DNA from: a virus
Taxonomy: Duplodnaviria > Caudoviricetes
DNA: 64,000 bases
Virus record (IMG/VR): IMGVR_UViG_3300028603_000018
Span: 32,001 to 96,000 of that record
Direction: 5' to 3' (one strand)
The first letter of the stretch is position 1, and every line of letters begins with the position of its first letter. Of the stretch, positions 1-64,000 are shown in pieces. A program made the translations under genes and the position numbers. The notes under the pieces were generated by a model. The model did not search any database, was not told the DNA's origin, and saw nothing but the letters and a program-made list of their open reading frames with translations.

Positions 1-56
1 CAGATATAGGACTCAGTAACGATTCTTTCAGTAAGGAAAAAGTATGAATTAATTAA

Positions 57-88
57 GGCATAAATAGGAGGTCCAAAAGGACCCCCTA
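57..88. terminator. GCATA-type hairpin terminator
   Basis: ggcataaa-taggaggtcc-aaaa-ggacccccta, intergenic. Confidence 0.6.
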
Positions 89-148
89 AGGATGATGAGT
101 GCACCAACACTCATCGTTTTTACTAACTACTCACCAGGAGATTCTTCT

Positions 149-310
149 ATGAGTAATAGTGCTACGATACGCGAGTATCGAATTACACCTGCATTAGGAC
201 TATTAAGTCCAGTACAGATGTTAAATGCTGCTAAAGATAAAGGTTTATATAAACCCCAATCTACACAGCAAGGTGTGACATTATCTAACCTTCGCAAGCA
301 GTTTAGATAA
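149..310 (+). CDS. small hypothetical protein (53 aa)
   Basis: ORF 92..310 trimmed to ATG149, which follows a caggag RBS; hairpin follows. Confidence 0.5.
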   Translation: MSNSATIREYRITPALGLLSPVQMLNAAKDKGLYKPQSTQQGVTLSNLRKQFR

Positions 311-320
311 GACATACAAT

Positions 321-346
321 AAAAGAGAGGCCACCACCTCTCTTTT
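321..346 (+). terminator. rho-independent terminator
   Basis: aaaagagagg-ccacca-cctctctttt. Confidence 0.65.
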
Positions 347-442
347 ACTACCACCTATTAAATAGAGAATGGAGAAGTTCTCACATATAATGTTAATATT
401 GCTTTAAATTTATATACTTCTCTTAAAGAGAAACAAATCCTA

Positions 443-470
443 TCTTTCTTTTTTTCTTTGTTACAAGTAA
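443..470. repeat. 28-bp dispersed direct repeat, copy 1
   Basis: tctttctttttttctttgttacaagtaa, identical to 54999-55026. Confidence 0.8.
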
Positions 471-587
471 AAATATCTATTACAATAAGAAGCAAAGCAA
501 ACAAATCTTATGTCAATCTTCTATAATTATTAAATAACATCTTATTAATTAAAACATGAAAGTTTTAAAAAATAGTACGAGGTCTCT

Positions 588-1286
588 ATGCGTGAGATAT
601 TGATAGCAGGAGGAATTGAGACTGGACTTGATCCTTACTGGAATAATGTGTCTCTGTTATTACCTTTATCTGGCGATGACGGATCTAAACCTCTTTTAGA
701 TGCAACAGGAAAAGCTATTACTTACCATGGTTCAGCACAGATAGTAGAGACTCCTTCTAAATTTGGAGAGGGTAGTCTTTCTGCATTAACAGCTTCAGAC
801 TATCTATCCTTTCAAGGCGGGTCTCCTTTTAATTTCAGTAATAATGATTTCACTATTGAATTACAGTTATATGTAAGCTCATCTTCAACAGGTTCTATTC
901 AAGCCATATATGAGGATCGTGTCAATGCAGCGACCGATCTTGTCTGTGCACTTACTTATACTTCTAATAAACTAACTATGTGGATGTGGATCTATGGTGT
1001 TCATGTTACAGCAGTTGGTTCAGGTCTTACCGTACCTCCTAATACATTTAATCACTTAGTCTGGTGTCGATCAGGTAATACTATTAGAACATTTATAAAT
1101 GGTGAAATTAATCAAACCTCCACTTATACAGGAACAGCAGGTGGTGGACCAACAGTGCGTTTATTAGGAAGTACTTATAGTCAGCCAGTAAATGCTTATG
1201 CTAATGATATTAGAGTAACTAAAGGTATAGCTCGCTATATAAGTTCTTTTGATCCTCCAACAGAACCTTTCCCAATTAATAGTTAA
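588..1286 (+). CDS. LamG/concanavalin A-like lectin domain virion (tail fibre-like) protein
   Basis: DPYWNNVSLLLP, SKFG, DFTIE, NHLVWCRSG.TIRTFING, DIRVTKGIARY...FDPPTEPFP, typical of phage LamG tail proteins. Confidence 0.8.
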   Translation: MREILIAGGIETGLDPYWNNVSLLLPLSGDDGSKPLLDATGKAITYHGSAQIVETPSKFGEGSLSALTASDYLSFQGGSPFNFSNNDFTIELQLYVSSSSTGSIQAIYEDRVNAATDLVCALTYTSNKLTMWMWIYGVHVTAVGSGLTVPPNTFNHLVWCRSGNTIRTFINGEINQTSTYTGTAGGGPTVRLLGSTYSQPVNAYANDIRVTKGIARYISSFDPPTEPFPINS

Positions 1287-1305
1287 TATAAAAAAGGATT
1301 TAGAA

Positions 1306-2003
1306 ATGAGTAAAGAATTAATGTTAATCCAATCCCTAGTTGGTGGAGGGGGGTAACGAATGGCGATATTGTATTTTACGGTGAGTTAGGTCCGAATTTT
1401 TTAACTTATGAAGATCTAAGTCTCCATTTTAATGTTGGGGAAGGGCAGCTTAATACTGGAGTAGGGGTAAATCACTGGCTTCGGTTCACTATTGATGATA
1501 AAGAAATTATAATTAGTAAGGTTAGTGTTAGACGTTCTTTAACATATAAACATCTATACTCGAAAGGCTTAATCTACGGTACTGATGATGTAGGTCTTTA
1601 CACCCCTGATGGGTTAGTTGGTGTAAATCAATTAAAGACTATTGTTATTCGAGGACAGGCTTACAAATGTCGGTTAATTAGAGGCTGTGATGGCGTTTCT
1701 GGGCTTACGACTGGTAATAGTGGTAATGATCCTGTAGGTACATACAACTCTGAATGGAGTCGATTATTCTATCCAATAGTTACAGATAAGAAAGACGTTG
1801 TGTCTTACCAAGGTCCTATGATTGGTAATTATACCGACGATAGTTTAGAAATGAATGTCCGATATAGCTGGTGTCAGGAAGTTCTAAATAGCGGACCTAC
1901 TACTCAGTCAGTCTTAAGAGGTGGTTTTAGTGTAAGTAGAATGGTTTGGGCAGGTAATGGGAATTACAACGTATGGCGACCATGTCTTGAAAAGATTGAC
2001 TAA
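1306..2003 (+). CDS. phiKZ-type paralogous virion/tail-fibre-family protein, split by a -1 frameshift at G6 (1348-1353)
   Basis: aaggat RBS, ATG1306 MSKELMLIQSLVGGGG* stop at 1354; the -1 frame is open 1314-2003 with no start codon before 1800 and encodes FYGE, WLRF, GLIYG, YKCRLIRG, SEWSRLFY, SWCQE, WRPCLE. Confidence 0.75.
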
Positions 2004-2019
2004 TTATTCTACTGCTGAA

Positions 2020-2062
2020 ATATTTAATTCTAGATTATTTCAATTATATATAACTGTTATGA
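2020..2062 (+). promoter_or_regulatory. early/middle-type phage promoter (43-bp repeat copy)
   Basis: atatttaattctagattatttcaattatatataactgttatga; 42/43 identical to 39295-39337; resembles the phiKZ TATATTAC-type motif. Confidence 0.6.
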
Positions 2063-2093
2063 CGTCACTAGTTAACAACTCAACATTCTTAAG

Positions 2094-2381
2094 GTGTTAA
2101 ACATGGACTATAGAACAAAGTTGGCTGTAGAGTATATCGAAGATAAAATCAATAAGCTATTATTTACAACTGATCCTGATCTTTTTCTTTATCAGGATCA
2201 GGGCTTTGCTATTATGCAGCAATGGGATTCTGATACTGTTTCTGGATATGAGCCTACTAATAGATTCTATGTCTGGGTAATAGCTGAGCGTAAAAGAGTG
2301 AGTGCTGAAGATTCACTCCAGAATACCATTAAACAGTTTATTGAAGTTATTGAATCTCAACATGAAACTTCCCTTAACTGA
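2094..2381 (+). CDS. hypothetical protein
   Basis: ORF downstream of promoter; true start may be ATG2103 after taaggt. Confidence 0.65.
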   Translation: MLNMDYRTKLAVEYIEDKINKLLFTTDPDLFLYQDQGFAIMQQWDSDTVSGYEPTNRFYVWVIAERKRVSAEDSLQNTIKQFIEVIESQHETSLN

Positions 2382-2871
2382 CTTCATTTCTTTTACGCTT
2401 TTAAAAAGCTATGAGAATTATTGGAAAGAGAAGTATCTTAAACCAAACCAAGTAGAATTACGGTCTAGATCTCGATATAGTGCTGTAGACAGATTGAGAG
2501 TTCCTGTGCCTGTTCTTATAAGGACTGAACATGGTTCTCTTTTGTTCTCTCTTTCTTCTTCTCCTCAACGTCAGGTAAAGAACCTAACGAATAAATTAGA
2601 GGATTTGAGAGTTAAGGTAATTGAGTATTTAGTTCTTAAGGATTCGGTAACAGAAGAAGTCCTAGAGTATTATAGAGAACTAAAACAACACGTAAGCTAT
2701 CATCGCTATCCAACCAACCACTACTTAAGAAACTTTTATATTATCTCACTTCTAGAGTCAGGCTTTACACTTATTAACGCTAACTTAGGAAGAGGAGTCG
2801 ATATAGAACAACTTCTTAAACAATACCCTACACAATTCAAGGATTACTTTGGTAATCTTAGTAGTAATTGA
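2362..2871 (+). CDS. hypothetical protein, paralog of 2986..3501
   Basis: ORF 2302..2871 trimmed to ATG2362; shares FSLS..P.+Q.K.L.N, LL..G..L, L.KQYP.Q with the next gene. Confidence 0.65.
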   Translation: MKLPLTDFISFTLLKSYENYWKEKYLKPNQVELRSRSRYSAVDRLRVPVPVLIRTEHGSLLFSLSSSPQRQVKNLTNKLEDLRVKVIEYLVLKDSVTEEVLEYYRELKQHVSYHRYPTNHYLRNFYIISLLESGFTLINANLGRGVDIEQLLKQYPTQFKDYFGNLSSN

Positions 2872-2875
2872 AAAA

Positions 2876-2910
2876 CATAATAGAGCTTCCTAAGAAGCTC
2901 TATTTATGCC
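2876..2910. terminator. CATAA...TTATGCC hairpin
   Basis: cataa-tagagcttc-ctaa-gaagctcta-tttatgcc. Confidence 0.65.
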
Positions 2911-2985
2911 CTATTTATAGATAAGCATTTCAACAGTAAACCCTTTCTAACTATAGAGTAATCAAAAGGAGCAAAGGTACTCAAC

Positions 2986-3501
2986 ATGAAGGTAGTTATC
3001 AACTCTTTTAAAACCATCGATGAGTTCGAAGTACATTGTACTAAGATGATTCCTCGACTAACGAGATTCAAGCATTCAGAACTACGATTGAATGCTAAAA
3101 TGGCTGTCTTTGTCAAAACAGATAGAGATATCTTTACCTTATCATTCACACAAGTTCCTGTTAAGCAAATGAAAACGCTACTTAACAGAATGGATATGTT
3201 CGATGTTCCAGTAAATGAACTAGGTTATCTAGAAGTTACTGTAACTGAAGAGGATGTGGAAGAGTATCCTGAGTATTTCTCACACTCTACCTCAAAGGTA
3301 ATAACTTCAAGAGATAAGCATGACTACACTATTCCTTGTGAAGCACCTTTTCATACACTCGTAGCAAAGAAAGCTTTCTTTTTAGAATACCTTTTAAAAG
3401 AAGGTCATCTTGTTGCTAAAGCAGGTGTTCAAACAGGAGGTAGTTATTACCATCGCTTGTCTAAACAATATCCCAAACAACTCGTTAGTGGTTATCGATA
3501 A
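2986..3501 (+). CDS. hypothetical protein, paralog of 2362..2871
   Basis: 171-aa ORF with aaggt RBS. Confidence 0.7.
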   Translation: MKVVINSFKTIDEFEVHCTKMIPRLTRFKHSELRLNAKMAVFVKTDRDIFTLSFTQVPVKQMKTLLNRMDMFDVPVNELGYLEVTVTEEDVEEYPEYFSHSTSKVITSRDKHDYTIPCEAPFHTLVAKKAFFLEYLLKEGHLVAKAGVQTGGSYYHRLSKQYPKQLVSGYR

Positions 3502-3512
3502 GGAAATAAGTC

Positions 3513-3917
3513 ATGAATAAAATCAAACTAGTAAAGAAGCGGGATGTAGAGTTCATAGACTTTACAAGTATTAGGACAAGAATCATCGAAAAGGAGGGGA
3601 AGAGTCTAATCTTACATCTTAACCATTCTTACACTGAGGATGACAGATATGTTGTCATTTACCATAATGACTCCGTTTTTCCTATCTTACATTTCTCAGC
3701 GACTTGTCAGGTTAGTCAAGTAACTGAAAAAGGATTCTCTGCATACGGTACGATGGTATTGAGAGAAGGACAATGGGGATTCAAAGCTATTGATTCCTCC
3801 TTTTATGAAATCTATCACATTCCACATCTACCAGAATGGGAGCGATTAGAAGAAGCAGAACTTGAAGTCGCTGAGAAGTATCTATCTCAATGCGATCTTT
3901 CTGAATTCTTAGACTAA
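3513..3917 (+). CDS. hypothetical protein
   Basis: 134 aa, aaggaa RBS. Confidence 0.7.
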   Translation: MNKIKLVKKRDVEFIDFTSIRTRIIEKEGKSLILHLNHSYTEDDRYVVIYHNDSVFPILHFSATCQVSQVTEKGFSAYGTMVLREGQWGFKAIDSSFYEIYHIPHLPEWERLEEAELEVAEKYLSQCDLSEFLD

Positions 3918-3927
3918 AAGAGGAAGG

Positions 3928-4413
3928 GTGATGTTTATTTTAAAGAAGACACTTCATGCTGAGATTCAGTTAGCTGAGTTCAGAGGCTATCATAAAGCAA
4001 GAGAAGATCTGATTAAGGAGAAAGAAACATATGCTGAATTTGATCGTCAGCAATTACTGAACACCTTCATTATTGGTGTAAGTAATGAGTATGAAAATCC
4101 TTATATTGGTAAGGTTGTTGATTTCTTTTCTTCTGATCCAGTTATTTGGGACTTTGTAACAAATACTGAATTTGTTTTTATGGGCGCTTTTAAACCCTAT
4201 ACCAAACAGCTATTTGAAGCCTTATTGAAACTCTCTCCTGAAGAACGCGCAGCAGTTATGTTCGTCAATCTGTATAAGGGTAAAGAAGTCTCTTTCAATA
4301 AGGTATTGCGTCCTGATACTGCTATACTCTCTCCTGATGAAATCAAACATACCTTAATGACAAATGGTTATGATTGGGAGAAAGGCGTAGGAAATCCCAC
4401 CATTTCAAAATAA
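3928..4413 (+). CDS. hypothetical protein
   Basis: 161 aa, gaggaagg RBS. Confidence 0.7.
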   Translation: MMFILKKTLHAEIQLAEFRGYHKAREDLIKEKETYAEFDRQQLLNTFIIGVSNEYENPYIGKVVDFFSSDPVIWDFVTNTEFVFMGAFKPYTKQLFEALLKLSPEERAAVMFVNLYKGKEVSFNKVLRPDTAILSPDEIKHTLMTNGYDWEKGVGNPTISK

Positions 4414-4480
4414 TTAGGAATACTGTCTAAAGGTATACATATAACTATCTTTAGACAGTGTCTATAAATAGGAGATTACA

Positions 4481-4693
4481 ATGAAACGTTTAATTAGAAC
4501 AAGTCTGGAGTCTTTTAGAACTTTAGATTATTTCACTTTAGTTAAAGAGGAGCAAACCATATTACCTAATACAGAAGAAGTTAAAGAAAACATTTGGGTA
4601 TATCGTGACCCAATGGGAGTGTTTATCGACTGGCACAACCATATGAGAGATCTAGCACTACGTCATGATTTACGACGCAACTTTGAGTTCTAA
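4481..4693 (+). CDS. hypothetical protein
   Basis: 70 aa, aggaga RBS. Confidence 0.65.
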   Translation: MKRLIRTSLESFRTLDYFTLVKEEQTILPNTEEVKENIWVYRDPMGVFIDWHNHMRDLALRHDLRRNFEF

Positions 4694-4757
4694 TTTAAAG
4701 GAGTTTACTTTGAACTTCCTACAGTTAGTAGCTCTAAGAATAGATAATTCAATCAAC

Positions 4758-4788
4758 GGCATAAAGAGAGGGAATAATCCCTCTCTTT
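4758..4788. terminator. bidirectional GCATA-type hairpin between convergent genes
   Basis: ggcata-aagagaggga-ataa-tccctctcttt. Confidence 0.7.
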
Positions 4789-4806
4789 AAATAGACTTAC
4801 TTAACC

Positions 4807-5055
4807 TTAAGGATTCTCAGGATCTGGAACTGGATCAGGATCAGGTTCATCATCACCAGGAACTTCCGTATCATCATCACCGTCTTCAAAACCAGCTTTC
4901 TCATAAAGTTCAGGATACAGAACTTCATTAAGAGGAGCTAGCGTATTACCAGCACGACGATAGACAGTTTTCTTTTCTTCACTACTCCAAATAAATGGGA
5001 ATACTAGTGCTTTAAGATCAGCTTGTCTGCGCCATGGTCGAATAGTTGCAGCCAT
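4807..5055 (-). CDS. small protein with acidic Asp/Pro tail, possibly late/virion
   Basis: gaaggt RBS; C-terminus EDGDDDTEVPGDDEPDPDPVPDPENP. Confidence 0.65.
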   Translation of the reverse strand: MAATIRPWRRQADLKALVFPFIWSSEEKKTVYRRAGNTLAPLNEVLYPELYEKAGFEDGDDDTEVPGDDEPDPDPVPDPENP

Positions 5056-5170
5056 ATAAACACCTTCTTAACATGTTAAAAAATAATGAGAGGTTATATT
5101 TCTCAAAAGATTCAGCCTAGTTGTGTTTGAAATAGTGTTTTTAATTAGAAGTTAAAAAGAACTTTATTTT

Positions 5171-5192
5171 AAGTACATATCACTATATTGAC
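5171..5192 (+). promoter_or_regulatory. putative phage promoter
   Basis: aagtacatatcactatattgac, member of the ACATAT(A/C)AC family. Confidence 0.5.
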
Positions 5193-5231
5193 AAAGGTTA
5201 TTACTCATTTAACTCTCCTAGGAGAAGAATA

Positions 5232-5537
5232 ATGTCAGTCTGGCTAAAGATGGATGCTGAGAAACAAAGCGTCGTAGGTAAATTCATTGAACGTGCTTAT
5301 TATGGTAGAGGTGAATTGCGTTCTTTAATTGACCTAGCACCCAACAGACAAGGTCATCCTGATGATGGTAGGTGTCATTCTCTTAGACTAAGTGGTAAAG
5401 CAGAAGATCTTCTTCCTTGGTTAGAGTTGTTTGAAGAACTCACCAAAACAAACCTATCTGAGATTAAGAAAGAATTACGAGATGGAAGGGAAGTTATTAC
5501 TGCTAGAGTATTACATCCTTCTTTGTTCATGAATTAG
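5232..5537 (+). CDS. hypothetical protein
   Basis: 101 aa, aggaga RBS. Confidence 0.7.
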   Translation: MSVWLKMDAEKQSVVGKFIERAYYGRGELRSLIDLAPNRQGHPDDGRCHSLRLSGKAEDLLPWLELFEELTKTNLSEIKKELRDGREVITARVLHPSLFMN

Positions 5538-5556
5538 TTTTTAGTATCTTCTATGT

Positions 5557-5778
5557 ATGGAGACTTTACCTATGGGTCACCGCATTATCATTCTTCCTTT
5601 TGAAGAAGCTGTTTCAACAGCAGTAAAACAAAACATTGAGTACGACAAAAGCATTGGTATTTATAACGAAGGCAATGAAGATATTTACCGAGAAGAAGCC
5701 ATCTTTCTGTTAACGGTCTTAGGGGAGAATTTCCTCCCGGAAGACCCATCAATCCCTCACATCAAAGTAAAGAAATGA
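5557..5778 (+). CDS. hypothetical protein
   Basis: 73-aa ORF in a tight operon. Confidence 0.6.
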   Translation: METLPMGHRIIILPFEEAVSTAVKQNIEYDKSIGIYNEGNEDIYREEAIFLLTVLGENFLPEDPSIPHIKVKK

Positions 5779-6017
5779 GAAAATACTTTAAAGCAGAAAC
5801 ACACGAAGAACATTTGGAACGTCTCCGCAGTCAATATCCTGGTAGGTATATCTATTGGGAGAAATCTAGAGAAGTCCCTAAAGGAGAAGTCTTTAAAAAC
5901 TGGACTAAGATCTTTAACGAACGAGAAGCTAAACGACTATCTTCTCAAGTAGATAAAGATTTTAAGACCTACCTTGAAGCAGCAAAACTATCTGAAGATG
6001 GTAAAGCTTTAGCGTAA
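5775..6017 (+). CDS. hypothetical protein
   Basis: 80 aa, ATGA overlap with the previous gene. Confidence 0.65.
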   Translation: MRKYFKAETHEEHLERLRSQYPGRYIYWEKSREVPKGEVFKNWTKIFNEREAKRLSSQVDKDFKTYLEAAKLSEDGKALA

Positions 6018-6031
6018 GAAAAGGAAAAAGT

Positions 6032-6391
6032 GTGGAAGCTATTAAAAAATCTAAATACATTCTAGCTTCATATTGTCAAGATATGAAGGTAGGGCAGAAA
6101 AAACCTATTATATTTGATACGGATAAAGGAGAGTATATCTATATCGAAGATGTAGGTTATGTACTAAAGAAAGAAGTAGAGTGTGGTATTATTAATTATG
6201 TCTTCCTATACCACATGGAAAAGCATCGCCAGCGCTTTAAAGTAAAAGTCGTCGGTAATGGGGAAAATAAAAGAACTATTGCAGTGAGGACGAAAAATAA
6301 GGCTTGGTTTATTAAGCTTTATAAAATCCCTGCTGAACTTATCAATGATAGAAAAGTTGTCCAGTATCCACGACACTTCATCATTTACTAA
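6032..6391 (+). CDS. hypothetical protein
   Basis: 119 aa, GTG start after aaggaa. Confidence 0.65.
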   Translation: MEAIKKSKYILASYCQDMKVGQKKPIIFDTDKGEYIYIEDVGYVLKKEVECGIINYVFLYHMEKHRQRFKVKVVGNGENKRTIAVRTKNKAWFIKLYKIPAELINDRKVVQYPRHFIIY

Positions 6392-6508
6392 TAATTAAAT
6401 AAGTAAAAGGGGTTTGAGGCAGCCTCTTTTTTTTAATTTTTAATTATTAGTTCCATCATATGGATTTTCGATAGTCCTATCTTTAACACTAATTTAACGA
6501 CAAACAAG

Positions 6509-6721
6509 ATGAACCTTATTAACTTGAACGAAAAAGCGATTACCAATATCAAGATTGGTGATGAAGTACGATCCTATCTCACGCATGATATTGGTACAAT
6601 CAGTGAAGTTGATCTGGAAAATAAGACTATCAGTATTAGTTGGGCTAATGGTCATGAGAGTTCTGAAGTAGCTCATAACAGACTAAAGACTGTTGGTTAC
6701 GTTAATAAAGTTTCAAACTAA
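6509..6721 (+). CDS. small SH3/KOW-like beta-barrel hypothetical protein
   Basis: IKIGDEVRS...GTISEVD...ISISW pattern. Confidence 0.55.
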   Translation: MNLINLNEKAITNIKIGDEVRSYLTHDIGTISEVDLENKTISISWANGHESSEVAHNRLKTVGYVNKVSN

Positions 6722-6735
6722 ACTACCAAAGAGTT

Positions 6736-6768
6736 TACAGGGGTCTTTTTAGACTCCTGTATTATGCC
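6736..6768. terminator. hairpin ending in TTATGCC
   Basis: tacaggggtct/agactcctgta arms followed by ttatgcc. Confidence 0.65.
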
Positions 6769-6878
6769 TTAGTTTTATTTTTTTATCCAGTTGAGCTAAT
6801 ATATAGGTTAGTTTAATTTGAACATATATCATTATTATAATAAGCTAATAGAATTATAAGAAACAAAAGGAACTTAAC

Positions 6879-7055
6879 ATGAAAGAGTATAAATACTTTA
6901 AAAGTGATCTAGATGACTTTATAGCTTTCATCATTGCTGCTTCAGCATCAGTAATATTTATCTTAATGCTGGTGTTTAACTTAGGTGTTAGACACGATGT
7001 TAAAATGAAACCTGGTACAGAAATTAGAGCTGAGAAAAAAGAAAATGGAAACTAA
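6879..7055 (+). CDS. small membrane protein (58 aa, not in ORF track)
   Basis: aaaggaa RBS; MKEYKYFKSDLDDFIAFIIAASASVIFILMLVFNLGV..., one TM helix; promoter-like acatatatcat at ~6822. Confidence 0.6.
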   Translation: MKEYKYFKSDLDDFIAFIIAASASVIFILMLVFNLGVRHDVKMKPGTEIRAEKKENGN

Positions 7056-7425
7056 ACAATTCACACAAGAAGAACAACTTCTATTAAAGAGAAAGACAGA
7101 AGTCCTTGACTTTCTCACTAAGTACTTTAATCTACTACCTGTAATGAATGGTAAGTATACAACTACTATTTCTGATGTAGTAAGGATTGTGAAGCCAGTA
7201 TTTATTGATTTAGTTAATGGTAGTCCTAAAGAAGAGTTTTCCTTAACCCTTCATAAAGACAGTAATCTACTTTCTTTTCTAGTAGTTGTAATGGATACAA
7301 TTAAAGAGCGTTTTTCTTTTCTATCGATTAAAGAAGAGAGAATAGATAAAACTGATGCTGTTGTTGAGATTTCATACACAGTTTCTTTTACTGATGAGGT
7401 AGAAGATGACTCAATTAAAGAGTAA
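7045..7425 (+). CDS. hypothetical protein
   Basis: 126-aa ORF in operon. Confidence 0.65.
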   Translation: METKQFTQEEQLLLKRKTEVLDFLTKYFNLLPVMNGKYTTTISDVVRIVKPVFIDLVNGSPKEEFSLTLHKDSNLLSFLVVVMDTIKERFSFLSIKEERIDKTDAVVEISYTVSFTDEVEDDSIKE

Positions 7426-8122
7426 ACATAAAGTCGTTTATTGTTACACAGAACATGCTTTTATTAGTGACAACTATACTCTTATTAAAGCAGTTATTGA
7501 TAATGAAGTTTTGTGTAAAGTATTGAAAGATAGTTTGGGATTTGATGAAGGTTTTGTTAATGCCATTAAAGGGATGAAAGATGTAAAAATTCGTTCTTTA
7601 GATGACTATACTAAGAACAGGGAGTTAAATAGAGTATATACTCATATTTGTCATTGCATCCCAAGACATCATCCCGAATTTGTTAAAGTGGTAGAAGGAC
7701 TCAAAAATTCTTCATTCACTGTAAAAGAAATTGAAGGCAATCAATACACTATCGCCAACCTAATAAATAATTATGAATTTGTCATAGAGCAAAGCGATCT
7801 CATTACTATCATTCCTGAAGGTAATGAAGCTCCTTATGAGCGTCGAGTAGTATGTGCTGCTAATAAGTCTACTAATACAGATAAGATGGTAACTAGTGCT
7901 CGTCATCACGACATTAATATGAACGAGATGATTAAACTCATTCATGAGTTAGAAACGTTGAAAAACGAACCTGTCTCTGACTTTAAATTACAGGGATTTG
8001 TTGATCAGCATAATGTCTTTATGACTAGAGAAGAAGCTAAGGCTCTTGCTGTAGGGAATCAACAGATTCGTCGTAAAGTAGGTGGTGATGAAGAAAGACT
8101 CTATAGTGAGAACCTTTACTAA
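7406..8122 (+). CDS. two-domain conserved phage hypothetical protein
   Basis: C-terminal VVCAAN..ARHHD..QGFVDQ..FMTREEA..LYSENLY resembles a widespread small phage protein. Confidence 0.7.
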   Translation: MTQLKSKHKVVYCYTEHAFISDNYTLIKAVIDNEVLCKVLKDSLGFDEGFVNAIKGMKDVKIRSLDDYTKNRELNRVYTHICHCIPRHHPEFVKVVEGLKNSSFTVKEIEGNQYTIANLINNYEFVIEQSDLITIIPEGNEAPYERRVVCAANKSTNTDKMVTSARHHDINMNEMIKLIHELETLKNEPVSDFKLQGFVDQHNVFMTREEAKALAVGNQQIRRKVGGDEERLYSENLY

Positions 8123-8127
8123 CATAA

Positions 8128-8415
8128 ATGAGAAAAACAATGTTAATTAAAGACGCTGTTAAATATTTGGAAGTAGGTCGTAACTATGTTAAACCCAAAG
8201 GAGATTCTTTCAACAACAGTACTTTCTACTTTTTAACAGAAGAAGGGTTAAACTGGTGCTATGCTGGTTCTGTAGGAGGAATAGTAAAAGGAAAGGACTT
8301 AGATAAACTCTTAAGTAACTCTTTCGATATCTATGCTGTCTATAGTGAGAGGAATGACTATTCCATTATCGAAGAACCAGACATTAAGCTAAACTTTGTC
8401 GACTTATTAAAATAG
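8128..8415 (+). CDS. hypothetical protein
   Basis: 95-aa ORF. Confidence 0.6.
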   Translation: MRKTMLIKDAVKYLEVGRNYVKPKGDSFNNSTFYFLTEEGLNWCYAGSVGGIVKGKDLDKLLSNSFDIYAVYSERNDYSIIEEPDIKLNFVDLLK

Positions 8416-8419
8416 TAGA

Positions 8420-15818: not shown

Positions 15819-18665
15819 TTACCAGTCTTTAAGCTTTTGATAATTCTCTTCAGTATACGAAATACCTGTTAAATTATCAGCATTAACATCCCTATAAACA
15901 TCGACTTGATGATATTTTAATTCATTAATTAGATTATCTAATTCTTTAGCATCTAAGCTATCATCAACATCTAGTCGAATATTCTCTAAAGTCTCTAAAG
16001 TTAGAATAAGGTCATTAAGGTAAGTCTCATCATTTTCAATAGATTCTACTGACACTTTAGATTGAGTCTTAACCCCCATAATCTCTTCAACTTGACGCTT
16101 ACTCCATTCTAAGATATCCTTACTGCGTGTAGAGATATTATCTACTCCACCTGTATCTAAGAAGATATCATAGATATCAACTTGTTCAGTTTGACCTAAA
16201 CGAGCACATCGAGCAATAGTTTGTGTCCTCTCATATTCTCTAAAAGGCGCATTTAACATGATGATAGTGCTACACATAGTTAGAGGTACTGCGGCACTAA
16301 GAGAATCATAGGTAGCAACGAGGATTGTGTAGTCAGGATTATTTCGCATATCACTTAAGATCTTAACTAAGTTCTTATTAGTGTCTGCATAGACAACATG
16401 ACACTTAACCCCACGCTCTGTAAGTTGCTGTTGTAGACTCAATACTACTTGAACAAAGCTTGTAAAGAATACTGTTTTGCTATTAGAGGCGTTTGCCATA
16501 TCTAAGAGAGTTAATTTCTTATCCCCTCCTTTCTCATCCATGACTAAATCAATATTAGCAATCTCTAGGTTACACCTAGTCCTAATACCGCCTAGAATCC
16601 TTCCTAAGGCTTCTCCTTGAATCTTTAAGGTAACATACTTATAAACACTCCTAGCTTCTCTAAAGACTTGTTTATCAGCACTGTCTAAGTAAGGGATGAT
16701 GAATTCTTTTTCGAACTTATTACACCATGCAGGTTCAGTCTTATGAATTCTAGGATCATAATTCTTACGAAGAGTAGTAGCTACTTTAAAATATCCATTG
16801 ATACTGTCAGCTAAACCAGGTTTCTTTAATTTAACCATTTCTAAGCATCTGAGATAGTCCTCAACATAACTATCCATATGTTCTTTATAGTACTTACTTC
16901 TTTCTACAACAAAATCACCAATGACTTTCTTAATATGTGGTAAGGTATAATCACTACCGTCTTTTAATTTAACACTATATTCATGAAAGTCAGGCTTATC
17001 AGTAATAACAGATTCTTTTGTTATAGTAAATTTAACTAAACCTAATCGATGAGCAATAATATCGTTAGCTTTACTGGAGTTCTTGCCAAAGATTTCTCTA
17101 AATCTTTCCTCAGCTCTGCTATTAAATAAGTTATCAATAGTTTTAAGCATAGGAATAACTTCTCTACCCATTGCTTTTAAAGGTGTACCACTCATCCATA
17201 ATACAAAAGCTTGATTAATGTAAAGACATAAATCAATAAAGTTTTGAGTTCTATTACTAGTACTACCACTCTCATTCATGTTGTGACATTCATCGAGAAT
17301 AATAGTTACCTCACCTAAACTATCTGCTTTAGTTTTATAAAGCATAGGTAAGAACTTTTCTAAGTATTCGTAATGGATAACATAGATACCTTTTTCTACT
17401 GTACTAAAGTTTTCATTAGTACTTAAGAAGTAGTTCTTAGGTTTCTTAAATAATCCCTTAATACTAACTTCCCATGGGTCCTTAATAGCATTTTTAGGAC
17501 AAACGACAATAACAGTATCTGAGTGTAACATTGCACTCACAGCTAAACTCATATAAGTGTTATGAGTAACTACCCAGTCATCAGCAATGTAGAGTTTATC
17601 AGGATGATCAATTTCAATACATTGAACAGGTTCCACTCCTATTTTTTTAATTGATTTGATCTTTATCTTTCTATCATCGGGATTAACAGGTAATACACCA
17701 TTAACAAAACATTCATTAAAGCGTTTGTAATGAGTAGCGATGTAACCTGCTTGTCGTAATTGATCTTCTACAAAAGCACCCTCTACTTCCCCAACTACTT
17801 TAAAAGTAAGGTTGCTATCATCACCACTGATATTACTATTACCAACTCTAACTCTTAATTGATTAACAATTTCTTTTTTGTTTAAGCAAACAGGTAAATC
17901 AATAGAGAGGGAGGTGATGTTAAAGATCTTATTATTCTCAAGAATCTGAGCTAAGCTTAAAATGCGGCGACCTAACCATCTAGAATGATAAACACCCCAT
18001 AAATGCTCTAGACAAGAACGAGTTTTCCTACCATCACTGAATTCAATTTCATAAACCTCCATCTCACCTTGAGGATATACGCCTTTAACAGTAGTTTCCA
18101 CCCCCGACCAAGCTAAGATCTTATCACCTACCTGAATATCTTTATTTAGAATAAAACCTTGTCTGGTTCTAAGTTTTGTATATAGAGGTTGAGCTTTACC
18201 TGTACCAGGCGCTGAGTCTAAAAGATAGCCTCTGAGGTTTAGTTTTTTCGCCTGGCTAGTAAGATGGTTGAAGAAGTCTTGCTGTGCTACTTTAGGTTTA
18301 AAGACAAATTGATTTAACTGAGATTGATCTAGAAGAGGTTCTTGAACTTCTTCATTAAGACTGCTTAACCATGTATTCTCTTTTAGACTATCTCTAATTT
18401 TAACGAGTACACGATTAGGAGTATGAGTATAACGTCGTTGGATAAGGGATTCGATAATATATAGAAACTCAATACCAAAGAACTTATTAAAAGCAATTTC
18501 TTTAGGTTTTTGATAAGAAAATAAATTATCAGTAATTTTACGAGTTCCCCATTGACGTCGAATATCTTCCATAAAGGGGATACTGTCAATACCTTTAATA
18601 ATAATCAAATCATTTCTTTCTTCTACAGTAATAGAAGAAATTAAAGCAGTAAAGAAATTAAACAT
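15819..18665 (-). CDS. SF2/SNF2-like helicase (phiKZ gp203-like) interrupted by an intein
   Basis: Walker A APGTGK/T split by intein; ILDECHN; MSGTP; QTIARCARLGQ motif VI. Confidence 0.9.
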   Translation of the reverse strand: MFNFFTALISSITVEERNDLIIIKGIDSIPFMEDIRRQWGTRKITDNLFSYQKPKEIAFNKFFGIEFLYIIESLIQRRYTHTPNRVLVKIRDSLKENTWLSSLNEEVQEPLLDQSQLNQFVFKPKVAQQDFFNHLTSQAKKLNLRGYLLDSAPGTGKAQPLYTKLRTRQGFILNKDIQVGDKILAWSGVETTVKGVYPQGEMEVYEIEFSDGRKTRSCLEHLWGVYHSRWLGRRILSLAQILENNKIFNITSLSIDLPVCLNKKEIVNQLRVRVGNSNISGDDSNLTFKVVGEVEGAFVEDQLRQAGYIATHYKRFNECFVNGVLPVNPDDRKIKIKSIKKIGVEPVQCIEIDHPDKLYIADDWVVTHNTYMSLAVSAMLHSDTVIVVCPKNAIKDPWEVSIKGLFKKPKNYFLSTNENFSTVEKGIYVIHYEYLEKFLPMLYKTKADSLGEVTIILDECHNMNESGSTSNRTQNFIDLCLYINQAFVLWMSGTPLKAMGREVIPMLKTIDNLFNSRAEERFREIFGKNSSKANDIIAHRLGLVKFTITKESVITDKPDFHEYSVKLKDGSDYTLPHIKKVIGDFVVERSKYYKEHMDSYVEDYLRCLEMVKLKKPGLADSINGYFKVATTLRKNYDPRIHKTEPAWCNKFEKEFIIPYLDSADKQVFREARSVYKYVTLKIQGEALGRILGGIRTRCNLEIANIDLVMDEKGGDKKLTLLDMANASNSKTVFFTSFVQVVLSLQQQLTERGVKCHVVYADTNKNLVKILSDMRNNPDYTILVATYDSLSAAVPLTMCSTIIMLNAPFREYERTQTIARCARLGQTEQVDIYDIFLDTGGVDNISTRSKDILEWSKRQVEEIMGVKTQSKVSVESIENDETYLNDLILTLETLENIRLDVDDSLDAKELDNLINELKYHQVDVYRDVNADNLTGISYTEENYQKLKDW
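17559..18194 (-). mobile_element. class 3 intein (212 aa) without an intact homing endonuclease
   Basis: starts AQPL after GTGK; block B SCLEHLW; block F VQCIEID; ends VVTHN followed by extein Thr. Confidence 0.85.
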
Positions 18666-18718
18666 GTTTATATAACCTAATAGTTTATTTTTTTTTGTAC
18701 ACTAATCATAGAATGACA

Positions 18719-18756
18719 GCATAACTGGGAGTCCTAAAAAGGACTCCCTCTATGCC
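18719..18756. terminator. GCATA...TATGC hairpin
   Basis: gcataact-gggagtcct-aaaa-aggactccc-tctatgcc. Confidence 0.75.
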
Positions 18757-18768
18757 GTTTACCATAGA

Positions 18769-20316
18769 TTAGAATTCCCACATGGGTTTTTCTTCTTCTC
18801 CATTTTCATTCACAATAGCGCCAGGTGTACTAACACCTAAAGTAGGTCCATGAAGATCATCTTGTAATCCTGCTTCTGGATGAAAGGGTAGAGCACAGAA
18901 TAGATCTTTATCAGCAACTACAGCACCACCTTGACGATACTTACCACGAGCGCATGTTAAATACTTAACACCATTAATAGATTCAATATGAATAAGAATC
19001 TCTGCATCAACTTCTTGGTTAATCTGAGTAGAGCCTGAATACATACTCTTGTTCACAAACTCTTTAACTAAGTTATCTCTACCTTCACGAACCATCTTAG
19101 TAGCATCCGGAGACAGCTGCCAAGGCGTAATGAAAGTGATACCTCTGGCGCTCATGAAATTTCGGACCCTCCTAACAAGATCCCTTTTATCTTCACCAGT
19201 TGCTCCTTTTTCACAACCAGTAGTAGGAATCATCATTAAATAATCCAGCATACAAAGCTTTACACAATAACCTAAAGATTCTAACTCAATGATCTTTCTT
19301 TCAATATCTCGATAAGTCCAAGCGCTAGGGTTAATACGCATAAAGCGTACATGCCATCCATTAGCACTCCACTTCTCATGGATATATGCCCTCATGTATT
19401 CTGAGGTCATGTCACTGATAACAGGGACTTTCTTTTCTGCGTTAAAATACGTATCAGTAAAGATCTTTGTTAAGTTATCAGTAATTTCATCTTCTGCACT
19501 AATTCTAAGTAAGAGGGGTTTCTTACCTTCATCTTCTTCCCTTAAGAAAGGAGTATTATAGATAGCAGCATGACGAAATAAAGCTAAGGTAAAACCTGTT
19601 TTATGTTGGTGTTGTAATGCGCCTACTAATAATGTCTTACCAGCTCCTAAAGCACCTCTGAAGAATTTATTGATATGTTTAAAACCAAAAACAAAACTAC
19701 CAATACCTTCTTCTGCTTTCTTAGCTTGGTCAAAGACAGTCTCTACAGCTTTAGAGTCACTGAGATCAAAATCAGCAATAACCGCAGGATCTTCACTATC
19801 TCCTTTATTTAAGAAAGGTTCGATCTCTGAAACAGACTGCATTAAATACTTAGGAATATCATCAACATCATCTCTACTGAACTTTAACTTTTTAGCTTTT
19901 TCATAAAAGAGTTCAATAGCATTAGTATCTCTTAAATACTTATTTAACTTCTTCTCTAAACTAACTGCACTCCCAGCAATCTCTTCTTCAGTTAACTCTG
20001 CTTCAATCATGACTTTCATTGACTCTAGTAATTGAGAGTCATTGCCACAGTCAATAGTAATCTGTTGAAGGAGGGTTAGTTTATCAATCTCACTTTCATT
20101 GACGAGTTGTTTAATTGTTTTAATTAAGCAACTAATAGCATCTCTTTCTTGATCTAGACCACCTCCAGTTAATTCAGGGAGCTTTATCAACTCTAACACC
20201 TGGAGAACTAAACTAGAAGTAGAAGTACTCTTATGAGGTAATTTAGATTTTAAAAATAGTAAAGTAATACAACTAGCTAAAAGATGTTTATTATTCATAT
20301 GGCGGGTTTGATACAA
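18769..20316 (-). CDS. dnaB: replicative DnaB-like helicase (phiKZ gp118-like)
   Basis: divergent Walker A GALQHQHKTG, MLDYL Walker B, TPWQLS, QEVD, ARGKYR; located near the major capsid gene as in phiKZ. Confidence 0.85.
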   Translation of the reverse strand: MYQTRHMNNKHLLASCITLLFLKSKLPHKSTSTSSLVLQVLELIKLPELTGGGLDQERDAISCLIKTIKQLVNESEIDKLTLLQQITIDCGNDSQLLESMKVMIEAELTEEEIAGSAVSLEKKLNKYLRDTNAIELFYEKAKKLKFSRDDVDDIPKYLMQSVSEIEPFLNKGDSEDPAVIADFDLSDSKAVETVFDQAKKAEEGIGSFVFGFKHINKFFRGALGAGKTLLVGALQHQHKTGFTLALFRHAAIYNTPFLREEDEGKKPLLLRISAEDEITDNLTKIFTDTYFNAEKKVPVISDMTSEYMRAYIHEKWSANGWHVRFMRINPSAWTYRDIERKIIELESLGYCVKLCMLDYLMMIPTTGCEKGATGEDKRDLVRRVRNFMSARGITFITPWQLSPDATKMVREGRDNLVKEFVNKSMYSGSTQINQEVDAEILIHIESINGVKYLTCARGKYRQGGAVVADKDLFCALPFHPEAGLQDDLHGPTLGVSTPGAIVNENGEEEKPMWEF

Positions 20317-20491
20317 ATTCTCTTAGTATTTAGATGTAATGTATGAAAACAATTTCTCTTTAATTGGATTTAAATATAGAAAGAGTTCATACTGGACATA
20401 TCATCTATTAGAGGCTATTTTAATTAATTACTAATTAGCTTGAAATACAACCAAATAGTATAGAAAATAAAAAACTTGGAGTAAACATACA

Positions 20492-21094
20492 GTGAAGCAT
20501 TTTAACTCGATACTAATTCCTAATTGGATCGAGCAAGCGATCTTGGCAAATGATAAGTCTTTAGCAGATGTCATTAATTATGATGTCATGCGAGCTATCC
20601 TCAGCCCTGAGGACGTGCTCTATCTCTTACAATTTCAACAACTCAACACAGCTAGCTTTGATAATTCTGTACTAGGATCTAGCATTGAAAACCTTTCTTC
20701 TTACTGGCGTTCTAATACAGAGTGTCCTGAAGAAGTAGAAACCTTAACTAATATTGCTTATAATAGTGTTAATAATTATGAAGCATTCACATCAGGCATA
20801 CTAACTCGTTTTAGTACTGCTGCTGTACTAGGGGCGGAAGATAAGGTTTTTGAGATACATGATTTGAGTAAGAACCTAAGTAATTCCGAACTTACTTATG
20901 CAATTGTGTTTGGACAAAATTCTCTAAGTACTGAAGCCGTTAATACAATGAGTCTTCAGACTAAATATGACTTAACTGAATCGTTATTAAAAGCACTCTA
21001 TTCTCGCTTACCAACGGTTCAAGTAGCACTACTTCCTATTACTAAACAATATATTGAACTAATGAAAATTAGAGTAAATACCAACGCACTATAA
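20492..21094 (+). CDS. conserved virion-associated protein (between DnaB and MCP)
   Basis: 200 aa; position syntenic with phiKZ gp119. Confidence 0.65.
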   Translation: MKHFNSILIPNWIEQAILANDKSLADVINYDVMRAILSPEDVLYLLQFQQLNTASFDNSVLGSSIENLSSYWRSNTECPEEVETLTNIAYNSVNNYEAFTSGILTRFSTAAVLGAEDKVFEIHDLSKNLSNSELTYAIVFGQNSLSTEAVNTMSLQTKYDLTESLLKALYSRLPTVQVALLPITKQYIELMKIRVNTNAL

Positions 21095-21180
21095 TTAGTT
21101 TGTATCTATTTTAAGATTAAATAGTTTGAGATATAAAACCTTTACAATCTCTTAAGAAATTTTACAAGGATTTTTCATAA

Positions 21181-23412
21181 ATGAAGCCTACTAACAAGAT
21201 TTTCGGTATTAATCAATCGGAAACGCCCGCACTGGGACTTAACAAAGCTATTGATCAGCTCAAAGACAAATTCGATCATGCACAACTGCGTGGATCGGAG
21301 AGTCTGGGTAAAGCAGTTTTCTCCTCGGAAGGTCTGGACCCAACGAGTTCTGTAGCTACTGAAGCTCGTGATCTCTATCAGAACGTTCAAGTCTCTCTTG
21401 AGAGCGTTTTCAAAGATACCTTTGGTATGGTAGAAGACGCTTCCGGTCGTAGCGTTGCTGCTGTTACTATTTCTGAAGCTGGTCAACGTGCTGCCGCTGC
21501 TGCTGCAATCATGGCGACTAACGTCCCTGCTTACCTGCAATCTGCACCACACGTCTCCCGTGGTTCGATGGAATCGATTCCTCTGATCACTGGTACTAAC
21601 CTTTCTTACACGACCTCTAAGCGTCAATTCTCGGCTGAAGCTTACGATACTCGTGAGCTGCGTGATACGACTGTATACTCGATCATCTATAACCAGAAAC
21701 ACGGTAACCAAGACGAGTTCGCAGAATCCTTCTTCCCAACCGTTACGGTCTCGCCTGATCAAGCTGGCTACACAGTCACAATGAACGTGATGACTGTGAT
21801 GAATGAAGTTCGCCGTGACATCTCTGGTGATGAAACTGATTTCGGTCGTAAGAACCTGATTCATGCTGTTATTGACCCAACGATTCTGGACAACGATCAA
21901 ACTCGTCTGGTTCCAGTTTATCGTCCAGAAGCTGCTGCTAACTTCGTTGATCCTGCTCTGGTTCCTCTTGCTTCGTTTGATGTGGCTGGTGAAGCAGTCC
22001 CAACGACTTCGCTCTTATTCGATAACCGTATCGATATTCTGGGCATCTCTCAAACTGAAGCGCTGCTTGAAACCGGTATTATGGATTCGACTGATGCTGT
22101 TGACTCCAGTCTGTTCCTGGACAACGTCGTGATGAAAGTCACTGACGGTGCGGACGATGAAGTGATTCGTCTGAGCACTCGCCATATGCATGAATCGAAC
22201 TTCTATCCAGTTGTACAAGGTAACTTCCGTCAACTGCGTCTGATGTTCGATACTAAAGATGTTCTGGTGGGTGGTAGCAGTGGTGCTATTAAAACCGTTC
22301 GGGGTGCTGACTCTGTTCTGCTTGCACCTATCGTTACTTCTGAACTGGCTGTTCGTCTGTCGTTCGTTGTTTCGGGTCAGATCAACGTTGAAACGGGTCT
22401 TATTTCGCTGCAACGTACTCGTCCAATCGTTTCGGTTATCCGTGACGAACAAGGTAACAAGATTGCTACCGACGATCCTCGCTATCAAACCGTTGTTGAT
22501 CTCTTTGAAGACGCTGAACTGATCGGTTACACTCTGGATGGTTATCGTACCAACTCGAACCGTCGTCAACGTGGTCAGCTGGTTGATACGACCTATCAAT
22601 CGCAAATGTATCAGCCACAGCTGCGTAGCCCAATCACGATCCCACGTCCTGAGACTAACGTTTCTCAGACTGATTCGATTGACATCGCTGCACTGCTGGT
22701 CGCTACAGGTATTCGTACGACTAACGCTGCTATTGACGAGATCTTCAAAACGCAGACCGTTCTGGCTCAACACTTTAATGCTAATGATCCCGTTTCTGCT
22801 ACGCCTACTCTGATGGGTGTTGCTCTGGGTCCAATCCGTCCCTTCTATGAGACTGATGTCATTGACGTTGAAGCTGAGATCAACTCGCTCAAATCGCATG
22901 AGAAAGTTCAGGATATGCAAGCTGTCCTGCTGAACCGTATCCGTGACGTAGCTTATCGTGCATGGCGTGATTCGGGTTATAAGCCTGTTGCTGATGCACT
23001 GGCTGGCGGTATCTCGAAGAAGCCAACTGTACTGATCGGTACTGATCCAGTTATCGCTAACTATCTGATCACTCCAGGAGATGTTCGTACCCTGGGTGCA
23101 GAAATGGACTTCAAGATCGTTTCGACCTTTAACCAGCGTGTCAAAGGCCAGATCTTTATTACCTTCATCAATCCGGATTCGGCTAAGTCTGGTGTGCCAG
23201 ATCCGCTGACCTTCGGTAACATGGGTTGGAAGCCTGAACTGGTTATCGCTCTGCCAACGTACTTCAACGGTGCTAACAGCCGTCAGATTACTGTACAGCC
23301 TTGCTTTATCCACTCGATCAACTGCCCGATCCTGGCGCACTTCACTGTTGTTAACCTGGATAAAGTCACTCGCGTTCGTAACCCGATCGCGTTTGAAGAA
23401 GTCCAACCTTGA
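21181..23412 (+). CDS. major capsid protein (phiKZ gp120-like)
   Basis: 743 aa, strong high-expression codon bias, QDEFAESFFPTV, RTNSNRRQRGQL, GTDP.IA.YL; S/A-x-E cleavage motifs in the N-terminal region. Confidence 0.92.
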   Translation: MKPTNKIFGINQSETPALGLNKAIDQLKDKFDHAQLRGSESLGKAVFSSEGLDPTSSVATEARDLYQNVQVSLESVFKDTFGMVEDASGRSVAAVTISEAGQRAAAAAAIMATNVPAYLQSAPHVSRGSMESIPLITGTNLSYTTSKRQFSAEAYDTRELRDTTVYSIIYNQKHGNQDEFAESFFPTVTVSPDQAGYTVTMNVMTVMNEVRRDISGDETDFGRKNLIHAVIDPTILDNDQTRLVPVYRPEAAANFVDPALVPLASFDVAGEAVPTTSLLFDNRIDILGISQTEALLETGIMDSTDAVDSSLFLDNVVMKVTDGADDEVIRLSTRHMHESNFYPVVQGNFRQLRLMFDTKDVLVGGSSGAIKTVRGADSVLLAPIVTSELAVRLSFVVSGQINVETGLISLQRTRPIVSVIRDEQGNKIATDDPRYQTVVDLFEDAELIGYTLDGYRTNSNRRQRGQLVDTTYQSQMYQPQLRSPITIPRPETNVSQTDSIDIAALLVATGIRTTNAAIDEIFKTQTVLAQHFNANDPVSATPTLMGVALGPIRPFYETDVIDVEAEINSLKSHEKVQDMQAVLLNRIRDVAYRAWRDSGYKPVADALAGGISKKPTVLIGTDPVIANYLITPGDVRTLGAEMDFKIVSTFNQRVKGQIFITFINPDSAKSGVPDPLTFGNMGWKPELVIALPTYFNGANSRQITVQPCFIHSINCPILAHFTVVNLDKVTRVRNPIAFEEVQP

Positions 23413-23419
23413 AGTGATA

Positions 23420-23515
23420 GTCTATTCACTAAGTATAAGCTAGATGGCTTTAAAAGAGTTGATTCTTAACTCTCATTGGCCTATAGCCAAATTGAGTAAT
23501 CGATAGTGAATAGGC
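23420..23515 (+). ncRNA. candidate structured RNA in the MCP 3' trailer
   Basis: gtctattcacta/tagtgaataggc outer stem; gcta/tagc, ggc/gcc and agagttga/ttaactct inner stems. Confidence 0.35.
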
Positions 23516-23538
23516 CAATATTGTAATACGCTTACAAT

Positions 23539-23578
23539 GGCATAGATAGGGAGAGCAATTAGCTCTCCCATTTATGCC
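23539..23578. repeat. 21-bp hairpin element copy (terminator)
   Basis: ggcatagata-gggagagcaattagctctccc-atttatgcc. Confidence 0.8.
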
Positions 23579-23595
23579 GTACTTTTATTATTTAA

Positions 23596-23625
23596 GATAT
23601 TTTCACATACACATCACTATCTAGT
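23596..23625 (+). promoter_or_regulatory. putative phage promoter
   Basis: gatattttcacatacacatcactatctagt. Confidence 0.45.
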
Positions 23626-23644
23626 AACTTAGGTAGAAGTGCCT

Positions 23645-23770
23645 TTAATTATCTATTAATTCGTTCTTTAATTAAACTCCTAGTATTTGTAGTAATCGTT
23701 CTTTAGTAGTTAGGGAGAGTACTTTCGGGAGAAGTATTCGTGCCAGCCCAGTAGTGTAATAGATAATTAA
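23645..23770 (+). ncRNA. candidate structured RNA or 5' leader
   Basis: perfect 14-bp closing stem ttaattatctatta/taatagataattaa enclosing further hairpins. Confidence 0.4.
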
Positions 23771-23810
23771 GAAGATCAATAATTTTTATAAATTGGGGGA
23801 AAATATCGAT

Positions 23811-24974
23811 ATGTATAGTGGATTTAATATGCCTAAACATCGATTAGAGAGATCTGATCCATGTAATGGCCATGATTTTAGTCGGGGACCTAGAGTAAAT
23901 GGAACAGGTACATTCACTCTAGAGGTAGAGTATTTTAATTATACTCAATATCATATTCAAGTGACAGGTAACGATGATGTACCTATGGTCATCTATTCTG
24001 ATCCGACAACATGTCCTGATCACAAGAATTATTTAAACCATGTCATTATTTGTTATAATTACAAAGTTCGATATGGTTATTTAAATGACTTCCATAGACA
24101 CGTCAATTCTCAATTAACTGCTGAAACACCGTTAATGAGAAGTCTTCAGATTCAAGTCAATAAAGACTATCCGTTTCATCAGAGTCAAATGACTCGTGAA
24201 TACAAAATTGCTTTTAAGATTCATATCGAGAAAATCCTAAACTCCCCACAAGGGATCTTTGATGAGAATACCTCGAAAGTCTTATCAGTTAATATTCCTG
24301 AAGATAGTCGATTCGTAGAAGTGGGCGCTCCGAATCATATTAACCCAGTCGGTTTAAATAGGGTTAATTTTCCTGCTATGAGTGCGGCTGGATTGACAGA
24401 AGAAGAGAAAGAAAAACTCGATAGCACTATGATTGCTTTCCATGCTGATTTAATCGATAATGGAAACGTTATGTCATCGAGATTCTTTAAGCTCCTAGAT
24501 CAAGTCATAGAACTTAAACCTCGACTTGACTTATCTCGACCTAGTGGATTATATATCTATTATCGGTCAGGAACGAGTCTACGAGGTAGTAGAATTACTG
24601 ATATGCAATTCTTTAAGTTAGATGAAATTTCTGAAGAAATGGGTTTTTACAGAAAGAGAGAAGATACTTTGTCTTCACTAGAACTAAAGAAACTTCATTT
24701 AGAGAAAGAAAAGATCAGAACGGAAAATGAGCGACTAGAAATAGAGCGAGAAGTACTAAAGATAAAGCAGGATATTGACATGTCTAGTGCTGAAGTTAAG
24801 CGCGAACAAATCCAACACGATAAAGAAAAGATGAAGGCTGCTAAAAATCCTAGTGCGTGGGAGAAAACAGTTAGAGTATTTTCTGAAGTGGGGAATGCTT
24901 TCAAAGCTGCTGCTGCTTTTATTGGTGGAGCATTAGCTTTGTATAAAGTATATGAAATGACAAAGTCTAAATAG
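23811..24974 (+). CDS. conserved phiKZ-like protein with C-terminal coiled coil and hydrophobic tail
   Basis: ORF 23793..24974, ATG23811 after ggggga RBS; sits between MCP and RNAP subunit as in phiKZ. Confidence 0.75.
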   Translation: MYSGFNMPKHRLERSDPCNGHDFSRGPRVNGTGTFTLEVEYFNYTQYHIQVTGNDDVPMVIYSDPTTCPDHKNYLNHVIICYNYKVRYGYLNDFHRHVNSQLTAETPLMRSLQIQVNKDYPFHQSQMTREYKIAFKIHIEKILNSPQGIFDENTSKVLSVNIPEDSRFVEVGAPNHINPVGLNRVNFPAMSAAGLTEEEKEKLDSTMIAFHADLIDNGNVMSSRFFKLLDQVIELKPRLDLSRPSGLYIYYRSGTSLRGSRITDMQFFKLDEISEEMGFYRKREDTLSSLELKKLHLEKEKIRTENERLEIEREVLKIKQDIDMSSAEVKREQIQHDKEKMKAAKNPSAWEKTVRVFSEVGNAFKAAAAFIGGALALYKVYEMTKSK

Positions 24975-25050
24975 CGCGATATATTAAATTATCACTTAGC
25001 TTAAAATCTATTGTACTACTTGATACCAAAAAAACAATGGAGAACTCTTC

Positions 25051-26688
25051 GTGGAAGATCGTCGTCTAGGTAGACTGATAGATGAGGACACCCCTCAATT
25101 AAACCGAGTATTAGCAGATGGTGTTGCTACAACTCAATTAAAGCGTGTTGTTGAAGGTTTAGATTTTATTTGGAGAAGTGCTTCAGATAGTTTTGTTCCA
25201 GGTTTGACGTATCATGGTATTCGTCATTGCAATCCTAGAGAAATCTATCAGAAAATGACAGCGAGTCGTAAGAACAGCCGACGAGTTTACGAGACGAGTC
25301 GGTCTAATGTATTCATGGTAAAGATTTTGCTTAAGTACGAAGGAAATCCATTACCTGATTACTATCTCTGGTTACCTGCACCAGAGGACGGCGGCTATAT
25401 CGATTTACGTGGATCACGCTTTGTCTTATCTCCTATTCTAAACGACATTGTGTTCTCCCCAGCCAATGAAAACACAATCTTTGTACGTTTACCTCGAACA
25501 AGGATTAACTTCGAACGACTCCATCATGTCTTTGCACATAACGAAGCATGTGGGTCTAACGAGTTAAACGATAAAGAGATTGTACAAGTCACGCATGGCA
25601 AAATCCATCAAAGTAAAGACTCACCGCATATCAGAGCTAAAACTACACTCATGCATTACCTATTAGGTAGGTATGGGTTTGATAATACGTTTCTGAAGCA
25701 TGTAGGCTTTATACCTGAAATTGGGTATGAGGATATCAATATCGATAGGTATCCTCCTAGTGATTGGGTTATTTGTGCGTCGTCTGGTAATAGGCCAAAG
25801 GCTTGTAATAAGAACACGTACAGACCTTCTAAACTACGACTAGCTATTCCTAAGGATAAATGGAGCCAATCTGTAAAGAATATGGTTGCTGGCTTTTATT
25901 ATATCGTTGATCATGCGCCTGAAAGGGTAAATTATCAATGGATTAAATACGAGCGTCCTGAAAGGCTTTGGCGTATCCTATTAGGTTTAATGACATATCA
26001 AGCAGGTAGAAACGAAGAGATTATTGATGAGAAGATTGTAGATCATTATCGCTCACTTAATCATTACGTTGATACTCAAGCAAAGTTAAAACTACAAAGT
26101 ATTGGTTTAGGTTATATTGAAGACTTCTATGAGTTGTTATGGTACATCATGGAAAATATTAACCAAATGCTTCTAGACTCTTCTCGTACATTAAACAGCA
26201 TGTATGGTAAAGAGTTAAACGTAGTTGACTTTGTGATGCAGGATATTAATAACGCTATCTTTCTTTCTGTCTTTGATTTAACTCAACGTCTTAGTACGAA
26301 GAAAATCCTAACAGAAAAAGATGTCGTTGCGATCTTTAATCGATATCTCAAAACTGATCTTATCTTCGGTATTAACAAACCCTCACACGGCGAAGTTACA
26401 ACCCAAGCTATTCCGAATGATAATAAAGCATTGAGATTGACAACATTACTCGTACCTCAGTCAGCGAATGATTCAAAACGAAATAAGAAGTTAAATCTAC
26501 TTGACCCAGCGATTCGCTATCATCCTAGTATCTCTGAGGTCGGAGGTTATACAGTCCTACCAAAATCTAGTCCTGACGGTAGGCGTCGTTTGAATACTTG
26601 TGTGCAAATCGATGAGAACTACAAGATTGTTCGTAATGAGCGGTTTGTAGAGCTTCTTGATACAATCACAGAGCTGACACAGAAGTGA
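25051..26688 (+). CDS. non-virion RNA polymerase beta subunit, N-terminal part (phiKZ gp123-like)
   Basis: YLWLP..GGYIDLRGSRFVLSPIL; HPSISEVG...LPKSSPDGRRRLN; synteny. Confidence 0.8.
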   Translation: MEDRRLGRLIDEDTPQLNRVLADGVATTQLKRVVEGLDFIWRSASDSFVPGLTYHGIRHCNPREIYQKMTASRKNSRRVYETSRSNVFMVKILLKYEGNPLPDYYLWLPAPEDGGYIDLRGSRFVLSPILNDIVFSPANENTIFVRLPRTRINFERLHHVFAHNEACGSNELNDKEIVQVTHGKIHQSKDSPHIRAKTTLMHYLLGRYGFDNTFLKHVGFIPEIGYEDINIDRYPPSDWVICASSGNRPKACNKNTYRPSKLRLAIPKDKWSQSVKNMVAGFYYIVDHAPERVNYQWIKYERPERLWRILLGLMTYQAGRNEEIIDEKIVDHYRSLNHYVDTQAKLKLQSIGLGYIEDFYELLWYIMENINQMLLDSSRTLNSMYGKELNVVDFVMQDINNAIFLSVFDLTQRLSTKKILTEKDVVAIFNRYLKTDLIFGINKPSHGEVTTQAIPNDNKALRLTTLLVPQSANDSKRNKKLNLLDPAIRYHPSISEVGGYTVLPKSSPDGRRRLNTCVQIDENYKIVRNERFVELLDTITELTQK

Positions 26689-26714
26689 TAAACAAATAAG
26701 GAAATTTCCCAACC

Positions 26715-28988
26715 ATGTCTGGATTTCATAGTAGTCCGAATTACTTGTCAGCTTTCCCGAAGGGTTATAACCCAAATAACCCCCCACCCTTTAATGTAAC
26801 TGTTCAATATGTCCCTGAATTGACGCAGTTATATGGATATCTTGCAGGTTCTTTGGTTCAGGAAATTGAAAATCGAAGAGCAGAGAATATTCCACGCACG
26901 TTCATGTTCAATAAGATGGCTTATAATGGCTATATGAACGATGACTTTCGTGATCTTCTCATGCAAGCTATTCGAATTTGTTTGGTTAAGCGCTTTTGTC
27001 GAAATGAAAGTGATTGGTACGTCATTGTAGATTCTGCTGCGAAAGAAACAATTAATGTCGTTTTAGCAGCAATGGTTCTTACTAACATGACGTTAAGGAG
27101 TATGTATCAGCCTGAGCCTCACTTGATGTCTAGTTTTCAAAACGCATTTAGCCTTTTAGAAACCAATGAGCGAGAAGCTGAATTTGTTATTCAGTCAATC
27201 AATGCTCAGAATATGCATAACCAACACAACCCAACTATGATGGGAATGCATAATCCTAATACGACACCCATGACACCCATGACACACGGATATAACCCAA
27301 CAGGAGCAGGTATGATGAACTCTCCCTATCAAGCAATGAACGAACCTATTGTAGAGACTCCAGAGTTCGGTCGCATTCCTCTTTCGATGTATAATCGACT
27401 GGTTGCTGAACGAGAGCAACTTCGTCGTCAACAGATGTATAGTCCACAACCACACCAAGCCATGCACAGCCATAGCCAAGGTGGGATGATGAATCACCAA
27501 CCCCAACAAAATAACCGTAATCCCTTGTTATCTGAGAACGTTCAGCGTCAATTAGTTCGTGCTCCTAATATGGGCATGGGATCAAATGTGATTAATTCAT
27601 CTGTTCCTTCAGATATGATTAGTCAGTGGGGTGTTGTTGGACATGAGGTGGATGAACATGAAATCTCTCCTCAATCAAGCAATATTCAGCGAGTAGAACC
27701 TGTAACTAATAACTTACGACAGGAAAATACTATGACTACACAAGCAACTACAATTACGTCAGTTCGGAATGGGGTTGAATACTTCGGAGAGAAACCAGTC
27801 TTTCGCTCAACAGAAGACCCTGATCACTTCTACTGCGAGTTTGACGGAACGCTAGTCGTTTTGTTTACTCCTGAATATCCTGGTATTCCAGCAAATAATC
27901 CAGGGAAGAATAAACGAATTTACAAAATCAATAACGTCACAGGTAAGGCTGTCGTTACCCTCATTGACTTAACGGAGCAGGAGAAGATGGATATTGCTCG
28001 ACATCGTATCTTAATGAACGAAGAAGAAGCACAGCGTCGTTTGAATGCATTGAAGATGGCTGTTGCTTCTCCCATGGTTCATTTGGACGATTGCATTAAA
28101 GAAAGGGAAGTTGAATCCGCCTCCTCTGATGAAGTAAGTATTACTGAGGAAGTCATTGAACTACCTGACTATACTCACGTCGTAAAAGAAGACTTATCTA
28201 CTATTGAAGATACGTCTCGCTTTCATGAAACGCAACGTATTCAAATTGCTTCTGAAGTCGATGAACCATCGGCCTTCACTACGGTAAGTAATCAAGTAAC
28301 CATTCTACCTGAACTGACTTTTGAAGGTGTTGGTGGTGAAGTAATTAACCGGTTACGTAATGCGCGGTCATTTAAGGCTGTTAGTGACGTTTTTAGCTCA
28401 GTACGTAGTTCAACTGACAGTGAAGACGATGATATCGCTGTAGACGCTTATAAACGCCTTATTGACAAACTAGAAGCTATGTTTGTTAAAGCAGTTAATG
28501 AACGTCTCCAAATTCAGATCGGTATTGACGTAACTGTTACTGACTGGCATACTGCTTATACGCCTTTGTTAAAAGGTCTGGAAGAGCATTATGGAGCTTT
28601 TACTGCTGAAATCTTCTTACGAGACGAAGCTAGTTTTATCAAAGGCGTCTTTAATGAAGTTACAGAAGAGATTATTCTTTCTGTTAAATCATTATTGAAT
28701 GATAAAGTAGAGATGGATGGTGTAGTTATTATCCCAGAACTCTCTTCTATCACAACCATCAAAGCAAAGATGAATGATCTTGATCTTGACTTTGATTCCT
28801 CCAACTCAGTTATGATTAATAGGAAGACACATCCCGTTCTACATGACTTAACTTCTACGATTCTCGATTACCGAACAGGTAATGGTGAGAAAGTGCTGCG
28901 AAATATTATTCGCACTCAAGATAATATGGAGTTCTCCATCCATAAAGGTCTTTGGAATTCATCCACTGTTTTCTTAAAGAAACTTTAA
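26715..28988 (+). CDS. conserved phiKZ-like protein with central Q/N/M/P-rich low-complexity region
   Basis: 757 aa, aaggaa RBS; follows the RNAP subunit as in related phages. Confidence 0.8.
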   Translation: MSGFHSSPNYLSAFPKGYNPNNPPPFNVTVQYVPELTQLYGYLAGSLVQEIENRRAENIPRTFMFNKMAYNGYMNDDFRDLLMQAIRICLVKRFCRNESDWYVIVDSAAKETINVVLAAMVLTNMTLRSMYQPEPHLMSSFQNAFSLLETNEREAEFVIQSINAQNMHNQHNPTMMGMHNPNTTPMTPMTHGYNPTGAGMMNSPYQAMNEPIVETPEFGRIPLSMYNRLVAEREQLRRQQMYSPQPHQAMHSHSQGGMMNHQPQQNNRNPLLSENVQRQLVRAPNMGMGSNVINSSVPSDMISQWGVVGHEVDEHEISPQSSNIQRVEPVTNNLRQENTMTTQATTITSVRNGVEYFGEKPVFRSTEDPDHFYCEFDGTLVVLFTPEYPGIPANNPGKNKRIYKINNVTGKAVVTLIDLTEQEKMDIARHRILMNEEEAQRRLNALKMAVASPMVHLDDCIKEREVESASSDEVSITEEVIELPDYTHVVKEDLSTIEDTSRFHETQRIQIASEVDEPSAFTTVSNQVTILPELTFEGVGGEVINRLRNARSFKAVSDVFSSVRSSTDSEDDDIAVDAYKRLIDKLEAMFVKAVNERLQIQIGIDVTVTDWHTAYTPLLKGLEEHYGAFTAEIFLRDEASFIKGVFNEVTEEIILSVKSLLNDKVEMDGVVIIPELSSITTIKAKMNDLDLDFDSSNSVMINRKTHPVLHDLTSTILDYRTGNGEKVLRNIIRTQDNMEFSIHKGLWNSSTVFLKKL

Positions 28989-29099
28989 AACTTTCCCCTT
29001 AAAATAAGGCAAGGCATTCTTTACCTAAGTTACAGCCTAAGTTACAAGGATGCCGTCTTTTTCATTTATTAATCATTCTTATTTTATTCCTTAGTAATT

Positions 29100-29279
29100 A
29101 TGAGCTTCTCTAATAGTGCAATGGCGCAAGCCTTTGAAAAATCCGGCATCGTTAAACTCAAAGACGAAACGGCATACAACCTAAATGCTACTCTCTCCGC
29201 TACTCATGACGAAAAGAGAGCAGCTTTTAATAGTAAGCAGCAGTCTAAAACACACAACAAAAAAGCAGTAACTAAATAA
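29100..29279 (+). CDS. small hypothetical protein (59 aa, not in ORF track)
   Basis: MSFSNSAMAQAFEKSGIVKLKDE...KAVTK; fills the intergenic gap. Confidence 0.5.
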   Translation: MSFSNSAMAQAFEKSGIVKLKDETAYNLNATLSATHDEKRAAFNSKQQSKTHNKKAVTK

Positions 29280-29306
29280 TCTTCCTATATAGAGGAATTT
29301 TCACTC

Positions 29307-29600
29307 ATGTCGCAAATCAAAGATATCGAAATTAGTATTTCTGGTGGTAACAATGCAGTTCGTGAAGCAGTCGCTGACGAAGTCGGTCGTGCTTTGGATT
29401 TATCTGGATTCAGTAATATCTCGAATATTGATATCGATGCTTCAGAGCAATCAGATTCTCTTTCTTTGTTAGAGAGGGCGACGAATCGATATCCTGATCT
29501 ACTGGCTACATCGATCACTATCACTACGATCTCTGACCCGAGTGAAGTGGAGGAAGAAGTAACTGAGGTTGAAGAAGAACCTGAGTTCGAGGAAGGTTAA
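29307..29600 (+). CDS. acidic hypothetical protein
   Basis: 97 aa, gaggaa RBS. Confidence 0.75.
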   Translation: MSQIKDIEISISGGNNAVREAVADEVGRALDLSGFSNISNIDIDASEQSDSLSLLERATNRYPDLLATSITITTISDPSEVEEEVTEVEEEPEFEEG

Positions 29601-29607
29601 GATATAA

Positions 29608-29640
29608 AATTAGGAGTTCTTCGGAACTCCTAATTATGCC
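29608..29640. terminator. hairpin with TTCG loop ending TTATGCC
   Basis: aattaggagttc-ttcg-gaactcctaatt-atgcc. Confidence 0.8.
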
Positions 29641-29678
29641 TCTATTTTTTTTTTTATTATAACAGAGTAGAATGTAAT

Positions 29679-29714
29679 CTAGAATTAATCAATTACATAT
29701 AACTAGTTTGAATA
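29679..29714 (+). promoter_or_regulatory. putative phage promoter
   Basis: ctagaattaatcaattacatataactagtttgaata. Confidence 0.6.
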
Positions 29715-29794
29715 GAAGTTTTATACTTCGTTGAGTATTTTAACTCAAAGGAAAAATCATCATTCCCTCTTATTTAATCATTAGGATATTTATC

Positions 29795-30106
29795 ATGAAC
29801 AACATTCACATCATCGTATTCTGCACACTGGTACTTGTCTCCATTCCTTTCTACTTCACTAAAACTTCGTTCTCTTTGATGAAGTGGTTGACGGCAGAAG
29901 CTGCTGATAATCCCAAAAAGTATTTTATCAAACAAATACTTGTGATCTTTGTTTCAATTACTGCAATGGTAATTGCTGCGATCTTCTCCCCCTATGCAAC
30001 AATCCTTTATGTGATCTTGGGATCTATTATTGAATTCTTACCTGCACGTAAAGCTCAACAAGCTAAGATCCGTGATAGGGTGGTCGAAGATATTCTTCAG
30101 CAATAA
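29795..30106 (+). CDS. small membrane protein (2-3 TM)
   Basis: hydrophobic helices; tagga RBS; own promoter and terminator. Confidence 0.75.
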   Translation: MNNIHIIVFCTLVLVSIPFYFTKTSFSLMKWLTAEAADNPKKYFIKQILVIFVSITAMVIAAIFSPYATILYVILGSIIEFLPARKAQQAKIRDRVVEDILQQ

Positions 30107-30179
30107 GTAGATGAAGGAATTAGGATTTCATAAAAAAGGATTCTAATTCCTCTCTCTCTTTCTATTAGTTATTTCTGTA

Positions 30180-30218
30180 TTCTAGATTATTTCAGAAACA
30201 TATAACTAATTTGAATAG
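30180..30218 (+). promoter_or_regulatory. putative phage promoter
   Basis: ttctagattatttcagaaacatataactaatttgaatag. Confidence 0.6.
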
Positions 30219-30257
30219 TAATACTAATACATCATTTCAAGTACAAAGGAATCTATC

Positions 30258-30461
30258 ATGAACACGAAAACGAAAAGCATCTTGACCGACCTCGCCATTG
30301 GTGGTGGTATTATTGCAGCGGGTTGTGCAGCAGTGAAAGTGGTAGGAGAAGATTCTACTTCAAGTTTTCTCAAGAAAGCTGTTGCTTACGCCATTTTCTC
30401 TGCGGGTGTGTATCGCGTAACATCCACCATTGTCGAAGCAGCAAATCCGTTCGATATCTAA
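30258..30461 (+). CDS. small hydrophobic protein
   Basis: 67 aa, aaggaa RBS, two hydrophobic segments. Confidence 0.7.
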   Translation: MNTKTKSILTDLAIGGGIIAAGCAAVKVVGEDSTSSFLKKAVAYAIFSAGVYRVTSTIVEAANPFDI

Positions 30462-30467
30462 AACACT

Positions 30468-30497
30468 AAAAGGAGTCCCTTAATCAGGACTCCTTTT
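30468..30497 (+). terminator. terminator
   Basis: aaaaggagtcc/ggactcctttt stem. Confidence 0.7.
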
Positions 30498-30539
30498 ACT
30501 ACCTTTCTTTTTTTTTCTTTTTGTTGTAGTAAAAAGTAA

Positions 30540-30576
30540 GGCATAAATAGAGGACCAAATAGATCCTCTATTTATA
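30540..30576. terminator. GCATA-type hairpin at the portal 3' end
   Basis: ggcataaatagagga/tcctctatttat. Confidence 0.7.
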
Positions 30577-30583
30577 GTGCTAC

Positions 30584-33424
30584 TTAAAACCCTGAATCTG
30601 TTTCATTAGGTTGGTCTGGGATTTCTTCTATTTCTTCTATTTCTTCAATATCAGGAGGACTTTCTACTTCACTGATATTCTCATCAATATCGAAATCAAA
30701 CGAATCATCACTACTCGATGAAGAATCTTCATCGTCTTCTTCATAAGAGCTAGTATAATTAGTATCACCCATATCCAGTCTTTCTTTTGCTTTCTCTAAC
30801 TTCTTCTTCATCCTCACATTATCAGCAACGTGTTTGACAAAGGCTGCTAGAGTGTTATGAGCAATAAGATCTTGTTCAGCAAAGAGAGAAGCAAATTCTG
30901 AATCATTAAATTTATCAGTAAAGAAACCAACAAGATCAGTCATAATACCTGCATCACTCATTGCCTTACGCATTAAGAATGCTTTAACTGTATCTCTAGC
31001 TTTATCTGCAAATCCTTCAGCAATATCACCAAAGACTTCAGAATCAAACATCGCATCAGTAAAGTGGTATTCTACGACTTTATCTACTAATGTCTCTAAA
31101 GCTTCGATCTCATTAATCTGATTTTCAATACGTACGTTTTTAGGACGAGGTAATTCAAAGAGTAAGCTATCGATAAAATCTTTACTCACTAATTCGATAA
31201 TCATTTTCTTAACATTAGGATTATCCTTAGCACTCTTCTCTAATTCCTTAGTTAACTCAATAGCATTAAAGTTCTTAGCGATCGTATTAACAACAGACTC
31301 ATAGACGTTTTGACTGTAGACACACATCTTTCTACAATGATCAGAGAGTTGAGGATTGAATTTATCCTGATAGAGAATAACTCGTTTAGCGAAGAGAATA
31401 TTATTACTAACAATAGTTGTAGCATGATCTGGTTGGTGAATATTATCAACTTGTTCAGGAGTTAAGCCAAATGACTTAGCGATATATTTCTCTAAATCCT
31501 CCATTAAATCAGCATCAGGTTTAACATAATTCATACCTTCTTGCCGCATCTGAATAGTGGTATCAGGTAATCCAGAATGTCCAGACCAAGCAAAACGAAT
31601 ACCTGCTTTAGCTAACCATTCAGTAATATCACTTGGGTTTTGAACTCCAATAGGCATCGACTCTTGGCGAGTCGTAGCGATCATATTGTAAATCAGTTCT
31701 TGTGTTTTAACTGGATCAGGATCTCTTGGATCAAGCACTACATCAATAACAGTTTCACCAATAGAATTCCTAATACTTGCTTTCACATTAGCCATCATGA
31801 CAATAGCACGAATAGAAGAGAGTACTTTGATCTTATCTAGAATGGATCTACCTACTCCAGCATTATTGTAATCGAAAGCAAAATAAGTGAAGAGTTCTTT
31901 TGGAACCCAAAGCGCTTGAGTTAAGTTACCTGCTAAGTGTCTAATTAACATGATTCGATAAATCTCTTGGTTAGTAGAGATCTTTGCAATAGAACCATGA
32001 GTTAGATTACGTAATCGAGCTAAGAAGTCAGCTTCAACAACATCTACATAAGCGTTAGTTAATTCTTGCTGATGTAACGGATTACTACAGTCAAAGTTAC
32101 CGTTATAGTTACTTTTTACTCGTTGTAATAAACTACTAGCAAAGTTTTGATTACTTGGATTCATTTGGAAAGAACCTTGAAAGTCTTTCAATGAATCTTT
32201 AGTCAGAAAATTACCAGTAGAATCAAGTAGAATAAAAGCACCTACCTGTCTATTTTCTTGTCCTGGTACAAATACTGGAATAAAAGATTCAGCAGGTGCT
32301 TTTAATACAAGAGGCTCACCAATAGAGCGTCGGGTTAATTGGTCTTGGGTTCTAATGATACGAATGGTGTCGTTAGTTTTATGTCGTGATTTATAGACCA
32401 GTGAACGAATCGAGCGATCACTCATATCAGTATGCTGGAAGTACTGATCAAACGACTCTGTTGAGAATTCTTTTTCTTCAACAGGAAGCGTCTCCATAGA
32501 AATTTCATTTTCTTCGAATGAAACTTTAAAAGAGCTATTAGTTTTATTACTTGCTTTTTTAATAACGTTATTAGAGAGTTCATCTCGTTTAGCAGAGATG
32601 ATGCTTGGAATCTTTAAGATATTGAAGTTATCAATAACATTAATACCAAGAGATACTTCACTCTCTTCATCTTTATCCGTTACAACTTTAATCTTAACTT
32701 GACTATGATCAGTAGATTTCAGATTCTCTGTCCGGATAAGATCCAAGTCCTCTAAGCTAAAACCCGTTTTAAAGTAATCAGGTTCAGGGTTATTTTTATA
32801 AGGATTGGCTAAAAGACCTAAGGGTTCTAAAGCCTTAGTAGTTTTATTAAATAAGCCGCCACTATATAATGATTCTGATGAATAGTTAGATCGACCGTTG
32901 ATTAATTCATCAATTGCATTCTCTGGTAAAACTAAGAGAGGATGACTTCCATCATGAATTAAAATATTCTCGATGATGGTATGTATCTGGTCTTTAATTC
33001 TATAGTCTTTATCGAAATAATCTCTAATCTTACTGATTAATTCAGTTTTTAAAGTAGGGTTAAATAGATCAAACTCAGAACTAATTACAATCTCTTTAGT
33101 GATAAGATCATGAGGCGAGATAATAGAGGAAATAAGCAGTTGTGCCATCATCTCTATATCGGGCATAGTAGCGAGGATATTCTCAGAATCCCTTTGATTA
33201 CTTGCAATCTGCTTAGCTCTTTCTTGGAGATGGCGAATAGAAGGAGTGCCTACCTTCATCTCACCTTTATCTGTAAACTCAGGTCGTTTAGTCGACTCAT
33301 GGAGTTTAGATAAAGCAGCAGCAGTAGGTGGATCAGAACGAATCATCGCCCTGACTGAGATAGTATCGTCATTTGATCCTCTACCACCTATTACATTTTT
33401 ACTAGGTTGACGAGTTGTTGCCAT
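30584..33424 (-). CDS. portal protein (phiKZ gp129-like)
   Basis: 946 aa; MPDIEMMAQLLISSIISPHDL, PENAIDELING, YFAFDYNNAGVGRS; divergent from the virion gene as in phiKZ-like phages; acidic tail. Confidence 0.8.
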   Translation of the reverse strand: MATTRQPSKNVIGGRGSNDDTISVRAMIRSDPPTAAALSKLHESTKRPEFTDKGEMKVGTPSIRHLQERAKQIASNQRDSENILATMPDIEMMAQLLISSIISPHDLITKEIVISSEFDLFNPTLKTELISKIRDYFDKDYRIKDQIHTIIENILIHDGSHPLLVLPENAIDELINGRSNYSSESLYSGGLFNKTTKALEPLGLLANPYKNNPEPDYFKTGFSLEDLDLIRTENLKSTDHSQVKIKVVTDKDEESEVSLGINVIDNFNILKIPSIISAKRDELSNNVIKKASNKTNSSFKVSFEENEISMETLPVEEKEFSTESFDQYFQHTDMSDRSIRSLVYKSRHKTNDTIRIIRTQDQLTRRSIGEPLVLKAPAESFIPVFVPGQENRQVGAFILLDSTGNFLTKDSLKDFQGSFQMNPSNQNFASSLLQRVKSNYNGNFDCSNPLHQQELTNAYVDVVEADFLARLRNLTHGSIAKISTNQEIYRIMLIRHLAGNLTQALWVPKELFTYFAFDYNNAGVGRSILDKIKVLSSIRAIVMMANVKASIRNSIGETVIDVVLDPRDPDPVKTQELIYNMIATTRQESMPIGVQNPSDITEWLAKAGIRFAWSGHSGLPDTTIQMRQEGMNYVKPDADLMEDLEKYIAKSFGLTPEQVDNIHQPDHATTIVSNNILFAKRVILYQDKFNPQLSDHCRKMCVYSQNVYESVVNTIAKNFNAIELTKELEKSAKDNPNVKKMIIELVSKDFIDSLLFELPRPKNVRIENQINEIEALETLVDKVVEYHFTDAMFDSEVFGDIAEGFADKARDTVKAFLMRKAMSDAGIMTDLVGFFTDKFNDSEFASLFAEQDLIAHNTLAAFVKHVADNVRMKKKLEKAKERLDMGDTNYTSSYEEDDEDSSSSSDDSFDFDIDENISEVESPPDIEEIEEIEEIPDQPNETDSGF

Positions 33425-33514
33425 TTTATATTTAGCCTCAAATATTTTTAATAAGGGAAAAGCTTAAAGTGGATACTAATAACCATATCCCTGAAAAGAA
33501 GGTGTCCTACGACA

Positions 33515-35752
33515 ATGGAAACTAATAACCACTATGAAATATTCTCAGACAATTGTTTTAATTTAGCAGAAACAATTGTAATGAAGTCAGAGTATTCAGC
33601 CAAAGCGCTAAATAATTATTTACAGTATAGTGCTCCAGGGACTTTCGATCCTAATGATCCTAAGACTTGGAAGTACTACCTTAATTTAGCAGGTGAATAC
33701 TATCTTTCTGATGAAGTTATGATCATACAATCTGTCGATACTCAAGAGACAATTGTATTTAATAAAGAAAATTTACGACTACATAGAGCAACAGCTAGAG
33801 AGTATCGATATGGTACAAAGCTCTATAAAGAACTTTTAGCATTGTATCCTGAACAAGAGCAACTCATCTTAGGTATTCTTTATCCAATTGACATTGATAA
33901 GGCTATTGAAGCAGAGGATTGGACAATTCTTGGTTATGCTCCAGAATTCGTAGAGAGTAACGAGTATAGTCTTATTTCTGATATAGAAGCATTCATTAAA
34001 AGATTTGTATCTCGCTGGCATATTAAAGGCTATCGTCTAATCGATGAGAACTATGAAGTCGCTTTCTTTGGACAAGTTGCTTTACTTTTACCTGCCCTTA
34101 TTAATAAACTCCGTTTAGATAGAGCAAAGACTAATCAAGCCCATAGCTTTCATATCAGACAGTACCTCGCCTCTAACTTAGGACTGGATCGTTATTTCGA
34201 CGTAATGAATTTAGAACAGAGGTTATGGTTCTATAGGAATATTCGTTACATTAATAGAAATGCTGGACATAGTACGACTTTTGAGACTCTAATTGAAAAC
34301 ATCATGTCTAAACGCCATCTAGCTCTCACAAGCTATACAATGGCTCATGATGTTGAGAAAGTCATTGAGGAACTCTCATCCAAACCTATCTTTAAACGAG
34401 AGCCTAAGAATAGGTATGTTAGTACTACTTTTTCTGAACCTATTGATTTAGAAACCCTACTTGATAAAGAAGATAGATTAGCTAAAGATAACGTAATTGA
34501 AAAAGAAGACAATGCTGAAGATATTGACTTTACTTTCAGACATGCTCTTGCTAATATAGGTCAGACAAAAGTATTAGAATCAGCAATGTATGATTACTCT
34601 GATGCTACGCCTTTCCCATTTAGTGACATTTTAATGAACCACTGGCCTTACTTAGCTAATTTAGGTATTTACCGAGCATTCGTTAGAATCACTAACCCTA
34701 GAACAGGAGATATTATCCCTCTCTCTGTTAAGGACGCGTATGTCTTAGCTCAGTATTTATTACTTCACGCTTACGGTGTTACACTGGATGAAGTCCAGCC
34801 TGTTATCTGTAGAAAGGTTCAAGTAATTCCTTTTCCAAGTACGCAAGATATTCTCAAAATGACTAGTGGGAAGTATTTTGATGAAGAGTTTGTTGAGGAT
34901 TTAGTTCAATACAATCCTGAACTCACTGACATTATCTCTACAGATTCTTATTGGGAGAAATGTCGAGATATCTTTACAGCACTCCGTTATCAAAGAAATA
35001 GAACTGCTTTTGAAGAGCATTTTGTCAAACGTGGTGAAGTACAAGGTATGAGTGCTAGGTTATATGGTGTCAAACTCACCTACTTAGAACCAGCAGGTAC
35101 AAAATATTCAAATTGGTTTAATGAGAAAGGAATAGACATTGCTGACTTTCCTGAAGAACAGTTTGAATTAATTTATGTACGTATCGTAGAGCAAGCGCTT
35201 GGATTAGATGTTAGAACTACCCAGTCATTAAGTAACTTACAAAACTTAATGATTAATATGTTTAGTGAACTCTCTAGTTACAGTATTCAGTTCTTAAAAG
35301 AAATCAATGATAATCCTATTAAAATTATAGAATGGCCAGCGATTCGCTTAGGTGATATTAATGCAGAAGCAGAATCTCAAGCCTACTATGTGGATATGGC
35401 ATTAGATTTCTTTAATATGGAAGCTGATGGAAAGCAAAACGTTCATTATGACATTAGTGAAGGCTTTCGTTATACGAATGCTAAGATAGATGGTGAACAT
35501 AATCTTAAGTATTGTTTAAGTAAACAATTCAATATTAGTCCCCAGAAAGATTTCTCTAGTATGAATTATAATATTCATAGTCCTGGCTTTAGTATGCAAT
35601 TACCAAGAAAGACATTATATCCAAACGGACAGTTTCCTTTACCAGGCATTGATACAACTTTTAATATTTTAACAGAAGAACAAAAGAGAAGTTTACCAGA
35701 TATGTATCAAGATGATTGGTGGAATACTGTTGAGACACCGATGGTGGATTAA
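33515..35752 (+). CDS. virion structural protein (baseplate-like, phiKZ gp128-like)
   Basis: DPKTWKYYLNLAGEY, GILYP.DID.AI.A, AHSFHIRQYLAS, WFYRNIRYI.RNAG. Confidence 0.7.
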   Translation: METNNHYEIFSDNCFNLAETIVMKSEYSAKALNNYLQYSAPGTFDPNDPKTWKYYLNLAGEYYLSDEVMIIQSVDTQETIVFNKENLRLHRATAREYRYGTKLYKELLALYPEQEQLILGILYPIDIDKAIEAEDWTILGYAPEFVESNEYSLISDIEAFIKRFVSRWHIKGYRLIDENYEVAFFGQVALLLPALINKLRLDRAKTNQAHSFHIRQYLASNLGLDRYFDVMNLEQRLWFYRNIRYINRNAGHSTTFETLIENIMSKRHLALTSYTMAHDVEKVIEELSSKPIFKREPKNRYVSTTFSEPIDLETLLDKEDRLAKDNVIEKEDNAEDIDFTFRHALANIGQTKVLESAMYDYSDATPFPFSDILMNHWPYLANLGIYRAFVRITNPRTGDIIPLSVKDAYVLAQYLLLHAYGVTLDEVQPVICRKVQVIPFPSTQDILKMTSGKYFDEEFVEDLVQYNPELTDIISTDSYWEKCRDIFTALRYQRNRTAFEEHFVKRGEVQGMSARLYGVKLTYLEPAGTKYSNWFNEKGIDIADFPEEQFELIYVRIVEQALGLDVRTTQSLSNLQNLMINMFSELSSYSIQFLKEINDNPIKIIEWPAIRLGDINAEAESQAYYVDMALDFFNMEADGKQNVHYDISEGFRYTNAKIDGEHNLKYCLSKQFNISPQKDFSSMNYNIHSPGFSMQLPRKTLYPNGQFPLPGIDTTFNILTEEQKRSLPDMYQDDWWNTVETPMVD

Positions 35753-35802
35753 AACTAACTACATCTTCTGAAAAGAATTCTTTATAGGTATTTTGAAATA
35801 AC

Positions 35803-36660
35803 ATGGATAATATTACTCGAACTATTTATGGGTCTACTTTACAAACCTATATGTTTTTAGGTAAAACAGTTAGGTATGTGGATAACACGACCCTTAACGA
35901 ACGATTCGATATTTTACGAGGTACACTACCGACAGCAGGACAAACCCCTAAGATGGGTTACTTCTCTATTGGTAATGGCGGTCATAGAGCTATTATTGGT
36001 GAAAACGGGATTACAATTAATAACCCTGTTATTCACTTAGCTACTGATGCTGCTGCATTTAAACCCATGCCTTTTGTTCTAGTAGACCCTGCTGCGGATC
36101 TACCTCCTGCTGAATGCGCTAAGTACGCACTGCGTCGTCCTGAACAAATTAAAGGGAAAGCTTACATCGCCTATTACTTACGTCGTATTGAAAATATCAG
36201 TAACAACGTAGAGATGGAAATTAAGGTAGTGGATGGTGACACTGAAGTATCTTCTCCATTTGTTCCTACGGAAGATAACTTATATCCAGAACCACCTGAT
36301 CTTACACCTGAGAACATTAACGTATTAGATGGTCAATATGCAGTGGCATCGAGTAAACTCTCATTATCTTTTACTCGTGCTGAAGTTGACCATCTTCGTA
36401 ACGTTGCTAAAGTACTTTATGATAGTGAGCATTACGCTATCATTTCAGAAATTCAAATGGTTTGTGCTGTGGATTATCCTATCCAAGTCAGTCAGCCAGG
36501 TGGAAGTTCCTTTAGCTTCTTAGAAACAATTGGTGCTTTGGTTGCAGCTCACTTAAACGTATACTATCAGATGGTTTACTTAAACAATAGCTTAGAGATT
36601 GCTGTTGATGCAGGTGCACAAGAACCTCTGTTTAAGACTGAGTTGTTAGTTACTCCGTAA
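35803..36660 (+). CDS. virion structural protein (phiKZ gp139-like)
   Basis: TRTIYGS.LQ, TTLNERF, YFSIGNGGH, YIAYYLRR, AIISEI. Confidence 0.7.
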   Translation: MDNITRTIYGSTLQTYMFLGKTVRYVDNTTLNERFDILRGTLPTAGQTPKMGYFSIGNGGHRAIIGENGITINNPVIHLATDAAAFKPMPFVLVDPAADLPPAECAKYALRRPEQIKGKAYIAYYLRRIENISNNVEMEIKVVDGDTEVSSPFVPTEDNLYPEPPDLTPENINVLDGQYAVASSKLSLSFTRAEVDHLRNVAKVLYDSEHYAIISEIQMVCAVDYPIQVSQPGGSSFSFLETIGALVAAHLNVYYQMVYLNNSLEIAVDAGAQEPLFKTELLVTP

Positions 36661-36680
36661 GACTTAAGTAAATTGTTACC

Positions 36681-36714
36681 AGCTAGGGGTATTTAATTTT
36701 ACCCCTAGCTTTTT
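36681..36714 (+). terminator. terminator
   Basis: agctaggggta/tacccctagct followed by tttt. Confidence 0.75.
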
Positions 36715-36733
36715 AATTAGAATAAAAAAAGAA

Positions 36734-37339
36734 ATGTTAATTATTCCTCAACCAGATGATCGTACTGCTTGTATTATTGGTATCGATCCAGGAACACGTT
36801 TTATGGGTTTAGGCGTAATATTCTTTAATGTTCTTAATTTAGAGATTATCCAATCAGGTAGTACGCTATTGAGAGGAGATGCTCTAATTGAGAATGAAGA
36901 TCATATCGCTTTTCACGGTAGTCGATTTGCTAGGTTACATGGTATTGAGAATAGATTACATAGCTTCTTCACAAGTCTTAATCCACTCTGTGTAGCTGCT
37001 GAGAGTAATTTCATGAATACTAACAGACCAACAGCTTATGGAGCTTTAGTAGAATCTGTTGCTTGTATTAGAAGCGCTTTATTTAGACACCGAGCATTAA
37101 TGGAGCTAGATTTAATAGAACCTTCTCCAGTTAAAAATGCCGTAGGTTGTAAAGGTAACGCCGGTAAAGAAGACGTCAATGCTGGAGTTGAGCGACTAAA
37201 TCCTATTTTAAAATACGTAGGTATAAGTGCAATTAAAGATTTAACAGAGCATGAGACTGATGGACTAGCTATTGCTTATTGGCGCTATCTATTATTAGTT
37301 AATCACGCTCAAGCACTTAACCAATTTAAAGGCAGTTAA
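36734..37339 (+). CDS. ruvC: RuvC-like Holliday junction resolvase
   Basis: IIGIDPGTRFMG, AAES, PSPVKNAVG.KGNAGK, HETDGLAIA. Confidence 0.9.
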   Translation: MLIIPQPDDRTACIIGIDPGTRFMGLGVIFFNVLNLEIIQSGSTLLRGDALIENEDHIAFHGSRFARLHGIENRLHSFFTSLNPLCVAAESNFMNTNRPTAYGALVESVACIRSALFRHRALMELDLIEPSPVKNAVGCKGNAGKEDVNAGVERLNPILKYVGISAIKDLTEHETDGLAIAYWRYLLLVNHAQALNQFKGS

Positions 37340-37341
37340 TT

Positions 37342-37875
37342 ATGTTCTTAAGTGGTTTGAAAATTCTTTCTATGTTAAGTAGTTTGAAAAGCTTAACAAG
37401 TAAGATTAAAATACCGAACAAGATACTTTTTTGGCTGGTATTAGTTATTCTCGTTATCGGTTCTCTTTTTGTTAGTCATTCTTACTATTACCAGAAAGGT
37501 AAACAACATCAAAAAGAAAAGATCGAAGAACAAATTAAAAAAGAAAATGAGATAACAAAAGAAGTTATTGAAACTATTAGTAAGCAAGCAGAGATTAGTG
37601 AGGAGCGTAGTGAGAAAGAACTCACTGATACTGTTGAAGAGATAGAAGAAGTTATTAAAGAAGAACTGCGATTACACCAACAAAAACAAGAAGAAATTAA
37701 AAAAGAGACAAAGATAAAAAAAGCTATTCAATCTAATAAAGAAATACCACTTCTTATAGAAGAAGTTAAAGAAAAGGATTTTCTTGATGATGAACAAGCT
37801 AAGATTTTAATCAAACGCGAGTGGATGATCTATTGCATAGATAAAAACACTTCTCTTTGTGAGAATTTTAAATGA
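37342..37875 (+). CDS. putative inner-membrane spanin (Rz-like)
   Basis: N-terminal TM helix, coiled coil, C-terminal Cys pair; directly upstream of a lipoprotein. Confidence 0.65.
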   Translation: MFLSGLKILSMLSSLKSLTSKIKIPNKILFWLVLVILVIGSLFVSHSYYYQKGKQHQKEKIEEQIKKENEITKEVIETISKQAEISEERSEKELTDTVEEIEEVIKEELRLHQQKQEEIKKETKIKKAIQSNKEIPLLIEEVKEKDFLDDEQAKILIKREWMIYCIDKNTSLCENFK

Positions 37876-38189
37876 AGAAATTTGTATTTATTTCTTTAGC
37901 ATTTATTACACTAGCTATTACTGCTTGTACTCCGCCTATTAAAAAAGAGTATATGCTCCTACCTGATAGGTATTTACTTGACTGCGAGCAAACACCTCCT
38001 TTCACTATCGAAGAGTATCTGTCATTAGAGACTTTTTCTCAGAGAGAGAAATTATTGTTCGATACAACAATCTCTTTAAGGAAAGATATGCTCATGTGTA
38101 ATCAAAAAAATAAGAACGCACGTCAATACCAATTTGATTTGATTCAAAATCTAGAAGAAAAAGGTATTGGAGTATATAAAATTGAATAG
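37872..38189 (+). CDS. putative outer-membrane spanin lipoprotein (Rz1-like)
   Basis: signal peptide with lipobox LAITA-C; Pro-rich segment; PDRYLLDC and CN motifs. Confidence 0.7.
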   Translation: MKKFVFISLAFITLAITACTPPIKKEYMLLPDRYLLDCEQTPPFTIEEYLSLETFSQREKLLFDTTISLRKDMLMCNQKNKNARQYQFDLIQNLEEKGIGVYKIE

Positions 38190-38197
38190 AGATTACT

Positions 38198-38632
38198 ATG
38201 ATTATAGATGAGATTATTTCAAGAATAGATAGAGAGGCTCCGCTAAAAGACCAATTCTTTGATAATGAAATCGAACTCTTTTACCACGCTTACAATAAAG
38301 TAGCTATTCGGACAGGTAGGTTGCATCCTGTTAATGAGGATGACCGAGGAGCTACTTTAATTGAGCTGACAGCTATTTTGTATCCACTAGATAAAAAAGC
38401 TGTTAATGTCATGTATTTAGAGGGAGTGAGGATTTCAGAAGGTCGATATACTTTTAAAGAAAGAATGATCCAACGATTCTTAAGTGTGTTTTATTTAATC
38501 ATAGGTATCTTCGTCTGTACGTATATGTTTACAGTAGTAGTCAGAGGAAAAGATACAGATATGGATTTTACCACTTCTATACTTGAAACATTACTTAAAC
38601 TATTTGATCTACTCATTGGAACAACTATTTAA
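38198..38632 (+). CDS. membrane protein, possible holin
   Basis: C-terminal TM helix plus amphipathic tail; follows the spanins. Confidence 0.5.
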   Translation: MIIDEIISRIDREAPLKDQFFDNEIELFYHAYNKVAIRTGRLHPVNEDDRGATLIELTAILYPLDKKAVNVMYLEGVRISEGRYTFKERMIQRFLSVFYLIIGIFVCTYMFTVVVRGKDTDMDFTTSILETLLKLFDLLIGTTI

Positions 38633-38649
38633 AAAAAAGAAATATCGAC

Positions 38650-39249
38650 ATGCGTACTAAAGTAAACAAAAAGAAAAAACTTTCACTATCACTTGAAACT
38701 ATTAGTGAAGGTACTTCAGTAGAAAGAGAATTAGAGATATATGCTTTACTTGACGATCTATCAGTACTAACACAAGCTGATGCTGTAGAACAACAGGAAC
38801 AATTCTCTATTGTCCCAGTCATTGGTGAAGGTCATAAAGGTTCTACTAGGGTAAGAAAGACCATTAATAAAGATGGTACAACTTTTATTCACACTACAAA
38901 AGTTAGGCAGACTGATGGTAGTAATCTAGAGACTGAAGAAGAAACTACTGAGGACATGTTTAATGCTTATAAAGCACTAGCTAATGACGGACTCATTAAA
39001 GATCGTTTTTTCTTTCCCGTTAAAGGCCATGACTTATTGTGGGAAGTCGATGTTTTTCCTCAAGATAATGGGGAATATGCTCAGTGGGTGAAAATTGATT
39101 TAGAGATTCCGGAAGGAGTTGTCTTAAAAGAACTTCCAGAACTTCCCTTTCCTTATAAAGAAAAGATTGTTAAAAGTAATGATCCTGAAGTTAAAAAGCG
39201 AATCGGTAAATTATATAAAGACTTTTTCTCTTTTAAGAAAGGTAATTAA
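38650..39249 (+). CDS. CYTH-like (triphosphate tunnel) protein
   Basis: ERELE, RVRK, TTK, ETEE, KDRFFF, WEVDVF, IDLE pattern. Confidence 0.6.
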   Translation: MRTKVNKKKKLSLSLETISEGTSVERELEIYALLDDLSVLTQADAVEQQEQFSIVPVIGEGHKGSTRVRKTINKDGTTFIHTTKVRQTDGSNLETEEETTEDMFNAYKALANDGLIKDRFFFPVKGHDLLWEVDVFPQDNGEYAQWVKIDLEIPEGVVLKELPELPFPYKEKIVKSNDPEVKKRIGKLYKDFFSFKKGN

Positions 39250-39252
39250 AAG

Positions 39253-39290
39253 TAAATAGGAGGATTTATTTAGATCCTCCTATTTATGCC
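39253..39290. terminator. hairpin ending TTTATGCC
   Basis: taaataggaggat/atcctcctattta-tgcc. Confidence 0.75.
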
Positions 39291-39294
39291 TTCT

Positions 39295-39337
39295 ATATTT
39301 AATTCTAGATTATTTCAATTACATATAACTGTTATGA
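39295..39337 (+). promoter_or_regulatory. phage promoter (43-bp repeat copy)
   Basis: 42/43 identical to 2020-2062. Confidence 0.65.
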
Positions 39338-39370
39338 GTTGTTATAATAAGTATTTGAAGGAATGTTATA

Positions 39371-39490
39371 ATGAGCACTAAAGAACTAATGGTCTTAGGT
39401 TGTGTTACAGCAAGTATTCTTGCTATTGCTATGGTCGTTACAGAAACCTCCCGTATTACACGAGCAGTTATTATTAAATCTAAAAACTGA
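39371..39490 (+). CDS. 39-aa single-TM microprotein (not in ORF track)
   Basis: aaggaa RBS; MSTKELMVLGCVTASILAIAMVVTETSRITRAVIIKSKN; lies between promoter and hairpin. Confidence 0.65.
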   Translation: MSTKELMVLGCVTASILAIAMVVTETSRITRAVIIKSKN

Positions 39491-39527
39491 GCATAAATAG
39501 GGAGTCCTTTTGGACTCCCGTCTATGC
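39491..39527. terminator. GCATA...TATGC hairpin
   Basis: gcataaata-gggagtcc-tttt-ggactccc-gtctatgc. Confidence 0.75.
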
Positions 39528-39539
39528 TGTCTTTTTTTT

Positions 39540-40631
39540 TTACCAAGGAATGTTATCAACAGACAAGGTTGTCAGATGTGTATGGCCTGTAACGTCTAAT
39601 GTACCAGTTATCGATACATTGTTTAAGAAACGAGCTGATCCTTGTAACTCCATTTCTCCTGAACCACCATAACTACCTGATCTAGAATAAACACTACCCA
39701 TAAATCCAATACCAGGAGCATCTAAAGAAATACCACTAGGACTCGTTACACTATTACCGCCATTAGAATGCACACGAGAAGAACCATTAGAACTAATATT
39801 GGTATTACCTTGAGTACTGACGCTTGTATTACCTTGGGTGCTAATTGAAGTATTGCCATCAATAGAGCTTGTGTCATTACCTTTTACAGTCAAGTCCTTA
39901 TTCTTATCAACTAATCCAGTCATGTTACCCACAGCATGGTATTCAATATTAGGACCATTTAATCTAAAGAAAGTACCATCACCATTTCTTAATTCTAGTA
40001 ACCGTTGTTTAGATTGAATAGTGAAATAGTTCTCATCATCATCAGTGATAGTAAAAGTACTTTTATCAGTATCTAACTCAAGTGTCCATTCATGAGGCTC
40101 TCCATTAGCTTTACTGGTTTGGAGTAGGATATTCTTCATGTGGGTAGAGATTTGTAAAAAGTATACGTTTTTATTCTCTATACTCGCTTCTTTATTTAAA
40201 GAAGGTTCGCCACTAAAAGCATATATCACTGTTTCTAATCGACGTAACTTAATATGATTTTCTAATGTATCCCAGAAATAAGTATTAGTATCTCCAAGAA
40301 CATAAATCATTACTTTCTCACCACGCCTAACGTTTGGTGCAGTGATTCTATTACTGTTACCTAAAGACAGCCAAGTGGCTTTAATTGTTTTCGTTACATC
40401 AACAGTGGAAGTATACTCCTCACCATCTAATTGCGTTCCTTGAGCTTGTAGTGTTTGTACGTTGTCAGTGATCTCACCATTTAAGAACTTAAGTACCTCA
40501 CTTGGCTTAACTTCAATAGTTAATGAAAAGATATCATCATCTTCATCTTTATTGGCACCAACCTCACCGATTGAAAAATCCTTTAACAAGGAGACGTTTA
40601 TGCTATTTCCTAAATAGGGAGAGTCAGACAT
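39540..40631 (-). CDS. baseplate central spike (phiKZ gp164-like, gpV/gp5-like)
   Basis: A.WL...SNRITAPNVRRGEKV, LETVIYAFS; C-terminal beta-helix repeats (GNTSISTQ GNTSVSTQ). Confidence 0.8.
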   Translation of the reverse strand: MSDSPYLGNSINVSLLKDFSIGEVGANKDEDDDIFSLTIEVKPSEVLKFLNGEITDNVQTLQAQGTQLDGEEYTSTVDVTKTIKATWLSLGNSNRITAPNVRRGEKVMIYVLGDTNTYFWDTLENHIKLRRLETVIYAFSGEPSLNKEASIENKNVYFLQISTHMKNILLQTSKANGEPHEWTLELDTDKSTFTITDDDENYFTIQSKQRLLELRNGDGTFFRLNGPNIEYHAVGNMTGLVDKNKDLTVKGNDTSSIDGNTSISTQGNTSVSTQGNTNISSNGSSRVHSNGGNSVTSPSGISLDAPGIGFMGSVYSRSGSYGGSGEMELQGSARFLNNVSITGTLDVTGHTHLTTLSVDNIPW

Positions 40632-40657
40632 ATTTAAAAATAGACCTTCTTTAAAAT

Positions 40658-43195
40658 ATGAGTAAAAAGAACATAACTAGAGTAACCATCATGAGATTAA
40701 TTAGTCTAGAATTAAAAGACTTTAAACCGTTAAGTGTAAATAGAAAAAGATTCTTTAAAATAACCCCTAAGGAAGTTGTCCAAGTTATCTTAGGTACTAA
40801 CGGTTCAGGTAAGACAAGTATTATTAAAGAGATCGTCCCAGCAGCAGCTAATCCACAACTCTTTCGTAAAGAAGGACATAAAGAAGCGATCTACTATCAC
40901 AATAATAAGCACTATAAAATTAGATACGAAGCCAAAACAAATAAACATTTTCTTTTTGAAGAACAAGAAAGTGGTGAATACAAAAATTTAAATGAAGGAG
41001 GTACTTTACGTGTACAGGAAGAAACTGTATTAAGTATCTTTAAAGTAACGCCGTTTATACGCAGTGTCTTAATTGGTGAAATGAATTTCTCTGATCTAGG
41101 TCCTCAAAAAAGACGGGAATTATTTACTATGATGAGTCCTGTACCTTTTGACTATGGGTTAGAATTCTTTGCTAAGGCGAAAGATCGTTTAAATGATACA
41201 ACAGCTATTTTACGCCATAACAAACGTAAACTCATTGATGAAATAGCTAAGGTAATGAATGATGAACAGTATGAGAAACTACAAAAAGAAAATAAAGAAC
41301 TACATCATGAATTATCTATTCTTTTAAGAGAAAGAAATAATCAAATCCAACCCTTAGATAAACTAAAGAAAGAAGAAACAGATACTTTAGTAGAGATTAG
41401 TCGAATTACTGCTACTATCTTTTCGACAAACATCTTAGCTCCCCAAGATAAAAGCTATTCTTCAATCTCCGATCTACGTGAAGAGATGGTTAAAGAGCGA
41501 GAACTTCTCTCTTCATTAAACACACAGTTAAGTGAACGATCTGCTCAATTTGAAAAACTATCTAAAGAAGTAGATATTGTTAATCAGAGTGGTGGTCAGG
41601 GTATTGAGGATATCAATGCTAAGATAGAAGAATTAGAAAAAGCTAAACAAGTTCTTATTAGTAAATTACGTAATAAAATTGAACCTCATCAGTACAAGTA
41701 CATCAAGCAAGGTTTAGATAGCGAAAGTGAGAATTTGTTAAATGAAATCTTCTCTACTTTACCTTTAAATGATGATTTACGTTTCTCTAATACAGAATTT
41801 AAAAAGTTAAAAGCTGAAGATGATCAATTGATTGAAAAGCTTCGTCAATTGTCTTTAGATAGAGATAGACTTAACTTCGAACTCAATGAGTTAGATAAGC
41901 ATAAAGCTAATGGGAGTATTTCTTGTCCTGAATGTAGACATAGTTGGATTATTGGTTATGATCCTCATCAGTACAATAAGAAGAAAACGCAATTAGATGA
42001 GACTCTAACTGCTATAACCCAAATTGAAGAGAGAAGAAAAGAATTAGTAAAAGATCTCTCTGATATGCAGGAATTCTTTAACAAGTATAAAGACTATATC
42101 CATATTAGGAATAGGAATAATCACTTAAGTATTCTTTGGGAACAATTAGAGTTTGACAATACTGCTTTTAAATATCCTAGACATGTATTAAGTATCATTG
42201 ATACATTTCAATCAGATTGTCGTATTGTGAATAACATTCTTGATATTGATGAGAAGTTAAATAAAGAACTCACTCTTTTTGAAATGGTTAAGAAAATAGA
42301 CCAGCAAAAAGTCTCTGAGAATAAAGCAGTCCTAACCCAACTAGAACTGGAAATTAATCAGATCACTTGGAATATTCGAACTAAAAAAGAATACTTAAAT
42401 AAGCTGACAGTTTATTATAATAGCCTAGCTAGTCTGATTAATGACGTAAAGCCACGCCTAGAGTATCTTCAGAGGCATTTAGAGGACCTACAAGGCGATG
42501 TAATAGAATCAGTGAGACAAGATATCCTCTCAGATTTAATTCGCTCTCTACAGTCTAAATTAGCTTTAAATGAAGACATTTTAAATAAGGTAGATTATCA
42601 ACGAGGATTAGTAGAGCATCTTCAAAATGAAATTACTCAACTTGAAGTTGAAGAGATTGCATTAAAGCGACTTATTGATGAAGTCAGTCCTACAAATGGT
42701 TTGATTGCGGAAGGTTTGATGCTTTATATTAATACCATCCTTGACCAAGTCAATCAGATTATTGCTAAGGTATGGTCGTATTCATTTAAGATTCTCCCCT
42801 GTGAAGTTAAGACAGAAGGAGAAGTAGGTTTAACTTATCGATTCCCTATTGATATTGCAGATGGTCTTAATGATATCAAAGATATCGTAGATGGGTCTAA
42901 AGCTCAAAAAGAAATTACTAACTTAGCCTTTAGAATTATTGCTATGAATTACTTAGGTTTTTCAGACGCTTTTCTTTTCTTAGATGAGTTCGGTGATGGG
43001 TTTGACCCCACCCACAAAGCGAGTGCTATTCATGCAGTCAATACAATCATTGAACAAATGAACTTTAGTCAAATCTTTATGGTATCTCACGTAGAAACAA
43101 GTTATGGTGCTTTAAAGAATAATGACGTTTGTTTATTAAATGATTTAAACATTCAAGTGCAAGGTGTTTATAATGAACACGTTGAAATGTATTAA
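40658..43195 (+). CDS. sbcC: SbcC/Rad50-like SMC ATPase (phiKZ gp165-like)
   Basis: GTNGSGKTS Walker A, CPEC zinc hook, long coiled coils, GSKAQ signature, LFLDEFG Walker B, VSH; start may be ATG40691. Confidence 0.9.
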   Translation: MSKKNITRVTIMRLISLELKDFKPLSVNRKRFFKITPKEVVQVILGTNGSGKTSIIKEIVPAAANPQLFRKEGHKEAIYYHNNKHYKIRYEAKTNKHFLFEEQESGEYKNLNEGGTLRVQEETVLSIFKVTPFIRSVLIGEMNFSDLGPQKRRELFTMMSPVPFDYGLEFFAKAKDRLNDTTAILRHNKRKLIDEIAKVMNDEQYEKLQKENKELHHELSILLRERNNQIQPLDKLKKEETDTLVEISRITATIFSTNILAPQDKSYSSISDLREEMVKERELLSSLNTQLSERSAQFEKLSKEVDIVNQSGGQGIEDINAKIEELEKAKQVLISKLRNKIEPHQYKYIKQGLDSESENLLNEIFSTLPLNDDLRFSNTEFKKLKAEDDQLIEKLRQLSLDRDRLNFELNELDKHKANGSISCPECRHSWIIGYDPHQYNKKKTQLDETLTAITQIEERRKELVKDLSDMQEFFNKYKDYIHIRNRNNHLSILWEQLEFDNTAFKYPRHVLSIIDTFQSDCRIVNNILDIDEKLNKELTLFEMVKKIDQQKVSENKAVLTQLELEINQITWNIRTKKEYLNKLTVYYNSLASLINDVKPRLEYLQRHLEDLQGDVIESVRQDILSDLIRSLQSKLALNEDILNKVDYQRGLVEHLQNEITQLEVEEIALKRLIDEVSPTNGLIAEGLMLYINTILDQVNQIIAKVWSYSFKILPCEVKTEGEVGLTYRFPIDIADGLNDIKDIVDGSKAQKEITNLAFRIIAMNYLGFSDAFLFLDEFGDGFDPTHKASAIHAVNTIIEQMNFSQIFMVSHVETSYGALKNNDVCLLNDLNIQVQGVYNEHVEMY

Positions 43196-43215
43196 ATAAA
43201 AAGGAAAGATATAAA

Positions 43216-44034
43216 ATGAGTAATCCTTATTTAGATAAAGTTTTTAGTGTCCCTGAAGCTACTCCAGTAGTTACTGAAGCAGAGTTATCTACTAATGTTC
43301 ATGAAGGTGTTCATCCTGAAGATGACTTTCTTAGTATTGATCAAGAGAAGGTAGACCGATTCCTTCGTTATGCTGAAGCTGCTGCTAAACATTCTGCTGA
43401 CACTATTACTCAAACTGCTACGTTAATTAGTGATCTAACTCAGTCGATCATTATTCTAACTAAGTACGTGGATGGATTAGTTAAAGAGAATGCGAAACTA
43501 AAGGAAGAGCAAAAGTCTATTGCTTTACAAACAGCAAGTACTCAAGTACATAATGAAGCAAAGGAAGTAAAAGAAGAGTTTAAACCTGTTGAATTCCTTG
43601 GTAGTATTAATGAGCATCAAAACAAGATGCGGGAAAACTCTCCTTTGATTAAGTTGAATAAGTTAGTCTACAAATACTTCTCTAGTGAGTATATCAACGG
43701 CGGACAAGGAAAGATTAAACCTTATACCGATGGTTATCGAGCATTAATTTTTAATGATCTAAAGAAGCATCCTGTAGTAGAGGCTCGTGCTTTATTAGAA
43801 GTCATTAATGAGTTAATCTCACGAGAATTAGCTGATCACGGTATTATGTTCCTCTCTGATGAACTGGCTATTAATAAAGCAGTTTTGATCTGGAACTCTA
43901 GTTACGCTGTTGTTGTTAGTAATATCACTCACACTCAATTAGGAATCACTCCAGTTGGATTAAACGGTGAGCGCTTTACCTTTAACAGTCTAGAAGAGAT
44001 TAACGGCTTTGAAGACCTCTTAGCTCGTTTCTAA
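43216..44034 (+). CDS. hypothetical protein with coiled coil
   Basis: 272 aa, aaggaa RBS. Confidence 0.75.
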   Translation: MSNPYLDKVFSVPEATPVVTEAELSTNVHEGVHPEDDFLSIDQEKVDRFLRYAEAAAKHSADTITQTATLISDLTQSIIILTKYVDGLVKENAKLKEEQKSIALQTASTQVHNEAKEVKEEFKPVEFLGSINEHQNKMRENSPLIKLNKLVYKYFSSEYINGGQGKIKPYTDGYRALIFNDLKKHPVVEARALLEVINELISRELADHGIMFLSDELAINKAVLIWNSSYAVVVSNITHTQLGITPVGLNGERFTFNSLEEINGFEDLLARF

Positions 44035-44042
44035 TTATTAAG

Positions 44043-44093
44043 ACTACACTATCTGGAATTCAATGTTCTAGGTAGTGTAGTTCTTTTTATGCT
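44043..44093. terminator. hairpin followed by T-tract and TTATGC
   Basis: actacactatctggaa/ttctaggtagtgtagt. Confidence 0.6.
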
Positions 44094-44100
44094 GTATTTT

Positions 44101-44131
44101 AAGAATTGTTAGTTATATATCACTAGTTAGT
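44101..44131 (+). promoter_or_regulatory. putative phage promoter
   Basis: agttatatatcactagttagt. Confidence 0.5.
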
Positions 44132-44174
44132 AACATCTACAAATATCCTCTCTACCATAAAAGGAAATACAATC

Positions 44175-45230
44175 ATGTCGGAAAATAAACTCACCTCACA
44201 TCTAACTATTGTAGCTAAGATGCTTAACCTCGATAAAATCTTAACTGATGTTGTATATGCAGCAACTCACGATAATGATTTTTGTGATTACTTCAACGTA
44301 AGTGGTAAGACTGTTGTTATTCGTAATTACAAACAAGTGGATTTATATTCTGACACTTCAGAAAGAGTGTTAAATTCAACCACAGAGAAATTAAATGACT
44401 TTGTTGTTTGTGTGTACGACAGTAATGCAGATGATGTAGAAGCTATGTTCTCCTTGTCTAAAATCTTGGGTTCTCATCCAACTGCTATTAAAACCCCTGA
44501 AGACTTAGTTGTAATGAGTTGTAAGTTGGCTGGTGTTGTTTCTCAATATTTAGGGTTTGAGGGTGAGGATATTAGCCACTTGACTCAATATCTCAGTGAT
44601 GAAACTGCTGGGCGGGGTAAGAAAGTAATTAATACTATTGGTATTAATTATAAGACCTTGTTGGAAGAAGTAGAGGATACTATAAATCTTTATTTAATTG
44701 TTAAAGATATCTTTAATAAGGCTGCTCCACTTAAACCAACTCATCTGAGTATTGTTGATTATTTTAACGTTCACTCTAATTACACTAAACAAAACTTTGA
44801 TGTCAGTACACGTATTGAGAGAATGTCAGGAAAACTTGTTCTTGTGTTAAAAGTTTTTGATTTTAACGGACGTGTTGTTTTGTCATTAGAGTTAGGTGCT
44901 ATTGAAACGTTAGCAGACCCTTCACTGAACATTAAAGATTTCGTTACTGAAATCCTTACAAAGTCATTCAGCGTTTTAACTAATATGACTGAATTGCTAA
45001 ATATCGCAGGAAGTTCTAATCGATATAAAGCTGCTCCAAATGAAGATGAGTTGTATAAAGGCTATCCTGTTCCTCCAACGCATCCCGCCCACCCTTCAAA
45101 CTACCCTTTCCATCCCTTCCCTCAACAACCAATTTGGATGCCTGATCGTACTGGCACTCCAATTAATCCGATGTATCCCTACAGCTCTTCTTCCATGTCA
45201 AATGAAGACGTAGATAAAAACGACCGTTAA
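44175..45230 (+). CDS. hypothetical protein with Pro/His-rich C-terminal tail
   Basis: 351 aa; stand-alone cassette. Confidence 0.8.
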   Translation: MSENKLTSHLTIVAKMLNLDKILTDVVYAATHDNDFCDYFNVSGKTVVIRNYKQVDLYSDTSERVLNSTTEKLNDFVVCVYDSNADDVEAMFSLSKILGSHPTAIKTPEDLVVMSCKLAGVVSQYLGFEGEDISHLTQYLSDETAGRGKKVINTIGINYKTLLEEVEDTINLYLIVKDIFNKAAPLKPTHLSIVDYFNVHSNYTKQNFDVSTRIERMSGKLVLVLKVFDFNGRVVLSLELGAIETLADPSLNIKDFVTEILTKSFSVLTNMTELLNIAGSSNRYKAAPNEDELYKGYPVPPTHPAHPSNYPFHPFPQQPIWMPDRTGTPINPMYPYSSSSMSNEDVDKNDR

Positions 45231-45237
45231 GTAAACA

Positions 45238-45276
45238 GCATAAATAGGGAGAGCAATTAGCTCTCCCAAATATGCC
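45238..45276. repeat. 21-bp hairpin element copy (terminator)
   Basis: gcataaata-gggagagcaattagctctccc-aaatatgcc. Confidence 0.8.
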
Positions 45277-45290
45277 TTTCTTTTTTTCTT

Positions 45291-46163
45291 TCAGACTTCA
45301 AAGATACCATCGTCTTTATCACGAGGATCATTAAATACTTCACCGTCTTCCGTTCTTTGAATAGGACTCTCAGGCTTAGTGCTTATACGACACTCATCAA
45401 TATCTTCAGGTGTAATCCCTACATCTAGATTACCAGCAATAGAAAATAACTTAACATCTACCATAGTCGTAGGAATAATCCTACCTGCTACAAACTCTAA
45501 CCATTTTAAAGGATGTTGTCCTTTAGCCATCATTTCTTGAATCTCTGGATCATCTTCAGCTTTATCTCTAAATAGAGCTGGAGTAAATGCAGTAGTATGA
45601 AACAATAATGTTTTCTTAAAGTTCTCAGCTTGAGCATTCATCCAATCAAAGAGATCATACATGAACATCCCTTTGAAAGTATTATGACAATAATCTGCTG
45701 TTAACTCTTCATTGCTTTTATGGATAAAGGTAATATCCATAGAATGATCAAAGTATTGTAGTAGACGAGCTTTATAAATAAACTCAAACTCTTTTCTTAG
45801 CTCATCACTAAAATCATAAGGATAGGTATTAATAACTAGTTGAGGAAAGCCTCTAAAAGGCTCAGCCATATGTTCATTGAATGAATCCTTTAAGATCGAA
45901 ACAAGAAGAACCTCTACATTAGAGAGAAGAGATAGTTTTAATGTCTCAATATTTCTTAAAGCATATTTTTCTCTGAACATCTCATAAGTAACAGGACCAA
46001 ACTCATCTCTACGTCGTAAATGATAAAGACCTGTTTTTAAATGAGTTTTAGTATACTCTTCAAAGACTTCTGGAAAGTGTTGTCTTAGCGTACCTAGTCG
46101 TGTATCAAGAATTTCATCTAAACTTAGATAATAGATCCGTCTAATTTCTTCAGTAGGTGTCAT
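45291..46163 (-). CDS. conserved phiKZ-like protein
   Basis: YLSLDEILDTRLGTL, INTYPY motifs. Confidence 0.75.
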   Translation of the reverse strand: MTPTEEIRRIYYLSLDEILDTRLGTLRQHFPEVFEEYTKTHLKTGLYHLRRRDEFGPVTYEMFREKYALRNIETLKLSLLSNVEVLLVSILKDSFNEHMAEPFRGFPQLVINTYPYDFSDELRKEFEFIYKARLLQYFDHSMDITFIHKSNEELTADYCHNTFKGMFMYDLFDWMNAQAENFKKTLLFHTTAFTPALFRDKAEDDPEIQEMMAKGQHPLKWLEFVAGRIIPTTMVDVKLFSIAGNLDVGITPEDIDECRISTKPESPIQRTEDGEVFNDPRDKDDGIFEV

Positions 46164-46166
46164 GTA

Positions 46167-46766
46167 TTAACTTAGTATTAGAATATCAATGGGATTAGGA
46201 CGAGAAAGATGTAGTAGTGCTAATGTTAATAAGAAACCATTATTCTTAGTTATGAGTTTCTTTACCTCGACTTGATTAGGAATGCGAATAAGTATCTCAC
46301 TAGGCAATTCCCATGAAGTAAGTTGTGAGGTCTTATTCTCTACTTCTAATCGATTAACTAATAACTCCCTATCCAGTGTAATCAAACCATCTACTACACA
46401 CGCACAAACCTCATCATATTCTCTTTGATTAGGTGCCCAACTTGATTTAAAAGTAATATGTAAATCAAACAGAAAATCTTGAACTGCTGGACTAGCTTTA
46501 AATACAGGTAAAAAAGAAGTAGTAAAGAACCTATCAGTAAAAATAGTATCGTAAGAAACCCTAAGCAAGAATTCGTATAGAAATTGAGCTAATGGACTTC
46601 TAGGACCATAAGTACTGCCTTCTGATCTATCAATCGTCGTGTATGCATTCCTAGCAATAGGGAGTTCTGTTACATGCATAGGAAGGATACGTTTAAAAAT
46701 CTCTTGAATTAAAAGAAGAGGTCTTTTTAGATTAGGTGAATGATGTTCAAAGGTCCGTATTTCCAT
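46167..46766 (-). CDS. hypothetical (probable virion) protein
   Basis: 199 aa in the RNAP-subunit operon. Confidence 0.7.
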   Translation of the reverse strand: MEIRTFEHHSPNLKRPLLLIQEIFKRILPMHVTELPIARNAYTTIDRSEGSTYGPRSPLAQFLYEFLLRVSYDTIFTDRFFTTSFLPVFKASPAVQDFLFDLHITFKSSWAPNQREYDEVCACVVDGLITLDRELLVNRLEVENKTSQLTSWELPSEILIRIPNQVEVKKLITKNNGFLLTLALLHLSRPNPIDILILS

Positions 46767-46785
46767 TTGCTTTTTCTATATCAAA

Positions 46786-47451
46786 TTAAAGTGTGTTATT
46801 AAGATGCATACCGTAAAGATAAGAGCGTAATGTAGCAACAGATTCTGCTTCACTGCCTATTTTCATTAATGCTTCAATAGAAGCACCACCAGTAGCATCA
46901 ATGGATTTATTCATAGCTCTAAAGGCTAGAATATCACCGCCTCGAACTTTCATGAATTCTAATAAGCTCTTCTCTAAATCATAACCTAAGATGACTTGTG
47001 CCTCTACGTTAGAAAGCGTAGAGCCTTTAGATTCACCTGTAGCTTGACCAGTAATCTCATCAATAGTGTTGCTATGCTTAGGTAAAGTTTTCTTATCATC
47101 TAGAATTTGAGCTTGTCTTCGAATAGGGAGTTGGAGAATGAGGTATTTCTTATTAGAAAGATATTTTGGATTTTGTCCATCATCAATCCAGATACGTTCT
47201 CGTAATGCAATACCCCACTCTTCAGCGATATCTATTTTCTCATCCCTTGTAATCGTAGGTTCTTTACCGTTTTCTCTGAATACAACAAGGGATTCTTCGC
47301 CTGTAATTAATCTATTTACAAAAGCATCGATATCAGAATCACTCATTTGAGAAAAGGCAACTCGATAATACTCGGCAGTATTACCGCCAGGATCAACACG
47401 CTCACAATCAGCTAAGACTTGTGTTTCAAAAGCTTTTCTATTTCCAGCCAT
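46786..47451 (-). CDS. virion RNA polymerase beta subunit, C-terminal part (phiKZ gp149-like)
   Basis: LPIRRQAQ...IDEITGQATGESKGSTLSNVEAQV...EFMKVRGGD..AF, matching the C-terminal beta region. Confidence 0.8.
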   Translation of the reverse strand: MAGNRKAFETQVLADCERVDPGGNTAEYYRVAFSQMSDSDIDAFVNRLITGEESLVVFRENGKEPTITRDEKIDIAEEWGIALRERIWIDDGQNPKYLSNKKYLILQLPIRRQAQILDDKKTLPKHSNTIDEITGQATGESKGSTLSNVEAQVILGYDLEKSLLEFMKVRGGDILAFRAMNKSIDATGGASIEALMKIGSEAESVATLRSYLYGMHLNNTL

Positions 47452-47541
47452 AACCTTTCTTCTATATTAGGTGTTAAGTAGACTTCTTACAAAATAACAG
47501 TTATAAGAAGTCTAAGTAAGATAAACATTCAAAAGATTGGT

Positions 47542-48009
47542 TCAAAGCTTAATATTAACGTTGTGAATAATTAACCCTCGTTCTTCAGCTCGTTTAATCA
47601 TGTCCTTTGTTCCTGGAGATTGACCATCCCAGTAAGTAAGTAGATGACTAGCTTCATAAGACATATCGTCATTTCTTAAAAAGCCTGCTCTCTTACCCAA
47701 CTCATTCCACTTAGCTGTAAACTTATAACATTCAAAAGGCGTTAACTCACACCACTTAATAATTAGATTATCAGCACCACTAGGAGCATCACCTGAAATA
47801 AAAGCAATATGTTTTCCCTTATGCTCTTTAACCAGGTAATCAGTTAAAGTCTTTCTAAACCAACCTACATCAGAGAAGCCTCTCGTACCAGCAATAATGA
47901 TACGAGAGTCATAATGTTTCTTTCTTAACTCACTGATGTTAGATGGATGAGAACTTACTTGTTCTCGATCAGTACTGGAATCACATCCAGTTTCAGCGAT
48001 CCTAACCAT
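47542..48009 (-). CDS. SLOG-family (YspA/DUF2493-like) protein
   Basis: IIIAGTRGF, ISGDA.SGAD, GKRAGFLRN..M, WDGQSPGTKDMI; start uncertain. Confidence 0.8.
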   Translation of the reverse strand: MVRIAETGCDSSTDREQVSSHPSNISELRKKHYDSRIIIAGTRGFSDVGWFRKTLTDYLVKEHKGKHIAFISGDAPSGADNLIIKWCELTPFECYKFTAKWNELGKRAGFLRNDDMSYEASHLLTYWDGQSPGTKDMIKRAEERGLIIHNVNIKL

Positions 48010-48287
48010 GTTTCATTCAACCCATCGTTATAAAGAAGACTACGAGTTCCGTACGTAGAGATATCTTTTTCCAATTCAATCTTAACTAAACGACGACGAA
48101 TGTCTCGGTTAATAGCTAAGCGAGCTTGGCTGTCTGTAATATCAGTATTGACTTCAATACCATCTTCAGAAACACGAGCAATAGGAGGCAGTTCATTTTC
48201 CTTTAGATATTCGTTGACTGTCTGTACGAGTGGATGAGGAATAAATTCATCAATGACTTCTTTTTGATCTACTTCTTTATTTTCCAT
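47955..48287 (-). CDS. hypothetical protein
   Basis: 110-aa ORF in operon. Confidence 0.7.
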   Translation of the reverse strand: MENKEVDQKEVIDEFIPHPLVQTVNEYLKENELPPIARVSEDGIEVNTDITDSQARLAINRDIRRRLVKIELEKDISTYGTRSLLYNDGLNETWLGSLKLDVIPVLIENK

Positions 48288-48613
48288 TATTCAAACCTTA
48301 AATTAACAAAAGTGAAATTATTACCGTACTTCTCTTTAAAGACAGACCATGTAAAAGTACCTAAATCAGATTCTGCATGATCAGCTTCTATATTTACTAT
48401 TAAGAAATGAAAGACATTATTAATGCGAATAAGATAATATCCTGTTTCATTAATAGTTCCTTCATTCCAAGCGTATTTATTAATATATACAAACTTAGGA
48501 GGAAGTGGATTATCGATGTTAGGAGCTTTTGCTTTGGTGTTATCTTCCACTGCTTTATAAGTAGCTTCAAATTTATCTAGACAAGCTCTATCATAACTGT
48601 GATTTAAATCCAT
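48287..48613 (-). CDS. hypothetical protein
   Basis: 108 aa, aaggaa RBS. Confidence 0.7.
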   Translation of the reverse strand: MDLNHSYDRACLDKFEATYKAVEDNTKAKAPNIDNPLPPKFVYINKYAWNEGTINETGYYLIRINNVFHFLIVNIEADHAESDLGTFTWSVFKEKYGNNFTFVNLRFE

Positions 48614-48622
48614 ATTACTTCC

Positions 48623-50131
48623 TTATTTTGCTTTCTTATCTTTAAAAGCGTCATATCGAGGGACATCTTTAACAGCTTCAGGAACATCCTTATCTTCTAA
48701 CCAAAAAGGAACGTAGCGTTTTAAACGCATGTCAAGCAAGTCTTTCGTAGATAATGGTTTATCACCTTGCTCGTAGTGATCCATACAACTATAACCACGA
48801 GTATCTAATAGAACATCCCAATCGTAACCTAAAGCTTTAATATCATCGTAAAGTTCTTTAGGAGTGCAGTAGTACTCTGGAGCCATATTCCAGAAGTATT
48901 GCATCTGGCACATTTCTGATGTAATATTAACAGCTCTACGTAACTTGACATCAGAATCTAGTTTATTTCTAACTGTAGTTCGAGAAAGCTTGCAGTCTGG
49001 ATAGAGTTCCAAGTAATAGTTTTGTAAGTTACCACCGATACCAAAACCTTTGCTATTTTTAATATAGTGGAATTCACTCAACGCAGGCTTAACTCCTTCT
49101 ACCTGAGAAACAATAATAGAAAGACTAAATCCTGAAGAACCATACTTACCACGAAGTTGAGTTACTCTCACTTCGTTTAGATCTGTAGAACCTGTACGTT
49201 CATTATCAAATCGATCACTTGGATACTCAGGTCCTTTCGTTCCTCGGTTAGCAAGAATACTTGCTCCATTAGCCCACCAACAGTTATGTGTCAAGAAGGT
49301 AAACTTCTCAGGCACACCTTTAATCTTTACGTTAGACTTTAAGTGTTGGAGTTTCTTAGGATTAGGATTATATTGATCCATATTAAACTCAGCACCGATA
49401 TGAGCAGTCATGATCAAGTAATGTGAGCTTGCCATGGTCAAAGAAGGTAGAGTCATTAAGAACCTAGTCTTTTGCATTCCTTGACGCATGAAGATCATAT
49501 TAGCACCAGAATCACCAAGACTATTATCATCTTGCATTTTCTCTACGTCTTTCGTAGAGAACTCAGTAAAAGAATCTAATAATGAAAAAGTAGGATATGG
49601 AATTTTAATAAAACCATTACGTTCACGATTAAGGTAAGGGGTGTTACCTGTCACCGTTGCTTTATTCTCTGCTTTATCAAAAAGGAATTCTCTAAGAATA
49701 TCGAAGTATTCGTCACCTTCATGCATTGACTTATCAGTAAACATGAGACGATCTTGATCTACAATACCTTCACCAACTGACATTCCCATTTCATCAGTTT
49801 CAATACCATATTCTTCCATGGCATTATGAAGCGAAATGACACGGTCTTCATCTACGTTTAATTCGGTATCGTAGATATGTCCTTTAGCCAGTTTATTCCT
49901 AGCTGCCATTTTACCATACATGTAGTGAGCAATGGTAGATTTGAAGTTATTACCGTGACCTACAATACCAGTGATGTGTGCTAATCCACCCACTAGAATA
50001 TTTTCATTATAGCGACCTTTTACATATCTGCCTGTTGGGATATCAAATAAGCAACCAATAGGCCATAAGGCTTTAGTAGGCATACTAGCAGTCAAGCCAG
50101 TAGTCTTTGAATCTTTGTTCTCTTTACTCAT
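48623..50131 (-). CDS. uvsX: RecA/UvsX-like recombinase (phiKZ gp152-like)
   Basis: GCLFDIPTG, Walker A GHGNNFKST, YDTE, LLDSFTEF, TAHIG, LRGKYGSSG. Confidence 0.85.
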   Translation of the reverse strand: MSKENKDSKTTGLTASMPTKALWPIGCLFDIPTGRYVKGRYNENILVGGLAHITGIVGHGNNFKSTIAHYMYGKMAARNKLAKGHIYDTELNVDEDRVISLHNAMEEYGIETDEMGMSVGEGIVDQDRLMFTDKSMHEGDEYFDILREFLFDKAENKATVTGNTPYLNRERNGFIKIPYPTFSLLDSFTEFSTKDVEKMQDDNSLGDSGANMIFMRQGMQKTRFLMTLPSLTMASSHYLIMTAHIGAEFNMDQYNPNPKKLQHLKSNVKIKGVPEKFTFLTHNCWWANGASILANRGTKGPEYPSDRFDNERTGSTDLNEVRVTQLRGKYGSSGFSLSIIVSQVEGVKPALSEFHYIKNSKGFGIGGNLQNYYLELYPDCKLSRTTVRNKLDSDVKLRRAVNITSEMCQMQYFWNMAPEYYCTPKELYDDIKALGYDWDVLLDTRGYSCMDHYEQGDKPLSTKDLLDMRLKRYVPFWLEDKDVPEAVKDVPRYDAFKDKKAK

Positions 50132-50234
50132 TAAGATTATAACCTCATTTTATGATTATCATCGTGAATGTTCTATCGTTCCAAATGATCTCAGGATAGA
50201 GTTATTTTTTACATTAAAAAGGAATTACAATAAC

Positions 50235-51053
50235 ATGGTTTCTTCAGCACAGAGAACTTTAGCTGAATTGAGCTTATTAAGCACTGATGCTCAAGCAGAC
50301 ATGCAATCCTTATTTACCACCTTCATCCCTCGTTTAGGCGATGAATTACGTAAGGGTTGGCAGACCTTATTAAGCTATACACCTAAAGAAAAGATTATTA
50401 GTAATGCTGATCGATTTATCGAATTGGTTGGTAAAGAAAACTATTTAGATATCTCATCTTTCCATATTGCTTGTCCTGAAGGATTAGCTGTTGATTACTT
50501 AACCTATACTGATGTTTTAGCTAAAGCTGTAGAGTATGCTTTAGAGACACAAAAGACAAGTGTTAAGAATTTAAAAACACACTTATCTAAAATGCTTAAC
50601 AATAGTGTCATTTCTTATTCTCCTTCTGGGTTAGAGAAAGCAATTACAGACCGAGTTAAGATTAGAGAGAATATCGTTAAAGAGATTAAAGGTTCTTTAT
50701 CTAATCAGACTTATCGTAAGATGGCTTATGGTAATGCTATTAACCGTAATAGTGATTGGGTCCAAGTATTTAAGAATATCGATAAGATTCAACTCTTAGA
50801 TTCTGAAGAGCGTAAATCATTAGCTAAAGATTTGAGTGACGTACAAGAACTACTGGATGCAGTTATTGCTAAAGTAGAGAGTCCAGAGAATAAAAACGTT
50901 AATAAACAAGCTGTAAAGTATACTTCTGATTTAGTATATGCTGTAGCAGAAGAAGTTAAGTTTGTAGCTCAGACTTACTATCTAACTGAATCCTTAGTGA
51001 ATCGTTTATCTGATGGTGTAGATAACACCATTAAAGTATTTGCTAAAAAGTAA
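50235..51053 (+). CDS. conserved phiKZ-like virion protein
   Basis: ORF 50115..51053 trimmed to ATG50235 after aaggaa; PEGL...YL.Y motif; divergent from the recombinase. Confidence 0.7.
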   Translation: MVSSAQRTLAELSLLSTDAQADMQSLFTTFIPRLGDELRKGWQTLLSYTPKEKIISNADRFIELVGKENYLDISSFHIACPEGLAVDYLTYTDVLAKAVEYALETQKTSVKNLKTHLSKMLNNSVISYSPSGLEKAITDRVKIRENIVKEIKGSLSNQTYRKMAYGNAINRNSDWVQVFKNIDKIQLLDSEERKSLAKDLSDVQELLDAVIAKVESPENKNVNKQAVKYTSDLVYAVAEEVKFVAQTYYLTESLVNRLSDGVDNTIKVFAKK

Positions 51054-51064
51054 TACCAAAGTAC

Positions 51065-51103
51065 AGCATAAATAAGGAGACTAAAAAGTCTCCTATTTAT
51101 GCT
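51065..51103. terminator. GCATA...TATGC hairpin between convergent genes
   Basis: agcataaata-aggagact-aaaa-agtctcct-atttatgct. Confidence 0.8.
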
Positions 51104-51114
51104 CTTTAATGGAA

Positions 51115-51990
51115 TTAGAAATCTTGAGTATTGGTTTCGGGATAAGCTCTATTAGGACCCCAAATAATTCTTACACCACCATTTTTCTGAACATGTGTGG
51201 TGGCTGTTCTTGAAAAACCGCCCATGCCATGAATACTTGTTCCATTAATAACTGAACCTGATGACGTTATAATATTACTAGTGACAACACCATCAGGTCC
51301 TTTTCCTCTGATTCCTACACCACCACCACCTGCGCCACTACCACCCTGTCCAGCTCTTGCTGGGAGATTACCAGAGCCACCAGTTTGGTTAATATTACCA
51401 CTTCCACCTCTTTCAGAATACCCACCACCACCTCCGCCTTTTAGTACTGCGGAGCTAGCTTGAGGGCTATTTTGAGAACCTCCTGCACCACCATTTCCAC
51501 CACCAAAATCTATCCCAGTGGTTCCAGATATATTATAAATCGCATACGTTCCTCCCGCCACTTGTGTAGATGATCCTGATGAGTTACTTCTCCCGCCTTG
51601 ACCACCATTAGCTACCATAAAGGCCGGGAGAGCTACATCACCATTATCATCATCATTGTTTATTATAGCGATACTGGAATGCCCTCCTGCTCCTCCATGT
51701 CCGTTTGTAGCGCCCTGATAACCAGCTCCTCCAACAACGACTTCAACTTTTCTACTGGTAGGAACGTCAACTTTAGCAACCCAACAAAGCGCGCCACCAC
51801 CACCAGACCCAACAGAACCAGTAGTCCGAGTACCACCTCCACCTCCACCTCCACCTACTGCTACAGCAGAGAAGGAGGTAATTCCTTCAGGAAATTCAAA
51901 AATATAAGTGCCGGGTTCAATGAATTCTACTTGACCGCTTAAACCATCGTCGAGAGGAGGGAGTAATCCTACCAATAAATCTTTACTCAT
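51115..51990 (-). CDS. glycine-rich tail-fibre-like protein with MSKDLL leader
   Basis: PGTYIF..P.G+TS.SAVAVGGGGGG, GGGGALCW, VVVGGAG, GGVRIIWG...YP. Confidence 0.8.
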   Translation of the reverse strand: MSKDLLVGLLPPLDDGLSGQVEFIEPGTYIFEFPEGITSFSAVAVGGGGGGGGTRTTGSVGSGGGGALCWVAKVDVPTSRKVEVVVGGAGYQGATNGHGGAGGHSSIAIINNDDDNGDVALPAFMVANGGQGGRSNSSGSSTQVAGGTYAIYNISGTTGIDFGGGNGGAGGSQNSPQASSAVLKGGGGGGYSERGGSGNINQTGGSGNLPARAGQGGSGAGGGGVGIRGKGPDGVVTSNIITSSGSVINGTSIHGMGGFSRTATTHVQKNGGVRIIWGPNRAYPETNTQDF

Positions 51991-52021
51991 AACTTTTAAT
52001 ATCTATAAAATATTTCAATAA

Positions 52022-52528
52022 TTAAGCAATAAAGTCATCAGCACTTAACTTCTCTACACCAATATGAGTATTACCAGGAACAGTTTCTACTTTAGGGATA
52101 TCATCACCTAATTCCTTAGCATTACCTTTATTTTCTTCAGCTCCACTAGGATTAAAACCAGGTAACTTATCATTAGAAGGCAGTCCCATTAACATATTAC
52201 CGATCTGTTCAGCAAAGCCTTTAAACGCAGCAGAGTTCTCACCCTCTTTCTCCATCTTCATTAGGTCAAGTTCTTGCTTGCTAAAGTCATTAATCAATCC
52301 AGCTAAGGATTGATATGACATCGCGCGAGACATGTCTAAATTCTGCATTCCTTTATTAATTAGCATCTTTCTTAAATTCTGAGAAAGTTCTAATCGTTCA
52401 GTAGGACTAAACTCTGGGGACAGTAAAGTAGAGAAATCTAATTCAGGCACAGGTTCTTTTTGCTTACCAGGTTTTCCTTCATCAATTTTAACCATTGAAT
52501 CAGCAACTGGATTACCTGTAGTATTCAT
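52022..52528 (-). CDS. hypothetical protein
   Basis: 168 aa, aaggag RBS. Confidence 0.75.
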   Translation of the reverse strand: MNTTGNPVADSMVKIDEGKPGKQKEPVPELDFSTLLSPEFSPTERLELSQNLRKMLINKGMQNLDMSRAMSYQSLAGLINDFSKQELDLMKMEKEGENSAAFKGFAEQIGNMLMGLPSNDKLPGFNPSGAEENKGNAKELGDDIPKVETVPGNTHIGVEKLSADDFIA

Positions 52529-52562
52529 TTATGCACTCCTTTTATTGTTTGTATGTATATTT

Positions 52563-52592
52563 AAATATTTCAATCACATATCACCTTAGTGT
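52563..52592 (+). promoter_or_regulatory. putative phage promoter
   Basis: aaatatttcaatcacatatcaccttagtgt. Confidence 0.5.
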
Positions 52593-52715
52593 CAGTAATC
52601 AATACTCATTGAGGTAATTGCTAATGAAATAAGCTAACAACTAAAAATATTGTCTTCGTATAAGGATTTCTAAGCATATGATACTTCACTTAAAGGAGCT
52701 TTATATAGGACCGTT

Positions 52716-53216
52716 ATGTTTAACTGGCTAAGGTCAAAGATAAAAACGAAGCGTAAGAAAATCATTATTGATGAAGTTCATGATAAAGAAATAGATGTTT
52801 ATACAAAAACACTTGTTCTCTTTGAGCTTCTTGGTAAAGAACACTTCCGTATTTTCTATACTCAACACTTTCTGTTTGATCTATACTTACCTAATGCAAA
52901 GGAGTTAGTTAAACTACTTAGGGAGTTAAATAGAACTGTTGAAAATAAACGCCCTATTAACGAAAACCGTTTATCATTTCCTCTAAATAATTTTGATAAT
53001 GATAGTTTCTTTTATCAAGATGAAAGTTACTTAAATAAATTTAACTATTTAGAGGCTATCAAAAAAGAAGTTATTAAACTTATAACAAATGTACAAACCT
53101 ATCAGAGTTCTGATGAAGATCTCATTCTCCCCACTAAGGAGTATTATGAAAGGAACTTGTATTCCGTTATTTCTGATTTACAGTCCTTTGCTGAACTGAT
53201 TATCAGAAGAGTGTGA
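52716..53216 (+). CDS. hypothetical protein
   Basis: 166-aa ORF. Confidence 0.7.
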   Translation: MFNWLRSKIKTKRKKIIIDEVHDKEIDVYTKTLVLFELLGKEHFRIFYTQHFLFDLYLPNAKELVKLLRELNRTVENKRPINENRLSFPLNNFDNDSFFYQDESYLNKFNYLEAIKKEVIKLITNVQTYQSSDEDLILPTKEYYERNLYSVISDLQSFAELIIRRV

Positions 53217-53249
53217 TGACTTCAACATTTCATGGATTAACTTACGTCT

Positions 53250-53672
53250 ATGCAGAAGCGAAGCAAAAATACGCAACTCAATAGGCTACTTACCTCTAAA
53301 GATAAAAATGCTTATTCAGTAACAGGCATGAAAGGTGTCTTAGCACACATCTTTCGTAAGTATCTGTCGAGATTAAAAGTTGATGAACCTAACTGGTCAT
53401 TAAAGATTAATCAATACATTAAGAAATACGAACATGAAGGTATTTCTAAACGACAAAGGTCGAGTATTGGTAATAACCTCACAAAAGCCTTATCCGCAAG
53501 AGAGATGTCTTGGATTACATTTCTAAGAGGTCTTAACTTTCTAGGCGCTATTAAAATTGAATTTACAGTAAAAGCAACTTTTCACAATAATCGAGTTATC
53601 GAAGAACATGTGGAGTTTACTTATGACGAAACAGAAGTGAAATTTGACTTTGAAGAACAGGAAAGGAAATAA
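53250..53672 (+). CDS. conserved phiKZ-like protein
   Basis: GVLAHIFR, GNNL.KAL...MSWITFLRGL.FL. Confidence 0.75.
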   Translation: MQKRSKNTQLNRLLTSKDKNAYSVTGMKGVLAHIFRKYLSRLKVDEPNWSLKINQYIKKYEHEGISKRQRSSIGNNLTKALSAREMSWITFLRGLNFLGAIKIEFTVKATFHNNRVIEEHVEFTYDETEVKFDFEEQERK

Positions 53673-53674
53673 AA

Positions 53675-54268
53675 ATGAGTATCTTAAAGGTATTTAAAAA
53701 GCAAGACAGGTCAACGCTACCCGTAGCAGTATCTAAGAAAATTAACTTTAACCTACCTACTGTTAATGTACACAAGTTAGGAGATGATGGTGAGGATCAT
53801 ATTAATATCCATCCCATCTATGCAGAAACAGAATTAGGTAAAATGCTCTCTATGCATGACTATACTCCATTTACTCATCCTGTTCTTGGAACTTTCTCTA
53901 CTTTGATTGGATATTGGTTTTATATCAAGACAAAAGGAATGAGTGATGATTTCAGACTGGGTCGAGACGGAAAAGCTTTTCGTAAGAAAGCCGGTGAGAT
54001 GCAACAGTTTCGTTTAGAGAACTTTCAAGAATATATCTTGGACGGTTACTATGAAATGATTTCTCAAAATGAAAATGTAAAAGAATTATTTCTAGCATCT
54101 ACTCTCCCCTTTACACAATATTGGATTTCTAGTAAAGTACGAGCTGTTCCTCCTGGTCTAGAATTTATTAATTCTGGATTACATTCTCTTAGAGAAAACA
54201 TGAAGTTAGGCATTGAACCTGATCGACCTGATTTTGTTCGAGACTTCAAAGAGCTAATTCGATATTAA
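53675..54268 (+). CDS. conserved phage protein, possibly NADAR-like
   Basis: DGEDHINI...TELGKMLS...TPFTHP..G.F.+L.GYWFYIK, LFLASTLPF..Y. Confidence 0.55.
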   Translation: MSILKVFKKQDRSTLPVAVSKKINFNLPTVNVHKLGDDGEDHINIHPIYAETELGKMLSMHDYTPFTHPVLGTFSTLIGYWFYIKTKGMSDDFRLGRDGKAFRKKAGEMQQFRLENFQEYILDGYYEMISQNENVKELFLASTLPFTQYWISSKVRAVPPGLEFINSGLHSLRENMKLGIEPDRPDFVRDFKELIRY

Positions 54269-54278
54269 AGAATATATT

Positions 54279-54311
54279 TAGGGAGGGTTATTTACCCTCC
54301 CTATTTATGCT
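54279..54311. terminator. hairpin ending TTTATGC
   Basis: tagggagggt/accctcccta-tttatgct. Confidence 0.75.
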
Positions 54312-54346
54312 CTTATTTTTTATAAAAATTGAATTTCGTAACATGG

Positions 54347-54373
54347 TAGTTATACATAACTAGTTTGAATTAT
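54347..54373 (+). promoter_or_regulatory. putative phage promoter
   Basis: agttatacataactagtttgaatt. Confidence 0.55.
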
Positions 54374-54402
54374 GTTTTTATTTATCTGAAGGAATATCTA
54401 AC

Positions 54403-54945
54403 ATGAAAGTACTGCGTAATCATTTTAACAATAACCCAACTGTTGTTATTCATGGACGTATTATCAACGGTTGTAGGAACTTTACATTAGAAGAAGCACC
54501 TAATATCTTAAAGTACTATAAAGTACCAGATGACATTTGGCAAGAGGTCTTAGATGTTTACTCTCCTACGTCCACTGACGAAGAAATCGAATCTTTCATC
54601 AATGATGAGAATTTCTATATCCGTAAGTTAGTAGCTATCTATGGCAATGATAAACATAGAGATGCTCTCATTAACGATAAAAGTATGGATGTTAGAAATT
54701 CAGTAGCTATCTACGGTAACGATTCACATCGAGACATTCTAGTCAAAGATAAAATTTCGTTTATACGTGAGGCAGTGGCTCGGCACGGCAATAGCAGTCA
54801 ACACGATATCTTAGTCAAGGATGAAGATTGGGTTGTTAGGGTTAACGTAGCTAGGTTTGGCAGCAATTCTCACCGAGAACTTCTTAAAAACGATACTGAC
54901 TTACATGTTAGAAATATAGCAATCTTTAAATTAAGAAAGAAATAA
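54403..54945 (+). CDS. HEAT-like (~24-aa) repeat protein
   Basis: five repeats of L..D....VR..VA..GN..HRD. Confidence 0.8.
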   Translation: MKVLRNHFNNNPTVVIHGRIINGCRNFTLEEAPNILKYYKVPDDIWQEVLDVYSPTSTDEEIESFINDENFYIRKLVAIYGNDKHRDALINDKSMDVRNSVAIYGNDSHRDILVKDKISFIREAVARHGNSSQHDILVKDEDWVVRVNVARFGSNSHRELLKNDTDLHVRNIAIFKLRKK

Positions 54946-54998
54946 AAGAAAAGCATTCATTCTAGAAGAGATCCTTTAATTAGGGTCTCCTCTACCTC

Positions 54999-55026
54999 TC
55001 TTTCTTTTTTTCTTTGTTACAAGTAA
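54999..55026. repeat. 28-bp dispersed direct repeat, copy 2
   Basis: identical to 443-470; follows a hairpin at 54963-54994. Confidence 0.8.
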
Positions 55027-55078
55027 GATTCAGCCTTTAACGGCGTGATAGTATAGTAATGATTTATAGAGATTTGAC

Positions 55079-56134
55079 ATGGATCTTAATACCGTTAATA
55101 ACCGAGTAGCTAATAGTGTCTACTTGAGTAAGCCTACAGATAAAGTCGCTGTAGCAGATATTTATAAAGATAAAAAACAAGGCGTTATCAATAGCATCCG
55201 TGACATAGGTAAAGAATATGGTTTTAATGAATCCCTCACTGCTTTACTTAGAGGAAGTCAAGATGTTATCCGTCTCTTTCCTGTAGTGAAGTCAGGATTA
55301 GAAGGTTTATCTAAAGAGAATATTCTAAATCGAGTAATGACTAGTACTAATCTACTTCGTGGTGTGGGTGCTAATCAGTTACCAGAGGGTTGGAATAATA
55401 CAGTAGATAACTTCTATAAAAACTACGGTGACTATGTTGTTCAAATAGGTAATGTAAGTAGGGTTGTTAATGGGACTAATTTTGATAACTTACAATCAGT
55501 AGGTAATTTAGTTAATCGATTAGCAGGCGAAAGCACATTACTATTTGAAGATAATGATGGATTAGCCTCCTTATCAGCTTCCATTATTAAAGAAGCTACT
55601 CAATACGGAATTCCTAATAGTTTTGATAAAGTGTTACAAACTGTTCAAAACTCTGACATTATGCTAAAGACAGCTAATAGCTGCATTCCTGTAGCTATTG
55701 AATATAGTGATATTGGAATGTTAAGATCAATTAGTAGAACATTAGGTCAGGGTAATCTACTTAACAATATTCCATCTGTATTAAGTACCTTCTCTCGTCA
55801 ATACGGTAGTTTCTTTGGTGAGACTTTCCTAGATACTAAGAACCTTCTTAATTCTCTATTAGAAACTTTCGATGAAGTCGATGAAGGGTGGAGAACGTAT
55901 GAACGTTCTGGTACTTCTACTGAGATTGATGATGTTTATGTCATGACTACAGCTTCGGCTGATATGAAGAACCTAATTAGTGGTGTGAAGACTTCTTATG
56001 AGTGGGATGATCAAAAACTACAGATAGGTACTTCCTTTAGTAGGGTAAGTGTGGATGAAGAGATCAAACGCCAATTACCTAGAAAAGCGGATATTAATTA
56101 CTATAACGAAGTCAGTCCGTATTTAGATATTTAA
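55079..56134 (+). CDS. virion structural protein
   Basis: 351 aa; upstream of the gp182-like gene as in related phages. Confidence 0.65.
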   Translation: MDLNTVNNRVANSVYLSKPTDKVAVADIYKDKKQGVINSIRDIGKEYGFNESLTALLRGSQDVIRLFPVVKSGLEGLSKENILNRVMTSTNLLRGVGANQLPEGWNNTVDNFYKNYGDYVVQIGNVSRVVNGTNFDNLQSVGNLVNRLAGESTLLFEDNDGLASLSASIIKEATQYGIPNSFDKVLQTVQNSDIMLKTANSCIPVAIEYSDIGMLRSISRTLGQGNLLNNIPSVLSTFSRQYGSFFGETFLDTKNLLNSLLETFDEVDEGWRTYERSGTSTEIDDVYVMTTASADMKNLISGVKTSYEWDDQKLQIGTSFSRVSVDEEIKRQLPRKADINYYNEVSPYLDI

Positions 56135-56153
56135 AAAAAGGAATAAATAGACA

Positions 56154-58166
56154 ATGGCTTCATATTTAGAAAAAAGATTTGAAGAACAACGTAATTATGT
56201 TTTAGGTATTGATAACAGGAGTTGGTTACGTGATTCTTTACTAGCCAGAGGAGCTTTATCAAAATTAGATGAAGATTCCCCTATCTACTATTCTACTGCT
56301 GATACCAAATATACTGATACGACATTAGGTGGTAACTTTGCTATTAACCCTCCTCCTCAATGGACGCGTAGTGCTGATATTAAAAGAAGAGGGAGAAGTA
56401 AGTATGGTCACGGTATGGGAAGAGCTTATAGTGAAAGAATTGATGACTACAGTCAGCTTGTCCATATGCGTTTAGGTGTAGCGTCTTTTAACTCACTATC
56501 TACTTTCGTTGGAAACTTCTATAACCATAACTTAGGCACTTTATCTAGAACAGGTCGTGGTCCTGGCGTTATGTTCATGGCAGGTAAAGCAGTAGGTTTC
56601 GTTGTCGCTATTGCTGCTTGGAAGATTCAAGCCCTTATGTTAATTGGACAAGGCGTCGCATTCTTCTTGGAAAAAGGTTCTACTCGGTTTTATAAGTTAA
56701 AACCTACTATGCCTATTTACTGGAATACAGTGCAAACCATTGTTAACCAATTAGCAGTTAACTTAGGCGTATCTCCTAGAGCTATTCAAAATGCCCCAGT
56801 AGGTAATGCAATCTTACAAGGGTATCAGTTTACTGAAGGTGATGCTAATCGACTCAGAGAGGCTTTTCCTGGCTTATTTACTAGAATGGGTTCTATTGAT
56901 GTTTGGGCATTAGCTAATAGATCTCAACGTATGTATATTAACCAAATCTCTAAAGCAGATAATTTATACGGTAAATATGAAGGCGGGATTAAAGATAGTT
57001 TAGAAAATGATATTAGAGAACTCTATCAAGGTGAAGTGACTGATCCTGGTAGACGCGCTTATGTTGATTATCTAGATAGTTGGTTAAATACCGCAGCAGG
57101 AACTCCAGAAGGTGTTGTTACTGATGAACAAGGTCAGATTGTTAGTGCGGGTATTGAGACGATAAACTCCTTAGAAAGAGGAGATGTTCCTAGACTCGTC
57201 GACTACTATGAAGCTGAACTTTATGATGGTAGTGCTTTTATTACCTTTAGAGTTAACTATACGGGTTCAGTCTCTGATTCTGTTTCTAACCAATCAGGAG
57301 AATCCGATATCGGTAATACTCTAAATGGCTTAGTAAGTAAAGCTAAAGAAGCTACCTTTGCATTTGCTGGAGGTAACATCGCTCCTGGTGTAGGTGAAGT
57401 TATTAAAATGGCTGGCAACTTTGTATCAGGTGCTCTAGATAGTTTTGGATTGACTGGTGTAGTTAACGCAGCAGTAGGCGGGGCTTTTGTTGATATTCCT
57501 AGTCAATGGAAGAGTTCTTCTGCTTCATTTAACAAATCCACTTACACAATCGATTTAGTCTCTCCTTATAACCATCCAATGGCTAAACTGATGTTTCAGT
57601 ATATTCCAATGGCTATGTTAATGGCAGCAGCTTTCCCAAGATCAACAGGTACGCAATCGTATTACGCTCCACCTATGTTAGAGTTCTATGACCAAGGTCG
57701 TGCACAAACTCGATTAGGTATGATTAGTGATCTTAGTTTTGAGAGAGGTTTCACTAACTTAGGTTTTAACCATAGTAACCGAGCTATGGGAATTAGGGCT
57801 ACGTTTAGTATTGCTGATATGTCTAATATTGTTCATGTACCTATTTCTGTTAATAATGGTTTATTAGAATTGATTACTGGTACAGTATTAGGTGGTGGTA
57901 GAGGTGCTGTTACAGGCATTATGAAAAACATCGGTAATCAGATGTTCGATGATGAAAGTCCTTTTAACGACTATTTAGGCGTCATAGCGGGCTTAAGCGT
58001 AGCTGACCAGGTCTTCACCTTACGTAAAGCTAAACTACGTGCTACAAGAGCTTTAATGAACTGGGAACGATGGACTTCTCCAGCTCGCTTAGCTCATATT
58101 ACAGGTGACTGGATTCCTTCTAGACTTCTTTCAATGCTTTATCCAGTTAACCATAAACTGGGATAA
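56154..58166 (+). CDS. tail/baseplate protein (phiKZ gp182-like)
   Basis: KYTDTTLGGNFAINPPPQWTRSAD, GMGRAYSERIDD, FYKLKPTM..YW..V; convergent with the gp181-like gene. Confidence 0.75.
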   Translation: MASYLEKRFEEQRNYVLGIDNRSWLRDSLLARGALSKLDEDSPIYYSTADTKYTDTTLGGNFAINPPPQWTRSADIKRRGRSKYGHGMGRAYSERIDDYSQLVHMRLGVASFNSLSTFVGNFYNHNLGTLSRTGRGPGVMFMAGKAVGFVVAIAAWKIQALMLIGQGVAFFLEKGSTRFYKLKPTMPIYWNTVQTIVNQLAVNLGVSPRAIQNAPVGNAILQGYQFTEGDANRLREAFPGLFTRMGSIDVWALANRSQRMYINQISKADNLYGKYEGGIKDSLENDIRELYQGEVTDPGRRAYVDYLDSWLNTAAGTPEGVVTDEQGQIVSAGIETINSLERGDVPRLVDYYEAELYDGSAFITFRVNYTGSVSDSVSNQSGESDIGNTLNGLVSKAKEATFAFAGGNIAPGVGEVIKMAGNFVSGALDSFGLTGVVNAAVGGAFVDIPSQWKSSSASFNKSTYTIDLVSPYNHPMAKLMFQYIPMAMLMAAAFPRSTGTQSYYAPPMLEFYDQGRAQTRLGMISDLSFERGFTNLGFNHSNRAMGIRATFSIADMSNIVHVPISVNNGLLELITGTVLGGGRGAVTGIMKNIGNQMFDDESPFNDYLGVIAGLSVADQVFTLRKAKLRATRALMNWERWTSPARLAHITGDWIPSRLLSMLYPVNHKLG

Positions 58167-58177
58167 TAGTAATCACA

Positions 58178-58216
58178 GCATAAAAAGGGAGAGCTAATTG
58201 CTCTCCCCTTTATGCC
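58178..58216. repeat. 21-bp hairpin element copy (bidirectional terminator)
   Basis: gcataaaaa-gggagagctaattgctctccc-ctttatgcc. Confidence 0.8.
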
Positions 58217-58219
58217 CTA

Positions 58220-61200
58220 TTAAATATTTCTACGTGTATTTACAATTGGAGTAGGCCAGTTATCTTTATTTCGTTGCCGATTAAAGTAAGCAGCTTCCTC
58301 TGGAGTAGTAGGTTTATTTAAACCACTGACCTTACTAAATAGTTCAGTCATACTGTCTTTACTTAGTGCATGACTAATCTTAGAGATGTCTTTACTCATT
58401 GACTGTAGTACAGTGAGTTGCTCTTGAGCAATGTCTCTTGATTTTGTCATAGCTTCTAAATGAAGATCTTTATCAGTTTGTTGCTTAGCAGCAGCTTGCT
58501 GATACATTGTCTCAGGCATGAGACCAGTGATGCTTTGATTCCCTAAAGCAGTGGGCATACCAGTGCGCTTATCCTCAGAAGGATAAATACCAACACGCCC
58601 TTTGTTTTCCTCTACTGCTTTTTCAGCTGTAGTGGTGAGATTTCCACCTGTTACACTAAAACGTACTTTATTATCCCCAATTTTTGACATCAGAGTGTTA
58701 AAAGCAGTTAGTGAGTTTCTGATAGTTACATCACCAGCTTGTTTATTAATAAGCTGACCAATGATAATTTCATTGTTTCTACTCACTGTTTGGTCAGCGT
58801 TAGAACCATTACCAGAGCTTAATACACCTACTTTATTATTTCCTGACCAAATCTCATAAACAGAACCTTGAGATTTATTAACACTAGGAATAAGTTCGTA
58901 TGTACCTGGCTTAAAGTTATCACTGAGTTCAATAGTAGAGAAAACTTCACCATTGGACAATTGTAATTTACCTACCATTACTTTTTCTTTAGTTGTAGTG
59001 CGTGTTAAAGATAAGGTAAGGGTAGTTTTTGTAGAGATATTATTCTCTCCAACAGAAGTACGAGGATCATGACCTTGTATTCGATTAGAAGTAATACCTG
59101 TACCACCTAGAGGATTATCTGAAGGTGTTGATACGTTAACATTAGCTCCAACTTCAGAACGATACTCACTTGGATCACGACCACCATCTTCTTTAGGTAT
59201 AATAGAGCCGCCTAAAGGAAGTGTGGAAGATCTACTTACAGTTTCAGGTGCTACTGTCGGTACATTAGATTCACTGATTGAAGTATTAATCCCTTCACTA
59301 GAACCTGTAGCAGGTAGAATTACACCACTGTGTGTATCTGGTGGTGGAAAGTGTCCTGTCTCAGTACCAGCTTTAATCCCTAAATGGCGTTTACGTACAG
59401 AACGAATACGACTCTGGAAATAATTAATGATATCAGCAAAAGTTCTTGGTCTGCGTGTTTCCTTATCATAGAAAACCCATTTATTAGCATTAGCTGCTTT
59501 AGGTAAGAGTTGAGCTGCTACAGCACCAGGGTTATTACCCATGGCTTTTAAAAAGCTAGTAGCTCCACCTGGACCTAAGAAGTGCGCTAAATAAAGATCT
59601 AACATACTAATTTTCCTATTAGGGAAATTATTCGTTAGTGTCTTATGGTTTTCTTTCATGTACTCAGCAGTCATTAAAGAGTTAGCAATGGGATCTAAAC
59701 GACTTACACCTGGTTGGAGTCCATACTTACCTCCATAGCGTTTAATCATTGCTTCCCACGTACTTTTAATAAACTGTCCTAAACCCATTGCAGAAGAAGT
59801 ACCTGGCCTAGCTTGGTTCCTAAAATCAGATTCTAATCCAATATAGGTAGCTAGATCCGTAGCACTGACTCCAGCAGCTTTTGCTACACCATCAATCATG
59901 TCCTTATAATGCAAATAGCTGTTATCTCCTGTCGGTAAAGGGATACCTTCGTACTTAGTATCAGTTCCTTTACCTAAAGAAACTTCACCTAAGTCAGTTG
60001 GTAATGCACCTCGATCTTCACCGGGTAGACCAAAACCACTCACTTGACCATGAATACCGTAGACTTGAGGTTCACTTTTTGTCCTGTACATCGAACCATG
60101 ATCTGCACCACTTGCATGTGCTTCTGTTCGATTAATAGGACTGCCTAAACCTCGTACATTTGATTGTTCTTGTGGTATAAAGGTAGATAGCGCAGCTTTA
60201 GTAGAAGAACTCGTAGTATTTAGTGCCTGTTCTTGGTTAAGCTTAGTATCACTTGCTTCTTTCTCAATAGCTTTGATATTTATTTCAACAGTCTTGCTAT
60301 CTGTGTTGAGTTCAATATCATCCCAAGGAGAATCAGTAATAGACCAAACACTAACTTTTATTCCGTCTACAGTTGTCATGACAGAGCTAACGATTCTAGC
60401 AAATTCTAATCTATCACTAGCACCCATCATGTCTAACTGATATTGTACTAGGTTAGATTTTGTTTTTTGCTGAATAATAGAAGCAGCAGTCGTATAAACA
60501 GGTAAGAAACGTAAACTAAACCAACGGTTAAATAAAGCAGCTCTTTCGCTAGATGGACTACTAATACCAAAGTGAGGAAGGAAGGTTTCATGCACACTAC
60601 TTAAATCACCTTCCCAGATAACAGTTTCATTATCTTGAACTCTTAATCCTTCAGTACAGTATGATTCTAACTCCCTTAAGATCTTTACTTTACTTAATGT
60701 AAATTCAGATAAGCCGTAAGTTTTAAAACGTACAGCATCAACTGCTTTAATATAACTAGGTACGCGGTTATTAATTAGTTCTACTTTAGAAGCATAACTA
60801 CTTGTAATAGTTTTACCTGCTTCTTTAACAGATTGTCCGTGTAGTAATTTAGGATCAGCTTCTTTACTTTCTTCTCCTTCTTTCTTAGGTTGTTCCGTAG
60901 CTTTATCCTCAGGATTTGCACTTTGCTCTTTAAGAAGTTCTGCACGTTTCTTATTACCGATCTTAGTACTTAGTTTCTTATCGACTTCATTCCAAATAGA
61001 ATCAACTTCCACAGGACCCATAACTAAAGGTTTCTCTGAGAAAGGGTTAGAATCTACTTCATAAGGTCCATTTTTGAAACGAGTAGCTTGATGGTATCTA
61101 ATCTTATCTTCTGGTTTTAACTTGTCTACTTTTTGTAAATCAGTATTACCAGCGATACGACTAATGATTCCAATATGGATTAAGAAAATAGGAATAAACC

Positions 61201-64000
61201 TTAACCTTAGCCATTCATCAACGCGAGCATATTCTTCTTCATCATCAATCTCTATTTTTAAAGCATTAAGAATTTCTCTAGGATCAATCGTGCTTCTTAA
61301 ACTCGGAATTCCTTCTGGACTAAAGTTTAAATGACTTGTTAATTTATCTTCCAATGCAAAAATGCGTTCAAAAGCAGAGTCATCTGAACTAAAGCCGTAT
61401 TGAGCAATTCGATAAGAAGAAACTTCACCAGGTTTTGGCCTAGTTACGTATTTGTAAATACTGTAAGCTGCATGTGCTGTTCCTGCTATAGCTAAACCTT
61501 TAAGAATGATAGGAGAAGCGATAATGCCAGCAGTAGCACCTAACCCAATACCTAAAGTACGTAGAGCAAGACCAAATGCAGGTTTAACTAACCGCATTGC
61601 TGCATTATCAACCACTCTACCGACAACACGAGCATTCTTAATTAATCCAACACCTTTCTTAGCAGCCCATTTACCACCAGCAAAACCTTTACGTAAGCTC
61701 TGACCAGAGAATAGTCGCTTGATAAATCCACCAGCTTTTTTAATTGGTTTAATTTTATTAAGTGTAGCACCTATATTCTTAGTAGCATTCGCTACATTTT
61801 TAGCACCAGCTCGTATTGAAGTAGCAGCTTTCTTACCTGTAGCAAGCCCGCCTCTAAAACCACCAGGACCTTTAGCAACCTTAGCAGCTCCTCTACCAAA
61901 GATCTTACCAAGACCTTTACCTATCGCCTTACCGCCTAATAGACTACCTAAGAGAGAACCTACAGATCCTAAAGAACTTATTCCTAGCTTACCTAAAATA
62001 GCCTTTAGCGCTTTACCTTTTAATCCACCAAATAGATTCCCGAATAAATCATTAAAGATATTACTTTGTTCACCCTTTTCTTCACTCTGAGTATCTACTT
62101 CATCCGAGACCTCACTAGTAGCTCTACTCATTAAATCTTCGTATGAGCCTTTACGTGGTCCTTTTTCTCTTTGCTCTCTATCCTTATCGATTTTAAGCAT
62201 CTCTTTTAATACATCAAGAGTTTGACTTAATTTATCAGTAAGAGAAAGATTCATGGTATCGATACTGTCAGTGACAGGACTTTCTTCATCCTCTTTAGTC
62301 TTCTTACTAAACCAGTTATAGTTACTAGCAAAATCTAACGCTTTATTCTTTAAAGTTTCTACGTGGTTTTTAATTGGTCCAAAACCTACACCAACGCCAG
62401 AAAGACCCAAAGTAAACCGGCTCTTTTTAATAGCGTTAGTGATTCGAGTAATTCTACTCTCACCGTCTATTTCTCCTTTCTTGAATCGCTTAAAAGGATT
62501 GAGATTATTAAAGACACCTAAACGAGGTGAAGTACTGTCATCATCTTTACTAATGACTTCTTCTGCATCTTTAACAAATGCTTTAATTTGATCAATGACT
62601 TTCTTACCTTCTTCTGTAAGAGGATCTAAATTCGTGACATTGTCTAAGATTTCTTTAAAATCAATACCAGATAGTCTACCTTCTATATCAGTCTGAGCTT
62701 TCTGATATAAATCTTTAACTTTCTGAACAACATCTTCTTTTTCTAAAAGACGTTTAGCAGCTTCAGCTTCTGTAATGACATATTCTTTAACTTGTCGTGC
62801 TTTTGATCTAGCCTTTACTTTAGCGTCTTGTAAGTTTTTAAAGAATTTACTCTCAGTGAGTTTTTCTCTACCTTCTCTAACCCGACCTTTTATACTGTAT
62901 TTATCATCTAAGTTATCAAAGAGTTCCTTAGCGTCTTTAAAGTAATCAGGTTTCTTTACTTCAGGTAGTTCATCATCATAATCACCATCTACATAAAACT
63001 CAATTAAGCGCTTAGGATCAATTCTGCCTTCTTTAATAATACCTGCTTCTTCTAAATAACTACTTAAACCAGATTCTACATAGTTCTGAATAACACGATG
63101 ATTAGAAGAAATAGTACTACCTAAATCTCTAAAACGGTTAGAGAATTCTACTTCACGTTCTTTAAACTCATCATCCTTATAATACTCTTTAAATAAATCA
63201 CTAACTGTCTTAGCATCCTCTTCACCTAAATCAGCAAAGAACTCAGCACTACTAAAGTTTTCTCTAGAAGGTAGGATTTCTCTATAGTTATCACTTAAGA
63301 ACTTAATAGCTAATCTACGTCTTAACTCAGGATCGAGATTCTCTCCTCCGATTTCATCAATTAGATTATAAGCATCGCTCTTTACCCACTTACCACCATC
63401 CTTATTGATAATGTCACGAACAATGGATTGTCCGATACTAGAGCTATCTGTAAAACTATTAGAAGTATAATCGTAAGCTACTAATCCTGCTCTTTCATTA
63501 CCTGTTCTTAAGATGTGAATTTCACGATGAATCCTAGAGAGTAAACCCGGTATAATCTCAGTTAAAGATTTAGAGTCCTGTCGTTTCCATACAGCTGGTT
63601 TATTAATACTACTGATATTATCTACTGCTATATCTGTACGGGATTTATCGCTTTGAATTAATCCACCTAAAATACGAGCAGCAGGTGAAAGTAGTCGATC
63701 TTTCTTACCGTATTCTTCTAACCAAGGTTTGTAGTTTCTAGTAATGAAGTTTAACTGCCCACCTAATCGCCGAAGTCTTGGTCTTTCATTGAGCTTTTCT
63801 TGGATACGCCCACCAAAAGCATGAGCTAAGATAGTTGGTAAGAAACCACCTATCATCTCACCAGCCATGCGCTGATTAGACATCCCTCCCAGACCACTCA
63901 TACCAGACATCATTGATGCACTCGATGCCATCATATCAGCACCGAACAACATAGACTGAATACCAGTAGAGACTTCTTTAATAGCCTGACGGCTATTACG
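58220..64000 (-). CDS. large tail protein (tape-measure-like) with lytic transglycosylase domain (phiKZ gp181-like), 5'-truncated by the window edge
   Basis: frame open to base 64000; SLT motifs GLES, SSAMGLGQFIKSTW, LYLAHFLGPGGA at ~59415-59910; basic Gly/Ala-rich and hydrophobic segments. Confidence 0.88.
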   Translation of the reverse strand, partial: RNSRQAIKEVSTGIQSMLFGADMMASSASMMSGMSGLGGMSNQRMAGEMIGGFLPTILAHAFGGRIQEKLNERPRLRRLGGQLNFITRNYKPWLEEYGKKDRLLSPAARILGGLIQSDKSRTDIAVDNISSINKPAVWKRQDSKSLTEIIPGLLSRIHREIHILRTGNERAGLVAYDYTSNSFTDSSSIGQSIVRDIINKDGGKWVKSDAYNLIDEIGGENLDPELRRRLAIKFLSDNYREILPSRENFSSAEFFADLGEEDAKTVSDLFKEYYKDDEFKEREVEFSNRFRDLGSTISSNHRVIQNYVESGLSSYLEEAGIIKEGRIDPKRLIEFYVDGDYDDELPEVKKPDYFKDAKELFDNLDDKYSIKGRVREGREKLTESKFFKNLQDAKVKARSKARQVKEYVITEAEAAKRLLEKEDVVQKVKDLYQKAQTDIEGRLSGIDFKEILDNVTNLDPLTEEGKKVIDQIKAFVKDAEEVISKDDDSTSPRLGVFNNLNPFKRFKKGEIDGESRITRITNAIKKSRFTLGLSGVGVGFGPIKNHVETLKNKALDFASNYNWFSKKTKEDEESPVTDSIDTMNLSLTDKLSQTLDVLKEMLKIDKDREQREKGPRKGSYEDLMSRATSEVSDEVDTQSEEKGEQSNIFNDLFGNLFGGLKGKALKAILGKLGISSLGSVGSLLGSLLGGKAIGKGLGKIFGRGAAKVAKGPGGFRGGLATGKKAATSIRAGAKNVANATKNIGATLNKIKPIKKAGGFIKRLFSGQSLRKGFAGGKWAAKKGVGLIKNARVVGRVVDNAAMRLVKPAFGLALRTLGIGLGATAGIIASPIILKGLAIAGTAHAAYSIYKYVTRPKPGEVSSYRIAQYGFSSDDSAFERIFALEDKLTSHLNFSPEGIPSLRSTIDPREILNALKIEIDDEEEYARVDEWLRLRFIPIFLIHIGIISRIAGNTDLQKVDKLKPEDKIRYHQATRFKNGPYEVDSNPFSEKPLVMGPVEVDSIWNEVDKKLSTKIGNKKRAELLKEQSANPEDKATEQPKKEGEESKEADPKLLHGQSVKEAGKTITSSYASKVELINNRVPSYIKAVDAVRFKTYGLSEFTLSKVKILRELESYCTEGLRVQDNETVIWEGDLSSVHETFLPHFGISSPSSERAALFNRWFSLRFLPVYTTAASIIQQKTKSNLVQYQLDMMGASDRLEFARIVSSVMTTVDGIKVSVWSITDSPWDDIELNTDSKTVEINIKAIEKEASDTKLNQEQALNTTSSSTKAALSTFIPQEQSNVRGLGSPINRTEAHASGADHGSMYRTKSEPQVYGIHGQVSGFGLPGEDRGALPTDLGEVSLGKGTDTKYEGIPLPTGDNSYLHYKDMIDGVAKAAGVSATDLATYIGLESDFRNQARPGTSSAMGLGQFIKSTWEAMIKRYGGKYGLQPGVSRLDPIANSLMTAEYMKENHKTLTNNFPNRKISMLDLYLAHFLGPGGATSFLKAMGNNPGAVAAQLLPKAANANKWVFYDKETRRPRTFADIINYFQSRIRSVRKRHLGIKAGTETGHFPPPDTHSGVILPATGSSEGINTSISESNVPTVAPETVSRSSTLPLGGSIIPKEDGGRDPSEYRSEVGANVNVSTPSDNPLGGTGITSNRIQGHDPRTSVGENNISTKTTLTLSLTRTTTKEKVMVGKLQLSNGEVFSTIELSDNFKPGTYELIPSVNKSQGSVYEIWSGNNKVGVLSSGNGSNADQTVSRNNEIIIGQLINKQAGDVTIRNSLTAFNTLMSKIGDNKVRFSVTGGNLTTTAEKAVEENKGRVGIYPSEDKRTGMPTALGNQSITGLMPETMYQQAAAKQQTDKDLHLEAMTKSRDIAQEQLTVLQSMSKDISKISHALSKDSMTELFSKVSGLNKPTTPEEAAYFNRQRNKDNWPTPIVNTRRNI

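Follow-up and report, generated by a model that had tools for sequence, protein, structure and literature searches.

Leader-tagged gene family with candidate repeat-length ON/OFF switches in an uncultured phiKZ-like jumbo phage

Campylobacter phages are known to carry hypermutable polyG tracts in genes for receptor-binding proteins (Sorensen et al. 2021, Cell Rep 35:109214; via PMC10877375). Contingency loci were also reported in T2/T4 and other phages (Gomez, Barrick & Waters, bioRxiv 10.1101/2025.10.21.683753). In phiKZ, fibres attach beneath gp130 (PMC13250141). The RefSeq note for another phiKZ protein, gp83, reads 'structural head protein', and the GenBank notes for gp452 and gp456 of 201phi2-1 read 'identified as virion protein by mass spectrometry'.

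We analyzed a stretch of 64,000 nucleotides (the window), which is part of a 244-kb contig of a phiKZ-like (chimallivirus) uncultured jumbo phage. Scattered over the contig are 11 small genes of one family, four of them in the window, that start with MS[KR][DE]xL[ILV] or, in one member, with MREILI. In each gene this N-terminal leader is followed by a short Gly/Pro/Ser-rich linker and a single ligand-binding-type domain. A sequence-only reading of the window had quoted four such starts (588, 1306, 10695 and 51990 on the minus strand). These were present as described, and we extended the family to 11. The runs that it had placed at the leader/domain junctions were present as well: C10 in frame at 10695, G6 followed by TAA at 1306 and an interrupted run at 51990. 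We think it fairly likely that these genes form a switchable family of leader-tagged adhesins, in which repeats would switch the genes and the leader would dock the domains on a common virion site. The features in the window were as follows.

588..1286, plus strand: LamG-domain gene, 232 aa, divergent leader MREILIAGG (ORF; Pfam PF13385, E 3e-11)
1306..1356, plus strand: leader mini-ORF, MSKELMLIQSLVGGGG-stop, OFF state of a frameshifted gp83-family gene
1348..1353, plus strand: G6 tract at the leader/domain junction of the 1306 gene; G7 would join leader to body
1353..2003, plus strand: -1-frame body of the 1306 gene, 216 stop-free codons, gp83-type domain ending WRPxLE
10695..11606, plus strand: Kelch beta-propeller gene, 303 aa, leader MSKELLI, ON in this assembly (Pfam Kelch, E 1e-31)
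10725..10734, plus strand: C10 tract, in frame, encoding PPP(H) at codons 11-14
51115..51990, minus strand: glycine-rich-domain gene, 291 aa, leader MSKDLLV (Pfam PF21722, Gly_rich_2, E 4e-9)
51952..51963, minus strand: interrupted CT-rich run ctccctcctctc behind the leader, encoding LPPL, not a homopolymer

The 1306 gene begins with ATGAGTAAAGAATTAATG, which encodes the peptide MSKELMLIQSLVGGGG followed by TAA, and purine-rich AAAAAAGGA lies 8-16 nt 5' of its ATG. The start sequences of the 10695 and 51990(-) genes are MSKELLISSTPPP and MSKDLLVGLLPP. The claim that three of the four window genes share their start at the DNA level was correct, and the common sequence is ATGAGTAAAGA. The 588 leader fits the wider motif M-x-E-x-L-[LI]. 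Profile searches agreed with the earlier view that binding-type domains stand behind all four leaders: LamG, Kelch and Gly_rich_2 at the E-values given above and, for the 1306 body, phrog_1062, a phage virion-protein domain (E 6e-26). PHROG matches of the LamG gene were baseplate-wedge/virion LamG segments, and identical copies of its protein were detected on 6 contigs from other assemblies. The 51990(-) gene matched a PHROG 'tail fiber assembly' segment (E 7e-11). At 1306 the -1 frame runs without a stop from 1314 to 2003, and no ATG, GTG or TTG occurs in it before 1800, so one added G at 1348 would give a 232-aa protein.

The 1306 body is 27% identical to that of the intact paralogue g108233 (E 1e-18). 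Both show the gp83-type pattern F-x-GEV...ITG..LA...GL..GT..WL.F ... GWRPVLE, and HMMER gave 298 matches to the domain; the family profile matched phiKZ gp83 with E 3e-33. The earlier assignment of this body to a phiKZ family therefore stood, but the family is that of gp83. Membership in the gp131 fibre family was rejected, as the gp131-like N-terminal domain is absent from all leader genes. This domain (YPFDPxGT...IIP..APF..) was found in neighbouring proteins of 917 aa and 738 aa. The two are gp131-like fibre proteins which, together with a phiKZ gp130 homologue (E 2e-42), make up a fibre module flanked by four leader genes. Leader genes lie beside the gp130 homologue only in this phage, in its sister and, more loosely, on one other contig.

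Leader and family form a pattern that goes far beyond chance. The six frames of the 4.13-Mb bin contain MSK[DE]L seven times; all seven occurrences are on the phage contig and all are ORF starts without an in-frame Met upstream. The genes carry four unrelated body folds (LamG, Kelch, Gly-rich and the probably C-type-lectin-like gp83 domain), and paralogue pairs detectable by BLASTP are just 24-31% identical. In the same comparison, the leader was the sole part that LamG, Kelch and Gly-rich members had in common with gp83-type members. We refer to these three kinds of members as putative virion adhesins, judging by fold type and partial gene neighbourhood. The leader Leu codons vary (TTA/TTG/CTA/CTG) and the peptide is kept. 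Since the bodies have also diverged to such low identity, this indicates that the leader is under selection at the peptide level.

Sequence comparison identifies the leader as this phage's version of a motif, MxExLL, found at the N-terminus of virion proteins of the phiKZ gp83 family. A start of the form M-x-E-x-[LM]-L was present in 32 of 149 diverse gp83-type homologues vs 50 of 8150 background ORFs (0.6%). The N-terminus is MFELLL in phiKZ gp83, MFELLL, MMESIL or MLELML in PhiPA3 gp080-083, and MIDL(L/M)(M/L) in 201phi2-1 gp452 and gp456. The family arrangement of M-x-[ED]-x-[LM]-L and a G/P-rich linker is found here with MSKELLI or MREILI. The leader sequence is phage-specific, yet common to the genes within one phage. 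Other phiKZ-like contigs have their own leader version in front of different folds: on L026, MLEAML heads one protein of the Gly-rich type and two of the gp83 type, and the leaders of the sister phage are MKEQLL, MKEILI and MKELLL. Scans of two cultured-phage genomes found the leader solely on gp83-type proteins. Among 80 IMG/VR chimallivirus loci, any motif-matching ORF was present in 4, and convincing leader genes only in the sister-phage locus. We found no published description of the N-terminal motif or of the place of gp83 in the virion, and gp83 is absent from the text of the phiKZ capsid paper and of the tail atlas.

We modelled g108233 with AlphaFold2. Residues 1-19 had no secondary structure and were modelled with little confidence (under 50 at residues 1-6), ahead of a confidently modelled domain (pLDDT 79, pTM 0.80). 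The prediction places the leader outside the fold, as a disordered N-terminal tail. For the gp83-type domain the best VIA-align matches were C-type-lectin/FGE-like, with Z 5-6.8, short of the 8 that would be decisive, over 110-150 residues; almost all rows belonged to this fold class (PvdO, TvpA, EgtB, Mtd, TaqVP and CTLDs). Foldseek gave E-values of 0.3 or worse. The model suggests that the domain probably has a C-type-lectin-like fold, as do phage Mtd and DGR variable proteins.

The leader would be a free N-terminal address peptide, x-x-E-x-L-L after removal of Met in the MSK forms, and would dock the bodies onto a single common virion site. Such a role is plausible, because the homologous phiKZ gp83 and 201phi2-1 gp452/gp456 are virion components. 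Alternatively, the leader serves another purpose than docking, in which case nothing requires the proteins to be adhesins on the outside of the particle. The gp83 N-terminus may have been spread to other domains by 5'-end recombination, or it may be a translation-initiation or expression signal, an assembly-chaperone handle, or a signal for capsid targeting, as the CTS of T4 internal proteins is. The RefSeq note on gp83 as a head protein and its absence from the tail atlas text would fit this, as would the presence of phiKZ_IP internal-head-protein genes no more than a few kb from the L026 leader genes; moreover, MSK is one of the most common N-terminal tripeptides of the phage, found in 11 of 248 genes, and MSN alone is more frequent (12). 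However, synonymous variation of the leader with a fixed peptide speaks against a signal at the RNA level. The leader is uniform within a phage and differs between phages, across folds that are otherwise dissimilar, which fits one phage-specific binding partner. Also, all four bodies are extracellular-type ligand-binding folds, and four members flank fibre genes. We regard a leader without a docking role as rather unlikely.

At least six members carry a repeat inside the coding region, as contingency loci do. In five of them G6, G7, C9, C10 or G10 lies directly behind the leader, at codons 11-16, and the sixth has a 7-nt repeat unit within the gene. On the 244-kb contig there were 34 G/C runs of 5 nt, 10 of 6 nt, 2 of 7 nt, none of 8 nt, 1 of 9 nt and 2 of 10 nt. 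All three runs of at least 9 nt lie 30-35 nt past leader ATGs. The tracts do not reflect codon preference, because GGG and CCC make up just 8% each of the Gly and Pro codons in this phage; both their length and their number exceed what genome composition and codon use would lead one to expect.

We compared this contig with independent assemblies (ERZ27247376, JGI 3300015214 and two Logan runs), and the tract differences described below are differences between consensus sequences of samples. Short-read sequencing has difficulty with long C/G runs, and contig breaks alone could be technical. In gene C90:109247 we observed G7 (ON) vs G8 and G6 (both OFF), with identical flanks in three consensus assemblies. 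The tract at 10725 was C10 (ON) here and C12 (frame lost, OFF) in JGI 3300015214. These two were the length-variable junction tracts; a third leader gene, the Gly-rich gene C90:117327, varied in its 7-nt repeat, with three copies of ATTGACT (OFF) vs two (ON). All coding indels in the approximately 31 kb compared were at leader-gene repeats, and each of them altered the reading frame. The rest of these flanking sequences differed by 3-4 SNPs and one intergenic T-run indel, and the copies were 99.95% identical. Four contigs from other assemblies start or end in tracts: for instance, a Logan contig begins within the 10725 tract, of which it has 14 C or more, and an ENA contig begins at the last C of this tract. 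The contig ends at four tracts may hint at switching within a population. We did not observe any change in length of G6 (window 1348, OFF) or G10 (C90 197882, ON) in three samples.

Frame-changing tract polymorphism is therefore present among near-identical genomes, as expected of contingency loci, with G6 at 1348 and G10 being invariant. Slipped-strand ON/OFF switching of the leader genes appears well supported, because the coding indels are all at repeats, each toggles the frame, and four contigs break there. The proposal that slippage sets an ON/OFF state was thus supported at three leader genes between samples but not at the G6 of 1306, which had been its main OFF example. In relatives carrying the leader we found no G/C tracts.

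The invariant G6 might instead point to recoding, in which programmed ribosomal frameshifting or transcriptional slippage sets stoichiometry in a non-heritable way: every genome would make truncated and full-length protein in a fixed ratio, with some low-level expression of 'OFF' genes. None of the three samples has the G6 gene in frame, but its body of 216 codons is undamaged and has no start codon of its own, and GGG GGG TAA lets the P-site tRNA-Gly re-pair one base back beside a slow stop codon. Runs of 9-10 nt of C or G can cause RNA polymerase slippage, and CCC-N promotes +1 slippage. However, the tract lengths differ in DNA between samples, which recoding does not need, and a 7-nt repeat switch is impossible by recoding. 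The site at window 1348 has neither the heptamer nor the stimulatory RNA structure of a programmed -1 frameshift: there is no canonical X XXY YYZ in A GGG GGG TAA, with six G only, and the 87 nt of RNA 3' of G6 fold no better than shuffles (z -0.32). P-site slippage at the stop codon may still take place. We consider recoding an unlikely explanation of the family, and it could add leakiness on top of genetic switching.

Another possibility is that the family is decaying, so that dispensable duplicates are hit first at homopolymers and the length differences are neutral, with no adaptive switching. Four of the 11 members are broken, the G6 gene is OFF in every sample compared, and relatives keep the family without tracts. 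One broken member, C90:119109, lost its frame without any repeat and was in the same state in three samples; plain decay therefore happens within the family too. On the other side, the 9-10 nt runs are built of rare codons and always occupy one gene position, which argues for selection for the tracts themselves. ON and OFF alleles coexist in 99.95%-identical genomes in both directions (G6/G7/G8 and two or three repeat copies), and the bodies of all four OFF genes have no stops and no secondary lesions. Decay as the general explanation seems to us quite improbable. It is very hard to believe that the differences are sequencing or assembly errors at homopolymers, since, despite the drop in Illumina-type accuracy and coverage in long G/C runs and the several contigs that end at tracts, G6, G7 and G8 are short enough for reliable reading and differ with identical flanks, the copy number of a 7-nt unit is not a homopolymer error, G10 was read alike in three samples, and the strict association of tract and leader positions is independent of sequencing.

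Under repeat-length switching, each leader gene would be an independent ON/OFF switch, whose OFF state would cost merely a peptide of 16-20 residues. Such switches would yield a phage population with mixed surface-binding modules, that is, bet-hedging in adsorption, and switching probably changes what the virus particle can stick to. A bolder and doubtful extension is that the six-residue x-x-E-x-L-L is a general chimallivirus plug that mounts accessory lectin-like domains at one virion site, here copied onto four unrelated folds, with a hypermutable switch for each gene. If true, one burst would release combinatorially different adhesin sets, and at least 5 independent switches would give at least 32 states.

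The 1306 and g108233 bodies are homologous to those of phiKZ gp83, EL gp155, 201phi2-1 gp452 and gp456, and PhiPA3 gp080-083, which also have the same kind of N-terminal motif (MFELLL, MIDLML, MMESIL). Unlike in the cultured phages, the leader here and in two uncultured relatives also heads LamG, Kelch or Gly-rich proteins, and repeat switches were neither reported nor seen in the gp83 family of cultured phages. The leader also resembles the short conserved N-terminal anchor peptides that secondary tailspikes of Klebsiella KP32/KP34-type phages reportedly have, and by which an exchangeable receptor-binding protein is said to be held on an adaptor that all share. Those phages are podoviruses with one or two trimeric tailspikes per phage, and we know of no repeat switches in them, unlike in the leader genes here. 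In phiKZ, gp131-gp135 beneath gp130 are likewise paralogues with a common N-terminal anchor and differing C-terminal binding domains, including a propeller (PMC13250141). However, anchoring of the gp131 type uses a folded N-terminal domain and a helix that forms a six-helix bundle (PMC13250141), whereas the leader has 6-7 residues and a linker, without similarity to it, and the leader genes do not belong to the gp131 family. The Campylobacter phages and this one both have intragenic G/C homopolymers of variable length in putative host-binding genes, with ON/OFF states and a phenotypically mixed population, the latter predicted here. Those phages are Eucampyvirinae, whereas ours is a phiKZ-like jumbo phage with length differences seen between sample consensus sequences, with tracts at a fixed site behind a 7-residue leader, with an 11-gene multi-fold family and with one 7-nt switch. 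The T2/T4 loci are also simple-sequence repeats in coding regions; they shift frame reversibly by polymerase slippage and are read as bet-hedging. According to that abstract, putative loci occur in every functional gene class, whereas the long tracts of this phage all fall in one family and at one position within the gene. In summary, phage contingency loci are already known from Campylobacter and T-even phages, and the leader-linked multi-fold set is a variant on them.

The sequence-only reading proposed four dispersed genes with a shared N-terminal leader, starting in the window at 1306, 10695, 51990 (minus strand) and 588, and the starts quoted for them were all present in the sequence. The family is real, but the count was too low. 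With a slightly wider motif we identified 11 leader genes on the whole contig, C90, of which the window covers bases 32001-96000; C90 coordinates exceed those of the window by 32,000.

Leader genes of C90 (start in C90 coordinates, leader, body, tract and state in the C90 assembly; ON, body in frame with the leader; OFF, body out of frame)
32588, MREILI, LamG, intact
33306, MSKELML, gp83-type (homologous to phiKZ gp83), G6, OFF
42695, MSKELLI, Kelch, C10, ON
83990, minus strand, MSKDLLV, Gly-rich, intact
108233, minus strand, MSKELLI, gp83-type, intact
109247, minus strand, MSREFLI, Kelch, G7, ON
117327, MSKDLLI, Gly-rich, OFF
119109, minus strand, MSKEILI, Kelch, OFF
137510, MSKELLL, LamG, C9, OFF
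151725, MSRELLI, LamG, intact
197848, MSKELLL, Kelch-like, G10, ON

Across the six frames of the 4.13-Mb bin as a whole, the string MSK[DE]L was found seven times, always on C90 and always as an ORF start without an upstream in-frame Met. The leader peptide was nearly invariant though its Leu codons varied, so the conserved object is the peptide. Pfam and PHROGs confirmed the unrelated binding-type bodies (LamG, Kelch, Gly_rich_2 and a phage virion-protein domain), and BLASTP among the 11 genes detected three paralogue pairs only, at 24-31% identity, with the rest below detection. The junctions were also as described. The gene at 1306 reads MSKELMLIQSLVGGGG, then TAA, and is out of frame, the C10 of 10695 is in frame, and in 51990 the CT run is interrupted. 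At 1306 an open -1 frame covers 1314-2003 and contains no start codon ahead of 1800; G7 would thus yield a protein of 232 aa. The Gly-rich leader gene of the window contains a perfect (CCACCT)x4, that is (GGTGGA)4 on the coding strand, at 51833-51856. It encodes a GGGGGGGG stretch, and this in-frame hexamer repeat could change length without a frameshift.

C90 is 244,062 bp long and has 35.8% G+C, versus approximately 64% in the other large contigs of its bin, hence we regard it as a mis-binned phage contig. Other low-GC contigs in this bin include C39 (145 kb) and C87 (87 kb). The place of C90 among the phiKZ-like (chimallivirus-type) jumbo phages rests on several proteins: a major head protein of phiKZ type (phrog_3231, E 7e-167), which shares no more than 45% identity with cultured phages, a Peptidase_S80 prohead protease, a split virion RNA polymerase beta subunit and a homologue of phiKZ gp130 (E 2e-42). 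Neither 12 kb nor 3 kb of the window matched a GenBank phage by megablast, and peptide patterns of the major capsid protein found no relative in IMG/VR. The major head protein gene (window 21181-23412) has a local G+C of 44% versus 35%, and a 463-codon antisense ORF opposite it (22015-23406) most likely results from this composition. T runs of 9-14 nt were observed at window 18688, 29645, 30508 and 39532 and at nine more places on C90, on the plus strand only and all intergenic, while A runs never exceeded 8 nt. Most of these T runs are preceded by a CT-rich word (..ctttcTTTTTTTTTT), and they may be a promoter, a terminator or a strand-specific signal.

We then considered the repeats behind the leader. 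G/C runs on C90 numbered 34 of 5 nt, 10 of 6, two of 7, none of 8, one of 9 and two of 10. All three runs of 9-10 nt lie 30-35 nt after a leader ATG, and the G6 and G7 of two more leader genes lie at the same position. GGG makes up 8% of Gly codons and CCC 8% of Pro codons on C90, so PPP written CCCCCCCCC does not reflect codon preference. Three copies of ATTGACT disrupt the Gly-rich gene at 117327, whose frame is restored with two. Tandem Repeats Finder detected no additional out-of-frame repeat switches in the window. The DNA patterns of leader codons followed by C8 or by G8 had 0 matches each in IMG/VR; the exact leader DNA of the C9 gene had 0 matches in JGI metagenome contigs, where coverage of near-identical records may be incomplete.

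Natural copies of the phage were located by exact-protein look-up in other assemblies, and those with the neighbourhood of the C9 gene through a 562-aa neighbour protein. The compared copies were ENA ERZ27247346, ENA ERZ27247376, JGI 3300015214 (NCBI GCA_023230825.1) and Logan SRR8449813 and SRR6484323. ERZ27247346 did not differ from C90 wherever compared. Over approximately 31 kb of the JGI copy and approximately 31 kb of ERZ27247376 we observed 3-4 SNPs, one intergenic T10/T11 difference (the T run at C90 200159, outside the window) and three coding indels. All three coding indels were in leader genes, at repeats: the tract at C90 109197 was G7 (ON), G8 (OFF) or G6 (OFF), the tract at window 10725 was C10 (ON) or C12 (OFF), and ATTGACT was present in three copies (OFF) or two (ON, 279 aa). 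The bodies of all four OFF genes were free of stops. The G6 at window 1348 and the G10 at C90 197882 were invariant in all three samples. Of the ON/OFF slippage proposed for the leader/domain junction, frame-shifting length differences were found at two junction tracts and at the 7-nt repeat of a third leader gene, but not at the G6 of 1306.

Contig ends also fell at the tracts. At window 10725 a Logan contig begins inside the tract with 14 C and an ENA contig begins at its last C; the G7 tract is the end of one Logan contig and another ends inside the C9 tract; and the two ends of a 94,899-bp ENA contig coincide exactly with one poly-C tract and with the start of the next poly-C gene. In its last 130 nt, contig k141_1654286 of ERZ27247376 leaves the phage sequence exactly at the ATG of the C9 gene (C90 137510). 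The replacing sequence is a coaBC-like bacterial fragment absent from the bin. We rejected a cassette swap there and regard the junction as a probable chimeric contig end, close to a tract that is difficult to assemble.

Some leaky expression of OFF alleles may arise from slippage of the ribosome or during transcription, for which the best candidate is the G6 gene, always OFF yet intact. A canonical heptamer and a downstream structure are both absent at G6, and the DNA-level polymorphism at the other tracts shows that genetic switching exists. Plain decay of leader genes clearly occurs: the reading frame of the Kelch gene at 119109 is lost after codon 15 without a repeat, and this lesion is fixed in three samples. 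Decay nevertheless leaves unexplained why rare-codon tracts are confined to one position of one family and why ON and OFF alleles coexist among 99.95%-identical genomes. Neither G6/G7/G8 nor the 7-nt unit can be put down to sequencing error. At the sequence level, the repeats of the leader genes show the hallmarks of slipped-strand contingency loci, which supports the switch half of the earlier interpretation.

The leader itself resembles the N-terminus of the gp83 family. An exhaustive HMMER search with the intact gp83-type protein g108233 (from C90 108233) gave 298 hits; an M-x-E-x-[LM]-L start was found in 32 of their 149 best diverse representatives, versus 50 of 8150 background ORFs, and a G/P-rich stretch follows this motif in gp83-type homologues. 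A word-indexed protein search with g108233 returned only the self match. In cultured phages the family includes phiKZ gp83 (MFELLLSSG), PhiPA3 gp080-083 and 201phi2-1 gp452 and gp456 (MIDL..), the last two with GenBank notes that mass spectrometry identified them as virion proteins. MREILI in the window matches the motif directly. An initiator Met before Ser is expected to be removed by methionine aminopeptidase; MSKELLI should then match as well, and E-x-L-L would be equally far from the free N-terminus in both. We found no published description of this N-terminal motif of the gp83 family. A tblastn match of the Kelch gene, from residue 3, in phage PS119XW lay inside a 631-aa CDS and is not a leader match.

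The leader version differs by phage and is common to the members within each phage. In another phiKZ-like contig (L026, 55.6% G+C) MLEAML or MLEALL heads two gp83-type proteins and one Gly-rich-type protein. A sister phage from the same sample (ENA ERZ27247346 k141_137411, 173 kb; IMGVR_UViG_3300028603_000068; 43.7% G+C), whose gp130 homologue is 53% identical, carries MKEQLL, MKEILI and MKELLL on three genes, and the 21 kb of it that we examined contained no G/C tracts. In relatives the leader is present but tracts are not, and the switches therefore look recently acquired in the phage of the window. By the standard of the family leader, two annotated starts look wrong: for PhiPA3 gp082 (HQ630627.1 71348-72019) MLELML lies in frame 55 codons upstream of the annotated start, and for 201phi2-1 gp452 the leader MIDLLM is found 13 codons into the annotated ORF.

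AlphaFold2 on the alignment gave a g108233 model with pLDDT 79 and pTM 0.80, in which residues 1-19 are of low confidence and without secondary structure and a compact domain follows. VIA-align matched this gp83-type domain almost only to C-type-lectin/FGE-like folds (Z 5-6.8), among them Mtd, a phage receptor-binding protein, and DGR variable proteins, which is suggestive of such a fold; Foldseek against PDB gave nothing at E <=0.001. Homogeneity of the leader within phages, its divergence between phages, a predicted flexible tether and ligand-binding bodies make it plausible that the leader is a docking peptide for one phage-specific site. Readings of the leader as a T4-type capsid-targeting signal or as the phiKZ protease motif S/A/G-x-E (S-K-E in the leader) were set aside, because cleavage after residue 4 would take away next to nothing and neither the MSKD nor the MREI form fits.

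Four leader genes flank the fibre module of C90.

Fibre locus of C90, in order
minus strand: gp83-type gene, Kelch gene, gp130 homologue
plus strand: two gp131-like fibre proteins (917 and 738 aa; C90 110651-115635, outside the window), then a 528-aa protein
beyond the fibre genes: broken Gly-rich gene (plus strand), then broken Kelch gene (minus strand)

The two fibre proteins have an N-terminal domain of approximately 250 residues in common, and their genes contain internal repeats approximately 82% identical over 176 nt. The C-terminus of the 738-aa protein is a Peptidase_S74 intramolecular chaperone, and the 528-aa neighbour contains part of the gp83-type domain internally. The gp130 homologue, upstream of the leader pair, was also considered as a homologue of the phiKZ gp174 pin or of PhiPA3 gp079, and both were rejected. 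In phiKZ, fibres attach beneath gp130, and gp131/133/134/135 have a common N-terminal anchor and differing C-termini (PMC13250141); the principle is the same as for the leader, but the phiKZ anchor is much larger. The locus hints weakly at a link between leader genes and the gp130/fibre site. A general gp130-to-leader-gene synteny was rejected: 4 of 80 IMG/VR chimallivirus loci had any motif-matching ORF beside the gp130 homologue, and only the sister-phage locus had convincing leader genes. Complex prediction of the gp130 homologue with g108233 gave a median score of 0.01 (runs 0.00, 0.60 and 0.01), which bears on binding in neither direction. The RefSeq note of phiKZ gp83 is "structural head protein", and gp83 goes unmentioned in both the phiKZ capsid paper and the tail atlas.

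Bacteria are classically known to defend themselves against phages by phase variation. The converse, phages randomising their own surface proteins by slippery repeats, has been documented for Campylobacter phages and, very recently, for T-even phages. Here it would involve a whole family of switchable genes with one fixed architecture, for which natural ON and OFF alleles are available, and the idea is thus directly testable. The short N-terminal motif is common to the phiKZ gp83 virion-protein family in many jumbo phages. If it is a docking signal, it would place virion proteins so far absent from phiKZ structures and offer a simple handle to display foreign domains on jumbo-phage particles. 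For annotators this is a caution: in such phages a "pseudogene", or a contig that breaks at a G/C run, may reflect biology.

Hypermutable polyG tracts in receptor-binding genes of Campylobacter phages (Sorensen 2021, cited in PMC10877375) and phage contingency loci in T2/T4 (bioRxiv 10.1101/2025.10.21.683753) have been reported, and their mechanism matches that of the leader-gene repeats. The present system differs in lineage, that of an uncultured nucleus-forming-type jumbo phage, in its 11-gene, four-fold family with a fixed leader-tract-domain layout, and in its link to a widespread and apparently undescribed N-terminal motif of the gp83 family.
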